Shown one piece after another: positions 1-64,000 of a stretch of 64,000 bases of DNA. How positions within the stretch are numbered: the stretch's first letter is position 1; the number at the start of each line of letters is the position of its first letter. The stretch comes from Iphione sp. A-MEVVRFRX5 (Eukaryota), in contig OZ320313.1 in the NCBI GenBank assembly GCA_976226885.1, forward strand, positions 157,604,001 through 157,668,000, in the 5' to 3' direction. The position numbers were made by a program, and so were the translations under genes. A model generated the notes under the pieces. That model was not told the DNA's origin. It saw only the letters and a program-made list of their open reading frames with translations, and did not search any database.

Positions 1-54
1 TAGAAAATGGGTGTCTGTGTCTATAGATTTTGAAGTAGAAATATCTCTACTCAC

Positions 55-276
55 TGCAGACACGAGCAGGAAGGCGAGGAGGGAAGTTGCTGTCATGGTG
101 CTCAGCCTCGCATTGGCCAGTCGACTTCCATCTTCAACCTTGCCGTCTCTCTCGGTGGCTCTCCGTCTCTCGTGTGGTATAGCCTCTGATATCGCCGTGG
201 CCCAGCCAACTACTCCAACTGCGGCGGCGGCTGCTGCTGCTGCTGCTGCAGTTTCTCCTCCCCCAGCTGGCGCATT
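55..276 (-). CDS. Internal/second exon of an unidentified minus-strand gene that continues beyond the left edge. Phase 0-0, open for 74 codons (NAPAGGGETAAAAAAAAAVG...LSTMTATSLLAFLLVSA); the ATG at 96 may start a signal peptide
   Basis: Strong acceptor ttacctcttctctgtttcacag| ending at 277, donor GCA|GTGAGT at 54, 222 nt with no stop, accATG context at 96-94 followed by hydrophobic MTATSLLAFLLVSA. No family recognised. Confidence 0.6.
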
Positions 277-3200
277 CTGTGAAACAGAGAAGAGGTAACA
301 ACAATGTTCTCTGTGGCAGGAGGCAGTCTGTGTCGTATAGCATTGGGGTTGGAGTTGGGGGTGGTGGGGGTTGGAATGTGTGACATAAGGCAGGCCTGCC
401 ATCAAAGAGTGTAAAATCTCGACTTCAAACGGATTACCCTGAGCATCGGGCTTTTCCGTGGTGCCCTTCTCAAACGGAGCAAAGGACATTGTAGTTTCAA
501 ACGTCCACAACACCTGTTCTGACCATTAACATGTCCGCAATGGCACTCTACGGAAATGGACGTGTCTGGGTGGATAGGCATTGTGTGTGTGTTCAAAAGA
601 GGGCTGAAAGTATTGATCAAAAACAACGTTAAACTTTAGAATCTTCTCTGTCGACAGTGATAAAAGATGCAGAAATAATTAAGGTTTTAACGTAGGAATT
701 CAAAACATATAAGACATGGAACCATTTGCAACGAAAGACACGCATCTGTATGGTCTGTTTCCGATTGGCACATATTCCTATAAAATGTTTTCAGTAAAGT
801 ATTTTACCGGTCCTCTTTTTGCCTGGCCCTTCCATGTGGCGTGTGTTTGGCTAACGTATTTCTACCATTTGAAACTAGTATACCCCGAATGTGTGCGCTC
901 GGAGAGCATGGACCGATTGTCCACCATCTGACATCATGCTGGGCAAGCGTGGAGACTCTCTGTTTCGGCGCAAGGCACCAGTGAGACTCATCGCTTGGCG
1001 GTGCTCGGGGACGTATATTTTTGTTGGTCTTTTTCCCCCTCTGACAGCTGTGAGGAAATACATCGATCAGTGGCTCGGCTGAGTCCCGCTGACAACCGGA
1101 GGGCCGTCCCGCTGAGACAGGCCCTTCAGTCGAGCCCTGCCAAAGTGCGCCCCTCTTCCACTCCTCGTTCTTCCTCCATCACCTCCCCCCCAACCCTCCA
1201 TCCATGCTTTATTAGCCCGCTGGACCTCCTAAAGGTAGTCTGGATCGCCAGGTCTGGATCACATTGCCGCCACAGTCTGGCCTTTTGCACGTCACGACTT
1301 GCTGATCCTATCCACCTGCTTTGGCACTGCACATCAGAATGGGCATGCCCTCAGCAGCGAAATCGACCCAATAAATGGTAACAGCAAAGAGCGTTTGAGG
1401 TTTTTTTTTCGGTTAACGGCTCTTCTTGCAAGTCACACCATACCAGCGATGGCTCAACACACAAGAAGGGCACAACGACAACAGGTATAACACAGACAGA
1501 TGCAGTGAATACATTGGTTGTTGAAATGAGAAGAGATTAAGAGGGACGTACAGCAGCACGACAAACTATACTTAGAGGGCCGTAAATTACTCAGATGAAT
1601 AGCTGTACAGGTATAAAGATAGCGCATATCTCTCGAGAGAGGAAGAAGTGAGAGACTGCGAGCAGACAGCTCATGGGTTTATCTTTGGAGATGTGTGTGA
1701 GAAAAACCATCGCACTTCGTGGAGGGGAAATGATACTGGTATTGAATGGACAGATCTACACCCATGCACAAGTACCTAGTTGAATAGACTGCAATGATGT
1801 GGAAAACTTAGGTACGGTCCATTAGTTACCTTTATCGATTGAGACCCTATGGACAGAGGTGTTGATAGCTAGCCTCGTGGAGTGTCTGGAAGGAGATTTG
1901 CGTGTACGTGCATGTAAGTATTCCGACCAGTAGCAATAGATAGAAAGTAAATGACAATGAAAGAGAAAGCAAGAGAAAGATCGAGAGGGAGAAAGACATA
2001 GAAAGAAAGAGGGACAAGTCTAGGAAGGAGAATGAGATGAAAGCTCAAAGCCAATGCACGCGCGCAGACAGAGGCCAGTGACATCTTCAGGGCGGTCCGA
2101 AAATTTATGACCATGGCCTCGGCTGGAAACACATTCCGTAGATAAATTAGCAGCGAGTGGATCTGTTACTTCGCGCCTGCAGCAGAGGTCCGACAAAGAA
2201 CGAGTGTTCAGTCAGGAACCATTACCTTTCCCCTCAAGTAACAGAAAACATATAAAAGCAAAGGTACAGCAGACATGGATAGCAAACCTTTGGATACCCG
2301 AGATCTTTCCACGAAAGGGACTTCCTTGCACTTCACGTTCACACTAATTAATTTCCAGTTTCAAAGCCTGTTCTTATTTAAACACAAAGGAATGTTCTTT
2401 TCAACATGGCAACTAAGGGAGGGAGTTCCTGCTAAAGGGCACTTCCGGGAATATACGTGTATGAAATCAGATGAACACAAATATAACCGTTTTAACGTTA
2501 TGAACCTATAACCTACATGTTTCTATCACACAATTTAAATTGAAACAAGAAACTACAAGATCTGTTTACTTTTATCAAATTGGTTTTGATTTTCAGCTAT
2601 TCTCAGATTTTCTGACATGGCTCAAATCACCGTCCTCTATTTAGCTAAACGAATACCAAATGTTTTAACAGAAGGAACGATTCAACCTTAAGTCAAAGCA
2701 GGGGGTCGTGTTACTGGTGAATCCAATGGCAAATACCGGATACCAATGCCACTAAATTCCTTCCTCATGGAAGAAGTGTATCAAAACTATTTCGGCATAT
2801 GAAGCCGAGCGCATGTTTTGAACACAATTTCCTCGTTGTTCTACAACTCACAATAAGTCCATAGACGTTCTACACATGCTAAGCCCACCGTATCAAGTCC
2901 GCGATCATTTCATCTCTCTCCATTCACACTCGGCTTTATTGCTCCGCATGAGCGCTAATTCAATTGTCATCGAACATATAGCCCAAGATATCAATTCAAA
3001 TATGTTTGTTATTCCAGGCGTACATTCCCCTGTCCTGAAGGCTGGGACCTCCTATGTATACACGGAAACGTGATCCTTCCCAGTGGGGACTGATTGCCTA
3101 CGTCAGGTGAAGATTTTTTTTTCATAACAAAATAAACTTTGACGTCCCTTTATAGCTTGCCCGGTCAATCCTGCTGTTCGGACCAATTTCGTGTAGAGTA

Positions 3201-5692
3201 AACCAGTCAACTCGGATTTATTATAGTGTGAAATGGAACTCTACAAATCATGACCGAGTGCTGGGTGAGAAACAAATGCAATCATCGGGGAGCAAAGATT
3301 GGGCAACGGCTGTTTCTGTAGGGATGTGGAAGAAAGTATTTACACATAAGTTAAGTCTCTCAACATGTACTGGTCCTGACTCCAGCCTTTCGTAAATGAC
3401 CCCGCATCCATCCTAAACTATACAACGTGTCGTATAAAAATAGTTTTTGTTATACATACAGATATCGATCGATATTTGGTTAGAACGACATGGACAGTGT
3501 AGGGGAAAAGATTTAGACGAAAATTCTGAACTTGCTTTAATTCAATCTGTAGGTTTGGAGAGTATTCCATTCATTTTTATTTGGGTATTGTGACAAAACG
3601 TTTGTCAACACCAAGTTTGTATTTATATCTTCAGAAATAAACCAACTTCAAATTGGATTTGAAAATTGAACACCAAGTTTTCGTTTGGTTAGCATGAAAT
3701 CATACTGCAACGTGTCGAAGACGGGTAAAGCGGGTTCTATCTCATTTTTTAATAAAATTGTACGTCCACCATACAGCTGAAAGGATGAAGTAGCATGTTT
3801 GTCCAAATTGCCAAGCACGTGTACATTGCACCTGCCCCTGTAGTAGGAAAACCTACTCAAATCTCTTAAGAACAACACAGATTACTGGTGTTATTCATAA
3901 CCGACGTAGATATATGATGTGGACCCAGACAGAAACACATCCCGCAGGCCCGACCATGGGGTTTGAGGATACCTCTTCGTTCTCCCGGCTTTAGTACTGA
4001 CATTCGGCCTGTCAGCAGAGGGATACCTTACTATCAGGTGACCGGGTCACTGAGTATCCCCCCACGTGCAGCACAGGTGTGTTTATTATGCTCGGTCGGC
4101 CGTAGATGGCCCCAGTACGAGAACAAGCGAAGCCGGTGTGTCTCCCTCTGCCCACTGAGGCCACGAGGTGTGACAGTCACAGGGTGCTAGGCACACACCT
4201 GGGGCAGACTCTCTTACATCGTGCTGCCAAGACATACAATCCTTCGAGTAAACTGATATGGCCCCGCTTGTGCTCAGACACTGCCCGCAACAGATAGGAA
4301 ACTGTCCCCCCATCGGGGTGTACATGGATATATCTGTCCGCCCCTCGCTCGATCCGGCAGACCATTTGTCCGTCTGGTGCTCACAAATTCCACCCAATCG
4401 CTCCCTGCTTCCCTTATCACGCACAGGCACAGGCGGCATTTCGAGTGTCTGTAGCCAATGGATTCGGCAATAGTCTGGCTCTAAACTACGCCTCGGCCAC
4501 TGAAAAACTGCCAGGACAGCAGTTGCCACCCGAAATCGATCATCGCTGGGTAAGTCAAAAAAGTGTAATTTTAAGGGTCGCCTTTCGCCTGTCAGTGTCG
4601 ATGAAGATAACCGTTAGTGCAAAAAAAAAAATCGGCCAAAACGTTGCTTGAGAAATGGATATGAATAGAAGGGGCAAACGGTCTACATGTATATATAATG
4701 GATACGTATATTTAGATTTCACGTCCACTGCAGGCCTTGGAAGAATTACACGGTAAAAATCAACAGATATATCAAACTATGTATAGTTTAGTTGAAGGTT
4801 CCGTTTATATCGACGGACATACAAAAATCAAGAACCCATCTCGTTAAAACATTACCTGCTGACTCCATATGCACGTAACGCAATCTTACGTGAAACGCAT
4901 AATATTGATAAACTGTTCCAGTAAATGAGGAGAGACAACAGTAGAGAAAAATACCGGTCACAAGAAAGATGAGGCACAGCAGAAAAGAAGAATACAAGAG
5001 GAAGGAGAAAAAGACAAACAAACAGAGGCGGGGGAAGTAACCGCAGCATCAAGTAAACATTGAGGGGAAAAAACAATGCGAGAAAAGAAAAGCGATGTGG
5101 ACAGATTTCTAGCGAGGACCGCGTACACAGGAGGGGACCGACGGCGGACACCAATGGAGCGCGACGATGCCAACTGTCGACCACATCAAGGCGAGCAATC
5201 CGACACCGACTCTTGCTGGACAACCTCGATGGCGTTGCGATAATGTTCGCTTTGATAAGGGAGGAGATCTGAATCAACAAACCCAGACGCCTGCCGAGCT
5301 AATGATCCTCTGCAGATGGAGGGGGGTGGGGGCGGGAGAGAGACGGGACCATACATCTCTGCGCCCCATCGCATCCGTCTAGGGGCTGGCTCTCATTATC
5401 CAACTCAATGGCCTTTACGTGGATGTCGACCGGTCATCTTCATAAATCAAAGTCAAACGGTAGCTGATAGGGTAGAACAGGATAGGACCAGAGAACGTGG
5501 CGATTAAGAAGTAATGAACCCCTCCCCCTCCCCCGTCCCCCCTCCTCCCCCGCCCGTTCACGATACACGTTAAATATATGGGTGTTTTCTCTGCAGGGAT
5601 GATTAACGCTGTGAATCCATTAGAGTTAGGCGTTTTCTCCGCAATGAGGATCTGTGAATACATTATAGAGGTACTAAATACGGCAAGGTTGA

Positions 5693-5699
5693 TGTGTGC

Positions 5700-5732
<33 letters not shown>
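5693..5732. repeat. (TG)n microsatellite
   Basis: Directly visible TG dinucleotide run. Confidence 0.95.
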
Positions 5733-6089
5733 GAGGGGGGTGATAGGGTGATGGGCAACGTAGAGTGGGAACAGTCATTAGAGGTACACCTTTACATATT
5801 AGTCCAGCTGCAAGCAGTCATACCTGTCACTCGTAGAGGACTTGGATATATGGACATAACGGCTATGTCTCGTCGCAGTCGAAAGATGGGAACCACTTAG
5901 TTAAACGAGTTTACGAAGTTTGACTACGGTTAATCTAGTGATAAAAGTGACGTCATATCAAGGGATGAGCTGTGCGCTATCTAGCCATTATTTGCCAATT
6001 CCTTGGTGCCGGGATACAGGACCGAGTGGGTCGGGAAAGGGAGCGAGTCCGAGTCCGTCAAGTGACGTCTTGGGAGCTGCCAGGGCGGG

Positions 6090-6196
6090 CCCTTGATATG
6101 ACGTCACTTTTATCACTAGATTAACCGTAGTCAAACTTCGTAAACTCGTTTAACTAAGTGGTTAATCACGTGATCAGTGACGTCATCCAAGGGATG
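6090..6196. repeat. Internal complementary region (ICR): reverse complement of the element's circle junction
   Basis: 6090-6163 = rc(5891-5964); 6162-6196 = rc(12320-12354); both perfect. Confidence 0.92.
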
Positions 6197-7577
6197 CTTT
6201 GTCTATTTCGCCTGTATCCCTGCACCACCTGGGTGATGACTGAGACCCCCAAGAACAGGGGGTGTGCCGTTATCACCCTGGTAATCCAACAGTGAATTTG
6301 CGGGAGACTGAGTCGTAGTAAGTTCAATAAAGGCATCAGCCCAGTTTTATTCCTGAATGCAAAACCATCAGCAATAAACAAATGCAACCACTACAACTTC
6401 CCTATCATGTAGGCGGGCCTATCAGTCTATGGGCCGTTCCAGGGTCTGCTGTCCCAATAAAGCCCCACATGGGCCCAAATTGAGAAAAATAATTGGTGTG
6501 TTGGTCTTTATTTCTGAATCAAAACCATTCCAATGGATGAGGGGGGCAGCAGTAATACGCAAAGAACCTGTTGAGCAGTGTAATTTGGAGGTGCTGACAC
6601 CCGTTAAGTGTACTGTGTACTCACTTCCTATGCACAGTTTGTGCTGTCTGTGCACTCTCTGGTGTCTTAGATGGGTGGCCGTCGGGCAAGGCCCCTTGTG
6701 GCCGGACTCGTCCGTGGCTGCGATGTGGGTTGCTAGGTGTTTGTAGCCCCCAAGCGGCTTGTCCTCAAGTGATTGGGGTGTCCGCATTAGATTGCCCGCC
6801 GTATCTCTTGGGAGTTGGGGGCGCTGGCAGGCCAGGCCGTGCCAGCATCCCGGTCGGAGTAGGGGTCAGCTCACTTCGTACCTACAAGGTCTGCACCCTC
6901 TGCCCCGGGCCGGGTAGCTCCGTCTTATGGTGGAGGCCCCCCTGTCAGGGGTGTGTGGGCACTACCCAAGCTGGCTAATCCGCTAGCGGCTGGGCTACTT
7001 CCCAGGCCTCCTTGCTACTCGCCTCAGCACAACTTGGCTCAGTGCGACCCATGGATGGGCCTTGTGGCGCGTGGTTGCATGGCGTAGGCACGGTCTTCCC
7101 TCAGTGGTAACGGTGCCGGCGCTGTTGCAGGGTACCACCTGAGTGGGGCTAAGCCCCCATCGCCACCAGTGTTTCTGGTTGGGCTCAGCCTGAAAAATGC
7201 ACACCCTCCTAGGGTGGGGGCCCGACATCCCTAATCAGCTGTTTTGAGCTACCTTACTGGGTGAGGCCATCCCATCTCCAGCAGCCCTACCGGCTATCTG
7301 TTCCCGCCCCCCCCTCTTTTCCCGGAGGGGTGTTGGCGTAATTGATCATGTGTCCCATTTCTTCATAGCTGTTGAAGGGCCTCGTCCGAGTGACACATCC
7401 CCAGCGCTTGGCTGGGGGCCCTTGGGTTCATGGCCAGTGTCGGGCCGGAATGGTGATTTTTTGGGTGGTGGTCCATCTAGTTAGACGAGTTTTAACGATG
7501 TTTGACTACTGGCCTTGCGTGTCTGCCCCAAGCCCAGGGCCGAATAGGTCCCCTGGTGGCAGTGCCTGAGCCAGCCC

Positions 7578-10500
7578 CAGCTCCGCAATAGAGATTCGTA
7601 GAACTGATGCGTCTTAGACATTGCGAAGCAGGCCGGGGGGTCTATGCCAGCCCAATGAGAAATTTTTAAAACGGGGACAAGACCAGTGTTTTGTGTCCCC
7701 TGGTGGTTCTGGGACATCCCAACTCACACCAGGTGTCCGTGAGGCCCAGAACTGGCAAGTTTTGTGATGATCCGCAGCCGTTGCACGAAAAAACCACCCA
7801 AATCTCCGCAACGAGAGCTCGTAGAGCGAAACTGATTTCACCGTCGCGTTGCGGGCCAGACGATCTATGCTGATCCACTGAAAGAATTAAGAGGCAGAAA
7901 CAGTGTTTTTACCCCTCCCCTGGTGGTTCTGGCACCCCCAAACTCGCCCCGGGCACCCGTAGGGCCCTCTGGGAAAGGGCTGGCAAGTTTAGTGGTGATC
8001 CAGGGACATTGTATGTCCGCACAAAACCACCCATATCTCCGCAATGGGGGTTCATAGGGCCAAACGGATTTCGCCGTCATGTTGCGGGTCGCGAGGTCTA
8101 TATAGGTTCGTTGAGAGAAATTAAGTGGGCAAAACTGTCGTTTTTGCCACCCCTGGTGGTCATGGCACCTCCGAACTTGCTCCGCACATGTACCAGGCCC
8201 CTGAGGGCAGGACTGGCAAGTTTGGTGGTGATATGGGAACCTTGCGGTTCTGCACAAAGCCACCCATTGCTCCGCAATGAGAGCTCGTAGAGCAAAACGG
8301 ATTTCATCCTCGTGTTGCGGGCCGAGTGATCTATATAGATCTGGTGAGAACTTTAAGTGGACAAAACCATTGTTTTTCCAACTCCTGGTGGTTGTGGCAC
8401 CTCCAAACTCGCTCTGGACGTCCCCAGAACCCCAAAGGGTAGGACTGGCAAGATTGGTGGTGATGCGGAGACTTTTCGGTTCCGCACAAAACCGCCTGTA
8501 GCTCTGCAACGAGAGCTTGTAGGGCAAAACGGATTTCCCTATCTTCTTGCGGGCCAAGAGATCTATATAGCTCCGATGAAAAAATTGAGTGGACAAAACC
8601 ATAGTTTTTGTCTCTCCAGGTGGTTGTGGCACCCCAAAACTTGCTCTGTACGCCCGTGGAGCCCCAGAGGGTAGGACTGGCGAGTTTGGTGGCGATCCGG
8701 GAACCTTGCGGTTCCGCACAGAACCACCGGTAGCTCCGCAAGGAGAGCTCGTAGAGCCAAACGGATTTCAGCATCTTGTTGCGGGCCAAGAGGTCTATAC
8801 CGATCCGATGAAAAATTTAAGTGGACAAAAACGTTGTTTTTGTCTCCCCTGGTGGTTGTAGCACCCCCAAACTCGCACCAGATGTCCCTGCGGCCCCAGA
8901 GGGTAGGACTGCCGAGTTTGGCGGTGATCCGAGAACCTTGCGGTTCCGCACAAAACCACCCATAACTCCGCAACTAGGGCTCGTAGAGCAAAACGGATTT
9001 CACCATAGTGTTGCGGGCCAAGAGGTCTATATAGATCCGGTGAAAGGATTAAGTGGACAAAAACGTCGTTTTTGTCTCTCCTGGTGGTTGTAGCACCCCC
9101 AAACTCGCTCCTGACGTCCGTGGGGCCCCCCAGGGTAGGACATGCGAGTTTGGTGGTGATCCGAGAACCTTGCGGTTCCGCACTAACCCACCGATAACTC
9201 CGCAACGAGGGCTCGTAGAGCAAAACGGATTTCATCATCAAGTTGCGGGCCAAGAAATCTATATAGATCCGATGAAAATTTGAAGTGGACAAAAACGTCA
9301 TTTTTGTCTCTCCTGGTGGATGTAGCACCCCTAAACCTCGCTCCAGACGTCTGTTGGTCCCCAGCGGGTAGGACTGGCGAGTTTGGTGGTGATCCGGGAA
9401 CCTTGCGGTTCCACCCAAAAACCACCGATAGCTCCGCAACAAAAGCTCGTAGAGCAAAATGGGTTGCACCATCGTGTTGCAGGCCAGGAGACCCATATAG
9501 GTCCGACGAGAGAATTAAGTGGACGAAAACATCGTTTTTGTCTCTCCTGGTGGCTGTGGCACCCCCAAACTCGCTCCGGGCGTCCGTTGGGCCCCAGAGG
9601 GTAGGACTAGCGAGTTTGGTGGTGATCCAGGAACCTTGCGGTTCCGCACAAAACCACCGATAGCTCCGCAACAAGAGCTCGTAGAGCAAAACGGATTTCA
9701 CCAACGTGTTGCGGGCCAGGGGATCTAGATAGATCCGATGAGAAAATTAAATGGGCAAAGACGTTGTTTTTGTCTATCCTGGTGGTTGTAGCACCCCCAA
9801 ACTCGCTCGGAACGTCCGTGGGGCCCCTGAGGGTAGGACTGGCGAGTTTGGTGGTAATCCGGGAACCTTGCGGTTCCGCACAAAACCACCCATAGTTCCG
9901 CAACGAAGGCTCGTAGAGCAAAACGGATTTCACCATCGTGTTGCGGGCCACGAGATCTATATAGATCTGACAAGATAATTAAGTGGACAAAAACGTCATT
10001 TTTGTCTCTCCTGGTGGTTGTAGCACCCCCCAAGCTCGCTCCTAGCATCCGTGGGGCCCCAGCGGGCAGGACTGGCAAGATTGGTGGTGATCAAGGAACC
10101 TTACGGTTCTGCACAAAACCACCGATAACTCCGCAACGATGGCTCGTAGAGCAAAACGGATTGCGCCATCGTGTTGCGGGCCAAGAGATCTATATAGGTC
10201 CGATGAGAAAAATAAATGGACAAAAACAAAGTTTTTGTCTATCCTGGTGGTTGTAGCACCCCCAAACTCGCTCCGAACGTCTGTGGAGCCCCAGAGGTAG
10301 GACTGGCAAGTTTGGTGGTGATCCGGGAACCTTGCGGTTCCGCACAAAACCACCTATAGCTCCGCAACGAAGGCTCATAGAGCAAAACGGATTTCACCAT
10401 CGTGTTGCAGGCCAGGGGATCTATATAGATCCAACGAGAAAGTTAAGTGGACAAAAACGTCCTTTTTTGTCTCTTCTGGCGGTTGTAGTACCCCCAAACT

Positions 10501-10890
10501 CGCTCCGGTTGTCCGTGGGGGCCCAGAGGGTAGGACTGGCGAGTCTGGTGGTGATACGGGAACCTTGCGGTTCCGCACAAAAAACCACCGATAGCTCCGC
10601 ACCGAGAGCTCGTAGAGCAAAACGGATTTCACCATCGTGTTGCGGGCCAACAGATCTATATAGGTCCGATGAGAACACTAAATGGACAAAAACGTTGTTT
10701 TTGTCTCTCCTGGTAGTTATGGCGCCTCCAAACTCGGTCCAAATGTCCGTAGAGCCCCTGAGGGTAGGACTGGTGAGTTTGGTGGCGATCCGACGATATT
10801 GCGGTACTGCACAAAACCACCAATAGCTCCGCAACGGAGGCTTGTAGAGCAAAACGGGTTGCACCATCGTGTTGCGGGCCAGGAGATCTG
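7578..10890. repeat. Tandem satellite array, ~232-bp unit, 14 full copies plus 1 partial
   Basis: Anchor ctccgcaa (or variant) at 7581, 7804, 8037, 8270, 8502, 8734, 8966, 9198, 9432, 9664, 9896, 10129, 10360, 10595, 10827; spacings 223-235 bp. Confidence 0.97.
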
Positions 10891-11736
10891 TAAGGATCGA
10901 CTCTTAGCTAAAAAACCCAGAGTCTGCCCAGTTTTTGTAGAAAACTTGTTTTGGAGATCTTGCTGAAGTCTGGATGCTTGAAGGCTTGAGAAGTCTGAAG
11001 GCAGCTGGAGTCTTGCGAAGTCTTGTTGGAGTCTTGAAAACGTCTTGTAGTCTTGGTGCTCAAGAACGGCTCTAACTCAAGAGCCGTTGTAGCTACGGAC
11101 CTGAAATTTGGTATGCATATACCCAAGGTCTAGACACAGGTGCCACAGAAGTTTGAACAATGTTGAACGACTTCGGGATATTTGTTGTCCGAGACACTGC
11201 GGAGTGCGTTTTCGCGCACCAGAAAAACCGCTATAAGTTCGGCAAAAATTGTTGCATTGCCTCGATTTTTAGTATGTACATAGCCCCGAGTACCGCGCAA
11301 GTGCTCTGCGAATTTTAGCCCAATCGGCCTACGGCGGGTCGAATGCGGGGTGGGAGAGTCCTAGCTCCTCGTTGATGCACCGGGGGCTTCTTTTTGCGCG
11401 AAAAACGCCGTTATTTCTGTTACATAAGCGGGAGTATCTCCCGAGTAACTGACTGCAGTGGCATTTACATCAGAGCAACGGCGACGCCGTAGTGACGCGG
11501 TGACGCGCGGGTGACCCAGATTTTCAAACTGACGTTGTGACCGTTACTGAACACTGTGGGCCAGCCAGGCAACCGTTGACCCAGTTTTGGGCGTCCTCGG
11601 ACCAACTTCGATTTTTGGTCTTTTTGGACTCAAGAATGCTCTTGGCCTCGAGGAATTACTTCTGTGATGCACAGTTACCTCCAGAGGACTTTTTCTCCCA
11701 GGATTTAGCCCATATGGGAACCTTTGAGGAGAGGTC

Positions 11737-12083
11737 AGGTGTGACTCCACCTGGCTCCGAGGATTTATACCTGGGGATTCAACAGGCTACCTCAAGGAGA
11801 CTTTCTCCAAGGATTTATACACACATTTCTGCATGTGACCTGAAGGAGACTTCTGGCAAGGCAAGGGACGTTACCAACGTGTAACCAGGCCAGGTGCACT
11901 CCTATGTGCAGTAAAACAGGTGTTACTCCACCTGGCTCCGAGGATTTATACCTTGGGATTCAACAGGATACCTCAAGGAGACTTTCTCCCAGGATTTATA
12001 CACACATTTCTGCATGTGACCTGAAGGAGACTTCTGACAAGGCAAGGGACGTTACCAACGTGTAACCAGGCCAGGTGCACTCC
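11737..12083. repeat. Two-copy tandem duplication, 181-bp period
   Basis: 11737-11902 and 11918-12083 are near identical (aggtgt[g/t]actccacctggctccgagg...ccaggtgcactcc). Confidence 0.95.
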
Positions 12084-13319
12084 AGTGCAGCCAAAGGTAA
12101 GTGATCTTGGCAAAAATCACCCTTTGACCAAAGAAGTTGCATACCAGGACTAAAGTCAGCCAGAAGGGGGGCCTCATTCAATCCTTGTACACAAAGGTTG
12201 TGCCTTCCCCCTACAACACTTGCTGTAGGGTGAAAACACGGCTAGGTTACTGGAGCATGCGTACGGTATGTCCGCACACTCCAAGCAACAAGCACAGAAT
12301 GGCTAGATAGCGCACAGCTCATCCCTTGGATGACGTCACTGATCACGTGATTAAACATAGCCTAAGCAGACTTTACATAGGGGACCTGTCAAATTAGAGC
12401 TATATTCCACAGAAACTGTTATACCTTTTTGGCTCAGCTCTTTTTATCGACCTGGTGGGTTTAGTGTGTGTGTTATTGCCCAATTTTCCTGACCAGCTGA
12501 CTGGTAATGTGGACACCAAAATAAGAGCAACCGAACTAACGTAAACCTGTTCGGAGGTGCAAAAGCCTGTCTAAATGGGACACAGATGCCCGAAAATACA
12601 GGTGGTAGCAGTAGAGAAGCAAACGAATAGTAATTTGTCTCTGGAAAAGGGGCAAGAATTGCCGAATTTTCCATCAGCGGCAAAAATGTAAAATAAGTTG
12701 TACGAATGGCAACATCTTTTAAAATATCAAAGGAAACATCTGTTATTAGAACCCGTATGGTGTGTATGGATCTCAGATAAACATATGTAAGAGGGTATAA
12801 ATAAAATACTTTAAGAGAACAGAGTAGCATTTAACAAAAACCTTCGAGGCCCAAATGCATACAATAGCGGTAAGAAAAGTGACGAGCAGCATCGAACAAC
12901 AAGGAAAAATCACTCCACAGAAAAAGTGACAATCAAAAATGAACTATAAATTACAAGAGCTTGGTCAGATATTGACTGCCGAGATGAAGTGTGTATACCT
13001 GCCACCAGGGGAGCATTCGTCACTTAACGTGTGCTCGTGGTACTGGCTGCGACTCAGAAGACTGATTGCTCATTTGCTCTTCACTGAAAGACCCCCCAGG
13101 AGTTTTTCATAGCGCTGTTTACAGAGAGCTTGTGGTGTATTCGTAAACCTAACCACCCACTGCGGACCGGCAGGGTGTACACAAAAGCTGTTACAGTACC
13201 GTAGTCTGTTACAGTTTTCGTTCCAATCTCATCGAAACCCATCGTGCAACAACCTACACGCACAGCCATCTCTGATGTGTATTTTACATGTATAAACATT
13301 GTGTTATATAGATGTACAA

Positions 13320-13385
13320 ATATATACCTATCTACCTATATAATATACCTACCTACCTACATACCTACATACATACATACATACA
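13320..13385. repeat. Imperfect (TACC/TACA)n tetranucleotide microsatellite
   Basis: tacctacctacctacatacctacatacatacatac run. Confidence 0.85.
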
Positions 13386-14659
13386 CTGATATTATTTCGT
13401 TTCACACTAACCAATTCCCAAAGTTTGTTCCCAACTAGTCCCATTAACTTTAAATTCTTGTCCAACAGATAAAAAGATGGCATATGGAGTGCATTCCGTA
13501 ACTGACCTTTTGAATGAATTTTAGTCCTATTCCATACATTCCTGTCCATACGGACAGTTCTGATTTGATATTTGACCCTGCATTTACTTAAAGGTGTAAT
13601 TCTAAAGGTGGTTTTGAAGAAGACCAGCCAAAAAGACGTACATTGGAAACGTGCTGTGTTCCTCCCTGTGATGGCCCTCGGTCAGATGAGAGTCGGCCAT
13701 TTTGGGGGTCAGAGAAGGTGTCACTGGTTTTGGTGGTTAATTTTCTCCTGTCATCTGGATTCTTGGCCCTTTTGTTGGTTCAATCTACTGCTACCTTCGC
13801 GCAGTTGGTTGCTACAGGTAGCAAGGGAGACATCCTGTAGAAATCACTTGTAGCCATTACAAAAGATTCAAAGAATATCATATAACTGCAGTTATTTGGC
13901 TTCCCACAAAATCTTTTTATATAATTTTCGATGATTTTTCTAGGACAAAGACCGATTGTGCTTTCCCACAACAGTGCTTTCCTGGTTTTAGAAGCAAATG
14001 ATAAACTGTACATTATAATGACTGGCAACTGGTAAGGGAAGTTGCATTTGATAGATGAAACAAACATGAGCCAAATCTAGGAAGGTTTTTTCCAGGTCTT
14101 GAGTTGAGTCATGTTAATTCACCTTTCATTTTAAAAGTACAGTAACTAGTGCAGAGAAAAAGCAGTCAAGGGTAATACACACTAACTTGTACTACATGTA
14201 AATGTACATGCAATTATGACAATGAACGTACAGACGTCACCTAAATGAATATGTCAGCTCTATGCTGTCCTGGAAACAACTTAACGTTTTCTAGGAAACT
14301 ACCCTGCTCAGGATAGAATCTCATAACTTTTTTATATTTATTTTTCTCTACGTAACAGCTTTCCATGACTTTTGTTGGCAACAAGATTGCATGACTTTTC
14401 CGTGACGTTCCATGAGGGCTTTCAGGGTTTTTCAAGACCGTGGGAACCCTTGACAAGTTTTTGTCAGTCTTCATCATTTTACAGATGACTAATGATAAAG
14501 TGAATGGGGTAATCGTTTACTATGATGCAGTATGGTTGACTGCTTTTTTTTATAATCTAAAGAACATTGTAATACAAACACAAGTAATGGGGCATTTTTA
14601 TGCAGGTGTATAACTAAGGCCACTACATTTGTACTTACTTCCTGGACCCACCAGTTTTA

Positions 14660-15231
14660 GGCCCGGTTTCCTTACATGCAGCAATGTCCGTCATCATTTC
14701 TGTGCAATGAATTATGTCATTATTGGTTTTTAGGCTATCACTGAGACAGTTTCAATACCTGCAGTGATGTGTATGTGTGTTCCTGTGCGTTGACGTGCAT
14801 TGTCTGTTTTCAGACCAGCACCGTAAATTTGCTGCAAATGCACTGCAAGGCACACCAATGCACTCATACTTCTTCATTTTTACTCACTTTTACTCACTTT
14901 GTAACATGATTTATGGACATGTCTGTACATGTCAGTCCTTTACCACACTTTTTCCCATCATTTTTGTCATTTTTCACAGCTTTTAGCATCATTTCTGTCC
15001 TTTTTCTTAATTTTCCTATCATTTTTACCATTTTTCACAGCTTTTAGCATCATTTCTGTCATTTTTCATCATTTTTCCCATCATTCATGCACAACAATGC
15101 ACACACATTAATGGACACCCCTGTGCATCACTGTGCAGTAAAAGTACAACACATACAAATGCACTGGAAACGCACACGGACGTCTCCCGCACTTGAACAC
15201 CGCATTTTGCCGGAGGTGTGGAAACCGGGGC
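14660..15231. mobile_element. PIF/Harbinger-type MITE (family A, older copy, opposite orientation to the 41.1-kb copy)
   Basis: TIR ggcccggtttcc / ggaaaccggggc (11/12), TTA on both flanks (14657-59, 15232-34), internal gacacccctgtgcat segment matching the other copies in reverse. Confidence 0.65.
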
Positions 15232-18200
15232 TTATGGATGTGGGATGCAACCATGAACATAAAGGGACGAGAGACCAGTCATGTATACAAAACAAATGAA
15301 GTCTTTTAAAACAAGTACTTTATTGATTTTGCCCAAATTACAATATAGATGGGAATACATTTGAAAGACACGAAACGTGGAGCCACCTTGACGTTACAGC
15401 AGACGAAATTGAGGAGCTTACTGACCTGCTATGAGAAAGCCAAGACACAGCAACACCTCACATGATTACCACATCACTGGGAGAAGGCAAAGGATGACTT
15501 CTTGTCCAACAAGTCTCTGATTTGCACGAAAAGAATGTTAGTATTCTGACTGTAATCAAACCCCATCGTAGCCCTCATTGTTTGCTTTCAGACATTTTTT
15601 TCCTTTCGGTGTGTGGCGAGACTCTCAATGTCTATACAGAACCCACAGTACTGATGTGATCAATGTGCCGGACTTGTCAAAATATGGAAGCTTAGAGTAA
15701 GCGTGTTTCGCATAGTGCCTACATTGTATGTACGTGTGTGGTCGCGCAAGGCTGTGTGTGTGCGTGCATGTGTGCGTTTGTGTCTGTGTGTAGAAGGTGA
15801 GAACGGCAGACAGAACTGTCTGGCCTGGAGGATTCACATAGGGTATCATCGACACCCACGTGCCATCTACATGTTCTTGTGCTAAGAACAAGGTGGCGCA
15901 AAGATCACATGCTAACATAGACGGAACCATTCAAACCTCTGCCAACAGGGACAAAACACATAGAAGAGACAGTTCAAGGCGCTTAAACTACAAGTACAAG
16001 GCAAATACCTGTAGCAAAATAATGGTCACCTTTTGACACAGGGTTTCCTCCCCCCCCCAACGAATCAAACAGTAAGTACATCTGAAATCAAGCACTCTTA
16101 AGTAATGAGTTTTCGTCAGCTTGAAAGATGAGAACGGTGTTGTTTTTGTGTACTCTCTTTGTAACCATATGCTTTATAGTCATCCACATCAGCGAGGCTT
16201 TGTAAACCCACTGGGATTTGCCTGCGTCCGGCTGGTGCGTGGCCGGGGATTCTGTTGATGGTGCCCGTATCGCAGATCAATTTGTTCAAGGTCTGCTTGC
16301 GGAAACCGTAAACCTCACATCCTCGATGTTGGGACACTTTTCTCCAAACGTCAAAGCGAACTCCTCGAGTAGAAGCAAACAGACTCATGTGCCGAAGAAC
16401 TCAACTCTTGTTTTCCGCCATAGAAAGGCTCTAAAAAGTGATACATGTATTCAGAACAGACAACACACACTACGTACATCTTGTTCAAGGGGGGTTGTTG
16501 AAAAGCCTGAATCCAGACCATTTATGTAGACATGGGCAATCATGTCGGGACTACTTACCTTTCAAGCCAAACGAGAGGTTCTCTGATTTCCATTTAGATT
16601 ACACCCGACTGGTGAAGCAGATAGTTTTTTTTAGAAAAAGTGCATTTTAATTTTTATAGCCTAGGACACAACAGACAGGGTACACCGAAATGTCGTATCC
16701 TGTTTGAGTATTCCTAAGAAGGTGAGTATTTCCTTTCATGCTGCCTCCCTTCATTAGAGAAAGTCGACAGTCCAGAGTAGAAGACAAGTGGGCCAGTGTA
16801 CAGTCTATGACTGCTTTAATCACAACATATAAATAGTCTCTTTGCCTCAGTTTTCAATTGAAATCCGGGCTGACTTTATGTATCACATGACATACCTCTA
16901 ATGGAAAAACGTCCGAGCCGAAAAAAACTTTTTTTAACCTGCGCACTTTGCAAAGAGAAAAAAATGGCAGGCATCTTTTCATGATCTCTTGCGCATTTAA
17001 CATCAAATACCTTTTTGTTTCCCCCCTTTTTTCATTTCATTGCTTTTTAGAAACAGTTCCATAATAACGTTTCTGTCCCAATCTCGATATAAGCCCATCT
17101 AAATCTGATAAGTCAGAAAACATCAACACAAGTGACGCCAATGTCAGCAACACGGAGTTTATTTATTTTGAAAACACCATTATTCCTTGTAATTTTGCAC
17201 TTACAGTCCGTGCTGAAATATTCCAAGTGCATATGACTGAAAGGACTTATTCAGGAGAAAAATAACAAGTATCCCTGGGGAACAAAATTGACGAAAAAAT
17301 TGTTGTCAAAGCCACTTCTTCAAAATTGACCTCCCCACCAAATTTCACCGATACTTTTCAATCGTTTTCTTACAGGAGTTAATGTTCTTTCGCGGTATGG
17401 AGAAGCCCATATAACAGTGATGTGCCAGACAACGGTCACACCGAAGACGAAAAAAAAGGAAAAACATTGCCAATGGAAATAACTTGAGAAATACTGGAGA
17501 CACGCGGAAGGGCCGTTGAGAGCGGGCAATCGTGCTAGAAGAGCAGGGCCTTTGTGAACAGGAAACACTTAAAGTGTGATTCATCCGTGCCGTGAATGCA
17601 GAAAACAAACGTCATAATATTTCACGTTCACCAAATGGTCGACGAACGATGGGGGAAGCTGGGCCATCGGCGTCGCCTCCTCCATATGATATTTCATATC
17701 CCCCCTTTTCCCAGTTCCGATTCTCACGAAGGTCCGTCCCGTCACAGCGATCACATGACAAAACAAACACCCTGTGGGCTCTTCATCATTTCTATTATTT
17801 TTACGGCATATGCATGTAAAAAGAAACCATATAAGTAAGTAGATGTACATTATAGTGCCAGAGTGCTGACGCGACTTCGTTTTAATCGCCTTATTGTCGC
17901 CACACGCATGAAGACAGAATGTAACCGAATAGCATTTCGCTTCCAGTGAAATAATTATTCATCGTACCGGAAACTGATATAGAAGAGAAACTTCCTGGTC
18001 CCGTGAATATTAATTTTGCAATAAAGATGTGTATACTTGTGTTGACCTGAAGTGTACTCACTCTTGGCAGACTGACTTTGACTTTGAATGTTAATAAAAG
18101 GAAATAAATACGGAAAGCAATCATTTCCATCCCATGCTGACAATTTAAATAAGAAATAGGACTGAGGGGAATCCGCAATTCAGAGTCCACGCCATGGCTT

Positions 18201-18617
18201 TCCTTCGGGAGGTTATTTTGGAATGTTAATTCCAATTTTTCAACTGGAATGCACGCAGCGGTGGCTGACGTTAGCCTAGATACAACAGAATCGACCCCTA
18301 AAGTGCCCTACCACACTGTACCACGGCCAAGTACTTCCACAAGGGCCTGAGCTACTTAGGGCTATTTTATGTTACAACAGAACTATACATCACCATGTGT
18401 GACCTGCCCAAAAAAACAACATGCGTTAACAATAACCTCGACGAACCCCTAAAGTCCATAGCCTGTGTGGACCATCGGGGGCTACAGGGGTGTATGGGTT
18501 TGGTTGGGTGCCCTTTGGCGCTCCCTTGACTCGCCCTCTGACAAACTCCCTGGGTGCCAGGCGCGCTGAAGAGCACCGAACCAGCAGGTTATTAGGATAA
18601 TCCTAAGCTGTACTCAC

Positions 18618-18820
18618 CCTCCTGAGGGCCTCCCACTGCCTCTGGCGGCTCGGATCATACGGCTCCAGTTAGTGATGGTTCTCTTTGGGGATCGCGGGCC
18701 ACCTCAGGGGGCAGGCGAGCAACTGGCGAGCTGCTCCTTGTAGGAAACACTAAAAGACCACAGGGTGCCGCCGCCGCTTGGCGGCGCGCAAGTGTACGTA
18801 TGTGTGGGATATGGCGCCGG
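18618..18820 (-). other. Candidate alternative first exon (CpG-rich, TATA-preceded)
   Basis: Minus-strand TATATAA at 18849-18843, CpG-rich body, donor AGG|GTGAGT at 18617. Start coordinate estimated from TATA spacing. Confidence 0.45.
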
Positions 18821-18976
18821 AGGTGTGAACGAGCGGCGGCTGTTATATATGTACAGGAGGGGTTGTCCAGCTGAATGTGCCAATGAGTGTGTGCGTGCAC
18901 GTGCCCTCTCCAGCTCGGACGTGTGCCAAGACGTCGTGACGGCGGCGGCGTTCCGGCGGACGAGCGGGTGGGGATG

Positions 18977-18981
18977 GTGTG

Positions 18982-19022
<41 letters not shown>
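18977..19022. repeat. (TG)n microsatellite
   Basis: Directly visible. Confidence 0.95.
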
Positions 19023-19024
<2 letters not shown>

Positions 19025-21680
19025 GGGCGGCGGGGGATGTGTGTGGAGGCTGAGGGTGTTGTTATCGGGTTATCTGTCACCACCGCTAGCCGGTATCTCA
19101 CCGACCTTTACAGCCTGTTACAGCCAGTCACCAACTCACGATCCACGCATACGCCTGACATCCGCTCCGAGCAACAAGGGCAGCTACATGTTTCGTCAAA
19201 TTGAGCGGACAAGCTCAAAAGCACCCATGCCGCCGGAGGCAGAGCTTCTGCGGCATAATGAATCATTTTGCATGTTGTCGCCGCTACCTCGCTCCCGTGT
19301 TTCAAGTTGGGGGGAAGAAACGCTAATAGAAAACGTAGGCCACACATAAAGTTTTCATGCGGGTAGCCATGACAAGTTGAAGTATAAGGATCTATTGTTT
19401 CTCTGTGATAAAACTTTTTGACGAGATCTGCCTTTTCTTTCATACGCTGACATCTATCCTAACATCTGGTATTTATACGCGACACGGCAGTTCAGGACCA
19501 CGGCAGCGTACAGCAGACCGAAGTATTCTCAAAAGGGACCAACTTCGATTAGACTTCCCGTTAAGGATATAACTACCACATTCATAGAGGAACAGGTATT
19601 CAGTTATTTTCCCTTACTCCGTGTGTTATAGCGATTTCAATTGGTCCAATATGTTCTGCCCGATTAAAACACTGACGGTTTAGGGAAATGTTTTCATTCA
19701 TTTGGCAACAAAATACACCGACCAAAAAACTCATTCCAATCCAAAACACTGCCCAGTGGGTAGTTGACAGTTGGACGGCCTACCAAAATTGACCTACACT
19801 TGTGAGACGCCTCATAGGCAAACTAAACAAATAAGAAAGAGCAGCTGTTGGCCATTAGAGCCCATTACAAACGTCACAAGTCATCAGGCTCAGTACCTGG
19901 AATTAAAAACTGCAGGCTATCACAACTCCCAACGCGAGGTTAGTCTCCGGGTGGACCGGGCAAACGATCGCCACTCGTTGATGACTTTCTTCTACATCTC
20001 TGGATATAAGACACCAAATGGGTCAGCGGAATTCGAGCCGCGTGTTCTCCAGTATCGAAAGCCCACGCGTTTATACCCACAAAAGTCAGCATCACATGGT
20101 GCAGTGCGAGGGGGTTAGCGAGAGAGAATGCACTGGAGCCTCCGACGCCGTCACCCGAACGGAAAACACGTCCCTGGTCAATCCGATGAGCGGCCAGGCG
20201 GACGTTCGACATTTGGCGCACTCCTTGGGTTTCTTCCTCCACGTTCTTGGGTCGCACCTGATGATCGTTTCACACCAGCCACTAAGATTAGTGTACTGTC
20301 GGGTCCCTCGTGGTTTTTTTTCTGCTGGTCAATTGGGTCGGGTTTTAGCAGAATGGGTCACCACAAGTATCTAGTTCAACTACGACACAAGAATAACTGC
20401 CTTAGCACTGCATGTATTGAGAGCATTTAGTAATAATAGTATTACATTTATCTAAACCTACAGTAGAGAATGTGCCTAGCGTCTGTAGGATATGTCCTTA
20501 TACTGTGTGGTTGGGTTGTGGAAGACAAATGTCCGTTTAGAACATAGCTTGCACATAAAAACGACAACCACCGCCGGTATCTGCCTAAGAAAACATCAAC
20601 AAGTGATTTCGTCGAAGACACAGGCTTCCAGACTTCTCTTACACCAGACTAAAACACGCCACAAGCGTTTTTTTTCTTAAATGTCACAAAGGGATTTACT
20701 GCATGGCTACTTAAAAACAAAATTGTCCTTCGGAAAGATTTTAAAAAAGAGCAGAGAATCTTTATTATGAAAAACATGCATGTGAGGCAAAGCGTGTTAA
20801 ACACTTAAGTGACAGTTGATCATTTTTTGATAATTTTTTGGTGTTTCGAGAAAGGAAGACTTTATAAAGAGCATAAGGCGATTACATTTTTTGTTTACCT
20901 GTACATATTTAATCATTTTATACGCATACATATTCATATGAACAAATACCGCGAAAGCAGCCATTCATTTTTATTGAACAAACATTCACACGCTGTGAAA
21001 AGTTCTATCAGAACCTGTCTGCATATAACTTAACTCGCTAATAATCACAAAAAGTTGATAAAATGTTCTTAATTAGCCGGTTTTATGGTGAAGTAAAAGA
21101 AACGTCCCCTAGAATATGGAGCCACTTCAAATCGAAGAAAGATGATGTTCAAGTTTTATAGAACTTGAGACGCCTTCATGCAATGATCCAAATAATGACG
21201 GTATTTTGGGTATCTTTCTGAATAACGTCCATCACTCCGTGACATGTGAGATCTTTGCACTACCGACGGCAGTAAAAGTATAGTGGCGTTGCCTTGTATG
21301 TATGGAGATTCATACTGACAGAAACTTTAAAGTGTACTACAAATGACACAACATTAAGTGAATTCGTCGGCTTATTTTATTGCATTAGCGTCGGTGCGGT
21401 GGTATACCGCAAAACGTCCAAAGAAGCTGAATCACAATGTCTCAAACGTCCAAAGCATTTATACTTTCACTCAAACGGCTAAGCACGTTAACAGTAAGAC
21501 CCATTACAACGTCGCGGGCTAAATAGACATGCGCATCTGGCCACTGAGAGCTACACCATATTGAAGGTGACAGCGAGGTTCACCGATGATGTCACCTCTG
21601 ATTTACGATTCGCTGTTCAGGCTCATCCCGCAAGCGTCACTGATCTACATTCGCTCGCTGTCATTTCATTTCATTTCATT

Positions 21681-21705
21681 TCATAATGCTGAGTCAGCAT
21701 TATGA
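21681..21705. promoter_or_regulatory. Perfect T-MARE / ARE / AP-1 site (TGCTGAGTCAGCA) inside a 25-bp palindrome
   Basis: tcataatgctgagtcagcattatga is self-complementary about the central base. Its core 21687-21699 equals the Maf recognition element consensus, with AT-rich flanks. Confidence 0.55.
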
Positions 21706-24239
21706 CTGCAGCGAGGATACCAACGAGACCGAGAACAATGCTGCCGTGAAGATGATCGATACCAACTTACATTGATTTTTTTATGAACAGATATTCTTTA
21801 TGGCGAAATCAGAGGAAACGATTTTAAGACGTCACTGCTTCTATCTTTATTGCTGAAGCGCCAATGGCCGAGCGAAAAGTTCCCTACCAAGGAGACGAAG
21901 CTGAAATCGGAGAAAGTGTGGGCCGACTAATGCAGGCCTTTTACCGATGGCGAGGCATTATTTGCAGAGATGGTCAGTGATAAGTTTTCCCTCGGCGTCG
22001 CGATGCCATCTCGCGATAAGAACGCTGACTCCCAGTAAAGTGGGGTGAGGGTAACAACATGGCATTCGATGCATTTCTACCGACGCCGGTAACACGACCG
22101 GTTCCACGGATCCGTTCTCTTAAGTTCTCTTAAGTTCTCATGTACCTAGCAAATATGACACATCAGAGGAATACAACAACAACAACAAAGAGAAAGCGCC
22201 AATGCGACCAAGGCATAAATGTAATCGCCAAAAGATGTTAAACGTATTGTTGATTCCATGCAGTCGTGGGTCGAATAAAGTACAAGAACACGTATCTATC
22301 AACAGATCCAAGTGTAGTCCGACCTATTGGCCACAAAGTGCCTGTATATATTCATGGCCACATGACCAGTATGTGATTAAGCAATAATAACAGGGTATGG
22401 AATATAAATGATATTGTGCGACTGATTCAAGATATATACATGTAGACCGTTTAACTCGCCATCACAGTATACAGCTCATGACAAAATATAGCAAGTGTAT
22501 ATAACCAGTTGTAGTGTCATGACTGAACGCCACAAACTGGTAACAAGGAGTGCAAAAATATATATGTATTACCCGTTTTTTCCTTTGAATGGTCGTGTGG
22601 TGCCACAGCCAACCGATACCGGTCGGGGTGCCATGACCAGACCTACTTTAGCATCTTGAATCTTCATAATACGTTCACGACTTACCCAGCTATTAAGCCT
22701 TGTTCAAAAGTAAAATTCCTTTTCAAATACTTCTCAAGTTATGTTCCACTCTAACTTCTAAAACCACATCTGAGATATTTCCGAAATATCTGCCTAACGG
22801 CACTTTCATATATGTTTCTAGGCACACTGTAAATCTCTCCGCCTCCGGACGCAAGCGCTTAGTTCATTCGAAGACCCCTCGAAGCTGTTCTATTGCTAAA
22901 GTAGTAAGTTCTCCGACCAACTCCGAAAAAAACCCGAAAAGCTCGCAGATCAGCCACCGCGAACAGTGTCTTTTATCACAGCGATCTTGTAGCGGGCACC
23001 CGACGTAATTTAGGGCTCCTTCTGCTGACAAACGAGGCAACTTCGCAAAGCGAATTGACTCTGCGGCACCGATTCGTAAAGTCACCAAGTCTACATTTTA
23101 TGGTCTCTTCTGAAGTTCCTGGCGCTCACTTCAGCACAAATATCGAATTGTCACTTTTAAAGCGAGGCAGGGTCTGGATAAACGTTGAATATATTTTCGG
23201 GCAATTACTGATGACTTCATTACAGATTTACGTGGTCGGGAGAGTCATTTGGAGACAGAGGAGAAGCTTTTTAAAGAAATCTCTTTTCCAGAACGTAGTA
23301 GCAGCACTTCGGTATACGGTACAACCTTTACATTATATATGTGAACACTGAAAACTGACTGATTATACCTTGTTCTTTTGCTTTGATATTGGTATTTTCC
23401 ATGTTTGCGTTTTCACCACCATTATGTAATGTTCAAGTATAGACCTTTCCAGGGTAAAGATTACTAAATTACTCAAAGTTTTGTGGAAGAGACCTGAATT
23501 CTATGATGAAGATTGTTAATTTTCAGGTCCAAACACAAGACAGTGCCATTTTCATCAGATGCCTCTTTGATCGCATGACGACGGGATAGGAAAACCGGGA
23601 CAGACTGCTCTCCCTCGTTTAAGACACACACTTATTCTGAAAACTTCTTAAATCACGTGTTGTCTACACGGTGGACCAGTTGTCTAGCATTAAAAGCGTT
23701 TCTTTCTGGGTCATTAGAGAAATGCAGGATCCCATTTGTTTAGAATATGTGTAAGTGGGGCAGAAATGAGTATGGCTTATGGCGATGTTTCTTAACTACG
23801 TTGTACATACCAATAGGGATTGGAGGGCCGGACGAAACAGAAATTGTCTTTTTTCATTCTATCACAAATGTTCATAACAATATACATATCTGTTTGACCT
23901 CATGAGACCTATTCATTTCAAAACATTGATATGTTTCTCCAAAGTTAACTTGCATTAGACTACCCTGTACACACTTTAATATATAGATCCTTGTGAGTCC
24001 TTCTAATGCCCCTCGAATAGACCAGACATTATCCTCTATAGGACCATTGATTCAGCTGTATAATCAGTAATTCCTATGCTTGCTTACTACATCTAAATGT
24101 GGAGATTTCACTGTCAAGACAATATTCTATTGTAGCAGTAAGAATTACTAGAACTCAAAAATTCACAATTCATCTGTACGTCAAAACTAAAAGTTAAACC
24201 CTGAATTGTCACCGAAATGCTCTACCTGTTTACCAATAA

Positions 24240-24554
24240 GGCCTAAACAAAAAATACCTGTGTTTCTGGTAACCCGACCGACCCTATATTAGACTCTATT
24301 GTGCCTTTTTATTTTTTTCTTGTTTTTTGAATAACTTTGGCATGAATAATGATAGAGACATGTTCTACACACCAAATTGTTCCTTAGATTACCGGCTTTC
24401 ATTTGGCATAAGTATTAGTAACATAACCATACACATCTCTTGTTTCAGAATACTTTTAAATTGAAAAAAAAGAAAAATAAAAAAAATGTCACCTACCGAC
24501 CGACCCTGTATTTTTTCACCTTGTTACAGGAAACACAGAACTTTTTTTTAGGCC
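24240..24554. mobile_element. PIF/Harbinger-type MITE (family B, ~315 bp)
   Basis: Imperfect ~33-bp TIRs starting GGCCTAAA, TAA on both flanks (24237-39, 24555-57), internal direct repeat ccgaccgaccct at 24274 and 24496. Confidence 0.75.
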
Positions 24555-24783
24555 TAAGGATGACTAAGCTGACGTAATTTCTGACCGTCTGGGTTTATGC
24601 CCAAGTACCGTATATTATTATATGGTTATGCCAATTGTGGGGGGTTGTAGTGTATGAACATGATGGGTCCATACAGAGGTCTGTATGGACCCGTCACGGC
24701 TGTACGGACCCCAACGTTTGTGGTGCCCCCTAGCATATATTTGTGGAACTGCACAGTCGATCAGCTGGCTGCAGAGTAACACC

Positions 24784-26882
24784 ATGGCCGAGAGAGATAT
24801 TGAACACCTGAATCAATCATTATCGGAATCTATGCAACCTGGATCACCCGAAGTAGTAATGTTGGAGCCGGCAGAAGGAACATGCAGTGAACCGGTGGAT
24901 GTACCAGCCCCGAAGAGACCCAAAAAAGTGCATTTTAACCCTCTTGTCGAAGTAGAGTATGAGGTAGATGATGAAGACGACCTAGATGATTTCGAGGATG
25001 GTGCAGCCGAATTGCAGACGTTCATTGAAAAAAGTAGGAACCCGCAGACAGTAAAGAAGACAGAACGTGACATTTGGAAGTTGAATGAATTTCTACGGTC
25101 AGTAAATGAACCACGCAACCCTGAGCAGATTCCACCGAAAGATTTAGACATCTTGATGGGGCGTTTCTTCCTACAGATGAAGAAAGCAGACGGCTCACAA
25201 TATGAGCCATCTACACTCACTGCAGTCTATGGAAGTTTCAAGAGATATCTCGAAGAAAAGAAGTATGGAAAATGCATAATGACGGATCCCGCGTTTGCCA
25301 CTTCAAGAAAAGTCATAGACAGCCGAAAGAAACAACTGAAAGCAGAGGGTCTTGGAAGCAAGCCGAACAAAGTGAGTGATTGTTGTAAAAGTAGTGTACG
25401 TACGGCGATTATTAACCCTTGTTCACTGTGAAAACAATATAAAACCCATTGATTTAACCCAGAGAAGGAATATACGAGTATTGTAGCAGCAAACATCCAA
25501 AAGTCACACATCTTCATTCATTTGTTTACATTTGCTGCAAGCAGACGACGCAGGCAGTGTAACGGCACAAAATAATTAACCGGAATGGCATGATTTTTTT
25601 ACTGAAATTAAAATCCTACAAATCATGAACTGTAGTAGTAAAAGTATTTTTTTTTCTATTTGTACAGTCTGACCCAGTAACACCAGAAGAAGAAGAGCAG
25701 CTGTGGAGTCAAAAGATCATGACAGATGACACCCCAAAGGGCCTCCGTAACGCACTCTGGTTCATCTTGACGAAATGCCTTGGTTTTAGGGGCCGTCAAG
25801 AAAGCAGGCAACTGAAATGGGGCGACCTAGTCTGCAAGAAAGATTCTTCTGGAGAAGACTACATAGAATTCCATGAAAGGGTTACCAAGACCCGCCAGGG
25901 AGATGGAAATCACCAACGCCCATTTAATCCCAAGTTATGGCGCAATACAGCACATCCAGAAAGATGCCCGATACACCTATTGAAGGAATACGAGAAGCGT
26001 AGGCCAGCAACAGAGTTGCATACCGACTCACCATTTTTCTTGGGCATAAATTATAAGCGAAAGCCTGAAGCAGAAGTTTGGTTTTCTCGGCAGCCAATGG
26101 GGGCGAATGAGCTAGGCCGCATAATGCGAACCATGGCAGAAGACGGCGGACTCCAAGGAAAAAAAACCAATCATTCGGTCCGTAAAACGGCTTGTACTGC
26201 ACTGCTACACGCCAATGTTGACCCCGTTGTCATCGCCCAACTGTCAGGCCACAAATCCACATCTAGCCTCGCGCATTACTCTGTAGCCAGTTACGAACAA
26301 CAGAAAAATATGTATAAGATCCTAGCTGAGAACACATCTGCAGGTGCACTCGTGCCAGTACAGAAGGACCCCCCTGAGGTAAAGTAGTATTATGATTATT
26401 TTCCATTTCAGCTTCCATTCCTGTAACAAAAGAGGCATTTTGCGCATTCCATTATATGACACAATTAACTAACCAATTTCACATACTTACAGCCACAGCC
26501 CGGTCCATCAGCGGTGGTAGCTGAACTCCCATCCATACCAGAGGCAGCGGCCCCTGTGCCACAAGTCCCAAATTTCGATCTTGGACTAAACTTTGAAGAC
26601 GATGATGACACCATTCCCGCATCTCAGACAGAGACGGTATGTTAGTCACAAATCATGAAACTGATATAGTTTTTCCTGTAATCAACAGCAAATTCCTTCC
26701 AGAGCATCCCAGGTCCGTACACCAGTGCTATACGGGCACATGTTTTCTTTCAGGTGGAGATGGCGATGACAACTCCTGATAAAACATCCAAAGCTATGCG
26801 GATCCAGAAAAGACTTCTCGACGGTTTACTGGCTGGCAACAAGATTGAGAACAGCACGATCAATATCAACATAAACCTGTAA
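24784..26882 (+). CDS. Crypton-A tyrosine recombinase (DUF3504-type; family related to KCTD1/ZMYM/QRICH1), 523 aa; exons 24784-25371, 25668-26378, 26493-26636, 26754-26882
   Basis: ACCATGG start; three GT-AG phase-0 introns that keep the frame open to TAA at 26880-82; catalytic set R (GFRGRQE), K (TKTRQG), HxxR (NHSVR), H (SGHKS), Y (LAHY); Crypton-typical C-terminal NSTININL. Confidence 0.92.
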
Positions 26883-27271
26883 ATTTAATCCAAATTTGGC
26901 CAAAAAGTTATTTGGCGCCTTCCTACGCAGTTGAAAACTGGACGTGTAGTTGTGCAGCCCCGTAACGGGCCAACAAAAAGTTGAAATATATATTTCTATC
27001 AATTGAATTAGTCAAAATAAATTTTTGTGTTTTTCATTATATGAATAAATCATCTTTCTATAACTGTTGCAAAGCATGTTTGTTACTTTTATCATAATTT
27101 GCTATAAAAATAATGAAATGTCAGAAAAAAGTTCACACGAGATTTCAACGAGAAGTCCGTACGCGCAAAAAACAAAACAACAAGATGGCGACCAAAACAT
27201 CTACTCAGTGAGTTCTTTTCTCTCTATATTTTCCTTCAAGAAGCTCCAAAAATCAATTGGCATGACCATAT

Positions 27272-27431
27272 AATAAAAAGAATACGTAGATATAGTGCTG
27301 ATACAACCGGCCGATCTCGCTCAGTCTGGGTAGCTACGCAGACCTCGCCCTGCGGGCTTGGTCTGCTTCGCTACCCAGACTGAGCTCGCCCGGCCGGTTG
27401 TATCAGCACCATATCTACGTATTCTCTTATT
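27272..27431. repeat. Long nested hairpin at the 3' end of Crypton 1
   Basis: Arms gaatacgtagatat(a/g)gtgctgatacaaccggccg / rc, gctcagtctgggtagc / rc, gcagacc / ggtctgc; apex gccc-TGC-gggc (27351-53). Confidence 0.95.
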
Positions 27432-27707
27432 CCTTTAACCTGAGAGCCAAGTACAGTGGAATCTCTATTTCTGACCAGAGGTCGGGTCTGGGCTCAAATG
27501 GTCACAATCGCAAGTTTGGTTTCAAATTGAGTGGATAGGGGGTCAGGGCTGAAAACAATATTCCTTTCTCCGTCTCTCTCTATTGACACATACAAGTAAA
27601 AAAGTACTGAATTTGACAAGTAAGAGTCCAAAAGGTTCTGTATTAGATGATTAAGAGTCTTAAAAGTGCAGCATTTGACAAGTAAGAGTCAAAAAAGGGG
27701 TGATTTT

Positions 27708-28720
27708 CAGGTGTGAGAGACATCACAGAGGTCGCCATTGAGAACCCCGGTCTTTCTCAACAGCCTCTGCAGGCTGTGAGTGACATCAGAGAGGTTGCCG
27801 TTGACGCCCTAAGTCTCTCCCAACCAGCCCCTCCAGGGTGTGAGGTACATCAGAGAATTTGCTGTTAAGGGTCGGTTTCCTTACATGCATTGAGATGCCT
27901 TCACCCGCATTTTTTGTCCACATTAGTATATATGCGTTTTATATGCATTTTCCAATCATGCACCTCCACGCACAGGGGTGTCTGTTGATGTGCATTGTGA
28001 ACTGTGTGTTTGTGTCCGTGAATGATGACCAAAATGGACGAATATGACATAAAAACCACAAAAATGACTACTGACTGCGTCTATGATCCATGAAACCTAT
28101 GATAGATCTTTGATAGATGTAGGAAAAAATGGCAAATGTCATGGAGAGAATGCCAAAAAAACGGCTATTTCATGGAGATTGTGCCAGATTCCATGGAGAA
28201 AGGGCCCCAAAATGGCAAATTTCATGGAGAAAGTGTTGAAAAATGGCTTTTGCATGGAGATTGTGGGAAATTCCATACAGGGAGCAAGTGTGAACAAATG
28301 TGCAGTGATCATGTTTTCTCACCCTTTTTTTCCTGTTTCAAAGACTATCTTCTGTATACCACTGCCCGTTTTCCGTCTGCTTGCATTAAATTATTGGTCA
28401 GGGACCATGAATGAACAACGGATGCCAAATGGATGTCAACCGATGTCAACGCACACGGACACAATTGGCACCCTCTATTAGAATCAACATGACCAATAAA
28501 AATGGACCCGAACAGAGCAAAAATGTACCCAAAACACATAGACACCAATGCATGTAAGGAAACCGACCCTAACTCCCCCAGTCTCCCCCAACCACTCTTT
28601 CAATCATTAACCCAGGTGTGAGGTACATCAGAGAGGTTGTTGTTGACAGCCATGGTCTCTCCCGACCAGCCCTTCCAGGGTGTGAGCGACATCCGAGAGG
28701 TCACCATTGACCCCCCCCCC
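27708..28720. repeat. ~63-bp minisatellite (about 5 units) interrupted by a MITE
   Basis: Recurrent cagg(g)tgtgag..acatc.gagagg at ~27708, 27770, 27835, 28614, 28676. Confidence 0.8.
27869..28569. mobile_element. PIF/Harbinger-type MITE (family A, 701 bp)
   Basis: Perfect 24-bp TIRs gggtcggtttccttacatgcattg; TAA target-site duplication (27866-68, 28570-72). Confidence 0.9.
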
Positions 28721-31344
28721 CTCCGGTCTGCTCTGGCAACTCATTCATCAATTATCCCCGGTGACAGGTCACAAATTGATAGTAAAATGTACCATCATTG
28801 AACCTTTATCAATTAGTCAGACCCTGAAATTGGTTGGCAATTGTTTTGGTTGGAAATCGATGATTGAACAAACTGGTTATGTGTAGAGAAAATTTCCATT
28901 CCAATCTCAATTGGTTGCAATAGCCCATTTGGTAGGAAATTGCAGAGGTTGGTAATCGAGACTCCACTGTACTTTAATTGTATCATTATACTTCACTCTT
29001 AGGCACTACCCAGCCACTTTAATCTAGGTTGTTTTAATTATCAGTTTTCCTGCCTTTTATATTAATTAGCTTAGTTTTACAATGTCACTACATGTATTTA
29101 CTATGTCAAGCAGCTTAACCCTTCTATGCTTTGGTGTTTCTTATTGACTTCCAAATGATCAACTTGTATGCTCTCTGCTACAAAGCCTATTTCTCTTGAC
29201 TGGATTACTATGTAGACATTTTTAACCGTATCTATCATGGGCTGTCTATAGCAGTGACAGCCATAACTAGAATAAGACAGTCTAGATGGAAGGTTCGGGA
29301 CCATGTTATAGTAACTTCAGGTGCTGATGGAGGTATAATTAATCAAGAAGTCAATTAATCAAGAAGGCACCCAGCGCATGTATATACTATGAAATGGACG
29401 TACCTCAATTAAGAAACGGCTGAGATTAATTCCCTTGAATATGTTCTTGAATTCATCTTTGATGATATTTCTCCATTGAGCATTATTTCTATGTATGGCA
29501 GATATGTTTTGCCTTGTACTCTCTCTTATCAAAAGGGAGACTACAGTGAACACAACAGATAACAAGACACAACTTTGTTAGTGACAGTAGAATGCCTCTT
29601 TGCGACCGTACTAACTTGCAACCAACATGTTAAATACTGTTAAGCATTGTATCAATAAACCATGCAATTTGCGACCAAATCAATTCGCAACCAAACCTCC
29701 CTGCAACCACATGTATTGGGGACATTTTCACAGTATTTCAATACTACAGTGAAACCAGAGGTGTCACTACGACCACCCCTCCTTAACAGAACGGAACGTT
29801 TGAAGGGTTATTCACTGTCTAAGGTGTGGGCAGAGGTGTTGGCACAACCACTCTTCCCTAACAGAGCGGGTGACAGAGAATATTCAGAGGCAGGAAATGC
29901 CCGAGCTTGTGCCTAACAGCTGCAGGGGGCTTGATCACCAATAACTTTGAAAGGTATCCATGTCAGAAACTCTATTCCTTCCTATACATGTATGCATACA
30001 ATATATTCCAGTGTATGCAGAATGGCTTTCAAGTGATTCTGTTTTATGTCCTTAGGGCCAGTTTCCAGATTTGCAGTCATACACTCCATTTGCATTGCAT
30101 TTACTTTGACTTTTGAATAGTATTTCATGATCAATGGAGGTATTTCAATATCTGAATTGCATTATTGTGTTTTGGTTTGCATTAAGTTTTCAGTTTACAA
30201 ATATGGACATTACTCAGGAATTTCACACAAACGCATGCAAAACACATAAGTAGGGAAATCACATTACAACCAGATTATTTCAGGTGTGTCTGTGTATAGA
30301 CATAAGGCACTATCACATATGACCGCACTATTTCATACTTTTCATGAATTAATTCCCCTTTTGTGTATTTTTAATGAGTTATTTAGCCTGTGTGGTTGAT
30401 AACACTACATTTATACAGAACACCTTCAACAAACCCCTTTCATGCAAGTCACACAAGCAAACACAATCAAAAAGACATCCCATTGCATTCCTATGCATCG
30501 TTATGGTCGATAATACCATAGCGCAGTGCAAATGCAGTGCACAGATGCAAGTATGGAAACAATCCCTTAGATGTGTTTTCATGTACACATATTTATGATT
30601 TTGAATACATAGCTATGATTTGTGGGAAAAACCAGATACGCAGTATACTATGTCCCTACCCATGTGCCCAGACATATTACATACAGATGCATGAGTGGGG
30701 TGCTGATGGCCAACAACCAATTTTTGGAGCTATGGTTCATATTCATGAACGTTTGGGAGTTAGTCCATTCTGTTGAATACCTGGAAAGACCGTCACACAG
30801 CCTTGTATGGCTGGATACTAAAATACAAAATGGTCATGCAACTGAAAGCCTGAATACGTACATAATGCCATGAAAAACCTCCCTTACATCTGTTTAAATG
30901 TTTCAGCTGATGTTATCCTGCTCTTTATGTTGTTACAGTGATACCGTAATATCCTTGTTGTGTGCCAAACTCAACTCTTAAAAATCTAGACAGCCTTGCT
31001 AAAATATGTCGCCTAGCAAGACTGAAGCTCTTGTGGTTGGCCAGCATTCACATATCTGGCGTCCATTGAGAGTTGCTAATATTCAATACGAACTTTTAAA
31101 AACATCTGCCATATATTTATTCTAAGGGAATGTAAGTTTTCCGTTCTAATGCGATTTAGGATGTTTGTTATATTAAATATAGAGACTAAATACACGTTTT
31201 TAAACGTCAGACTAATCACGGCAATAATTATATTCAACTTTTTGAGAGGATGACGGGGATTGGCAGTTGATACGAAACCGGAACTAGTTCCATAGCAACC
31301 ATTTGGGCGGGCAAATTGATTTGGAATTCACGTCGAGTGAGAAG

Positions 31345-32986
31345 ATGGATCTCCCCAAAAGAGGCGAAATCTGCCATTTAAACGGACGAAATGTAAAAGT
31401 AAAAGAAATCTATCGGCCAGCGGGTTTCGATATGGATGTATGCAACGTGCAGGACGTCCTAACGGGACATAAGAACTCCGTACGATGCGATGAACTAGAG
31501 CGGGAGGCGGTGCCGACTTTCGAGATCGGCCTGGACTTGCTTGCGGTAGAAGATATGGAATTGGAGGAGAATTTGGAAAATGTTGAGAAAAAACCCAAAG
31601 GGGCTGGCAGTGGTAGATTTTATATGCCCGCCGAGGAGGAGGTGAACGCTCTGAAACAGGAGGTCAACCGCAAGGGAACAGTCGACCAGACGAAGTGGGC
31701 TGTCAAAATCCTACGAGGTGCGTATTATTCACATATGTCTTAAGCTGTAGTGAAGTGGGCGGGGCACCCTGAAATAACATGTATTAATTTTTAATACGAT
31801 TATTTTTACAGACTGGCTGACGGATGTGGGCCTGCCGCTGGAGTTCGAGGAATTGGCAGATGGTGAACTCGCTGGGATATTGGAGCGCTTCTACACGGGG
31901 GTACGGAAGAAGGACCTGGAGATGTACTCCAAGTCTGCGTTCAAGAATATACGCTGTGGGATCCAGCGTCATCTGGTTGGGCCCCCATTTTGCAGGAATA
32001 TTAACATTATGAAGGACAGCGCATTCAGACAGGCGAACCTGGCCTATGACGGGTATATGGCCCGCATACGCTCCAGCGGGAACGACAAAACATGCCACAA
32101 ACCTGTCATAGAGCCAGAGGATGTTTCACTGCTCTATGAGAGGCTTTTCAACGACACGCCGACTGGACTACAGAGGAAAGTGTTTTTCGAGCTGTTGTTC
32201 CACTTTGGACGGAGGGGCCGGGAAGGTTTGCGGTACCTGAAGCGGGACTCGTTTAAAATTGAAAAAGATGCAGCGGGTCTGGAATATGTCACCATGAGCT
32301 ACAATGAGGCTGAGAAAACCAGATCGGGCCTCAAAAAAGACGAAGATGACGTAGAAAAGACAATGTATGCACTACCTGAGGAGCCGGGGCGATGTCCGGT
32401 AGCGAGCTTCAGGAAGTATGTGGGGCTACTGAACCCGGCCTGTCCGGCGTTTTTCCAGAGGCCCAAAAAGTTCATCGACTCCAACATGAAGTGTTGGTAC
32501 GATAATAGTCCGGTGGGAATCAACACCTTGTTCAATATGATGGCGACCATGAGCAAGGAGGCGGGCCTGTCGAAGAAATACACCAACCACAGCATAAGGC
32601 GGACATGCGTGACGACCTTGGAGCGTGCAGGATTCTCCGTAGAAAAAATCCAGACGGTAACGGGCCACAAGAGTGCGGCCTCGCTAAAGCACTACTTAGG
32701 AGGACCAAGCAAAATGGTCAAAAAGACCATGTCGAATGCGTTGTCAGTGTATGGAGCCGCAAGTAAGAGTGCAACAGCTGATCGGGAGAATCTGGGTCAG
32801 CCGCAAGTAAAGATGGAGACGGCAGGAGCGTCCGGCGGTGGGGGCGATTCGGATATGGACTTCCCGTTGACCCAGACGGTGCATAAGGTCCATAATACGA
32901 TGAAGAACGAAGAAATCCTGCATACGCTTTTCTCTGGGGCCCCGACTCTGCATAACTGCACTTTCAACATCACGTACAACAAGTAG
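31345..32986 (+). CDS. Crypton-A tyrosine recombinase (KCTD1-like DUF3504 family), 515 aa; exons 31345-31717 and 31812-32986
   Basis: aagATGG start; a phase-1 GT-AG intron (31718-31811) fuses the two track ORFs in frame (KILR-D-WLTDVG); catalytic R (FGRRGRE), K (EAEKT), HxxR (NHSIR), H (TGHKS), Y (LKHY); C-terminal LHNCTFNITY motif. Confidence 0.92.
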
Positions 32987-33352
32987 ACATTACGCTTTGG
33001 AGCGTACCGGCGCTGCGTGTTTACTTTTTTTGAACAAGCCGGAAGTGGTCTGAGTTCACGCGAGAGCGACGATAACTGTTTTTTTCTGTTTGGATTTTTA
33101 AAAATGTTTCGCATTTTGGGCAGAAAACGGACTAAAAATCTTCTATCTTTCTTCTTATTACACTTTGATGTGTCTGTGTTGGTTTGAGGTTAATGTGGAG
33201 TGCGCGCCAATAGGATGAGCGGATACATAATCTGAGAAAAATAAACATCCAAGATGGCGTCCCCGGGTATGGAAATCAGTGTGTCGCTTTGTTCTTTTAT
33301 CTTACATGATATTTCATATTAATTTTTGGGTGGAAATAGCATTAGAACCGAA

Positions 33353-33476
33353 TTTAATGACTCCATTTCGTTTCTGGTGGGCAGTTTAAACACTCAATTC
33401 CTCGGGGTTGGACTGCGTCCAACCCCTCGGTTTCGTGTCTAAACTGCCACACCAGAAACTCAATTCCTTCGTTAAA
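33353..33476. repeat. Nested hairpin at the 3' end of Crypton 2
   Basis: tttctggtg.ggcagtttaaacac / gtgtctaaactgcc.caccagaaa; apex ggggttggac-TGC-gtccaacccc (loop 33414-16). Confidence 0.92.
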
Positions 33477-34299
33477 CCCGACGACTTAAAAACACTGCAT
33501 GGAAAATTGTTATGAATATATGAGGATTTGCATGGAACAGGCTTCAAACACCATCTTGTCAAGTTAATCTAACTGAAAACTAAAGTAGATCTAAATATAA
33601 AACGTAAACGTAAATCATCATTTTCATTAGAAACGTCGGGTTATTTCTAAGTTTAAATGAAACGACCGCAGTGCCGATATTGGAGAGCCAGGCCGGTGTT
33701 GTTTGTATTTTACAGGAGACCTTTATGGAAATCAGAAGACCGATGTAATAAGTGAAATATGATGAGCGTATGGCAGAAATGACAGAACAACTCAATCACC
33801 GTGGTTATTTTTAGAGATGGATCGATTTTTTAAAAATATTACCCCGACAACTTACCACGATGGACTCATTCGCTTTAATCACCAAGATTCCAACCAGTCT
33901 GTCATCCCCACATACTAACATCATAGTCTCCCAGTACCACTTAAATTTAGACGTTGCACACATCAGGGCTCTACCTTGACGGATGTATACAGTAATATGC
34001 CACAATAGAGACAGCCTCTCGTTTCCGGCCTGATTTCAACTCATGTCCATTCAGTTTCTACGTAAAATTCAGACGCTGTGCATATCATAGGTGTCTGTAA
34101 AATTCCAGCGTAATTGTTTTATTTATCAAGTTGCAGACGGCTTGTCCAGACCATTTCTCGGCCCGGCTGTCATCAAGACGCAAATCTTGGAGTAAAATGT
34201 CTAACATCTATCTTACATATCCGCCATGTGGGATGGAGAAGCAGTCTTGTTCTCGTAAGCTGATTTAATCGAATACACATTTTCACTCTGTCGTCATCT

Positions 34300-34590
34300 G
34301 TTTGCGCTTCCCTTTCTCTTTCCCTGTCCATGCCTTGGCCCCTCTTTCCATTTTTCCTCCTTCTGTGCCCTCTCCCTCCTGCCTCCCCCAGTCCCCACCC
34401 CACCTCTCTTTTGCCATCCTTTCTCTCTCCTTCGATGTTTCTCAACGTGTCACTCCGTACTCCTTCCTCCCTCCATTTCCCTTTCTCCTGCCGGTAACAG
34501 TCCATTCTAGTTTTCTCTCCCCTCTTTTCTTTCCCTCTAGCCTATCTCTCTCTCCTCATATCCTCTCTTCTTTCCTCCGTCTGCCGCCTT
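34300..34590. repeat. Low-complexity polypyrimidine (CT-rich) tract
   Basis: Strong C/T strand bias by inspection. Confidence 0.8.
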
Positions 34591-37500
34591 CCCTAACATC
34601 ATATGTTAGGCGTTTAGAGAACTTTAAATAAAGTAAAAAGTATCATCCTAAAGCATTACTACAGTACTTGGAATAACATGGGATCTTTGTATCAATTAAT
34701 TACTACCACATAGTCAGGAAAGTGTCTTCATATATGAAAACCAGTAAAGACCTTTTCTCAAATACATTGCTATTGTAAACAGAAGCTCGATTATGAAGTA
34801 GTATCTACACGAAAATACCGCCATTACATATATTATCATTTGAGTAACTTTACATATTCATCCTACCAGATGTGCAGTTTTTGCAGTTCTTTTTATTACA
34901 CTCTCAGTCACTGATGTCGAAATAACGGTGGAGTATCGGCACACTGGAGTATAAGTAGCGCACTGCCACTTCACGACTGGATAAATGCAAATGATACTAT
35001 AAACTGGTAAAATAATGATGTGCCGCCAATCAATGCTGCAAATACTGTACTGTACATGTACATTTATATTTAGAGTAACATGTGGATAATACTCTACACC
35101 AATGATATTACTGTATATTGTAGAGTTTACCACAGGTCATACCCTTCACTCTATGGCCAAATTGACCCATGCTCTGTTCGTTTTTACACATCTATGATTG
35201 ATAATTTTCATGTAAAACCGAACAGTAAGGTTATAATAAAATATAACGCTTTCACTCTTAACATATAATCTCTTCTCAGACATGGTAAATAATTCAGGAA
35301 GGATTAAACACATTTTTTTAAATCCCAAGAATAGAATCATGTCACTGTGAATCTTTGACGAAGGATTCACTAGTAAGCTGTGCAGTCGGCCCTTCTATTG
35401 GCTGAGAGTCACTCAAGACTAAAAAGAATCTCCTCAAGAGATGATATTTTCCGACAGTTTCAAACATGTTCAGCACCTTTCTGTCCATCACTCCCCTATG
35501 ATGGTGTCAACACCTCTGCCCACCTGCATGGTTGCCTTGTTTGCTGGATTAACATTAGCGTCGCCGGCTTGGCACTTTGTTTCCACAGACTCCTCCAAAC
35601 TAAGATGCTCTGGCAGGATGGGAATTTTCTGTATACTCTCTGAAGCAAGGTGTCGGGAGGAATATAATCTGTTGCATCGCATTTCCCATCATCCCCGTTA
35701 TCGTCATCAACATGGACGTTTCCCAACAGGTGCTTTACTTTGATTTCTTACTTTTGGCAATACCTTTCACCTGTCGACGTTCTGCATGGCCCCCTTTCAA
35801 TCAGGTGATGGTGAGATAGACATCCACTGACTTTTGAATAGTTAATAGATCAATGTCACCAGCATTAGCTTTGTTTAGGATGAACTGGAGCAGATGCTAG
35901 AATACTGGTCGTTACAGCTTAGATTGTGCGCTGAGCAGAACTAAAATTGCTGGTAAACCAGGCCTGGATTTCACAAGTCAACCCCATAGGAAAAGAGGCA
36001 TTGTTTATTAGTACAATACCCAGTTATACCTTCCTTCCTTGAGCATTTATCTTGTAATTGAAAGTGCGTAGTCCCGCTCACAAGAGAATTGTAACCAAGC
36101 TTTGGAATTTACTACCTCTGTTTGACTGACAGACTGATGATATCTATATTTTGAAACACCTGGGACATCATGTTTTCCCAAGCAGCAGAGGTTTCTGGAA
36201 TTTTACCCCCCACGTTCACAGAGAAGCCGGTAAAGATCCTATCTCTCTGCCCGAACACAGCCATCAGATCCCTTCACAGTGAATGTGCTGTCAGGTCTGT
36301 TTCTAAATAGGAGAGCTGGCTCATTTATATCTCTTGTCTAATCTCTCTGTAAAGGCGGGGTGTCCTTTCGTGCCATTATGGGGTAATATCTTCATCGCCC
36401 GTTTGCCGAAATACATTGTTGGCACCGATACAATGTTTTGTCTGAAGTTTGCCACTTCCTCTGTTGATGCCCTGAATCCATTTATATAGCAAATGTCGCA
36501 GTGCTATGGGGGTCGCTGTTCTTCTCCTTTGACAAGATAAACGAACAATTACACCAAAGTGCTTTCTAACCTTTTATTTGTGAGGGGAAAGCATTCCAAA
36601 TTTTGCCTGTGGGTTTGTGTTGTGATTACGCTTTCGTAGGTTCTCAGAATGTCCCTTGCCTCACTCAAATAGATGGGTCGGCTTCAAGTCTTAGAGATAT
36701 CTTCATACAATGGAATCTCCACAGTTGTGTTGGCCCGAAGTCTCAGACTACTGGAAAGCTTTCACATTTAAGCAAAACTACACTTAGAAAGGCCACCTTT
36801 GAAAAAGGTCCTTCCAACATTTGCCTGTTATGGTGGTTCGACAACATTTCTGAGATGTCTGCAAGGGGTACGACGTGATATAACCACATGTTTATATTTT
36901 AGTAATAAATAGGGTAGCGCCGTGACATAGAAAGACAAACTAAATATCTGTAGAATGCTCGGAAAGTATCATTTTCAACTTGGACATTATCTTGAGGTGT
37001 TTGCGTGGACCATATGCAGCTGATTTGGGTGGAGCACACTTCCAACTTCATTGACGACTAACATTTCTTCTTCCATAAAATTGACATTGAAACGTACCTA
37101 CCCACCATAAACTTGTGCGGGTGACATAAGTCATGGGGCCCCCTGTTCTGTATGTATGCTACATGGGCTTGGGGAATTCAATTGAGCGGAGTGGCCCATT
37201 ATGGAAATAGCTCCAAATTCTGTCCAGACACAAGAGTCGGCAGAGCTGATCTCCATATCCGTCGTGGTAATAGATGGGCTGGGCCAAATCCTTCCACCCC
37301 TGCTGTAGAAAATCAGCAGCCCACACGCTGCTGTTGCAGGACACGGTCGACGCTACCGACGTCCCGTCCTGTGGGTGGAGCTCTCTAATACCGCCGGATT
37401 GCGATACCGTTGAACCCCTCGACCAAAAAGTAGTCAACTGGTCCGCAATCTCCGCTTTATCGGGCGAGGCATCGGCGAGGCGTACGTCCCGTAGCCTCTC

Positions 37501-38607
37501 GAGCCGCTTCGCCGGTGGGGCAACACATTCCGGGGGGCTATGGCAGATCCAGCCATACCTCAACGAATCCCTATGTTGTTTGGGTTTTTTTCCTTCAGAG
37601 AAAAAAAATGACCGACATGCGGACGAAGAGTGCTGGAAGGATATAGGAGTGGGAGTCGGTGAAACTCAGGTGAAAAAGGCCACCCCAATCCACCGCCTCC
37701 CCCCCTCCTCCACGTGCCCTGCTTACCCCAGACTGCCTTCTTGAGCGCTGGGGTAGAAAATATATAGCATGAACATTTCATTGCAGTGATAAGGATGGCT
37801 TGGATTGCTGTCTGCTTGGCTAGACTTCCGGCAGTGGGCTGATGAACCAGCCACAGAGCCTACCGTCCCTCGCCTACCCTTCTCCCTCCGCCCCCCCCCC
37901 CCCCCCGCTCCTTCGCCTCTAGGATCAGTTCGCTATCGAGAACCTGCGGGAATGGTTGGAGTGGGGGGCACTGTTCATTTAGCGTATACCTGCAGGGTCC
38001 GTGGGGGGCTGATGAAAAACCTTTTAATCTCCCGCCCAAAACGTGGCACCCCAGTGCGGCCGAGACACGCCAGGGGCGGGACAGGGTGAAAATAGACGCA
38101 CGTGGATTCAAGTCAACCAGAGTGCAGCTAAATGAAGGGGAAAGAACGAGATAAGTGCTGTTCTGGGCAAATTAAGCGCGTCAGTAACTTGAAATCTTCA
38201 CAGGAAACTTCAGGTGGTTTTTGAACCTGTTACTCTATCGTAGGTACTACAATCTACCTTCCCGAGTAGATATGAACGTAAGAACACGTGCTAGAGCACA
38301 GAGAGTTTTCCCTCCCGATGTGATACGAAGGACATAAAATGTAGCGACTACACTTCCACGATTGTTGAGTTATGGCCACTTGGTAATTGACCGTAGACAC
38401 GAAAGGATCACAAGAAAGACACCGATGTCTGTATCAAGAAGGCTGATTCAAGAAAATATTGATAGTTTACCCAAATGACCCTAAGCTTCGTACACAAGTA
38501 ATACTGGACGGCTGTATCTTGTTCTTAGCCTACAGGCCGGGACTAGGAAACCTATTGCTGTCTTCTCGATTTTCCTTTCTTTGTTTGTGCACATAACTCT
38601 TACTTAC

Positions 38608-38745
38608 GTTGCAGAGGACGGTGTTTAGATGAAACAGCGATGAGGAGAATTGCACCGGAAAGAGGCTGGTGCTATGAAAACATAGCCCGGCCATGAGGTA
38701 TATAAGCGTCCAGCTCTCAAGCGGCTCTTGAGCAATACGAGGGAC
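38608..38745 (-). other. Candidate alternative first exon; could encode MAGLCFHSTSLFPVQFSSSLFHLNTVLCN in phase 0
   Basis: Donor AAC|GTAAGT at 38607, ATG 38694 giving 29 codons, TATA-like at 38774. A plus-strand TATATAAG at ~38699 makes the direction ambiguous. Confidence 0.35.
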
Positions 38746-41121
38746 TTCCGCGAGCTGCTCGGCGTGGCTATATATTTACGGATCTGTTGAAATCAGCGGC
38801 GTCTACGCACGTGGGTGGTAGAGATCGCGTTGATTTACAGGACCGGAGTCTATATGTACCCATTCCACCCGTCCCTTTGGGCTGGCGCGGTCAGAAATAC
38901 AGTTGATACATGGTAAGCGTCTTCTTTTCCCAGGTTCCGGCCATGCTACACCGTTCTGTTGCCGTTGATATGGACACTTTCATTTCTGGGTATCGTCCAA
39001 ATAATAACAAGCCCGAGAAAAATACCGTCACCCGAGCGTTTGTTGACAGGAAAGATGGTCGTGGGGTTTCTGATACGGGGGTCTCCTTCCATGCTAGATG
39101 TAGACTATAGCGAGTTTTTCCCATGCAATTGCTTAAGATATAGACAGAGATGGAAGACACTTTGACACTTTGCGAATATAAATAGTATAAAATATTTCTT
39201 TTGTAAGCGGGTAGGAACGTTTGGGTCCCGAATCCCCCAGAATAATATATAAATACACTGATATCAAGGAAAGAAATTATGTTTTAGTGTAACCCAAATC
39301 ACCTGCTGTCAGATAATGTCAACATATACATATATAAATATATTTATATATCATATACGTGTTAATACTCTGAGGGCTTATTCTTTTATTTCAAACCTCT
39401 GTCAGGAAGGAGAGGACCAATATAAAGTTGGGAGGTGCATATTAAGTGCTACCGCTACTTTGAACCATAGTTTTGCCTTTCAATTTCACTGATTACTTAA
39501 TATACTGTTATGTTACTCATAATATTGACATAAGCATAGCAGAAATAGCTCAGTGATGAACATAAGGTCGGGCATTAAGGCCTGTTTCACATGTATCCGT
39601 TATCCAGTGACACATCCGATAGCACAAAAACCCAAACCAAGTCTTTTAGTTACTCTCTTCACAAACACACATTACCAATACCAATGCATCTGTTTGCACT
39701 GCCTATATCAGTCCAGGACAGGTTATCATGCAAAAAGGTGTGTAAAGGCATAGAAAAGCACCGTAGGTACACATCTACAAGTCATTAATTCATGCACTCA
39801 ATGGGGGGTTGCGTTGTTTATGCACAACGCACTATGAAATGTGCGATGTACATATGTGAAACCCACCTAACAGTCAGTTCAGTTAAACACTTGTGTTGTC
39901 TATGGGTTTAATCAAGAACATATGCAGTCGATTCTCAATTAATGATCAAGTGGAGGCCAGACCTTAACAAAGCTTAAATTCTCTAGTGCCAAAGGTGGTC
40001 TCCTAAGCGAAAGTTGACTCTCTCGCTCTATATATATACATATGTATGCATATATAGTCGACTCCCCCAAATCTGGACACATGCGGTTCTTTGCCAAATT
40101 GTCCACATTTCAGAGGCATCCAGCTTACAGATCAGGTAGTAGGATATGGATAGTGTACATGTATTTATGAGTAGACTTATGACAGGTTAGACTCCTTAGG
40201 GGTGTATCACATGTATCCATATGATTACACTCTGCATCCAGATACTTATATGGAGACTTCCTGTAGATTCCGCATTATTAATTGCTTACATATGCTAACC
40301 AGATGTTCATTACTATAGAGAAAAATGAGATATGCATGCAGGTGCAGAGGAAACCCAGGATTTCTGGTTTGACATCCAGATGCACATGATCTGTATTGAT
40401 CTGTTTATATTGGGAAAATATCTGCTAATGCAGAACTGACAAATATGGATTTATGTGTATATCCCCTAAAAATGCTGATTATGATGAGTAAGAATCCCAA
40501 ATTTTCTGAATTTAATGAGTTAAAGTCCTGAAAGTGCCAAATTTGATGAGTAAGTCATAAAAGTGCCAAATTTGATGAGTAATTGTCTATAAGTGCTGAA
40601 TATACAATGTATAATCCTTCAACACTTTGAGTTGGGACATCTGAGGGTGTCATGCTAATACCTCTACCAGTATATACCCACTGATTCACAGTCTAAGCCT
40701 GCCAATTCAGGTCTAAACATGCCGATTTCATGGTCTAAACCCACCAATTCAGAGCCAAACCCTTCAACACCTTGTTCACATGCGGACGTGGAGCAAAAAT
40801 TAGTGTCCTGGTTATAGACATTTTGTTATATTGGTTACCTACAGGAAGCAAATCCGTTCTTCGCTGAATCTTCTGCATTTCAGACGTGTCTGGTTTATAG
40901 ATGTATCCACAAGGGGAGCGTACACTGTGTATATATATATGTGGGTGGGTGTTTTGTCATGGGTGAGGCTGGCAGTCCCAGAAAATGAAATTTGTTACAT
41001 GTACATAGGTGTGCATGCATGTACAAGATCCAAAGTTGGTCCTAAAATTAAGTGAGATTTAGTATCTAAGTGTATGGAAGCAATCACTACCTGCAATGTC
41101 CGCTTGGAAGTGAACACCTAA

Positions 41122-41739
41122 GGGTGGGTTTCCTTACATGCAGTGAGCTGCATTAGGCTGCATGTGTAATCCGTGTGTGTTAACATGCATTTTACATGCG
41201 TTTTCCTTTCACTCAGCTCAATGCACAGGGGTGTCTATTGTGGTGCATTGTTAACAGTGCATTTATGTGTGTGAATGGTGACAAAAATGATGAAAAAGGA
41301 CAATATTTATATGATGCTAAAAGCTGCAAAAATCGGCGAAAATGACAGGAAAAATGATGACAAAGGATAAATATGATGCTAAAAGCTGTGAAAATTGGCA
41401 AAAAAGATGGGCAAAATGATGACAAAGGACTGACATGTGTGGACATGTGCAGACATGGCCATAAATCATGTTGAAAGTGATGAAATGTGAAGAAATATGA
41501 AGAAATACCAGTGCATGGGTATGCGTTGGTATCCATTTGCGTTAAATTATCGTTCTGCAACCATTAATAATGTTCAATGGATGCAAAAGACACACAAATG
41601 CATACAAATGCACACAAATGCACATGGATGCATTTGGCACCCCCTATTAGAATCAACATGACCAATAAAAATGCATACAAATGCACACAAAACACACACA
41701 AATGCACATGGATAGTAATGGACGTAAGGAAACCGACCC
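41122..41739. mobile_element. PIF/Harbinger-type MITE (family A, 618 bp)
   Basis: TIRs gggt(g)ggtttccttac / gtaaggaaaccgaccc (15/16), TAA on both flanks, internal similarity to the 27869 copy (caatgcacaggggtgtct..., gcacccc.tattagaatcaacatgaccaataaaaat). Confidence 0.85.
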
Positions 41740-43477
41740 TAAATCACACACATGACCCTATTTGATTGACATAAAGATAATGTTGTGATTATGTTTTGTA
41801 AAGTTTTATTAGCTGGAAGGCTGGAATGGCCTCGGGGGATGATCTGTCATACCACAGAGCCGGTTGTAGGTCTTGTGGTCATGGGCAAGTATAACAACAG
41901 AGACGGATATGAAAAACGTTCACGCTGAGCGTACTCTTAGCTGAACCTCAATATTTTCAGAAAGCGAAGGCTCTGTCTCATATGGAACGACCTACGTAGA
42001 GAATTATCCTCTCCATCATAAGTATCAAAAGCAATTTCCTAATAATAAACTGACGGTTTGGCAACAGCAGCTTAAAACATGATAAATTAGGGAACAAGTC
42101 TGCGCATGCAGTGATCAAGCAATGGTCGTCCAATCACTGAAGCATTTCAATTTAGAGGCAATCTGTTTGTAATTTTACAGTTGGCCATATGCTGCTAATA
42201 ATACTACCAAAAACGTCTGCTGCAAAGCTGGATTGATGTAAAACCTGTCAAGAGCTGTAGATGTGGGTGATTTATCACAAATAGTATGGATTTTCCGTCG
42301 ATGGTACTGGGAGTTTCTGCCTGGAAATCGAATTATACCTAAATCTGAATGTATAGAACATAGATGAAGATATTTTATTTGTTATTAATGGCTAGCTAGC
42401 GTCTTTAACACTGCAAGAAAGCCAAAAATACACTGACTAAGAGTAAACTTACAAGTAAGTTAGGTAAATCAAACACATTTGTGCCTTTGATTAGTGGTTC
42501 CAAAAAAATTCTTATATTAATGAAATAAAGCTACTGAGAGCCAGTGTGTCTTGATTTCAGACTTTTCGTTCAACAGGAACATCCCAAACAAAAGTTTCGT
42601 TCTCCTAAAATTAAACAGTAGTTGTGAGTTGGACTATATATTATAGTATACAAGAAAAATTATTCCAAGTCTGTCAAGTCAGTGGAAGACATTCATAGCT
42701 CAGCAGTAGTGCCATACAGTGTCAGAGCCTTTGCTGCGCCAACATTGCCGTAGGCGTACCGTAAAGAAACTCGAGAATAAGAAAAAAAAGAAACTCATCA
42801 TAAACAATGCATTAAGGGAGTACTGCCATCAAACATTTGTTAAAGCATATATTCATGAACATGAAGCAGCCCCTGTATCCTACACGTTTGAGAGTATGGT
42901 CACACTGACATCACATTACAATCCATTTACTTAGAGTGTGAAGTCTGGTTACTTTAAGAGATATTTGCCTCCGGGTTTCTGATTTTTCCCACCCATTGCC
43001 AATTACTTCCCATCCGTCTGTTTCCGATGCGCAACCCAGACAGACCCTCTGTCACGTTTTCTCCTCCCATGAGTTCTATTCCCACATCAACAAGTCATCT
43101 GTTTGCGAAGAGCAGGACAAAGCCCTGTTGACAAACGAAACACCGTTAGCCAAAGGCAATGAGCGTAAGCCGTCTGTTGCCCCATCAATATCGCTGTGTA
43201 AGTGGGTGAGATGTGACTCTTGGTGGCTTACTAACCTTTCACGTCGGCCCGGTCTGCTGTGGCAGGTGTGCCGCTGCTGTACGTACAGGTGTCAGCCCTA
43301 TGGTTATAGGTGTAGACTGGTGTTAACCTATAATTGATCCCAGTTGAGGTATATAAGTTGATGTATTTTGAGCAAGGCTTGGGATAAAAGGTAAACGATC
43401 ATGACTTCGCGTGACTAACCAACTAACCCTGTATAGCATCTCATCTCACCTCCCCGTTTCTGACTACATGCATGTTG

Positions 43478-43623
43478 NNNNNNNNNNNNNNNNNNNNNNN
43501 NNNNNNNNNNNNNNNNNNNNNNNNNNNNNNNNNNNNNNNNNNNNNNNNNNNNNNNNNNNNNNNNNNNNNNNNNNNNNNNNNNNNNNNNNNNNNNNNNNNN
43601 NNNNNNNNNNNNNNNNNNNNNNN
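43478..43623. other. Assembly gap (N run)
   Basis: Run of n characters. Confidence 1.
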
Positions 43624-46600
43624 CCCTTCTTTTTCTCTCTGGTGCTTACAATGTCTTAAGCTGTTTGTCAAGATCTAGCCTTAAGTGGTCCCTCCCTCAG
43701 TGCTGCGTCGGGCACGGACCACAAACAAGTAGTATTGACTTCCCGTTTGCTAAATCACTCCGTTTGTTGTGACGATAATGGTGTAGGTAATGACAAGGAG
43801 AGCTGGGAGTCCACACACGTGCCTCAAGTACAGCAAACGTGGTCAGGAGTTAAGAGGACGTCTTTTAAAGTGCCGTGTTCAAAGGGATTGCGGGACGAAG
43901 TTCATTTGGTGGATAGATCAGTCGAGAGCAAATAGACTAAAGCTTTAAATTGGTCTCCCAGTATACATAACAAATTGCGACAGATCTTTTGAGTTTTGAC
44001 CGAGCGGTGTGTTCTTGGGCCTCTGGAGACCTACCAGATCTGATCTTTGTACAATGGGCGCACAACCATTCAGGCACGCGTTTCTTTTCCCCCTTTAAGA
44101 AAATGCACGGGATAGGTATCTCAATTTCTCAATTATCTGCACAATCTGTCACCGAATAAATCGCAATGTCATGACCGCATTGGTAAAGAACGGGAGAGCA
44201 TTTTTCGTGTAAACCTAACCCTGACCTCAGCGCGAATTTTGTATGGATTCCGTGCTCACAAGGTTTGGTGGTATCCCTGCAATTTTTCAGGAGGTACCGC
44301 CGCATGTGTGTGCCGAGCCAGGCTTTTGTTCTTGTTTGTCTTGAAGGTATTTTCCCCCGTTCTCCAGACAACAGACATTCAAGGGGATCCTGACGACAGC
44401 CTGTCAATCAGCCATTGTCAAGTACATCATAGAAACTAGCGTGAAATTTGTCAGGCTGTCAGCTGGCTGAACAGCAGGCACTTGAGGAACAGAACGGAGG
44501 GATGAGCTCGACAAAACTTTGAAGGGCATCGTTTCAGGGGAGTCCGCGCGCTGGCCAGTTGGGCGCCAGGGGAGCCAGGAAAGAACGTAAAGTGTGCGAA
44601 TGCCCGAGGAGGCAGAGACAGGTGTCTGAAGGCCAACGCATGATTTTGATCGTATCGTGTCAGCTAACATCTAGCTCACCTACATTTTGTATATACACAC
44701 ACCGGTCTCTAACACATACCTGGCGGTCCTGGAGCGGAACTGCGCGGGGACGACGGGAATGTTGACAATATGCCTTGGGCATTGCATCGGAAATTGTAGT
44801 AATAAAAAGCAACCCTGTGTCCACTCCAAGCCCCCTTCTCCGAATCCAAAGCTAACAAGAACCTCACCGACTGGCCTTTACTGAATCGTATTGAATGTAC
44901 GGTGGGGAATCGGCTCCTCTAGGATCTGCTTCTGAATCTTTATGGGTGAAAACTATAGTAAAAGCGACGGATTGGTTGGAACGGTATACACCCTGCGAAC
45001 TGGAAACGATTTCCATTTAATGTCTGTGATGAAAAGGTAATACGCTCTGGTGGTTTGAAGCAAAGAAAATCGATTCGAAACTTTGGACCTATAAGCCGGG
45101 AAAAACACAGCGATAATGATGGACAACACGGAGGAAAAAAGTAAGTAAAAGGTATTTGTGGTGGGATACGGATGATACTTATTAGCGGAAGCCTTTGTGT
45201 TCTGTCCTGGGGATATGGAGTATTGTCCTCCGGTTGGGAAGTATATATCAACTGCCACTTTCTTATTGTTGCTGCCCTGACAGAGCGTGTCTTACGGCTG
45301 TTGGCACAGGCGGCCCTATAAAGGAGCTGGGTGTAGAGGCACAGACAGGAGTGTTCTGCTAGTGGGAATTACCCAACAAAGAGTTGCCGATGGAGGGGGA
45401 GCCGCCGTTAAAGAACGTCCAGTGAGACGCGTGAGGCTGAATTCATATACACACATTCCGGTGACATTCACTTTACATACCCCTGAGGGGTGGTGACGGG
45501 CAATGCGCTCCTTCGTTTTTCTACAGCAAATTTAGATCGACAGCTGCGCATATAATAAAGTAACCTTTGGTGACCACGTGCCTGGCATACCATATAAATT
45601 GTGCAGTTTACACAAACCGAGGCGCAGCAAACTTACGTCACCGCAGTCGTGAAGACCGATCATTAGCTCAAAGGCACAAGCCTCTTCAAAAAACCTATAT
45701 TTTAGATTCTATACCTTATATCTTGTTCAGACGATCAGAAAGATACGCCCGTCGATAGCCAAATGCAAACGAAATGGCCCCATGTCGACCGGAATGCCTA
45801 TTTGTAAATGACCTAACGTATACCACCAGCGTATCAGCAAATGCTCGATAATGTTTCAATAAAGCATATTTTACGAGCAATGATGATTTGTATTTAATTT
45901 TTTTTTCAAATCTTAAACTGTACGAACACTGGCTCTTTCACAGAAATATCGCTGGTTAGGAGACATGAATTGAAAGTGAATGAAAACACAGGACAAGATG
46001 ACATCACTGTCAGTGACTGTGTGGTCGGCGACCACAACATCACGACGTCCAGACGTCGAAGATCTGATGTCAACTCCCAACAGAACATACGGCATAGCCA
46101 ACCGTTCCGTTTCACTGTACTATGTGTGTATGTGTGTGGCATTTATTCTATAATGTTGACTATATTTCTCTCAGGTTTCCCTCATATTGTTGTTGGACGC
46201 TGCACATCTTCTAAATGACAGAAAAAACATTTCTTACATTTTTTTTGCACTTGATAGTCTTACAACACTGGTATGTTTGGCATGTACCGTTGAATGCCCG
46301 GGCACTGACTTAACGTTGCGTAAATGTGTTAAATATATCTCCCTAAGGGTAGTTCTACAAGTGCAATATGTCCGATGCATCATCAGCAAACATAAATTTA
46401 AACCCTAGTAAGCGATATACGTCAGGGAGCATCTCCCCTCATAATCTTAACAACTACAATCACTGTCGTACTGGGGTATGCAAAAAGTTGTAAGGGCGTG
46501 CATATGCCATTAACCACTGATATGAAATCTGACCTGCACGTTTGTTAGCATATGGATAACATCAAATGTACTTGTACTTTATAGTCTTGATTATCTGAAC

Positions 46601-49431
46601 ATCAGGGATGATTAGTGGGCTACAAAGCAGGTACAAAGGAATAAGCAGTTGTAAAGGTAAGAATTTTCGAAAAGGATCGCTTGGGGGCAAAACCAACAAA
46701 TTAAGAAACTTTGATATTCAACAATATAATTATAAAGATGCTAATTCAATTACGAATGCTTGTGTTAATGTCACATTCAAAATAAGGTGCCAAAGCGATC
46801 CTTCCAGCTGAAGACGGGAACCATTTGTCTCCCTATATACACGCTAGTTCCACTCTTCTTCAAAACGTGGACAACCTAGAAGGGATACAGTGGATAGCTT
46901 CTCTCCAAAACAGTGTTTGTCCTTTAATGGCATCAAAACAAGTCAGAGACAGTCGAAGTATTTCCCCCCATAGGAAGTTCTTCTCCATTGTTTTGTGCTT
47001 AATCGTCACAGAACTTTCCCGAGATTGATTCTCTTGTCTACATGAACATGTATGTATCTTCCAGTGAAGTAGATGTAGTCCATAACAAAACTGTATTATG
47101 AACTTTTGTTAACAGAGTTTATGACCAAACATCTGCAGAAGTAATGCTAAAGTTGGAATCATTCATACCATGATAAGAAGGTAAGTAACGCAATACATAC
47201 TACTTGCATGTCTATATCACATTTATAATTTTCCCCTTCTTTTGGTCTAAGATGAAATTTGCCATTTAGTAGTGGAATTCCCCTCTACTTAACATGTGAT
47301 AACCAAAGCGATCAAGTACCTGTTGTAACTCTTGCTGACAATGAATTTATTTCCTTAATTTAAATTATCTTTTCTGTTATGTATATATAGCTAACTTCAC
47401 GACATAAAGGGAGTTCTTTCTCAAGGGGTTTGTTTAGAGATGCTCACATGTCTTCTAATATTGACGGCCATCCAATGGAGTGTTGCTGTCCTGTATGTGT
47501 ACGAACATGTGTGTATTTATGTATGTGTACATGAATAATGGATGCATGGGGAAAGACCGTACGGGCTTATTTGTGCCACAAACGATAGCCTGGAGAGAGC
47601 CCACATGGGAGTGGGGGAGACCATAGGGTCCATGGTGGAAGCCCAACAGAGGCTCCTCCTTGATCCGCCCTTATATACAGGTATACTAGGAGACCTATAC
47701 ATACATGTGTAAATCTGGGGACAACAGACATACACTGCTACGTGTGTAAACGTTCTTTCCCCACTGTGCAAAGCAACCTACGTACTAAACAGTTTACTGA
47801 GCTGCTCTGGTATGTAAATATATACATGTACATGGGGGGGCACATATATATGTTTTCACGTAGGTCTTCGTAGGTCCCCCTGGTTAATCACCGGCAGCAG
47901 CGTGCGGTGAGAAACAGCCTGACGCGAATTGCTATATGTTGGGTTTCACATCCACCGTTGTGTCAATCGTCTACTGGCGCGCCCCGTGTGGGTGATTGGT
48001 GTACCCGACCCCTTAAATCAGCCCTCTTTCTTCAGGCCCCTCACCAATCATGCCACATGCCCCACCCGCCCACCTACCTGTTTACGTGTATCTATGCAGG
48101 CAGCCCGGTTTTCTTTTTCATAGCCATCTACATAACGGGCCACCTCGGTTTGCGTGGACACCTGATTAGTAATGATGAAGCACCCTGTGAATATTAAAAA
48201 CAGAAGCTCTCCATCACATTGTGACGGCTGCTGCGCCGCCCGCCGCTGTCCTTGTCGACCGGTGCCCCTCTCTTAACGTGTGATTTTAATTTAATTTTAG
48301 TCGAGATTTCGATAAACACAGGCAAGTTGACAAAGTGGCTGGATCATATCACCCCAAAAGCTCGGCCATGGCTGCCCCCATCGTGAGGTAACTATACCGA
48401 TCATCACCAATCATTCCCGGTGTGGGGTCATTAACATATCATGGGCATTTTCGTACATATTATCGGAACCTTATACTACGCCTAGGAGAAGTTTGTGGCA
48501 CCTATATCTGTTGGAAATACTGTGCATTGTAATTCCCCGCGGATGAAACAAATTGTATACAGCTACAGTAAAACATCGAGCCTAATCAGCACTAGTTATG
48601 ACTACATGTCGATCTTCAGACCAGGTTCCCTGAATGCATTTTACGTGCGTGAGTGCATGAGGGATCTCGACTTTACAGCTCTCCACGGGCGCACCCACAT
48701 TGGGGTGTTTCCATGTGTGTGTATGCATTCTGTGTATCTCTCTCTCCCTTCCTCCCTGCCTACCTTTCTCTGGCTTGCGTGTGTGAAATCTGCAGACTTT
48801 GTTTTTCAGTTTGAGCACCTGCACCATGCACACGCACGCATCCGATACTCGCAAACCCAGACCTAAGGACATAGCCCTGTTCATCCTTACAGTGTCGAAA
48901 ATGCCCACATGCATGCAGGTACACACAACACGCACTCATATAATATATAGGATACTGCAGGAAAGGGATCTTTCATACCGATGTATAGACGTACACGACA
49001 ATCATTTTCGTACGTCGCCTGCGCTTCTTTCAGGAAATGAATTCCCTTCCGGTCTTTATTCATTTTGTCCACTTGTCAAAACTTTTCCCCACTTTTTTAT
49101 GCTTTCACCATACAAATTATGGACTCTGCATTTGCCATTAGCTATTCCCCCTGGCCAGTTTTCGTTTACCCACGGTCTCGTGACTGTCTCGCGGTCCTCC
49201 TTTTTTTCTTTTGACGTTGGTTTGCGTTTCCATGTGTTTTCTGTAACTATGATAGTACATGTCTCAGAACAAAAGTGAATGGGTATCGGTGCTGGCAGTG
49301 TTATGTAAATGAGGCAAGCCGGTGTAAGTGTGTCCCAGTGTGATCCGAGCATTGATGTTGTCGCTGCTGTTTGCAAAGCTTCCGAGCTGCTGCACAAGCA
49401 AAAAGTAACTTAAAGTAAACACGCCACTCAC

Positions 49432-49640
49432 CTCCGTGAGGTCGGCGACTCAACAACAGTCTGGAGGGCACAGCCCTCGAGGAATGTCGATATACCGTGC
49501 CGGATACCGATGGAGTTCGTCCTCCTGGGCCCTCGCCTCCTCCTCCTCCTTCTCTGCTGCCGCCGCCGACGACGACCTGGGTCTCCGTGTGGGCTAGGTT
49601 GTCTCGCCACTGGTGTTTGTGGGTGACGCCTGAGTTCTGT
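49432..49640 (-). other. Candidate non-coding first exon
   Basis: Minus-strand TATTTAAA at 49672-49665, GC/CpG-rich ATG-free body, donor GAG|GTGAGT at 49431. Confidence 0.5.
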
Positions 49641-52600
49641 CAGCTGCCGCCGATTCAGTCACCGTTTAAATAGCAGGACTGAGCGCCACCCCTGGAGGGG
49701 GGGGGGACCCCGACGCAACAGTTGCTACTCACGTGCTCATAAACACAGGTCTGTGTGCGTGCATACAGTGGGCCCGAAGAGATGCATGTCCCTCTCAAAA
49801 GCGACCTTTTGTTTGCTCAAACAGGCAATGGCAGATAGTAGATAGGGAGGCAGACCTTAGCGTTACAGCTATGTGGGGATCAGACATCGACACCGTCTCC
49901 CCCCCCCTAACCTTAAGTTTTGAGTATTTCTTTGGCTACGTCTTCTCCATGTGGTTCACAGCCACATCTACAGTATGGGGGGACCCCCTACTCCTTGGCA
50001 TATCGGGCGGAGTTGGGCCAGAAGTACAACGGCTGCTGCCGGTGTGTATATGCCGGCGTCTAGGCCGCGTCTGATCCGCGTCCTTTGCGACGACCATCCC
50101 ATGAATCAGATCCTCCCCGCTGGCCGCCAAGTCTGCCCCAGATTGCCCACCACTCGGCGGCCCTCCCTGCTTTCCTTGCTTCTTTTCTTCTACTTCCTCT
50201 TGCCATTTTTGCGGTGGATACTACTACCATCACAGTCAGCTTCAGTCCTCTTCACCATCCGTTGCTAGGGTGTCTCAATCTAATCGACGCTACCGTTTCC
50301 ATGCAATGGCGGTGTTTGTCTCGCCCAGAGGAGAGAGATTACAGGCCCATGTCGGGGCTGTAAATCTTTTTATTCCATAGGTCCCCTGTCAACTTTTTAT
50401 ATACTACCCCCAACATCCCTCCAGCGGAGGGATACAAGATTATCGAAGCGATTTCGTATGGACCTCGTCGTGTTTCTTTAATTTTCCCCACATGTGCACG
50501 TTTATATACATCTGTCTCCTCTGCCAAAATAGTGGCGAAAAAGAGACATGAAATGACCCTGAGTTAACGGGGGAGATTTCGAGGTGCGAACTCAAGTTAA
50601 GTCAGCGATTTATCTCTAATCAATAAGCCCCCAGGTGCTATCACCATCTGACAGATGATCCATCACATCTCATCTTACCACAGTGACAAACACGGGCCGG
50701 GGGCTGGTTGATAGGGCTTGTACGACAAGGTAAGGTTTTACATATCGCCTCTGCACTGTGCTGCTACAGTAACCAAGGTGACAAGATCACCGGTCTTTCC
50801 CGCAGGGCAGGAACGGCAACCAGACAGACCCCCACCACCCCGTATCTCTGCCCATGCCAACCCTGTCTCTTCCCCCACCTTGCTTGCGCCCGCCCATTCT
50901 TTTTAGTCGCCATCTCGTGTGGTCCGTGAAGCTCAATGGTGGGGAGTATAGGGAGTAGGCAATTCAATATGTTTTCACTCGATGATCCAGATTATATGTC
51001 CTATCAATCATCGATCATACACCCCTATGATCGGCAGCCAACTTGACCTCATGGGCCTAACACGTTGTTGTCACCTTAACAAGAGCTGTTTGTAGCAAGT
51101 GTGAATACCTATGATCCAGGTATCAACCTTTGATTCCTGAAAGGTAACGTTAGGCCTTCAGGTGATCAGGTTTAAGACCTTCGGTATCCCTTACCTAGAG
51201 TCGGATTGGAAACCAGCGGGATGCACACTTGAAGGTGGTATGCAATTAGTAATGAATGTAGTTTCCTCTCCTCTCTAGAAACAAATTACAGTTCAATCCT
51301 CCGAGATGAAGGAGCCCACTACAGCTGATCATTGACATGCAAATTTCGAAAATGCAATCAGCGAGATAAGGCAAACAATGAAATGAAGCTAGGACGGAAG
51401 GCTGCAGAATCAACTGCGCGAGGTACATGTATAATTGCAGCCAACATAAGAGTGGAAAAGTGCACAATTATTAAAGCTTAAGAATTGATTAATTACATGT
51501 ATTATGCAAAAAAAACCCAGATGTATGTGAATGTCTTCATTGACATTTATACACACTTATGTGAAAAAGTTTTTAAAAGGGCAATCTAAAGATGAGCAGT
51601 AAGTTTACGACGACAAATTCTTGGCTTTGAATAAAGAAAGCTTGTAATCCCACTTTTCCCTTTTTATTGAGGAGTGTATGCTGCACTGTCATTTAATGTC
51701 TACAAATAAAAGCTTAATAATACATACCTGCATCCGACGTAACGGCTTAAGGTCATATTCTTGGACAAGTTCTTTTTAGAAAACATTCTCGGGATATATT
51801 TTACGACTTACTGAGAAGCTGCTCAAAGAATGTATGTACTTTGCATTACAAACCGCATTTTTAACAATATGAGCAGCAAAAATTGTGCCCAGAAGCATGA
51901 AAGCTTTGTAGGATTAGGTAGCGAAAATATTTTTGCACTGGTCTTTTGCCATTCGTAGAATTTCACACAGAAAAGACCAATTGCTATTTCAATCCCACCT
52001 TTTACTCTGGAATTAATAATCCTGTTTAGAAAGCATTATATGTCTTATGGGAGTGGCTACAACGTCAATACATTATTGTAAATATGACTTTCCGCAGGTG
52101 GTAACCCTAGACCTCAGTTTCGTGATCGCCCTACATAAATTTCTCCATTACAATTTTTAAACAGCTTTAGCCAACGTGTTTTGCATTACCTTGAACGTCT
52201 GGTTAGAGAGACCGACATCAGACCATACCAAATACGGCATAGCTGCCTATTCGCAGAAATGTTGGTTCAAAATGTTCCAATTTGGGGTTATATATTTGAT
52301 AAAAGTACTGCACTGCTGCCGATCATGTTTAAGGTCTGAATGACTCTATGTTTGAATACATCGCATATCATCAAGGGATGCCTTTCCTCCATTGGACGGG
52401 GGACCCTTGCGCGAAGCGTCTAGAAGGTAATCGATGTGTAATTAGGGTTGTGAGAAGGGCATCTAATTAACCCTGGCTATTGGGCAAACACAAAGTATCG
52501 GATTCTTGCAAAAAGGAGATTTTCAGGATGATGTCACTGTGGCTGCTAATTAAGATACACATTCCTTTCTTCTCTAATGTGTAAGAAGCATAACACACCG

Positions 52601-52875
52601 TTAATACATAAAGAGAACTTTGGATCAAATGAACTTTTTCCCAATGACCATGTGTGGAATTTCCACATATATAAATGTAAAAAAATGCATGTCTTGTAGA
52701 GTTGTAAGAAACTACACGAACCCACGTTGTGTTTCTCTCGTGGTGTAGGTTCAATAAACCGAATAAGAATTACTTGCATTTTTGCACAGAACATACAGAA
52801 AAAATGGAAACGATGGACCTGGGGGAAAGATAAAAGTGGAGACAAGAATTCGAGGTGAAAGTGGGAGGTACTCAC

Positions 52876-53070
52876 CGCCGGGGTCGCTCGGCTCCGTGCG
52901 ACAAGGAGTTGTAGTATTGTCTGGCAGACCGCCCTTTCCTTACGCTTCCCACACGAGGGTTGGGATTCTTCCAATGTCAGCGAATAACGACAGGAACGTT
53001 GGGACCGCCTCCTCTCCTCTCCCTCCGGCCGGCACAGCAGCCCTGGCCTGGACGCACTGGCGCAGTGCAT
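52876..53070 (-). CDS. Candidate coding part of a distal first exon (65 codons, MHCASASRPG...ARSRATPA, phase 0)
   Basis: CpG-rich region 52.85-53.7 kb, donor GCG|GTGAGT at 52875, in-frame upstream stop. Phase is compatible with exon 276-55. No homology recognised. Confidence 0.35.
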
Positions 53071-56000
53071 ATGGTTTGGGTGTCCTGTCCCAGGGCACGT
53101 GTTTACAAGTCTAGAACGGCCAGGATTCTCCGCCGGTTCATCCGCTTGGTACGCTATCGCTGGCCCTTCTCCTGCCTCCTCCCCCTCCCCCTCGTCGTTC
53201 TCCTCCTCCTTCCCGTCCGTTCCTCCTCGAACGATCCTACGGGGCGCTTTCTACTGAAGCGCTTTCCAATCGCCGGGCGCATCCGCCGGATGAGGCACAA
53301 GATCTGGCTACAATTGGAGATCCGAAAAGACGAATTTAATGGAGCCCGCGGACCGCTCAGTCAGCAGTCAGCATGAGGAGGTGTAAGCCGTGGGTAAAGT
53401 ACCCGAATGAGTTGCCACTACTCTACGGTGGATAAGTGCATGCATGATGGGGCGGTGGACACGGCCCGGCGAAATCCTTTCATGCTTGACTTTGATGTCT
53501 GCCATGCGACACATCAGTCATTCCCCCTCCCCTCCCCCGCCAGCGTCATCCACAGAGCGAGTGGGATAAAACCCCGCGGGTAAGAGGAGACAGGTTTCTT
53601 TCGGCGTTAGGTGTACTCTATGTCTGGGATGGGCCCGTTCGGAGCTGACGCGACAGGCGCCGCGACTTCCAAGAGTCGAGGATGCTTTTTTTTGAGGGGG
53701 GGGGGGGCTTGCTTGACATTTGGGATTAGAAAGTCTTAGCTTCTGTCCGCCATATTAATCATTGTGGACGGAAACCCTGAGAATGTGCTCCTTGAGGAGC
53801 TTTACAATGATGCCCTCTTCACGTCAACCCCCCTCCCCCGCCAAACCCCCGGCCCTTTTTATATTTATTGGCTCTGATCTCATCAATGAGTCGGAGATAA
53901 AAGATTAAAGGAAAACCCCGTGAATGGTTCAAGACCGAGTTCATCATGTGAAGTGTTTTTAAAGGACAAGAAATAACACGTTATCGTATTCGCCGTGTTG
54001 ATCTAACATGTGGAAGGATGAGCGCTCCATGGAAAGAAGGAAAACTGCGTTTTATAGCATCGTTGCATTCCTCGACGAACCCGTGTTTTCACAAATTCGG
54101 AATGTTGGGCCGAAGAATAAAAATACTCTCGCGACTAGTGGGATCACCGTTTGAAGGGAAGAGACTCAAGGCACTCTTAATATGAGCACACAGGGATGTC
54201 TACACCAATTGACTTTTACATTCATCGCCCACCAATGTTAAAAGACGTGTTTCTGATTCCATACCGTCCATCACTCAGTTTTCCTAAGTTTCAGTCGCGC
54301 ATGACTGCACAATACAAACTTCCCTTTCAATCAAACCAAAATGGAAATAAGTCCGTTTTGGCAATACATGTACTTTCTCAGAGCATGGACCTTTCTTTTG
54401 TAGGTAAACCTCTGTTTGGGGGCAGTCCTACACGTCTGGGTAGTGTATGCAGCTTTAAAGATGATTTCTAACGCCATATGGGAAATCATACTAATGTTTT
54501 CGTTTTCAAAGAATGTTAACACGCCTGGGATTTGTGGGAGTGAATCACTGCAAACTGTTTTCGATAAACAGGTCACAAACCTCGGTTTGATCCTTAGTCC
54601 CGAGCTTCCACGTTCATAAAAGCTAACATTCACAAATTGTGCGACTTGCAATTAGAAATAAAACCCTCAAAAGTCAATACATCTGTTTAGTACATATTTT
54701 CATACATCTATACAATTCCATTTTGCGACAGAAATATTTCTATGGACATCTGTATACCTATATGCATGACAGAATAGCCCCACATAGTTCCATATACTGG
54801 ATGTGGACATTTGCTCTGAATAAAATACAATATACAATGGGTGTGATTGACCTAAGAAGGGTTGGTGCTTCATATTTGGGCCATTCTTCACAGGAACTTC
54901 CTTCGCGGTCCAGCATACAAAACAATAGAGCCCAAAAGAAGGGCAACATCCAATTTGTGTACAAAGGCCTCCTGCTGGTCATATTAATGCAAAAAGATGA
55001 AGTACGACATGAGAGCAAATGGGATGGTAAGTGAACGTCGGCAAAGTGTCTCCAGAAAACATGGAATATGATTTAAAGAAAACAGAACAAGATTACACAT
55101 AACGCGACAGGAATGAACAGTGTATGATCATTCACTGTTTTTACCATAACTAACGCGTGTCAACAAGGCAAGTATACTGGCTGAAAGGGATGGAGTCTGA
55201 CAATTCGATGCAAACTACACAGACATTATGGCCCAAACCTGCATGACATAATGAGCATCATTTAAAATGATTTCTGATCGAGATAAAGGGAAACATTTGG
55301 CTACATGTTACTTCAATAAAGGAAATGACATCCTACACACATTTTAGGCCTACTATTTCGGGACTGTCTGAACATAAAGTTCGAGAGAGGTTATCTCCAT
55401 CTGCATAAAATTTGTGAAATTTGAGAAAAATATTGGACAAATTTACAAAACCACGCAAAGTATGAAACTAACTTTGCCCTACGTGCCGATGGTCCCAAGT
55501 CCATCCAGCAAGAATGTGATAATCTTTGAGAGATATTTATATACACCACGATCCAGGCGGGCTCCTATTGATACCAACTTTCCGATTCCCAACAGACAGA
55601 GTAATCTGAGAAGCCTTGTCCATTTGATTGCGGAAATTGGTTCACTCTGCCGAGGTCACAACTCTGAAGGAAAGGTACTTCCGCTGACTGCAAACATGAA
55701 CACGATTGGTAAAGCCTTGGACGTGCGGCTATGGCGTCTGAGAAGTAGCCCCCCTCTGGTTACAAGTCGACTAGGCATGAGCTATGCCATACAATATTTG
55801 CAGCGAAGGATCAGCTTCTGGTGGACAGTCATGACAATCATATACACGACATCTGAAGCTAAATTGCCCCTACGAGATACAAAGAATCACATCATGCCTT
55901 TTAGGCTGTTCTAGTACTAACAGGCTACCAAACGTTGAGATACATTTAGATGTACGTCATAACCAGGTTGTAAACTTGTAACACATATACGTATACAATA

Positions 56001-59000
56001 GAGTCCCTTAATGTGTACACCCTCAAATGAGGTCAATGTTTACCATGGACAGTAAAGCCTGAATTGTGTAAACGCCTGTTATTGCCCACAAAACATGATA
56101 TTTTGAAGGATAGCCTGTTTTCCATATGGCCATATGGAATGCATGTATGTCTGGGACACATGCGTTTAGGGGGATTTATGGTATTGTGAGAATGAACTGA
56201 GACAGTTCCTTAGGTCTGGTGCAGTACATGTCCATGTACCTGATGTTCATAATGAGCAATGTCTGTGAATTTTCAATATGCACGGACCACGGAGGGATAG
56301 ACATAGAGACATGGAGAAACATGTAGAGAAGGCCAAGTAGTACGTACAATGCAGCAAAATCCAGAGAGCTTTATTTGAATATTGGCATTGAACGTATACT
56401 CTGGCCAACTGGGTGGCACCAATGATGCAGCATGGTAACAAACTTTATGTATGGAATGTTTGGGGGGACAACCATCATTGAATTTGTTAAGTTTTTCTTT
56501 TGAGTAATAAAGCCTATAATAACCCCAATTTTGTGTGTTCATTGTTAGCTATTCTCTATGCATGTATATACAATGAATATTGTACATGGATTATAAATAA
56601 ATGTAGTAGGAGAGGGAGACAAAAGTTCTCAGAATGTAACATGTATGTATACACAAGAAAAACTGTCCATCCGGGGGTGTCCAGAAACACCTTCTGAAAC
56701 ACCAGTTTAATCAGATGCTTCCTGCAGGCACGCCTCAGAGTTGGACCTATGGAAAACCAGCCAGTTTCACTACCTGTGTGCATGCATACTTCTATGTGTT
56801 TTCAATGCATCTTCATCCACTGTAGGGTGCTACCCACATGTATCCGTACGGAAAACACGTCTACGTGTCCGGAGCAGTAGTATTTACTCCTGCTCTGTGT
56901 ATTTTAAGTACTTCCATATGCTAACCAGATGTCTTTTCATGATTGTATTCTATGGAATATGGATCTGTATCTAGCAATGTAACACCATCTTTAAAAATCT
57001 CTTCTATGACATTAACACTGTGTATGGTAGGTAGAAAACACCTTTTCCTTCATTTCCTTTTTTGAATTTTTAAAATTGCACAAGTGGTTGTTGACTTATG
57101 CAATGTTTTATGCCACAACAAGGGAAGAATTTGGTGAGATATTGTCCTATGGAACAATGCAGTAAACTTACTAAAATGTGGTACTATGAGAGATTTTCTG
57201 AAACCTTTTCTTTACTTATGAAACTTCATACACAAAGGTTTTCTGAGATGACAAATTAATTGGTAGCATTTAAAAAGTATTTTCATTAACTATACTAAGC
57301 TTAGCTTACCAAACAAGCAGCCTGATTGTGAACAGAGGATATGTAGAGAGTGGGACGTAGTTACTGTCACTTAATTTCCCTCATGCCTAATTCATATACA
57401 ATATATACATATTATACATCAAATTAAACCTGAAAAATTAGGCCCTATCATGGTATATGGCCCTTTCTGTTATCTAATATTCCCACTGAATGCTAATGAA
57501 TAAGATCTTTGAAGTATTTTTTAAAATAAAAATATATAAGATAGAAACTTGCCTTAAACTTTATAGGAATGAGCAAGGTTTCAACTACAAGACTGGAATT
57601 TTCAAAAGGATCATTGCTTGGGAAATAGAGAGGCCTTTTAGTCAAAGTTACTTTGTATGCTTCAGTTTGGGACCATGTTTCAGACAGGAAACAGGCTGGC
57701 TGTCAATGATGAGGATTTCCGCTCCCAAAGCCGCTTAGTGCACGTTGCTACTGTATCCATACAAAAATCCATCCAGGGATGGGTTTTGGATATGTCCACA
57801 GATTTGTACTCACTTTGAATGGATACATGTGAAGAGATAAGTACAGTTGCTATCTGCAGAAAAAATCTGCCCACAGAGCCGTATCCGTTTTCAAATAAAA
57901 TTGATACATGTGAACATCCTCTTACAGAGCAGGGGAATGCATGAGAGGGGGGTTTTTTGCTTGTCTTTGCGTTATGCAATTTCCTGTACATTTGACTCAC
58001 ACACAAAATATACAACAGAGTAATAACTGAAGCAATGAGCATTTTTTTTCCTGCAAATGTCCTGAAAATGGGTCAAACGTGCATTTTCCTGGCAAATGCC
58101 CTGACTTGGTACTATTTTTTTTATTTAAATTGGCCATTTTTCCTGTAAATGCTTTGAACTTGTGCCAAATGTGCATTTCTTTCCACAATTTCCTGAATTT
58201 GTCCTATACCGTGTAATGTTTGTGTTCTATATACTAATCATATGCAAATTAAGTCTGTTTCACATCCTAAGGTGGCCCTAGGCCTCGGTTCCATTCTCTA
58301 CCTGTATGTTTGCAGGCATTTGCAGGAAGTTAACAGTCACCTTTTGAAAAAAACCAGGAACACACACATAACGTATACACACAATGCAGGTATGGAAACT
58401 GGCCCATTGATTTTAATCTGCTTGTAATTTCACACAAACCGAATACAAATTATTGCAAGCATAGAAACTGGCTCCAGTGTTGTAGTGTCTTTGATGCCAA
58501 AAACAGCTGGCATATAACGAACATTTTACGCATGTGGCTGCTACGAATATTGTGAATTCTGGAGGAATCCCGCAAGTATAAAATGTTTTTCAGTTCATTG
58601 CCGTTTCAGGAGGATTCCAATCATAATTGGTACATGCCGTGTGTTTGAGTAAGTGTAAATATCTAGATGCTAACTTTTTTTAGTCGAATTATTTACGCAT
58701 CCTAATTTATGTATCTGCCCTAAATTTTACGATGTGTTTCATTTTATATAAAGCACGTGCATGAAAAGAGGGAAAACGCCAAAAGTAACGAATTTTTTTT
58801 ATTAAAACGTGTGCATTTACAGGAGCTGGGACCCACTTTTTCAAGTTGTCCCTATACAAGTGATGTATTGTTCCCGCCCTGTGTCTGGGAAGAGACACAG
58901 ATAAGACGTCTGATTTATTGCCATGTAATTAATAATACTCAGTAAGCGGGAGGTTCGTATCATGATCCATCAACATCGTTTAGCTGATCTCTTCCGATTA

Positions 59001-59439
59001 CTTAGGTGATTCTTTATTCTGTAGAATGGATCACTATTGAAAGGACACACAGGTCTGGAGTTTCCTATCATTGTGAAATCTCATCCTAGTCTCGAGAAAC
59101 TGCGAAGATTGATCTGAATAAACTAATTTCACCCTCGAACGATCAGAATTATATTTGTACACGGAATCGATCTTGCAATATAACGATGTCGTGTGTCTGT
59201 AAACATCACCAAATCCACAACAGGTAGTAATTTCTGAACGTATGCCTACGAGGACACACTGAAGAGGACAATTGTCCTCGTTATCCGAACAGGACGCGTT
59301 TCTGTTGAGGGGGATTCGAATAATAGGTTCGTTTTGAAAAGAGAAACGGCCATATGTGAACTATAATCAAATGCCTACAATGAATTGTGTTCTTATGAGA
59401 AGATTCGCATTCTGAGTTTTTGGTATGCGGGGGTCGAGT

Positions 59440-59461
59440 GTATATATATATATATATATAT
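59440..59461. repeat. (TA)n microsatellite
   Basis: Directly visible. Confidence 0.9.
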
Positions 59462-62400
59462 GGCAATATAGAATGTAAAGGGTAAATTAGACAGGAGCAC
59501 TACTTCCGGTCCTGTAGGTGTGGTCGGGCAGAAAGGGGAGGCAAAACGTCTTGGGTTCTTTCACCCTGTAATTTCAGCACGGCAATCGCCATGAAATGTT
59601 GTTTTGACGGGTTTCCATTTCAACCAGCTTGAATACCCTCCAGCAGTTCGCCGTCGAGCCCAAGAACTCCCACAGAGTCACATCGCAGAAGTAGAAAAAA
59701 GATCCACTCCAGCCACTTCGTCCTGCCCTATCCTACCACACCCTCTCTGTACCGTAGTCTAAGGAATAAGGTCGCCATCTCCTCTCAAAAAATCTGACAC
59801 GAATGAGGGAATTCCCAATTGAAATTTAACTAGAAGTGCATTTTGGTTTCATAATTTAAAATTGAACCTAAGGCGAGTCTACTGTACACGTACATGCTAC
59901 CTAAATCATATGCACCGGTAAGGTGTGGCTACTAGCACTTTAGACAAGAATGGCTGTAGTGCATGTTACATGTGGGAGTCACGAATTCTCTGCTTCTGTC
60001 CCTCTCTCTCTCTGTTGGGCCCAGCAAGCATCAGAACCCCCTCCCACCCTACCCCGCACCCTCCAGCTATGACGTACTAGCTGCTTGGGCCCAGTAAGCA
60101 CCTGTCAATCACCTTAAAGCACCCAGTTAGATTTTGCTCCCACCCTTCCTTTAGGCAGTCTTTCCATATATCTGACAGCTGTTTCGGACACAGGGGGCAT
60201 CCATGCAGCACACAGAACATGGTATGGGAAAGTATACCTATGTGTCGGTAGCTAAAACAATAGATAAATAGACCCCTATGAGTACTGCTGAGAACTGATA
60301 TTACTAGAGAATCAACAGAAAATGGATGATAGACACAGACATCGTCTCCAGACTTACCACTGCCTACTCGGTTTTTCATCACGGAGACGTGTTTGTGTCT
60401 GTACACTTTGTACACATGGGAATGAATCATTAGAACGGAGAGAGATTGGATGTCACACTGTCCCAGCCCTGCATCCGTGACCATGATCTATGTACGCATG
60501 GAAAGACGCCCTTAGTCAGAGGTGAAGTAAGACCATCCCATGCCAGCTAGGAGATGCTCAGAGATCAACGACACGAGTAGGCATGGCCACTACCACCACC
60601 CCTTGCATTAGCGGAGGTCACAACACCACTGTAGCTATACTTAACTATACGTGGATCTGACCCTAACTGAAGACTCTCATGTACAATTTTAGTTTAAACC
60701 CATGTACAGATTTTGATCCAAATCGCTATCCTTCAGTTCCAGTCCAACAGCTTCGGAATTGACCCCCAATAGAATACATAAATCCATAATTGATGTTTCA
60801 TAGCTTTTAGTTTTAAAACTGTCCACTTTGTTTAAAGCGTCGCCGATCTAGAAAAAAAAACATGTTAATTTCTTTCAACAGTGATAACGGAAGGCAGGAT
60901 TCATCGTATATATGTTTTTATTCGCTTTATGCAGAGAAAACAGCGGCCAATACTTGTTCTCCCGCCCGGAACATGGGTAGAGTTTGTCAGGAGAGATTCT
61001 GGAGCGCCCGGTGGCCCGGCCGTCTGTGTGAGAAAGTAATTCCCATGCATGACAAAGAGATTCTGGTGGGGGTGGGGGTTGGGGGGGACGCGCACAGCCC
61101 TGATCTGCCGCCAGGGGCGTGATTTCTTGTGCTACCCAGTGGCAGGTAATGCCAATGTACACAGTCGGTATAATACAACGTTAAAGAGAGTCGTTTAGTC
61201 TTTTCGCTGTAGCAAAATATGGAATATACAAGTGTCGGGGGGAGGGGAGGGGGTTGAGACAATCATATTTTATAGACACGAGGCTATGTCACATCTACAG
61301 GTTTTCCTCTTCTGTACAAATGATCGTTTACAATACACGCTGTACTTGGCTTTTTATGCTTCCGCGACGCAGTTCATGTCACCATCAACAATATGGGGAC
61401 AGTCGGCATCACTGGTTCAGAAAACGGTCGACATATTACAAGCTTATTTACAAGTCACCAAAGTTTGAAAAGGAGGAGGAGTTAAAGCCTTAAGACACCG
61501 AAAAAAATAGAGGGGCAATTAATGAACGTAAGTAATTCTGTGGTTATTTGGCCCTTACGAGAGTTAGCACTGTAAACCAAAGGCACATAAATTTGTCAGC
61601 TGCGTCCTCTACTCACCAGGGCTAAGTGTATAGCATTACGAAAACGCTTGCTTTCTCTACATACACATATGTTCTATTGGTGTACAGGTTTTATTTGTTA
61701 ATGTTAACCGTGACTAACATATGACAATATTATTCCTGTGTAACGCTACTGAATAGATATCGTTCCTTACAATTTTTTTTTACCCACATAATTATCAGGT
61801 ACATACTCGGGGCAAATTTCCTTTCTCCTAAACAGGTTTACAGCGGTTTGTTTTACATCGAAATTGCTGGTTTCAAATGCCCCCATACTATTATACTGAT
61901 TATGCGCAACAATATTAGCACGGCTCTGACAAAGTCGTCCGCGACGACCTGTTACAGATAAGACCTTACAAATAATGGTTAAGCGGTGACAGTTTGCTTG
62001 TTATGCTTCACATCTGCTACTCCGATCACTATCTATAGGTACTGGTCACCATCACCACAACGCCCATAGCCTGTACTGTTTACATGAGATATATGGTTCA
62101 GTGCAGCTGACCCTTGTCAACACTGCACTATAGGATACCGGCCCGTAGTGGATTGTAGTGCCACGCTACCCACTTGTATAACGATGACCACACAACAATA
62201 AAGCATCAAGCGATGGGAGGCTGGCCTAACGAGACGTTGAGTGTTTGTTCTCTGGTAAGACGTGTAAATAACCCCGTACCATTGACAAAATGGTGACGCC
62301 AGCGGAAGGAAAGGTACAAATGTCGTCTGCGGACTGTAGACGTGGTGAACATATGCGAGGACACCAGCCTAAACCGAAGCTACCAAGCACAGAAAACATG

Positions 62401-62517
62401 CGTGTCTGGTAAGTGATAACGACGGAGACGAACACCAAGGCTTCAAACTCTCCATTCAACCAACTGCACTCGAAATAAAGCATGGATGGTAGAGGTTCGT
62501 CAAAGACTATAACATTG

Positions 62518-62557
62518 AAGTGTGTGTGTGTGAGTGTGTGTGTGCGTGTGTGTGTGT
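62518..62557. repeat. (TG)n microsatellite
   Basis: Directly visible. Confidence 0.9.
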
Positions 62558-64000
62558 TTGGTTTGCTAGCTTAGTTGGGTGGCTTACAAGGCGGGTTTAG
62601 TCCGTTAAACTGGAGAAGGGGGGGGAAAAGCAGTCGATCAGCCATCTATGTTTAAATTATTGCTTGTCATTTCAAGGCATGTCCTGGCTGACAAAGAGTT
62701 AACTTACTTAAAAGGTACGGTGTTGGAACTACTCTGGAGGATGCCCACAGAAATTATACACCAAGATGTACAAGGCAGACCGTATATCTCCTCTCACTGT
62801 CACTAAAGACTGTTACTGTTACAAAGGTATACACTTCTCTCCCAAGTCTCGCACATCCTCCGGAGGGCCACCCCCCATGGGAATAGTGACAACGCCAGGT
62901 GGCTCTCGCACATGTGGATAGGAAATTCACTCCATACACTAACCAAGTATCAGATCACAAACACTTTCTTCCCAAGGACAATAAATGAAAAGAAACGAAC
63001 CTACGTATCTATACAAATCAATACAGGAAAAATGTCTTCGTGTTAAATGAGTAACACAGAGTGGGGAATGCCTAATTACATTAACTAGGATTTCTGGTAT
63101 CCGCTTGACATCGTCTGAGCCTAATTTTTACACTCAGAATCACTGGGAAGGCCAACACAACTCCTTTAAGTGTTAACATTTCCACGTAATTTCCTTTCGC
63201 ATTGACGCTGTTACCGGCATGGTCGACAAACATTTATCACAGATGAAATGAAAACAAATGAATAACGACTTTTTTTTTAACTTTCTCGGGGAGGAAGGGG
63301 GAAGGGGGTTGTATAGGTATGGCCTGGGCAGGTATAACGAGAAAACAACCAAACGTTATGCGTGGAAGAAAAAACACAACCTTGGAGCTCCTCAAGTCGA
63401 AAGGAGTGATTCCATTATGATGACTATCATCAACTCGTTACTATTTTTTGCTATTGATATACAGGCATTATATATATCTTACCAAATGACTAATGCATAT
63501 ATGGAGATATCGTTATAGGTAGTTGGTCAACGCGACCGATAGTGACTTTCGGGAGTAATTTATTATTTGAGTTTAGAGGGCGATTTTTTTTCTTCCTTTT
63601 CTGCCGAGCACCATATTAATATGAGCGGCCAGACATAGCTAATGTCCGCCTGATGGCTGTAGGGAGTAAATACAACTGACCGAAAGCAGATACAATCTCT
63701 ACTCTGATTGGTCCATAGTTCATAGAATCTGATGCCAACGAATACAACTACAACAGATACAGTAGTCGGTAGGCTGTGGGTTAGTCTTATCAGTTACCTG
63801 TATTATGAGCAATATGTAGTTTTTTTGTCTTTTTTTCCCAGTCTCGTTTTTCTTTTTTCTTCAGAAGGCCACAATTGAGGTTAATAATAACGTACCAAAA
63901 ACAAACCGAACTATTCCGAGGGTAGCTCACCTTGGAGGTGTTCATTCATACTGTACACTAAGAGCCCGTAAAACGGAGAAACGTCCCTTTTTTTTATATG

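What the first reader, a model, noticed from the sequence alone, without database searches (positions are those of the whole stretch)
5891..33476. One topology for three YR-type elements: 5'-a ... a'-b-loop-b'-3'
Seen, read on each element's sense strand. DIRS-like element: a=35 bp, b=74 bp, loop 125 bp. Crypton 1: a~23 bp, hairpin 160 bp. Crypton 2: a~17 bp, hairpin ~124 bp. All place the inverted junction copy just upstream of the 3' end. Inference: Crypton ends and the DIRS ICR may be homologous or mechanistically equivalent. That would suggest Cryptons pass through a single-stranded circle, possibly from RNA with RT supplied in trans, or that the 6.4-kb element is moved by a Crypton-type YR. 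Three such elements within 28 kb also hints at a YR insertion hotspot. Speculative.
Basis: inference. Interest (0 to 1): 0.75.

Follow-up and report, generated by a model that had tools for sequence, protein, structure and literature searches.

The report
Junction-copy ends in Cryptons and DIRS
Two Crypton jumping genes and one DIRS-type retroelement in this stretch each carry, just inside the 3' end, a reverse-complement copy of the sequence made by joining their two ends; this is textbook for DIRS but a conserved and apparently undescribed end signal for animal Cryptons.

Summary
In all three elements a segment just inside the 3' end is the reverse complement of the 3'-end/5'-end junction. 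Joined in silico, each gives one long hairpin.

- **The 6.46-kb element (5891-12354, minus strand)** is a non-coding derivative of a genuine DIRS1-like retrotransposon. An autonomous copy elsewhere in the genome (RT/RNase H plus recombinase) has the same ends. A Crypton recombinase is not needed to move it.
- **The two Cryptons** (24615-27435 and 31143-33483, the second re-bounded from 19 copies) keep the layout across diverged family copies. Base-pair covariation is strong: 26 of 66 hairpin pairs are compensated, against about 9 in shuffles.
- **Other animals share it.** Palindromes with a common CTCG-stem-triloop-stem-CTCG apex lie downstream of Crypton genes in a hemichordate, an echinoderm, two bivalves and two unnamed assemblies. 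The full layout is seen in three of these.
- **An RNA route is disfavoured.** The intron is retained, mismatches between the 5' end and its internal copy are fixed, and wobble pairs are rare.
- **A "hotspot" has no support.**

Homology with the DIRS ICR is unproven. The literature I could reach says animal Cryptons lack terminal repeats. Other follow-ups in this scan reported the same Crypton layout on other pieces of this genome.

The parts
5891..12354 (-). Non-autonomous DIRS1-like retrotransposon. Its sense strand is the window's minus strand. There is no RT or recombinase ORF.
   Evidence: The family has at least 35 copies at 89-99% identity, with ends at 5891 and 12354-12357. It shares its first 812 nt and last 549 nt with the autonomous DIRS in L056. 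Its ORFs have no Pfam hits.
5891..5964 (-). b': the 3'-terminal arm of the DIRS, i.e. the outer part of the 3' ITR.
   Evidence: 100% complementary to 6090-6163. It shows 0-2 differences across 16 copies, while the loop shows up to 13.
5959..6006 (-). Inner part of the 3' ITR. It lies inside the 125-nt loop.
   Evidence: 48 nt, 88% complementary to 12281-12328.
6090..6196 (-). DIRS internal complementary region (ICR). b (6090-6163) pairs with the 3' end. a' (6159-6196) pairs with the 5' end.
   Evidence: Joining the ends in silico gives a continuous duplex of about 107 nt per arm.
6692..6775 (-). Remnant of the C-terminus of the DIRS recombinase.
   Evidence: tblastn with the L056 recombinase: 28 aa, 50% identity, E = 4e-4.
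7689..10882 (.). 232-bp tandem array of about 14 units, carried as cargo of the non-autonomous DIRS.
   Evidence: Families D1-D7. The spacing between the conserved flanks is the same in another copy on C10.
12281..12357 (-). DIRS 5' ITR. The outer part, a (12320-12357), pairs with the ICR. The inner part (12281-12328) pairs with the 3' ITR.
24615..27435 (+). Crypton 1, an autonomous DUF3504-type Crypton.
   Evidence: Family copies at 67-75% nucleotide identity begin at 24615 and end at 27429-27435. Pfam finds DUF3504 and Phage_integrase.
24615..24637 (+). Crypton 1 a: the 5'-terminal 23 nt.
   Evidence: 96% complementary to 27254-27276. It is conserved in 10 copies. Complementarity reaches 32-33 nt, with lineage-specific covarying sequence, in L006, L007 and L012.
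24685..26387 (+). Crypton 1 recombinase gene. Exon 1 is 24685-25371, a phase-0 GT-AG intron is 25372-25667, and exon 2 is 25668-26387.
   Evidence: ORFs. tblastn and the splice-site sequence are. The similarity gap is kept in all family copies.
27254..27276 (+). Crypton 1 a': an inverted copy of the 5' end that abuts the hairpin.
   Evidence: Short derivatives of about 600 bp keep the 3' block starting at 27256.
27276..27428 (+). Crypton 1 3' palindrome. The apex, CTCG-CCC-TGC-GGG-CTTG, is at 27344-27360.
   Evidence: DNA fold z = -18.4. 26 of 66 pairs are compensated, against 8.9 +/- 2.1 in shuffles.
27429..27433 (+). Semi-conserved ANTAC tail or target. Together with the preceding TT it forms an imperfect 7-nt direct repeat of the 5' TTATTAT.
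   Evidence: A at +1 and T at +3 in 11 of 11 copies.
31143..33483 (+). Crypton 2, an autonomous DUF3504-type Crypton of 2341 bp.
   Evidence: The ends come from 19 copies at 82-98% identity, with no target-site duplication.
31143..31157 (+). Crypton 2 a: the 5'-terminal 15 nt.
   Evidence: Complementary to 33334-33348 with one mismatch, which is fixed in all copies.
31826..32986 (+). Crypton 2 recombinase ORF (386 aa). An upstream ORF at 31303-31743 is of unknown role.
   Evidence: It is 33% identical to the Crypton 1 recombinase.
33334..33348 (+). Crypton 2 a'.
33353..33476 (+). Crypton 2 3' palindrome. The apex is CTCGG-stem-TGC-stem-CTCGG.
   Evidence: DNA fold z = -7.5. Five pairs are compensated within a young family.
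33477..33483 (+). Crypton 2 unpaired 3' tail, CCCGACG.
   Evidence: Present in the intact copies, with one substitution in L038. It forms a bulge at the in-silico junction.

Best explanation
The stretch holds one non-autonomous DIRS1-like retrotransposon and two autonomous Cryptons of the DUF3504 type. Each carries, next to its 3' end, an internal segment (a'-b) that is the reverse complement of the sequence formed when the 3' end (b') is joined to the 5' end (a).

In the DIRS this segment is the classical ICR of an element with ITRs. The element is mobilised in trans by an autonomous RT-plus-recombinase DIRS that has the same ends.

In the Cryptons it is a conserved cis-acting end signal. Once the ends are joined, the junction and its internal twin form one palindrome with arms of 85-100 nt. 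The crossover site lies in one arm, marked by a short unpaired tail and by one-sided YTCG motifs.

I infer that the Crypton recombinase works on this region in a base-paired, folded state. That state could be a hairpin on a single strand or a cruciform in the circle. In it, the internal copy acts as a splint that lines up the two ends for strand exchange.

**Shown:** the anatomy, family conservation, covariation, cross-species recurrence, intron retention and the DIRS partner.

**Inferred:** that folding is used by the recombinase, and the splint role.
For: - **Anatomy:**
- **Family-defined ends:**
- **Continuous hairpin after joining the ends in silico**, in Crypton 1, Crypton 2, the DIRS, Ptychodera and Diadema.
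- **Covariation in the Crypton 1 hairpin:** 26 of 66 pairs have both sides changed, against 8.9 +/- 2.1 in shuffles and 2-5 in slid controls; 96.9% of cells are paired.
- **Covariation in the a/a' extension** in L006, L007 and L012.
- **Crypton 2:** five compensated pairs in a young family.
- **Conserved one-sided mismatch blocks and apex motif**, always in the same orientation relative to the gene.
- **Short derivatives** of about 600-770 bp keep only about 60 nt of the 5' end plus a 3' block that starts at a'.
- **Other species:**
  - Ptychodera L057: 44-nt a/a' abutting a 142-nt palindrome.
  - Diadema L060: 61-nt a/a' abutting a 177-nt palindrome.
  - ENA locus L064: a 19/19 a' abutting a 171-nt palindrome.
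- **DIRS partner:**
- **Published context:**
  - PMC9977147 reports that active Cryptons both excise and rise in copy number.
  - PMC9345347 describes bacterial recombinase elements that circularise one strand, and cites the integron and CTX-phage work as recombination on single-stranded substrates.
Against: - No circle, single strand or junction read was observed. No sequencing run was listed for this genome.
- Covariation could also come from arm-to-arm gene conversion, or from a cruciform in a purely double-stranded circle. A single-stranded stage is therefore not required.
- Two of eight loci from other species show no palindrome (L061, L062). Three more have a palindrome without a clear a/a' (L058, L059, L063). 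Ends in those species rest on single copies.
- One Crypton 2 deletion copy keeps only the last 92 nt.
- The DIRS and Crypton recombinases show no pairwise similarity, so the shared design may be convergent.
Confidence: 0.6

Rival explanations
1. Purely double-stranded recombination-site design. The circle carries two inverted copies of the attachment site as protein-binding sites. This would resemble the inverted FRT sites of the yeast 2-micron plasmid (my own knowledge, not checked here). No intrastrand pairing is ever used. Arm similarity is kept by gene conversion between close inverted repeats.
For: Canonical recombinases of this class act on duplex DNA. Crypton 1 has an imperfect 7-nt direct repeat at its ends, TTATTAT and TT+ANTAC. 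The 3' flank of Crypton 2 has the consensus WCTA. Both fit the Goodwin microhomology model, which PMC9977147 supports for CryptonF.
Against: Position-by-position compensation runs along the 75-nt arms, including positions that are otherwise free to vary. The same arms also hold conserved mismatch blocks that gene conversion should erase. a' abuts b with 0-4 nt between them in the two window families and the three other-species loci with a full layout, which separate protein-binding sites would not require.
Confidence: 0.25
2. The RNA route proposed by the first reader. Cryptons are copied through an RNA by an RT supplied in trans. The a'-b segment serves, as in DIRS, to regenerate the ends of the cDNA.
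For: The layout is formally identical to the DIRS ICR. Autonomous DIRS elements with RT exist in the same genome. Only 70 nt lie between the Crypton 1 5' end and its ATG.
Against: Family copies keep a gap of about 280-320 nt where the window copy has its GT-AG intron. A fixed a/a' mismatch is present in the Crypton 2 copies, and position 13 is persistently mismatched in Crypton 1 lineages, so a is not templated from a' at each cycle. Only 3 wobble-type changes occur against 44 double changes. The DIRS arms, by contrast, are perfect.
Confidence: 0.04
3. The palindrome is not part of transposition. It would be a transcript-level or host-level signal, such as a 3'-end processing signal, a small-RNA source or a replication origin. 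The a/a' match would then be incidental.
For: The palindrome lies in the 3' untranslated part of the element, downstream of the recombinase ORF.
Against: a is exactly the first nucleotides of the family-defined element, and a' abuts the palindrome. Non-coding short derivatives keep just these parts. Wobble pairs are scarce, which argues against an RNA stem.
Confidence: 0.08

Closest known systems
DIRS1-like retrotransposons (ITR plus ICR), as summarised in PMC8969392
   Same: The window element 5891-12354 has ITRs. Its ICR lies just upstream of the 3' ITR. [quoted passage not shown] No target-site duplication is visible. The autonomous partner encodes RT/RNase H and a tyrosine recombinase.
   Different: The window copy is non-coding and carries a 3.2-kb satellite array of 232-bp units in place of the ORFs. 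Its ITRs are short (48 nt), while the outer arm b/b' is long (74 nt) and perfect.
Cryptons (Goodwin et al. 2003; the CryptonA/DUF3504 group of Kojima & Jurka 2011, PMC3212892)
   Same: A single recombinase gene with DUF3504 and Phage_integrase domains. There is no RT, no true terminal inverted repeat and no target-site duplication. A short imperfect direct repeat sits at the ends of Crypton 1. Introns are present.
   Different: PMC3212892 states that no terminal repeats were found in animal Cryptons, and PMC8969392 names a short direct repeat at the termini as the only distinguishing end feature of Cryptons. Here a conserved 3' palindrome of 120-180 nt, plus an inverted copy of the 5' end, defines the ends in two families of this genome. 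It is also seen in hemichordate and echinoderm loci.
Tyrosine recombinases acting on single-stranded substrates: integron cassette insertion and CTX-phage integration (cited in PMC9345347), and strand-biased circularising elements (PMC9345347)
   Same: A tyrosine recombinase is paired with an imperfect palindrome. The Crypton palindromes carry conserved unpaired bases on one side and an unpaired stretch at the crossover. There is no target duplication and little target homology. That attC and the CTX site work this way, as folded imperfect hairpins, is my own knowledge and was not checked here.
   Different: Those systems are bacterial, and the comparison is by analogy only. No single-stranded Crypton form has been seen. 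In the Cryptons the crossover lies 75-100 nt from the centre of the palindrome, not at it.
Split direct repeats of Ngaro, PAT and VIPER elements (A1 ... B1-A2-B2; PMC13465315, PMC8969392)
   Same: These elements also hold an internal copy of the junction of their two ends, next to the 3' end.
   Different: The copy is in direct orientation there, not inverted, and the elements are RT-dependent. None was examined here.

Membership tests
DIRS1-like retrotransposon (for 5891-12354) | Inverted terminal repeats | tested here: met
   5959-6006 against 12281-12328: 48 nt, 88% complementary. The same is seen in the autonomous copy L056.
DIRS1-like retrotransposon (for 5891-12354) | ICR near the 3' end that is complementary to the outer ends of both ITRs | tested here: met
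   6090-6163 pairs with 5891-5964 at 100%. 6159-6196 pairs with 12320-12357 at 97%. The in-silico junction folds as one duplex.
DIRS1-like retrotransposon (for 5891-12354) | Encodes RT/RNase H and a tyrosine recombinase | tested here: not met
   The window copy has no such ORF and keeps only a 28-aa recombinase remnant. The feature is met in the autonomous relative L056, which has RVT_1, RT_RNaseH and Phage_integrase. The window copy is therefore a non-autonomous derivative.
DIRS1-like retrotransposon (for 5891-12354) | No target-site duplication | tested here: met
   The flanks at 5880-5890 and 12358-12368 share no repeat. Only a 2-nt TT/AA overlap is implied by the ICR.
DIRS1-like retrotransposon (for 5891-12354) | Methyltransferase domain downstream of RT/RNase H | tested here: inconclusive
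   Pfam gave no methyltransferase hit in the 771-aa ORF of L056. No more sensitive search was run.
Crypton, DUF3504 type (for 24615-27435 and 31143-33483) | Tyrosine recombinase as the only enzyme, with a DUF3504 domain | tested here: met
   DUF3504: E = 4e-19 and 1e-10. Phage_integrase: E = 1.5e-10 and 5.6e-10. Neither element holds any other ORF of 180 aa or more.
Crypton, DUF3504 type (for 24615-27435 and 31143-33483) | No terminal inverted repeats, no long direct repeats and no target-site duplication | tested here: met
   Ends and flanks of 19 and 11 copies were compared. The inverted repeat that is present is subterminal at the 3' side, so it is not a terminal inverted repeat.
Crypton, DUF3504 type (for 24615-27435 and 31143-33483) | Short direct repeat or microhomology at the two termini | tested here: inconclusive
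   Crypton 1 has TTATTAT at the 5' end and TT+ANTAC at the 3' end, matching at 5-7 of 7 positions in 11 copies. Crypton 2 has only a WCTA preference in the 3' flank, resembling nt 3-6 of its 5' end.
Crypton, DUF3504 type (for 24615-27435 and 31143-33483) | Moves as an excised circle by site-specific recombination | not testable with these tools
   No sequencing run was listed, so no junction reads could be sought.
Folded single-strand recombinase substrate (attC / CTX type); considered only as 'works like' | Imperfect palindrome with conserved one-sided unpaired bases | tested here: met
   Conserved mismatch blocks and the CTCG...CTCG apex keep a fixed orientation.
Folded single-strand recombinase substrate (attC / CTX type); considered only as 'works like' | Only one strand is recombined and replication resolves the product | not testable with these tools
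   This needs strand-specific detection of intermediates.

The most novel reading that the evidence does not exclude
Animal Cryptons transpose through a folded single strand. The internal a'-b segment splints the two ends so that one strand exchange releases or inserts a single-stranded circle. That would make them a eukaryotic counterpart of integron cassettes, CTX phage and strand-biased circularising elements. It would also explain why Cryptons can both excise and multiply. The DIRS ICR would then be this same device, inherited when a Crypton-like element acquired an RT.
Probability: 0.2. Interest if true: 0.85.

Novelty: new variant of a known kind. Interest (0 to 1): 0.65.

Why it matters
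Cryptons are the least understood class of eukaryotic DNA transposon. The literature available here says animal Cryptons have no terminal repeats and can be recognised only by their gene.

A conserved, covarying end signal changes three things:
- It gives annotators a way to find Crypton ends and non-autonomous Cryptons.
- It gives experimenters a defined minimal substrate: about 60 nt of the 5' end plus about 180 nt of the 3' end.
- It makes the question of a double-stranded or single-stranded intermediate directly testable.

It also puts Cryptons and the tyrosine-recombinase retroelements (DIRS, and by extension the split-repeat Ngaro and PAT types) on one structural footing. All of them keep an internal copy of their own circle junction next to the 3' end.

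Tried and rejected
- **Junction reads.** I looked for sequencing runs to search for circle-junction reads, but none was listed.
- **More Crypton families from this genome.** I tried to fetch 20 more (59-79% protein identity to Crypton 2).
- **Other species.** Four of twelve look-ups returned no DNA at all.
- **Crypton recombinase moving the 6.4-kb element.** Rejected after finding the autonomous DIRS with the same ends.
- **Templated re-copying of a from a', or of one arm from the other.** Rejected for the Cryptons because mismatches are fixed.
- **Flipping of the palindrome by recombination between the twin sites.** Rejected as a regular event, because the asymmetric blocks have one orientation in all intact copies. 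One rearranged copy, L029, does show an inverted core.
- **Classical core site.** I compared the b' end with a, looking for inverted binding arms around the tail. None was convincing.
- **Hotspot.** There are no cross-family neighbours in the flanks. A rough calculation of mine, at the upper-bound element density, gives about one or two such 28-kb triplets per genome by chance.
- **Spliced protein.** The joined Crypton 1 protein was not built or searched. The exons were searched separately by reference.
Full report
**Setting**

The window is eukaryotic DNA, from G000:C1 at about 157.6 Mb of a 1.18-Gb assembly. The closest relatives of its Crypton recombinase are in marine invertebrates: Ptychodera, Mercenaria, Pinctada, Diadema and Actinostola.

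**1. The DIRS-like element**

*Anatomy.* repeat finder and the sequence show the following on the window's plus strand:
- b at 5891-5964;
- a 125-nt loop whose first part (5959-6006) is 88% complementary to 12281-12328;
- b' at 6090-6163, 100% complementary to b;
- 6159-6196, which is 97% complementary to 12320-12357.

Read on the minus (sense) strand, this is a 5' ITR, an interior, an ICR and a 3' ITR. The 5' half of the ICR pairs with the start of the 5' ITR. [quoted passage not shown] That is the textbook DIRS1 layout as described in PMC8969392.

*Family.* At least 35 copies, 89-99% identical, end at 5891 and at 12354-12357.

*Coding capacity.* The interior has no RT or recombinase. It holds a 232-bp tandem array (7689-10882), and its ORFs have no Pfam hits.

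*Autonomous relative.* A copy on C19 (L056) has the same end architecture: 74-nt perfect arms, the ICR and the ITR. It has three overlapping ORFs:
- a 450-aa ORF with no Pfam hit;
- a 771-aa ORF with RVT_1 and RNase H;
- a 379-aa ORF with Phage_integrase.

The window copy shares its first 812 nt (98%) and last 549 nt (90%) with this element. It also keeps a 28-aa remnant of the recombinase.

*Conclusion.* The 6.46-kb element is a non-autonomous DIRS1-like retrotransposon. No Crypton enzyme is needed to move it. Its arms b and b' are almost invariant and perfectly paired in 16 copies, while the loop differs at up to 13 positions.

**2. The two Cryptons**

*Proteins.* Both encode DUF3504 plus Phage_integrase proteins. 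The two are 33% identical to each other. Neither shows BLASTP similarity to the DIRS recombinase.

*Crypton 1.* Family copies are only 67-75% identical in DNA, but 77-85% identical in recombinase protein for the intact copies.
- All copies begin at window 24615 and end at 27429-27435.
- a (24615-24637) and a' (27254-27276) are 96% complementary.
- a' runs straight into a 153-nt palindrome (27276-27428).

Nineteen copies define 31143-33483, a 2341-bp element with no target-site duplication.
- a is the first 15 nt and a' is 33334-33348.
- Four nt follow a', then the palindrome at 33353-33476, then a conserved unpaired tail, CCCGACG.

*Joining the ends.* Joining the 3' end to the 5' end in silico produces one continuous hairpin in both Cryptons and in the DIRS. 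Arms are about 100 nt (Crypton 1), about 85 nt (Crypton 2) and about 107 nt (DIRS).

**3. Is it selected?**

*Covariation in Crypton 1.* In eight diverged hairpins, 26 of 66 pairs show changes on both sides that keep the pair.
- Shuffles give 8.9 +/- 2.1, and slid controls give 2-5.
- 96.9% of cells are paired.
- In three lineages (L006, L007, L012) the a/a' complementarity extends to 32-33 nt, with lineage-specific sequences that covary.

*Covariation in Crypton 2.* This young family already shows five compensated pairs.

*Conserved asymmetry.* Some mismatches are conserved and one-sided:
- blocks such as GATCTCGC opposite GCTCGCCC in Crypton 1;
- three direct copies of an ACTCAATTCCTYCG-like motif in Crypton 2;
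- an apex of the form CTCG-[GC stem]-triloop-[stem]-CTCG.

In every intact copy these have one orientation relative to the gene.

*Fixed a/a' mismatches.* The a/a' duplex has a fixed mismatch in the Crypton 2 copies. In Crypton 1, position 13 is mismatched in most lineages. The arms are therefore not simply re-copied from one another at each cycle. Pairing is maintained while specific asymmetries are protected.

*Short derivatives.* Elements of about 600-770 bp keep only about 60 nt of the 5' end and a 3' block that starts at a' (coordinates). This points to these parts as the cis-requirements for movement.

**4. Generality**

Eight loci from other organisms could be read.

*Full layout in three:*
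- Ptychodera flava (L057): a at 3646-3689 and a' at 6867-6910, abutting a palindrome at 6909-7050.
- Diadema antillarum (L060): a at 2041-2101 and a' at 5606-5666, abutting a palindrome at 5657-5829.
- An unnamed ENA assembly (L064): a 19/19 a' abutting a palindrome at 5392-5561.

*Palindrome but a different or unresolved 5' partner in three:*
- Mercenaria (L058);
- Pinctada (L059);
- L063, where the apex is in reverse orientation.

*No palindrome in two:* Actinostola (L061) and L062.

All six palindromes share the CTCG...CTCG-type apex seen in both window Cryptons, in reverse orientation in L063. Ends in these species rest on single copies.

**5. RNA or DNA?**

- Crypton 1 has a canonical phase-0 GT-AG intron at 25372-25667.
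- In the family copies, similarity stops at the donor and resumes at the acceptor, with a gap of 280-320 nt. New copies are therefore not made from spliced RNA.
- The fixed a/a' mismatches and the scarcity of wobble-type changes (3, against 44 double changes) point the same way.
- Together these make the "RT in trans" route unlikely.
- A single-stranded DNA stage remains open.

Two published observations bear on a DNA-level route. Active Cryptons both excise and gain copies (PMC9977147). Bacterial recombinase elements are known that circularise a single strand (PMC9345347).

A cruciform in a double-stranded circle would explain the covariation equally well, because a and a' become contiguous with the palindrome once the ends are joined.

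**6. Ends and targets**

- Crypton 1 shows an imperfect 7-nt direct repeat: TTATTAT at the 5' end and TT+ANTAC at the 3' end.
- Crypton 2 shows a WCTA preference just after its tail, with C at +2 in 14 of 17 copies.
- Both are compatible with the microhomology model established for other Cryptons (PMC9977147).

**7. Hotspot**

- Cryptons are very abundant here. There were 2012 first-look candidates, and all 107 that were scored had at least 59% identity.
- None of 52 loci from the three families has a member of another family within its 1.5-kb flanks.
- A rough calculation of mine, at the upper-bound density, predicts about one or two such 28-kb triplets per genome by chance.
- Same-type Cryptons do sometimes sit about 2 kb apart. 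The Ptychodera copy also has a second same-type palindrome just upstream. Self-association of Cryptons is therefore a lead, but a general recombinase hotspot is not shown.

**8. Literature**

- PMC3212892 states that no terminal repeats were found in animal Cryptons.
- PMC8969392 and PMC13465315 repeat that only short direct repeats mark Crypton ends.
- I found no paper in the held library that links Cryptons to an ICR-like structure or a hairpin end.
- Other follow-ups of this scan reported the same layout on other pieces of this genome.

**Limits**

- No intermediates were observed.
- Only two families in this genome could be studied in depth.
- The spliced Crypton 1 protein was not assembled or searched. 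Its exons were handled separately.

Noticed in passing
window 27868-28570: A 703-bp MITE-like unit with perfect 25-nt terminal inverted repeats lies just downstream of Crypton 1. A related terminal sequence also occurs at 14657-14680 (I7 and I12).
   Followed up: no
window 11736-12083; L056:1341-1688: A 167-nt direct repeat (97% identical, spaced 181 nt) sits in the 5' region of the DIRS. It is present in both the non-autonomous and the autonomous copy.
   Followed up: partly
G000:C22:6708361-6708978; G000:C1:86397442-86398060; G000:C13:20085553-20086318: Short (about 620-770 bp) presumptive non-autonomous derivatives of the Crypton 1 family. They keep only about 60 nt of the 5' end and about 175-185 nt of the 3' end, starting at a' (coordinates; the sequence was not fetched).
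   Followed up: partly
G000:C10:29689979-29693369; G000:C15:20415662-20418848; G000:C2:76562352-76565572; G000:C4:113580487-113584044: Pairs of Crypton recombinase genes lie about 2 kb apart. Three pairs are inverted and one is tandem. This suggests dimers, or insertion of one Crypton beside another.
   Followed up: no
L029 (G000:C2:11397678-11402958), 3' end of the element: In this Crypton 2 copy the central ~42 nt of the palindrome is inverted relative to the arms, and the right arm is lost. This is a rearrangement at the palindrome.
   Followed up: partly
L057:3289-3414 (Ptychodera flava): A second palindrome with the same CTCGG...CCTCG apex lies about 230 nt upstream of the 5' end of the Ptychodera Crypton. 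It may be the 3' end of a neighbouring element in tandem.
   Followed up: partly
L058:3203-3317 and 5727-5906 (Mercenaria mercenaria): Here the segment upstream of the gene is an inverted copy (87%, 115 nt) of the 3' arm of the palindrome, not of the segment before it. This end design is closer to a long terminal inverted repeat plus an internal copy.
   Followed up: partly
L043:4418-4813: A diverged DIRS recombinase fragment (58% identity over 132 aa) and an extra inverted hairpin copy lie next to one non-autonomous DIRS copy.
   Followed up: no
L008/L009 and L013/L014 (C22:53.04 Mb and C17:27.50 Mb): Two Crypton 1-family copies have identical end sequences in different flanks on two chromosomes. 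This suggests very recent transposition of that lineage.
   Followed up: no

Follow-up and report, generated by a model that had tools for sequence, protein, structure and literature searches.

Cryptons are, to our knowledge, the only eukaryotic DNA transposons thought to depend on a tyrosine recombinase alone, and several vertebrate genes derive from them; their ends, target and mechanism had previously been undefined. Fungal Cryptons carry terminal direct repeats of 4-6 bp that are taken as the recombination substrates. For animal Cryptons, terminal repeats were either not found or described as variable and poorly conserved (PMC3212892, PMC13465315). The copy analysed here lies in a window of 64,000 nucleotides (the whole stretch of DNA that was studied) and contains an internal segment that is complementary to its own 5' end and continues into a hairpin at its 3' end. 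The question this raises is whether such a segment serves for copying the termini or belongs to the site on which the recombinase acts. The element and its surroundings are laid out as follows (coordinates in the window, strand, feature).

24605-24614, plus strand: target DNA left of the insertion, with GTAC, an RTAY half-site, at 24605-24608 and cgtata at 24609-24614
24615-27429, plus strand: whole Crypton element, TTATT...CTCTTA; 27430-27431 are flank
24615-24637, plus strand: 5' terminal segment X', pairing with the internal segment at 22/23 positions and present in all copies
24667-24674, plus strand: GTCC[AG]TAC motif, subterminal, 5' side
24683-24690, minus strand: GTCC[AG]TAC motif, subterminal, 5' side
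24702-24709, minus strand: GTCC[AG]TAC motif, subterminal, 5' side
24784-25371, plus strand: recombinase exon 1, 196 codons, N-terminal region (open frame, GT donor read, weak QRICH1-domain match)
25668-26378, plus strand: recombinase exon 2, 237 codons, DUF3504 and Phage_integrase catalytic domain
26493-26636, plus strand: predicted recombinase exon 3, 48 codons (open frame, AG/GT splice signals)
26713-26720, plus strand: GTCCGTAC motif, subterminal, inside intron 3
26754-26882, plus strand: predicted recombinase exon 4, 42 codons and stop (open frame, splice acceptor)
27155-27162, plus strand: GTCCGTAC motif, subterminal, about 100 nt upstream of the internal segment and retained in short non-autonomous copies
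27254-27276, plus strand: internal segment X, the pairing partner of X', running unbroken into the left hairpin arm
27276-27350, plus strand: left hairpin arm, in which ATCTC at 27314-27318 is conserved and unpaired
27351-27353, plus strand: hairpin loop, TGC on the plus strand and GCA (a GNA-type triloop) on the minus strand
27354-27429, plus strand: right hairpin arm, in which TCGCC at 27386-27390 is conserved and unpaired, and 3' terminus ...CTCTTA

The recombinase totals 523 codons over four exons, the last two of them predicted, which were compared with protein databases one by one. Exon 2 matches PF12012 (E = 1e-25) and PF00589 (E = 1e-10), its translation shows a readable R...K...HxxR...H...Y pattern, and the closest proteins are DUF3504 recombinases of invertebrates. 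Within 24615-27429 the recombinase exons are the only long frames, and neither the open frames nor Pfam yielded any other domain match, a reverse transcriptase or other polymerase, an RNase H, a methyltransferase or a replication protein; this bears out the preliminary description, which had called the element a tyrosine-recombinase Crypton devoid of reverse transcriptase. A single intron-containing DUF3504/Phage_integrase tyrosine-recombinase gene with a QRICH1-like N-terminal region is also what CryptonA elements possess (PMC3212892; Glomhopper, PMC13465315), as are the lack of reverse transcriptase and of long terminal repeats and the occurrence of non-autonomous derivatives, whereas the TATGG-type terminus is reminiscent of CryptonS. 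What sets the element apart from published CryptonA are precise ends, a conserved split palindrome, an internal complementary segment, subterminal motifs and a defined target.

The ends of the 2815-bp copy (24615-27429, plus strand) were set from the boundaries of sister copies, a paralogous empty site and an exact head-to-tail junction, the termini themselves resting on a single empty site, represented by two paralogs that are 80-90% alike, and on a single such junction. The element had earlier been taken to end at 27431, and its final TT now falls in the flank. TTA is present at both termini and belongs to the element at both, the target being unduplicated: the paralogous empty site (comparison with copy L052) contains no TTA and no target duplication, and shows that the six variable nucleotides at the 5' junction of that copy derive from the target. 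The same six positions differ between copies in all of 28 insertions, each with CTCTTA at its 3' junction; TTA alone is constant at that end, whose following base is variable even among sister copies, and the T that follows the variable base is part of the target motif. This motif has the consensus RTAY-N6-|RTAY, the insertion point coinciding with the place where the bottom strand of a tyrosine-recombinase core is canonically cut; T occupies -9 in 25/28 insertions and A occupies -8 in 26/28, while -6 to -1 vary. In our copy the six nucleotides cgtata (24609-24614) are presumed to be the 6-bp overlap region, and the right-hand flank (ttcc) departs from the consensus. Its predicted empty site is ...aagtaccgtata|ttcctttaacc (gtaccgtata|ttcctttaacc across the insertion point) under the revised boundaries, in place of the ...ccgtataTTATTcctttaacc given before. 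The opposite junction type was found in none of the 28 insertions, although two staggered exchanges across unlike overlaps would give it half the time.

Two other explanations of the flanking nucleotides were rejected: a duplication of the RTAY target, since the motifs on either side of a given insertion differ from one another, and a Tn916-like "coupling sequence", since the six nucleotides are also found in the paralogous empty sites. No further empty sites came from L002 and L031, whose 5' flanks occur only once in the genome, and an inverted paralog beside L053 stops at the insertion point and gives no empty-site information. The flanks of L029 sit within a tandem repeat.

How the ends are joined is indicated by CTCTTA|TTATTATATGG, the sole exact end-to-end junction in the genome, in which CTCTTA|TTATT is located at C4:90027044-90027076 and both TTAs are kept. 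The preliminary description had joined the ends at a shared TTATT; given this junction and the unduplicated empty site, that proposal is off by 3 nt. Longer context patterns found no junction of the kind it predicted anywhere in the genome, and it was these patterns that decided between the junction types, since the loose pattern for the earlier junction gave about 14 matches against about 9 expected per gap length, which is near background.

The order of the element is 5'-X'-gene-X-Y-loop-Y'-3', where X (27254-27276) and the 5' end X' are partners and the terminal hairpin is made up of Y and Y'. The element has no inverted terminal repeats: its 5' end pairs internally and its 3' end with the left arm of the hairpin. 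The reverse complementarity between 27254-27276 and the 5' terminus (24615-24637), reported earlier, reappeared in our inverted-repeat comparison as 23-nt repeats matching at 22/23 positions. The claim that the element holds an internal reverse-complement copy of its joined ends is supported: 27254-27288 is the reverse complement of these ends, except that it is 2 nt shorter at the joint. The joint CTCTTA|TTATT, being 2 nt longer than the internal copy, would therefore bulge; the spacing between RTAY-like motifs is 6 nt in targets, against 7 in the joint and 5 in the internal copy. The arms of the terminal hairpin (27276-27350 and 27354-27428) are 75 nt each and 87% complementary, and folded as DNA the hairpin reaches -72.4 kcal/mol (z = -15.6 against shuffles). 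In 18 copies, in silico joining of the ends added 22-32 bp to the stem and changed its folding energy by -16 kcal/mol on average; a longer stem is what the preliminary description had anticipated. The geometry of the stem exceeds chance by far.

The layout is kept in about 45 copies whose mutual identity is only 67-90%, including non-autonomous ones of about 600 bp, and the split-palindrome arrangement is both conserved and co-evolving. In the hairpin, 61 pairs are paired in 96.5% of cases and 32/61 show compensatory double changes, compared with a mean of 14.9 (maximum 20) in scripted column shuffles and 5-10 in slid registers; copies are related by descent, and these cell counts are not counts of independent events. 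Between the 5' end and the internal segment, pairing of each copy with its own partner is 90.5% over 24 nt, with seven co-varying positions, and 0/1000 permutations of the internal segments reach this value, so that the internal segment does track changes of the 5' end across families, a check that had been suggested from the single copy. In L038, for example, several positions changed on both sides (GG to CC, CCAAT to CTGAT), and in L006, L007 and L012 the pairing is extended to 32 nt of family-specific sequence. A mismatch at position 13 of this pairing recurs in many families that differ by about 30%.

The deviations from perfect pairing are not symmetric between the strands. Conserved non-Watson-Crick positions of the hairpin are T.C, C.T or A.C on the plus strand in 16-19 of 19 copies, and the same positions read G.A, A.G or G.T on the minus strand; likewise, the alternation of A:T and A.C in the variable column 86/118 becomes A:T and G.T on the minus strand. 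The loop is TGC on the plus strand in 16/19 aligned copies, and the minus strand folds better in 18/19 copies in one comparison and in 17/18 in another. The layout recurs, with the gene inverted, in a relative from another assembly whose recombinase shows 53% identity. In this lineage the hairpin is on the 5' side of the gene and is followed by 15 nt that match, in reverse complement, the exact 3' end (defined as the point where two copies stop resembling each other), and the gene-sense strand bears the G.A pairs and a GGA triloop. In both lineages, then, the purine mismatches fall on the strand that has the hairpin at its 5' end. Because the position-13 mismatch is G.T on the plus strand and not on the minus strand, the strand argument draws on the hairpin and not on the 5'-end/internal stem. 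The earlier proposal of a role on a single-stranded intermediate fits this strand-specific pattern of mismatches.

The persistence of this layout in dozens of diverged copies and in a relative from another species suggests that the recombinase acts on folded single-stranded DNA. We place moderate confidence in the view, taken together with this folded-strand reading, that the element is a CryptonA-type tyrosine-recombinase transposon whose recombination site in cis is built as a split palindrome. The working form would be the folded antisense (minus) strand, with its GCA triloop and with the conserved "mismatches" as G.A and G.T pairs. On this strand the internal segment would act as the partner that makes the far end of the element duplex beside the hairpin, and both boundaries would thereby come to lie side by side at the base of a stem of about 100 bp. 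The stem would provide the recombinase with a duplex binding arm next to the cleavage point AATAA|TA (minus strand), X' (24615-24637) probably being the recombinase-binding arm that adjoins the crossover, and two nucleotides (TA) would stay bulged at the joint once the ends are joined. The recombinase would then swap one strand with a duplex RTAY-N6-RTAY target at the canonical bottom-strand position, and replication would complete the integration, a route also taken by integron cassettes (attC x attI) and by the phage CTX-phi. The one-sided outcome at 28/28 junctions and the lack of target duplication speak indirectly for such an exchange. For replicative resolution there is precedent in folded single-strand attC sites, at which unlike overlaps are tolerated through exchange of one strand followed by replication (PMC3458562).

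Judging from sequence comparison, we hold with moderate confidence that the end of the element is a folded single-strand recombination site of the integron-cassette kind and not a DIRS-like template. In integron cassettes, the first bases are complementary to a box just before the imperfect palindrome at the 3' end. As in a cassette, the linear element starts with bases complementary to an internal box in front of a 3' palindrome, the palindrome is complete only with the ends joined, the outer box being split between them, and the target is not duplicated on insertion, which uses a single cleavage position of a tyrosine-recombinase core. In attC one strand is favoured and unpaired features are conserved; for the element, sequence statistics favour folding of the minus strand, with a 2-nt bulge at the joint. 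In contrast to cassettes, the element resides in a eukaryotic host, carries its own recombinase and lacks an IntI-type integrase or attI platform; its split part is 23-32 nt rather than 6, its stem is about 100 bp, its targets are dispersed RTAY-N6-RTAY sites, and its single-strand reactivity is inferred.

Among the other readings, we hold it unlikely, albeit a serious contender, that the palindrome is an att site acting in duplex DNA, on a double-stranded circle in which the internal segment and left arm form a second, inverted recombinase-binding copy, an idea already raised in the preliminary description; this copy may help to assemble a higher-order complex, or permit inversion or the use of either copy for integration. 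Under this reading, the arm differences that are conserved could be polarity marks for duplex-DNA-binding proteins. Cryptons have classically been proposed to move as double-stranded circles (PMC3212892), RTAY-N6-RTAY resembles an ordinary duplex core site, and the orientation of the gene relative to the palindrome differs between lineages, as inversion between inverted sites would produce, but the body has the same orientation in all full copies of our lineage. Moreover, the 32/61 compensatory pairs need either intrastrand pairing or copying from arm to arm and are not predicted by protein binding to duplex DNA, and nearly all the conserved arm differences yield G.A or G.T on one strand, in two lineages of unrelated sequence. 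The one-sided outcome in 28/28 insertions is likewise unexpected from two staggered exchanges across unlike overlaps. It is improbable, in our estimate, that the joining of the ends on the circle completes the palindrome to form, only after excision, a replication origin or fold-back primer from which the excised copy is replicated; the stem does gain its 22-32 bp only once the ends are joined, and strand-specific folding would also suit a single-strand origin, yet the element has no gene for a replication protein, the crossover is placed where a recombination site requires it, within the stem and beside a conserved arm, and fold-back copying would erase the conserved unpaired blocks.

The geometry itself fits the definition of the DIRS internal complementary region, which is complementary to the joined ends (PMC13465315), and DIRS1-type elements are also tyrosine-recombinase elements. 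A template that rebuilds or repairs the termini at each round of movement, as the preliminary description had envisaged, is nevertheless very improbable here. Unlike DIRS1-type elements, ours has no reverse transcriptase or other polymerase, RNase H, methyltransferase or inverted terminal repeats, and its internal copy adjoins a hairpin. Because this copy is 2 nt short of the actual joint and has a fixed mismatch, it is not a copying template: templating would have removed a position-13 mismatch that is shared by families about 30% apart. We give the least credence to a hairpin that works as RNA, a highly improbable reading in which transcription of the palindrome, for instance in antisense, would yield small RNAs, a terminator or a polyadenylation structure, the match to the 5' end being secondary. 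An AATAAA is present within the internal segment, downstream of the recombinase stop codon, and antisense RNA would also tolerate G.U pairs; against this, gene-less non-autonomous copies retain the entire arrangement, the internal segment pairs with the extreme end of the element, and the stem includes the crossover.

The folded single-strand site proposed for the element has further bacterial parallels. In the attP(+) of CTX-phi, inverted copies of the site about 150 nt apart fold within one strand into a hairpin that mimics a duplex site, and integration with XerCD takes place via one pair of strand exchanges. A folded hairpin site and exchange of one strand are what we propose for the Crypton, whereas CTX-phi, being a phage, packages its genome as a single strand, relies on the recombinases of its host and has dif as its fixed target. 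The "peel and paste" elements IS200/IS605 (PMC5027513) also have subterminal hairpins, their cleavage sites pair with internal bases, and their excision and insertion are strand-specific and single-stranded, but they use an HUH Y1 transposase and guide sequences of 4 nt.

As a generalization, it is possible, though we advance it tentatively, that animal Cryptons transpose via a folded single-stranded hairpin site, in which only the strand with the hairpin at its 5' terminus is cleaved and exchanged with RTAY-N6-RTAY, with replication resolving the product. If true, a counterpart of integron attC and CTX-phi recombination would be known from eukaryotes for the first time, and it would explain how a "cut-and-paste" tyrosine-recombinase element gains copies. 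Exact ends, a co-evolving split palindrome, a target motif resembling a classical core and a strand-specific structural signature are now provided for a Crypton, and they raise the possibility that folded single-strand recombination, hitherto a bacterial speciality, occurs in animals. A 523-codon recombinase with a requirement in cis of roughly 400 bp, as estimated from the short copies, may also be of interest to tool builders.

The subterminal GTCC[AG]TAC motifs would, in this mechanism, be accessory binding sites. Five of the seven occurrences in the 64-kb window fall inside the element, those at 24667-24674 and 24683-24690 make a small palindrome (24661-24696), and their relative positions are equal in diverged autonomous and short copies. 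Among other relatives, the one from Ptychodera flava (L083) has a 622-nt palindrome at its 3' end, for which a 5' partner was looked for and not found; no partner segment was found in L085 either, and L087 has a partner of 12 nt only (E about 0.03). In Mytilus (L088), the gene is flanked by two palindromes.

The Crypton element, complete and with a single gene inside, occupies positions 24615-27429 of the window, in a eukaryotic assembly of 1.18 Gb. The inferred exons of that gene are listed below.

Inferred exons of the recombinase gene (523 codons, open throughout)
24784-25371, + strand, exon 1
25668-26378, + strand, exon 2
26493-26636, + strand, exon 3
26754-26882, + strand, exon 4

When each exon was searched separately for domains, exon 2 matched DUF3504 (E = 1e-25) and Phage_integrase (E = 1e-10) and exon 1 weakly matched a QRICH1 domain, while reading frames and domain searches revealed no reverse transcriptase in 24615-27429. 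The element is a Crypton of the CryptonA lineage.

The preliminary description had proposed that the 5' terminus recurs, inverted, beside a 3' hairpin. This geometry, 5'-X'-gene-X-Y-loop-Y'-3', is real, since a repeat finder detects both 23-nt inverted repeats (X', 24615-24637, and X, 27254-27276; 22/23 matches) and a hairpin with 75-nt arms (27276-27350 with 27354-27428). Folded as single-stranded DNA, the terminal hairpin reaches -72.4 kcal/mol (z = -15.6 relative to shuffles); the joined ends give a stem of ~100 bp in which 2 nt, TA, bulge out at the joint, and the gain over the integrated state averages -16 kcal/mol (range -11 to -24). GTCC[AG]TAC motifs, at conserved subterminal positions and in opposite orientation at the two ends, are candidate accessory sites. 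In every copy the internal segment contains AATAAA (window 27272-27277), downstream of the recombinase stop codon, and this could also act as the polyadenylation signal of the recombinase transcript.

About 20 full-length relatives, only 67-75% identical, are present in the genome, along with many non-autonomous copies of ~600 bp reduced to ~150 nt from the 5' end and ~260 nt from the 3' end; the layout is identical in all of the roughly 45 copies from which both ends were extracted. Across 19 aligned hairpins, 96.5% of cells in 61 consensus pairs are paired, and 32 of the 61 show compensatory double changes among these copies, which are related by descent (column shuffles: mean 14.9, maximum 20; slid registers: 5-10). 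The stem between 5' end and internal segment is 90.5% paired over 24 nt in 25 copies, with seven positions altered on both sides, and when internal segments were permuted among copies the observed pairing was reached in 0/1000 cases (mean 86.8%, maximum 89.3%). Both stem sides read CCGAT in short copies, whereas they read CCAAT in autonomous ones; one copy, L038, has several both-side changes (GG to CC, CCAAT to CTGAT), and in three others (L006, L007, L012) pairing is lengthened to 32 nt by three differing sequences. The internal segment, as had been suggested, thus follows changes at the 5' end. Segment and hairpin together form a cis element that is conserved and co-evolves, is coupled to the exact ends of the transposon, and persists in the non-autonomous copies.

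The joint itself differs from the one first described, in which the ends fuse at one shared TTATT. Across 28 independent insertions the only constant part of the 3' end is TTA; the following base varies even between sister copies (L012/L016, L051/L052), and the T after it belongs to a flanking motif. The repeat that houses the short copy L052 has two paralogs without an insertion (AGAAGA/CAATAG and ATAGGA/CTACAG, slashes marking the insertion point), and the L052 junctions read agaaga/TTATT and CTCTTA/CTacag; the inserted DNA is therefore TTATT...CTCTTA, without target duplication and without a TTA in the target. A 33-nt head-to-tail pattern (CTCTTA followed by TTATTATATGGTTATGCC) had one perfect match genome-wide, at C4:90027044-90027076 (- strand), and its control had none. 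This is the sole exact 3'-end/5'-end junction of the lineage in the genome; it may reflect a tandem dimer or the integration of one copy exactly at another's 5' terminus. The shared-TTATT joint had no end-type match in the genome, only two 3-mismatch hits that look like variants of the internal segment. Taken together, the insertion comparison, the empty site and the C4 junction indicate a joint with two TTAs, 2 nt longer than the internal copy; the boundary call is based on one empty site and one head-to-tail junction. In the window copy the element ends at 27429 rather than 27431, and the predicted empty site is gtaccgtata/ttcctttaacc.

Bases -10 to -7 upstream of the 5' end read R-T-A-Y (T in 25/28, A in 26/28) and are followed by six variable bases, and a second R-T-A-Y lies directly after the 3' end (T in 28/28, A in 24/28; about 35 of 40 in a wider set), hence a target of RTAY-N6-/RTAY. 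To judge from the sequence, these are two self-complementary half-sites around a 6-bp spacer, and two half-sites around a spacer are the classical core layout of tyrosine recombinases. RTAY-like motifs are spaced by 7 nt in the joint, 5 in the internal copy and 6 in the target. Tyrosine recombinases cleave either strand at the 5' border of the overlap; by that rule the insertion point is the bottom-strand cut, with the bottom strand named by reference to the recombinase gene. If two staggered exchanges took place between overlaps of differing sequence, heteroduplex would be left and roughly half of the insertions would show the opposite arrangement. All 28 have the variable N6 at the 5' junction (target-derived in L052, the sole case tested) and the element's CTCTTA at the 3' junction, which we read as indirect evidence that exchange is confined to the bottom strand.

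A few mismatches between the hairpin arms stay conserved (16-19 of 19 copies) within stems that otherwise co-vary. On the + strand they are A.C, T.C, T.C and C.T (27314-27318 against 27386-27390), with two more T.C/C.T pairs on each side of the tip and a TGC loop; on the - strand they become G.T, G.A, G.A and A.G, CGAG faces CGAG in a tandem G.A motif, and the triloop is GCA. Tandem G.A motifs and GCA triloops are known stable motifs of single-stranded DNA. One variable column alternates A:T / A.C on the + strand, i.e. A:T / G.T on the - strand, and folding with generic DNA parameters favours the - strand in 18/19 hairpins and 17/18 joined constructs. Against this, the recurrent mismatch at position 13 of the stem between 5' end and internal segment is G.T on the + strand.

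Exon 2 has protein relatives at 40-55% identity in other invertebrate assemblies. In one ENA assembly (L082, L084, L086; 53% identity) a palindrome lies 5' of the gene, and a site 3.8 kb downstream matches, in exact reverse complement, the 15 nt that follow this palindrome; the site is the true 3' terminus, because two copies cease matching exactly where it ends. The split palindrome is therefore common to both lineages, with the gene flipped. The ENA lineage has G.A pairs, CGAG/CGAG and a GGA triloop on the gene-sense strand, and, whichever the lineage, the purine mismatches lie on the strand that has the hairpin at the element's 5' end. L087 is a weaker case (partner of only 12 nt), and L085 yielded no partner. 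On a Ptychodera flava chromosome a KIAA1958-like DUF3504 gene is followed after 23 nt by a 622-nt palindrome (L083:5076-5697), 83% self-complementary; a search upstream gave no partner for the flank of this palindrome. A Mytilus coruscus contig has similar palindromes of ~170 nt on each side of a DUF3504 gene (L088:4089-4258 and 6623-6793), perhaps two neighbouring elements, perhaps an end architecture of another kind.

The explanation that we find most likely, at about even chances, is a folded - strand site that exchanges one strand with a duplex target and is resolved by replication. On this strand the internal segment would pair with the element's far end, so that the two boundaries come to lie next to each other at the foot of a single long stem and a duplex arm for recombinase binding forms near the cleavage point. 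Exchange of one strand with duplex RTAY-N6-RTAY would follow, with the product resolved by replication, as happens with integron cassettes (PMC3458562). Those cassettes are also the closest in geometry, their first bases pairing with an internal box before the 3' palindrome; our literature search found no paper tying Cryptons to hairpins, palindromes or single-stranded sites.

An att palindrome that acts purely as duplex, or a second, inverted site, is possible but distinctly less probable, and an origin or priming hairpin is improbable. The geometry also resembles the internal complementary region of DIRS elements, but templating of that kind is, if anything, slightly less probable still, as the element has no polymerase, the position 13 mismatch is fixed across families, and internal copy and joint differ by 2 nt. 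A role at the RNA level seems the least probable of all.

Several short copies have features of their own. In L059 (1331-1651; C11:76200305-76200625) there are two tandem copies of the terminal hairpin, of which the first is truncated within its right arm and passes directly into the left arm of the second. L056 and L057 (C22:61746238-61747500) are two non-autonomous copies in the same orientation, ~125 nt apart, and the first 32 nt of the upstream one are unrelated sequence. Six others (L053, L060, L062, L066, L070, L078) contain an internal CTACATATTCTCATGGAAGG... that matches the 3' arm over its final 12 nt and diverges beyond them, perhaps a further partial copy of the terminal arm. In the window, 60 nt upstream of the Crypton, lies a ~317-bp element (24239-24555) with terminal inverted repeats (AGGCCTAAACAAAA... 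/ ...TTTTTTTTAGGCCT) and more inverted repeats inside, which looks like a miniature inverted-repeat element; related sequence is also found beside L038, L073 and L076. Just downstream are two short tandem arrays (27600-27866), with periods of 31 nt (27600-27723) and ~63 nt (27698-27866), and similar sequence flanks L055 and L079.
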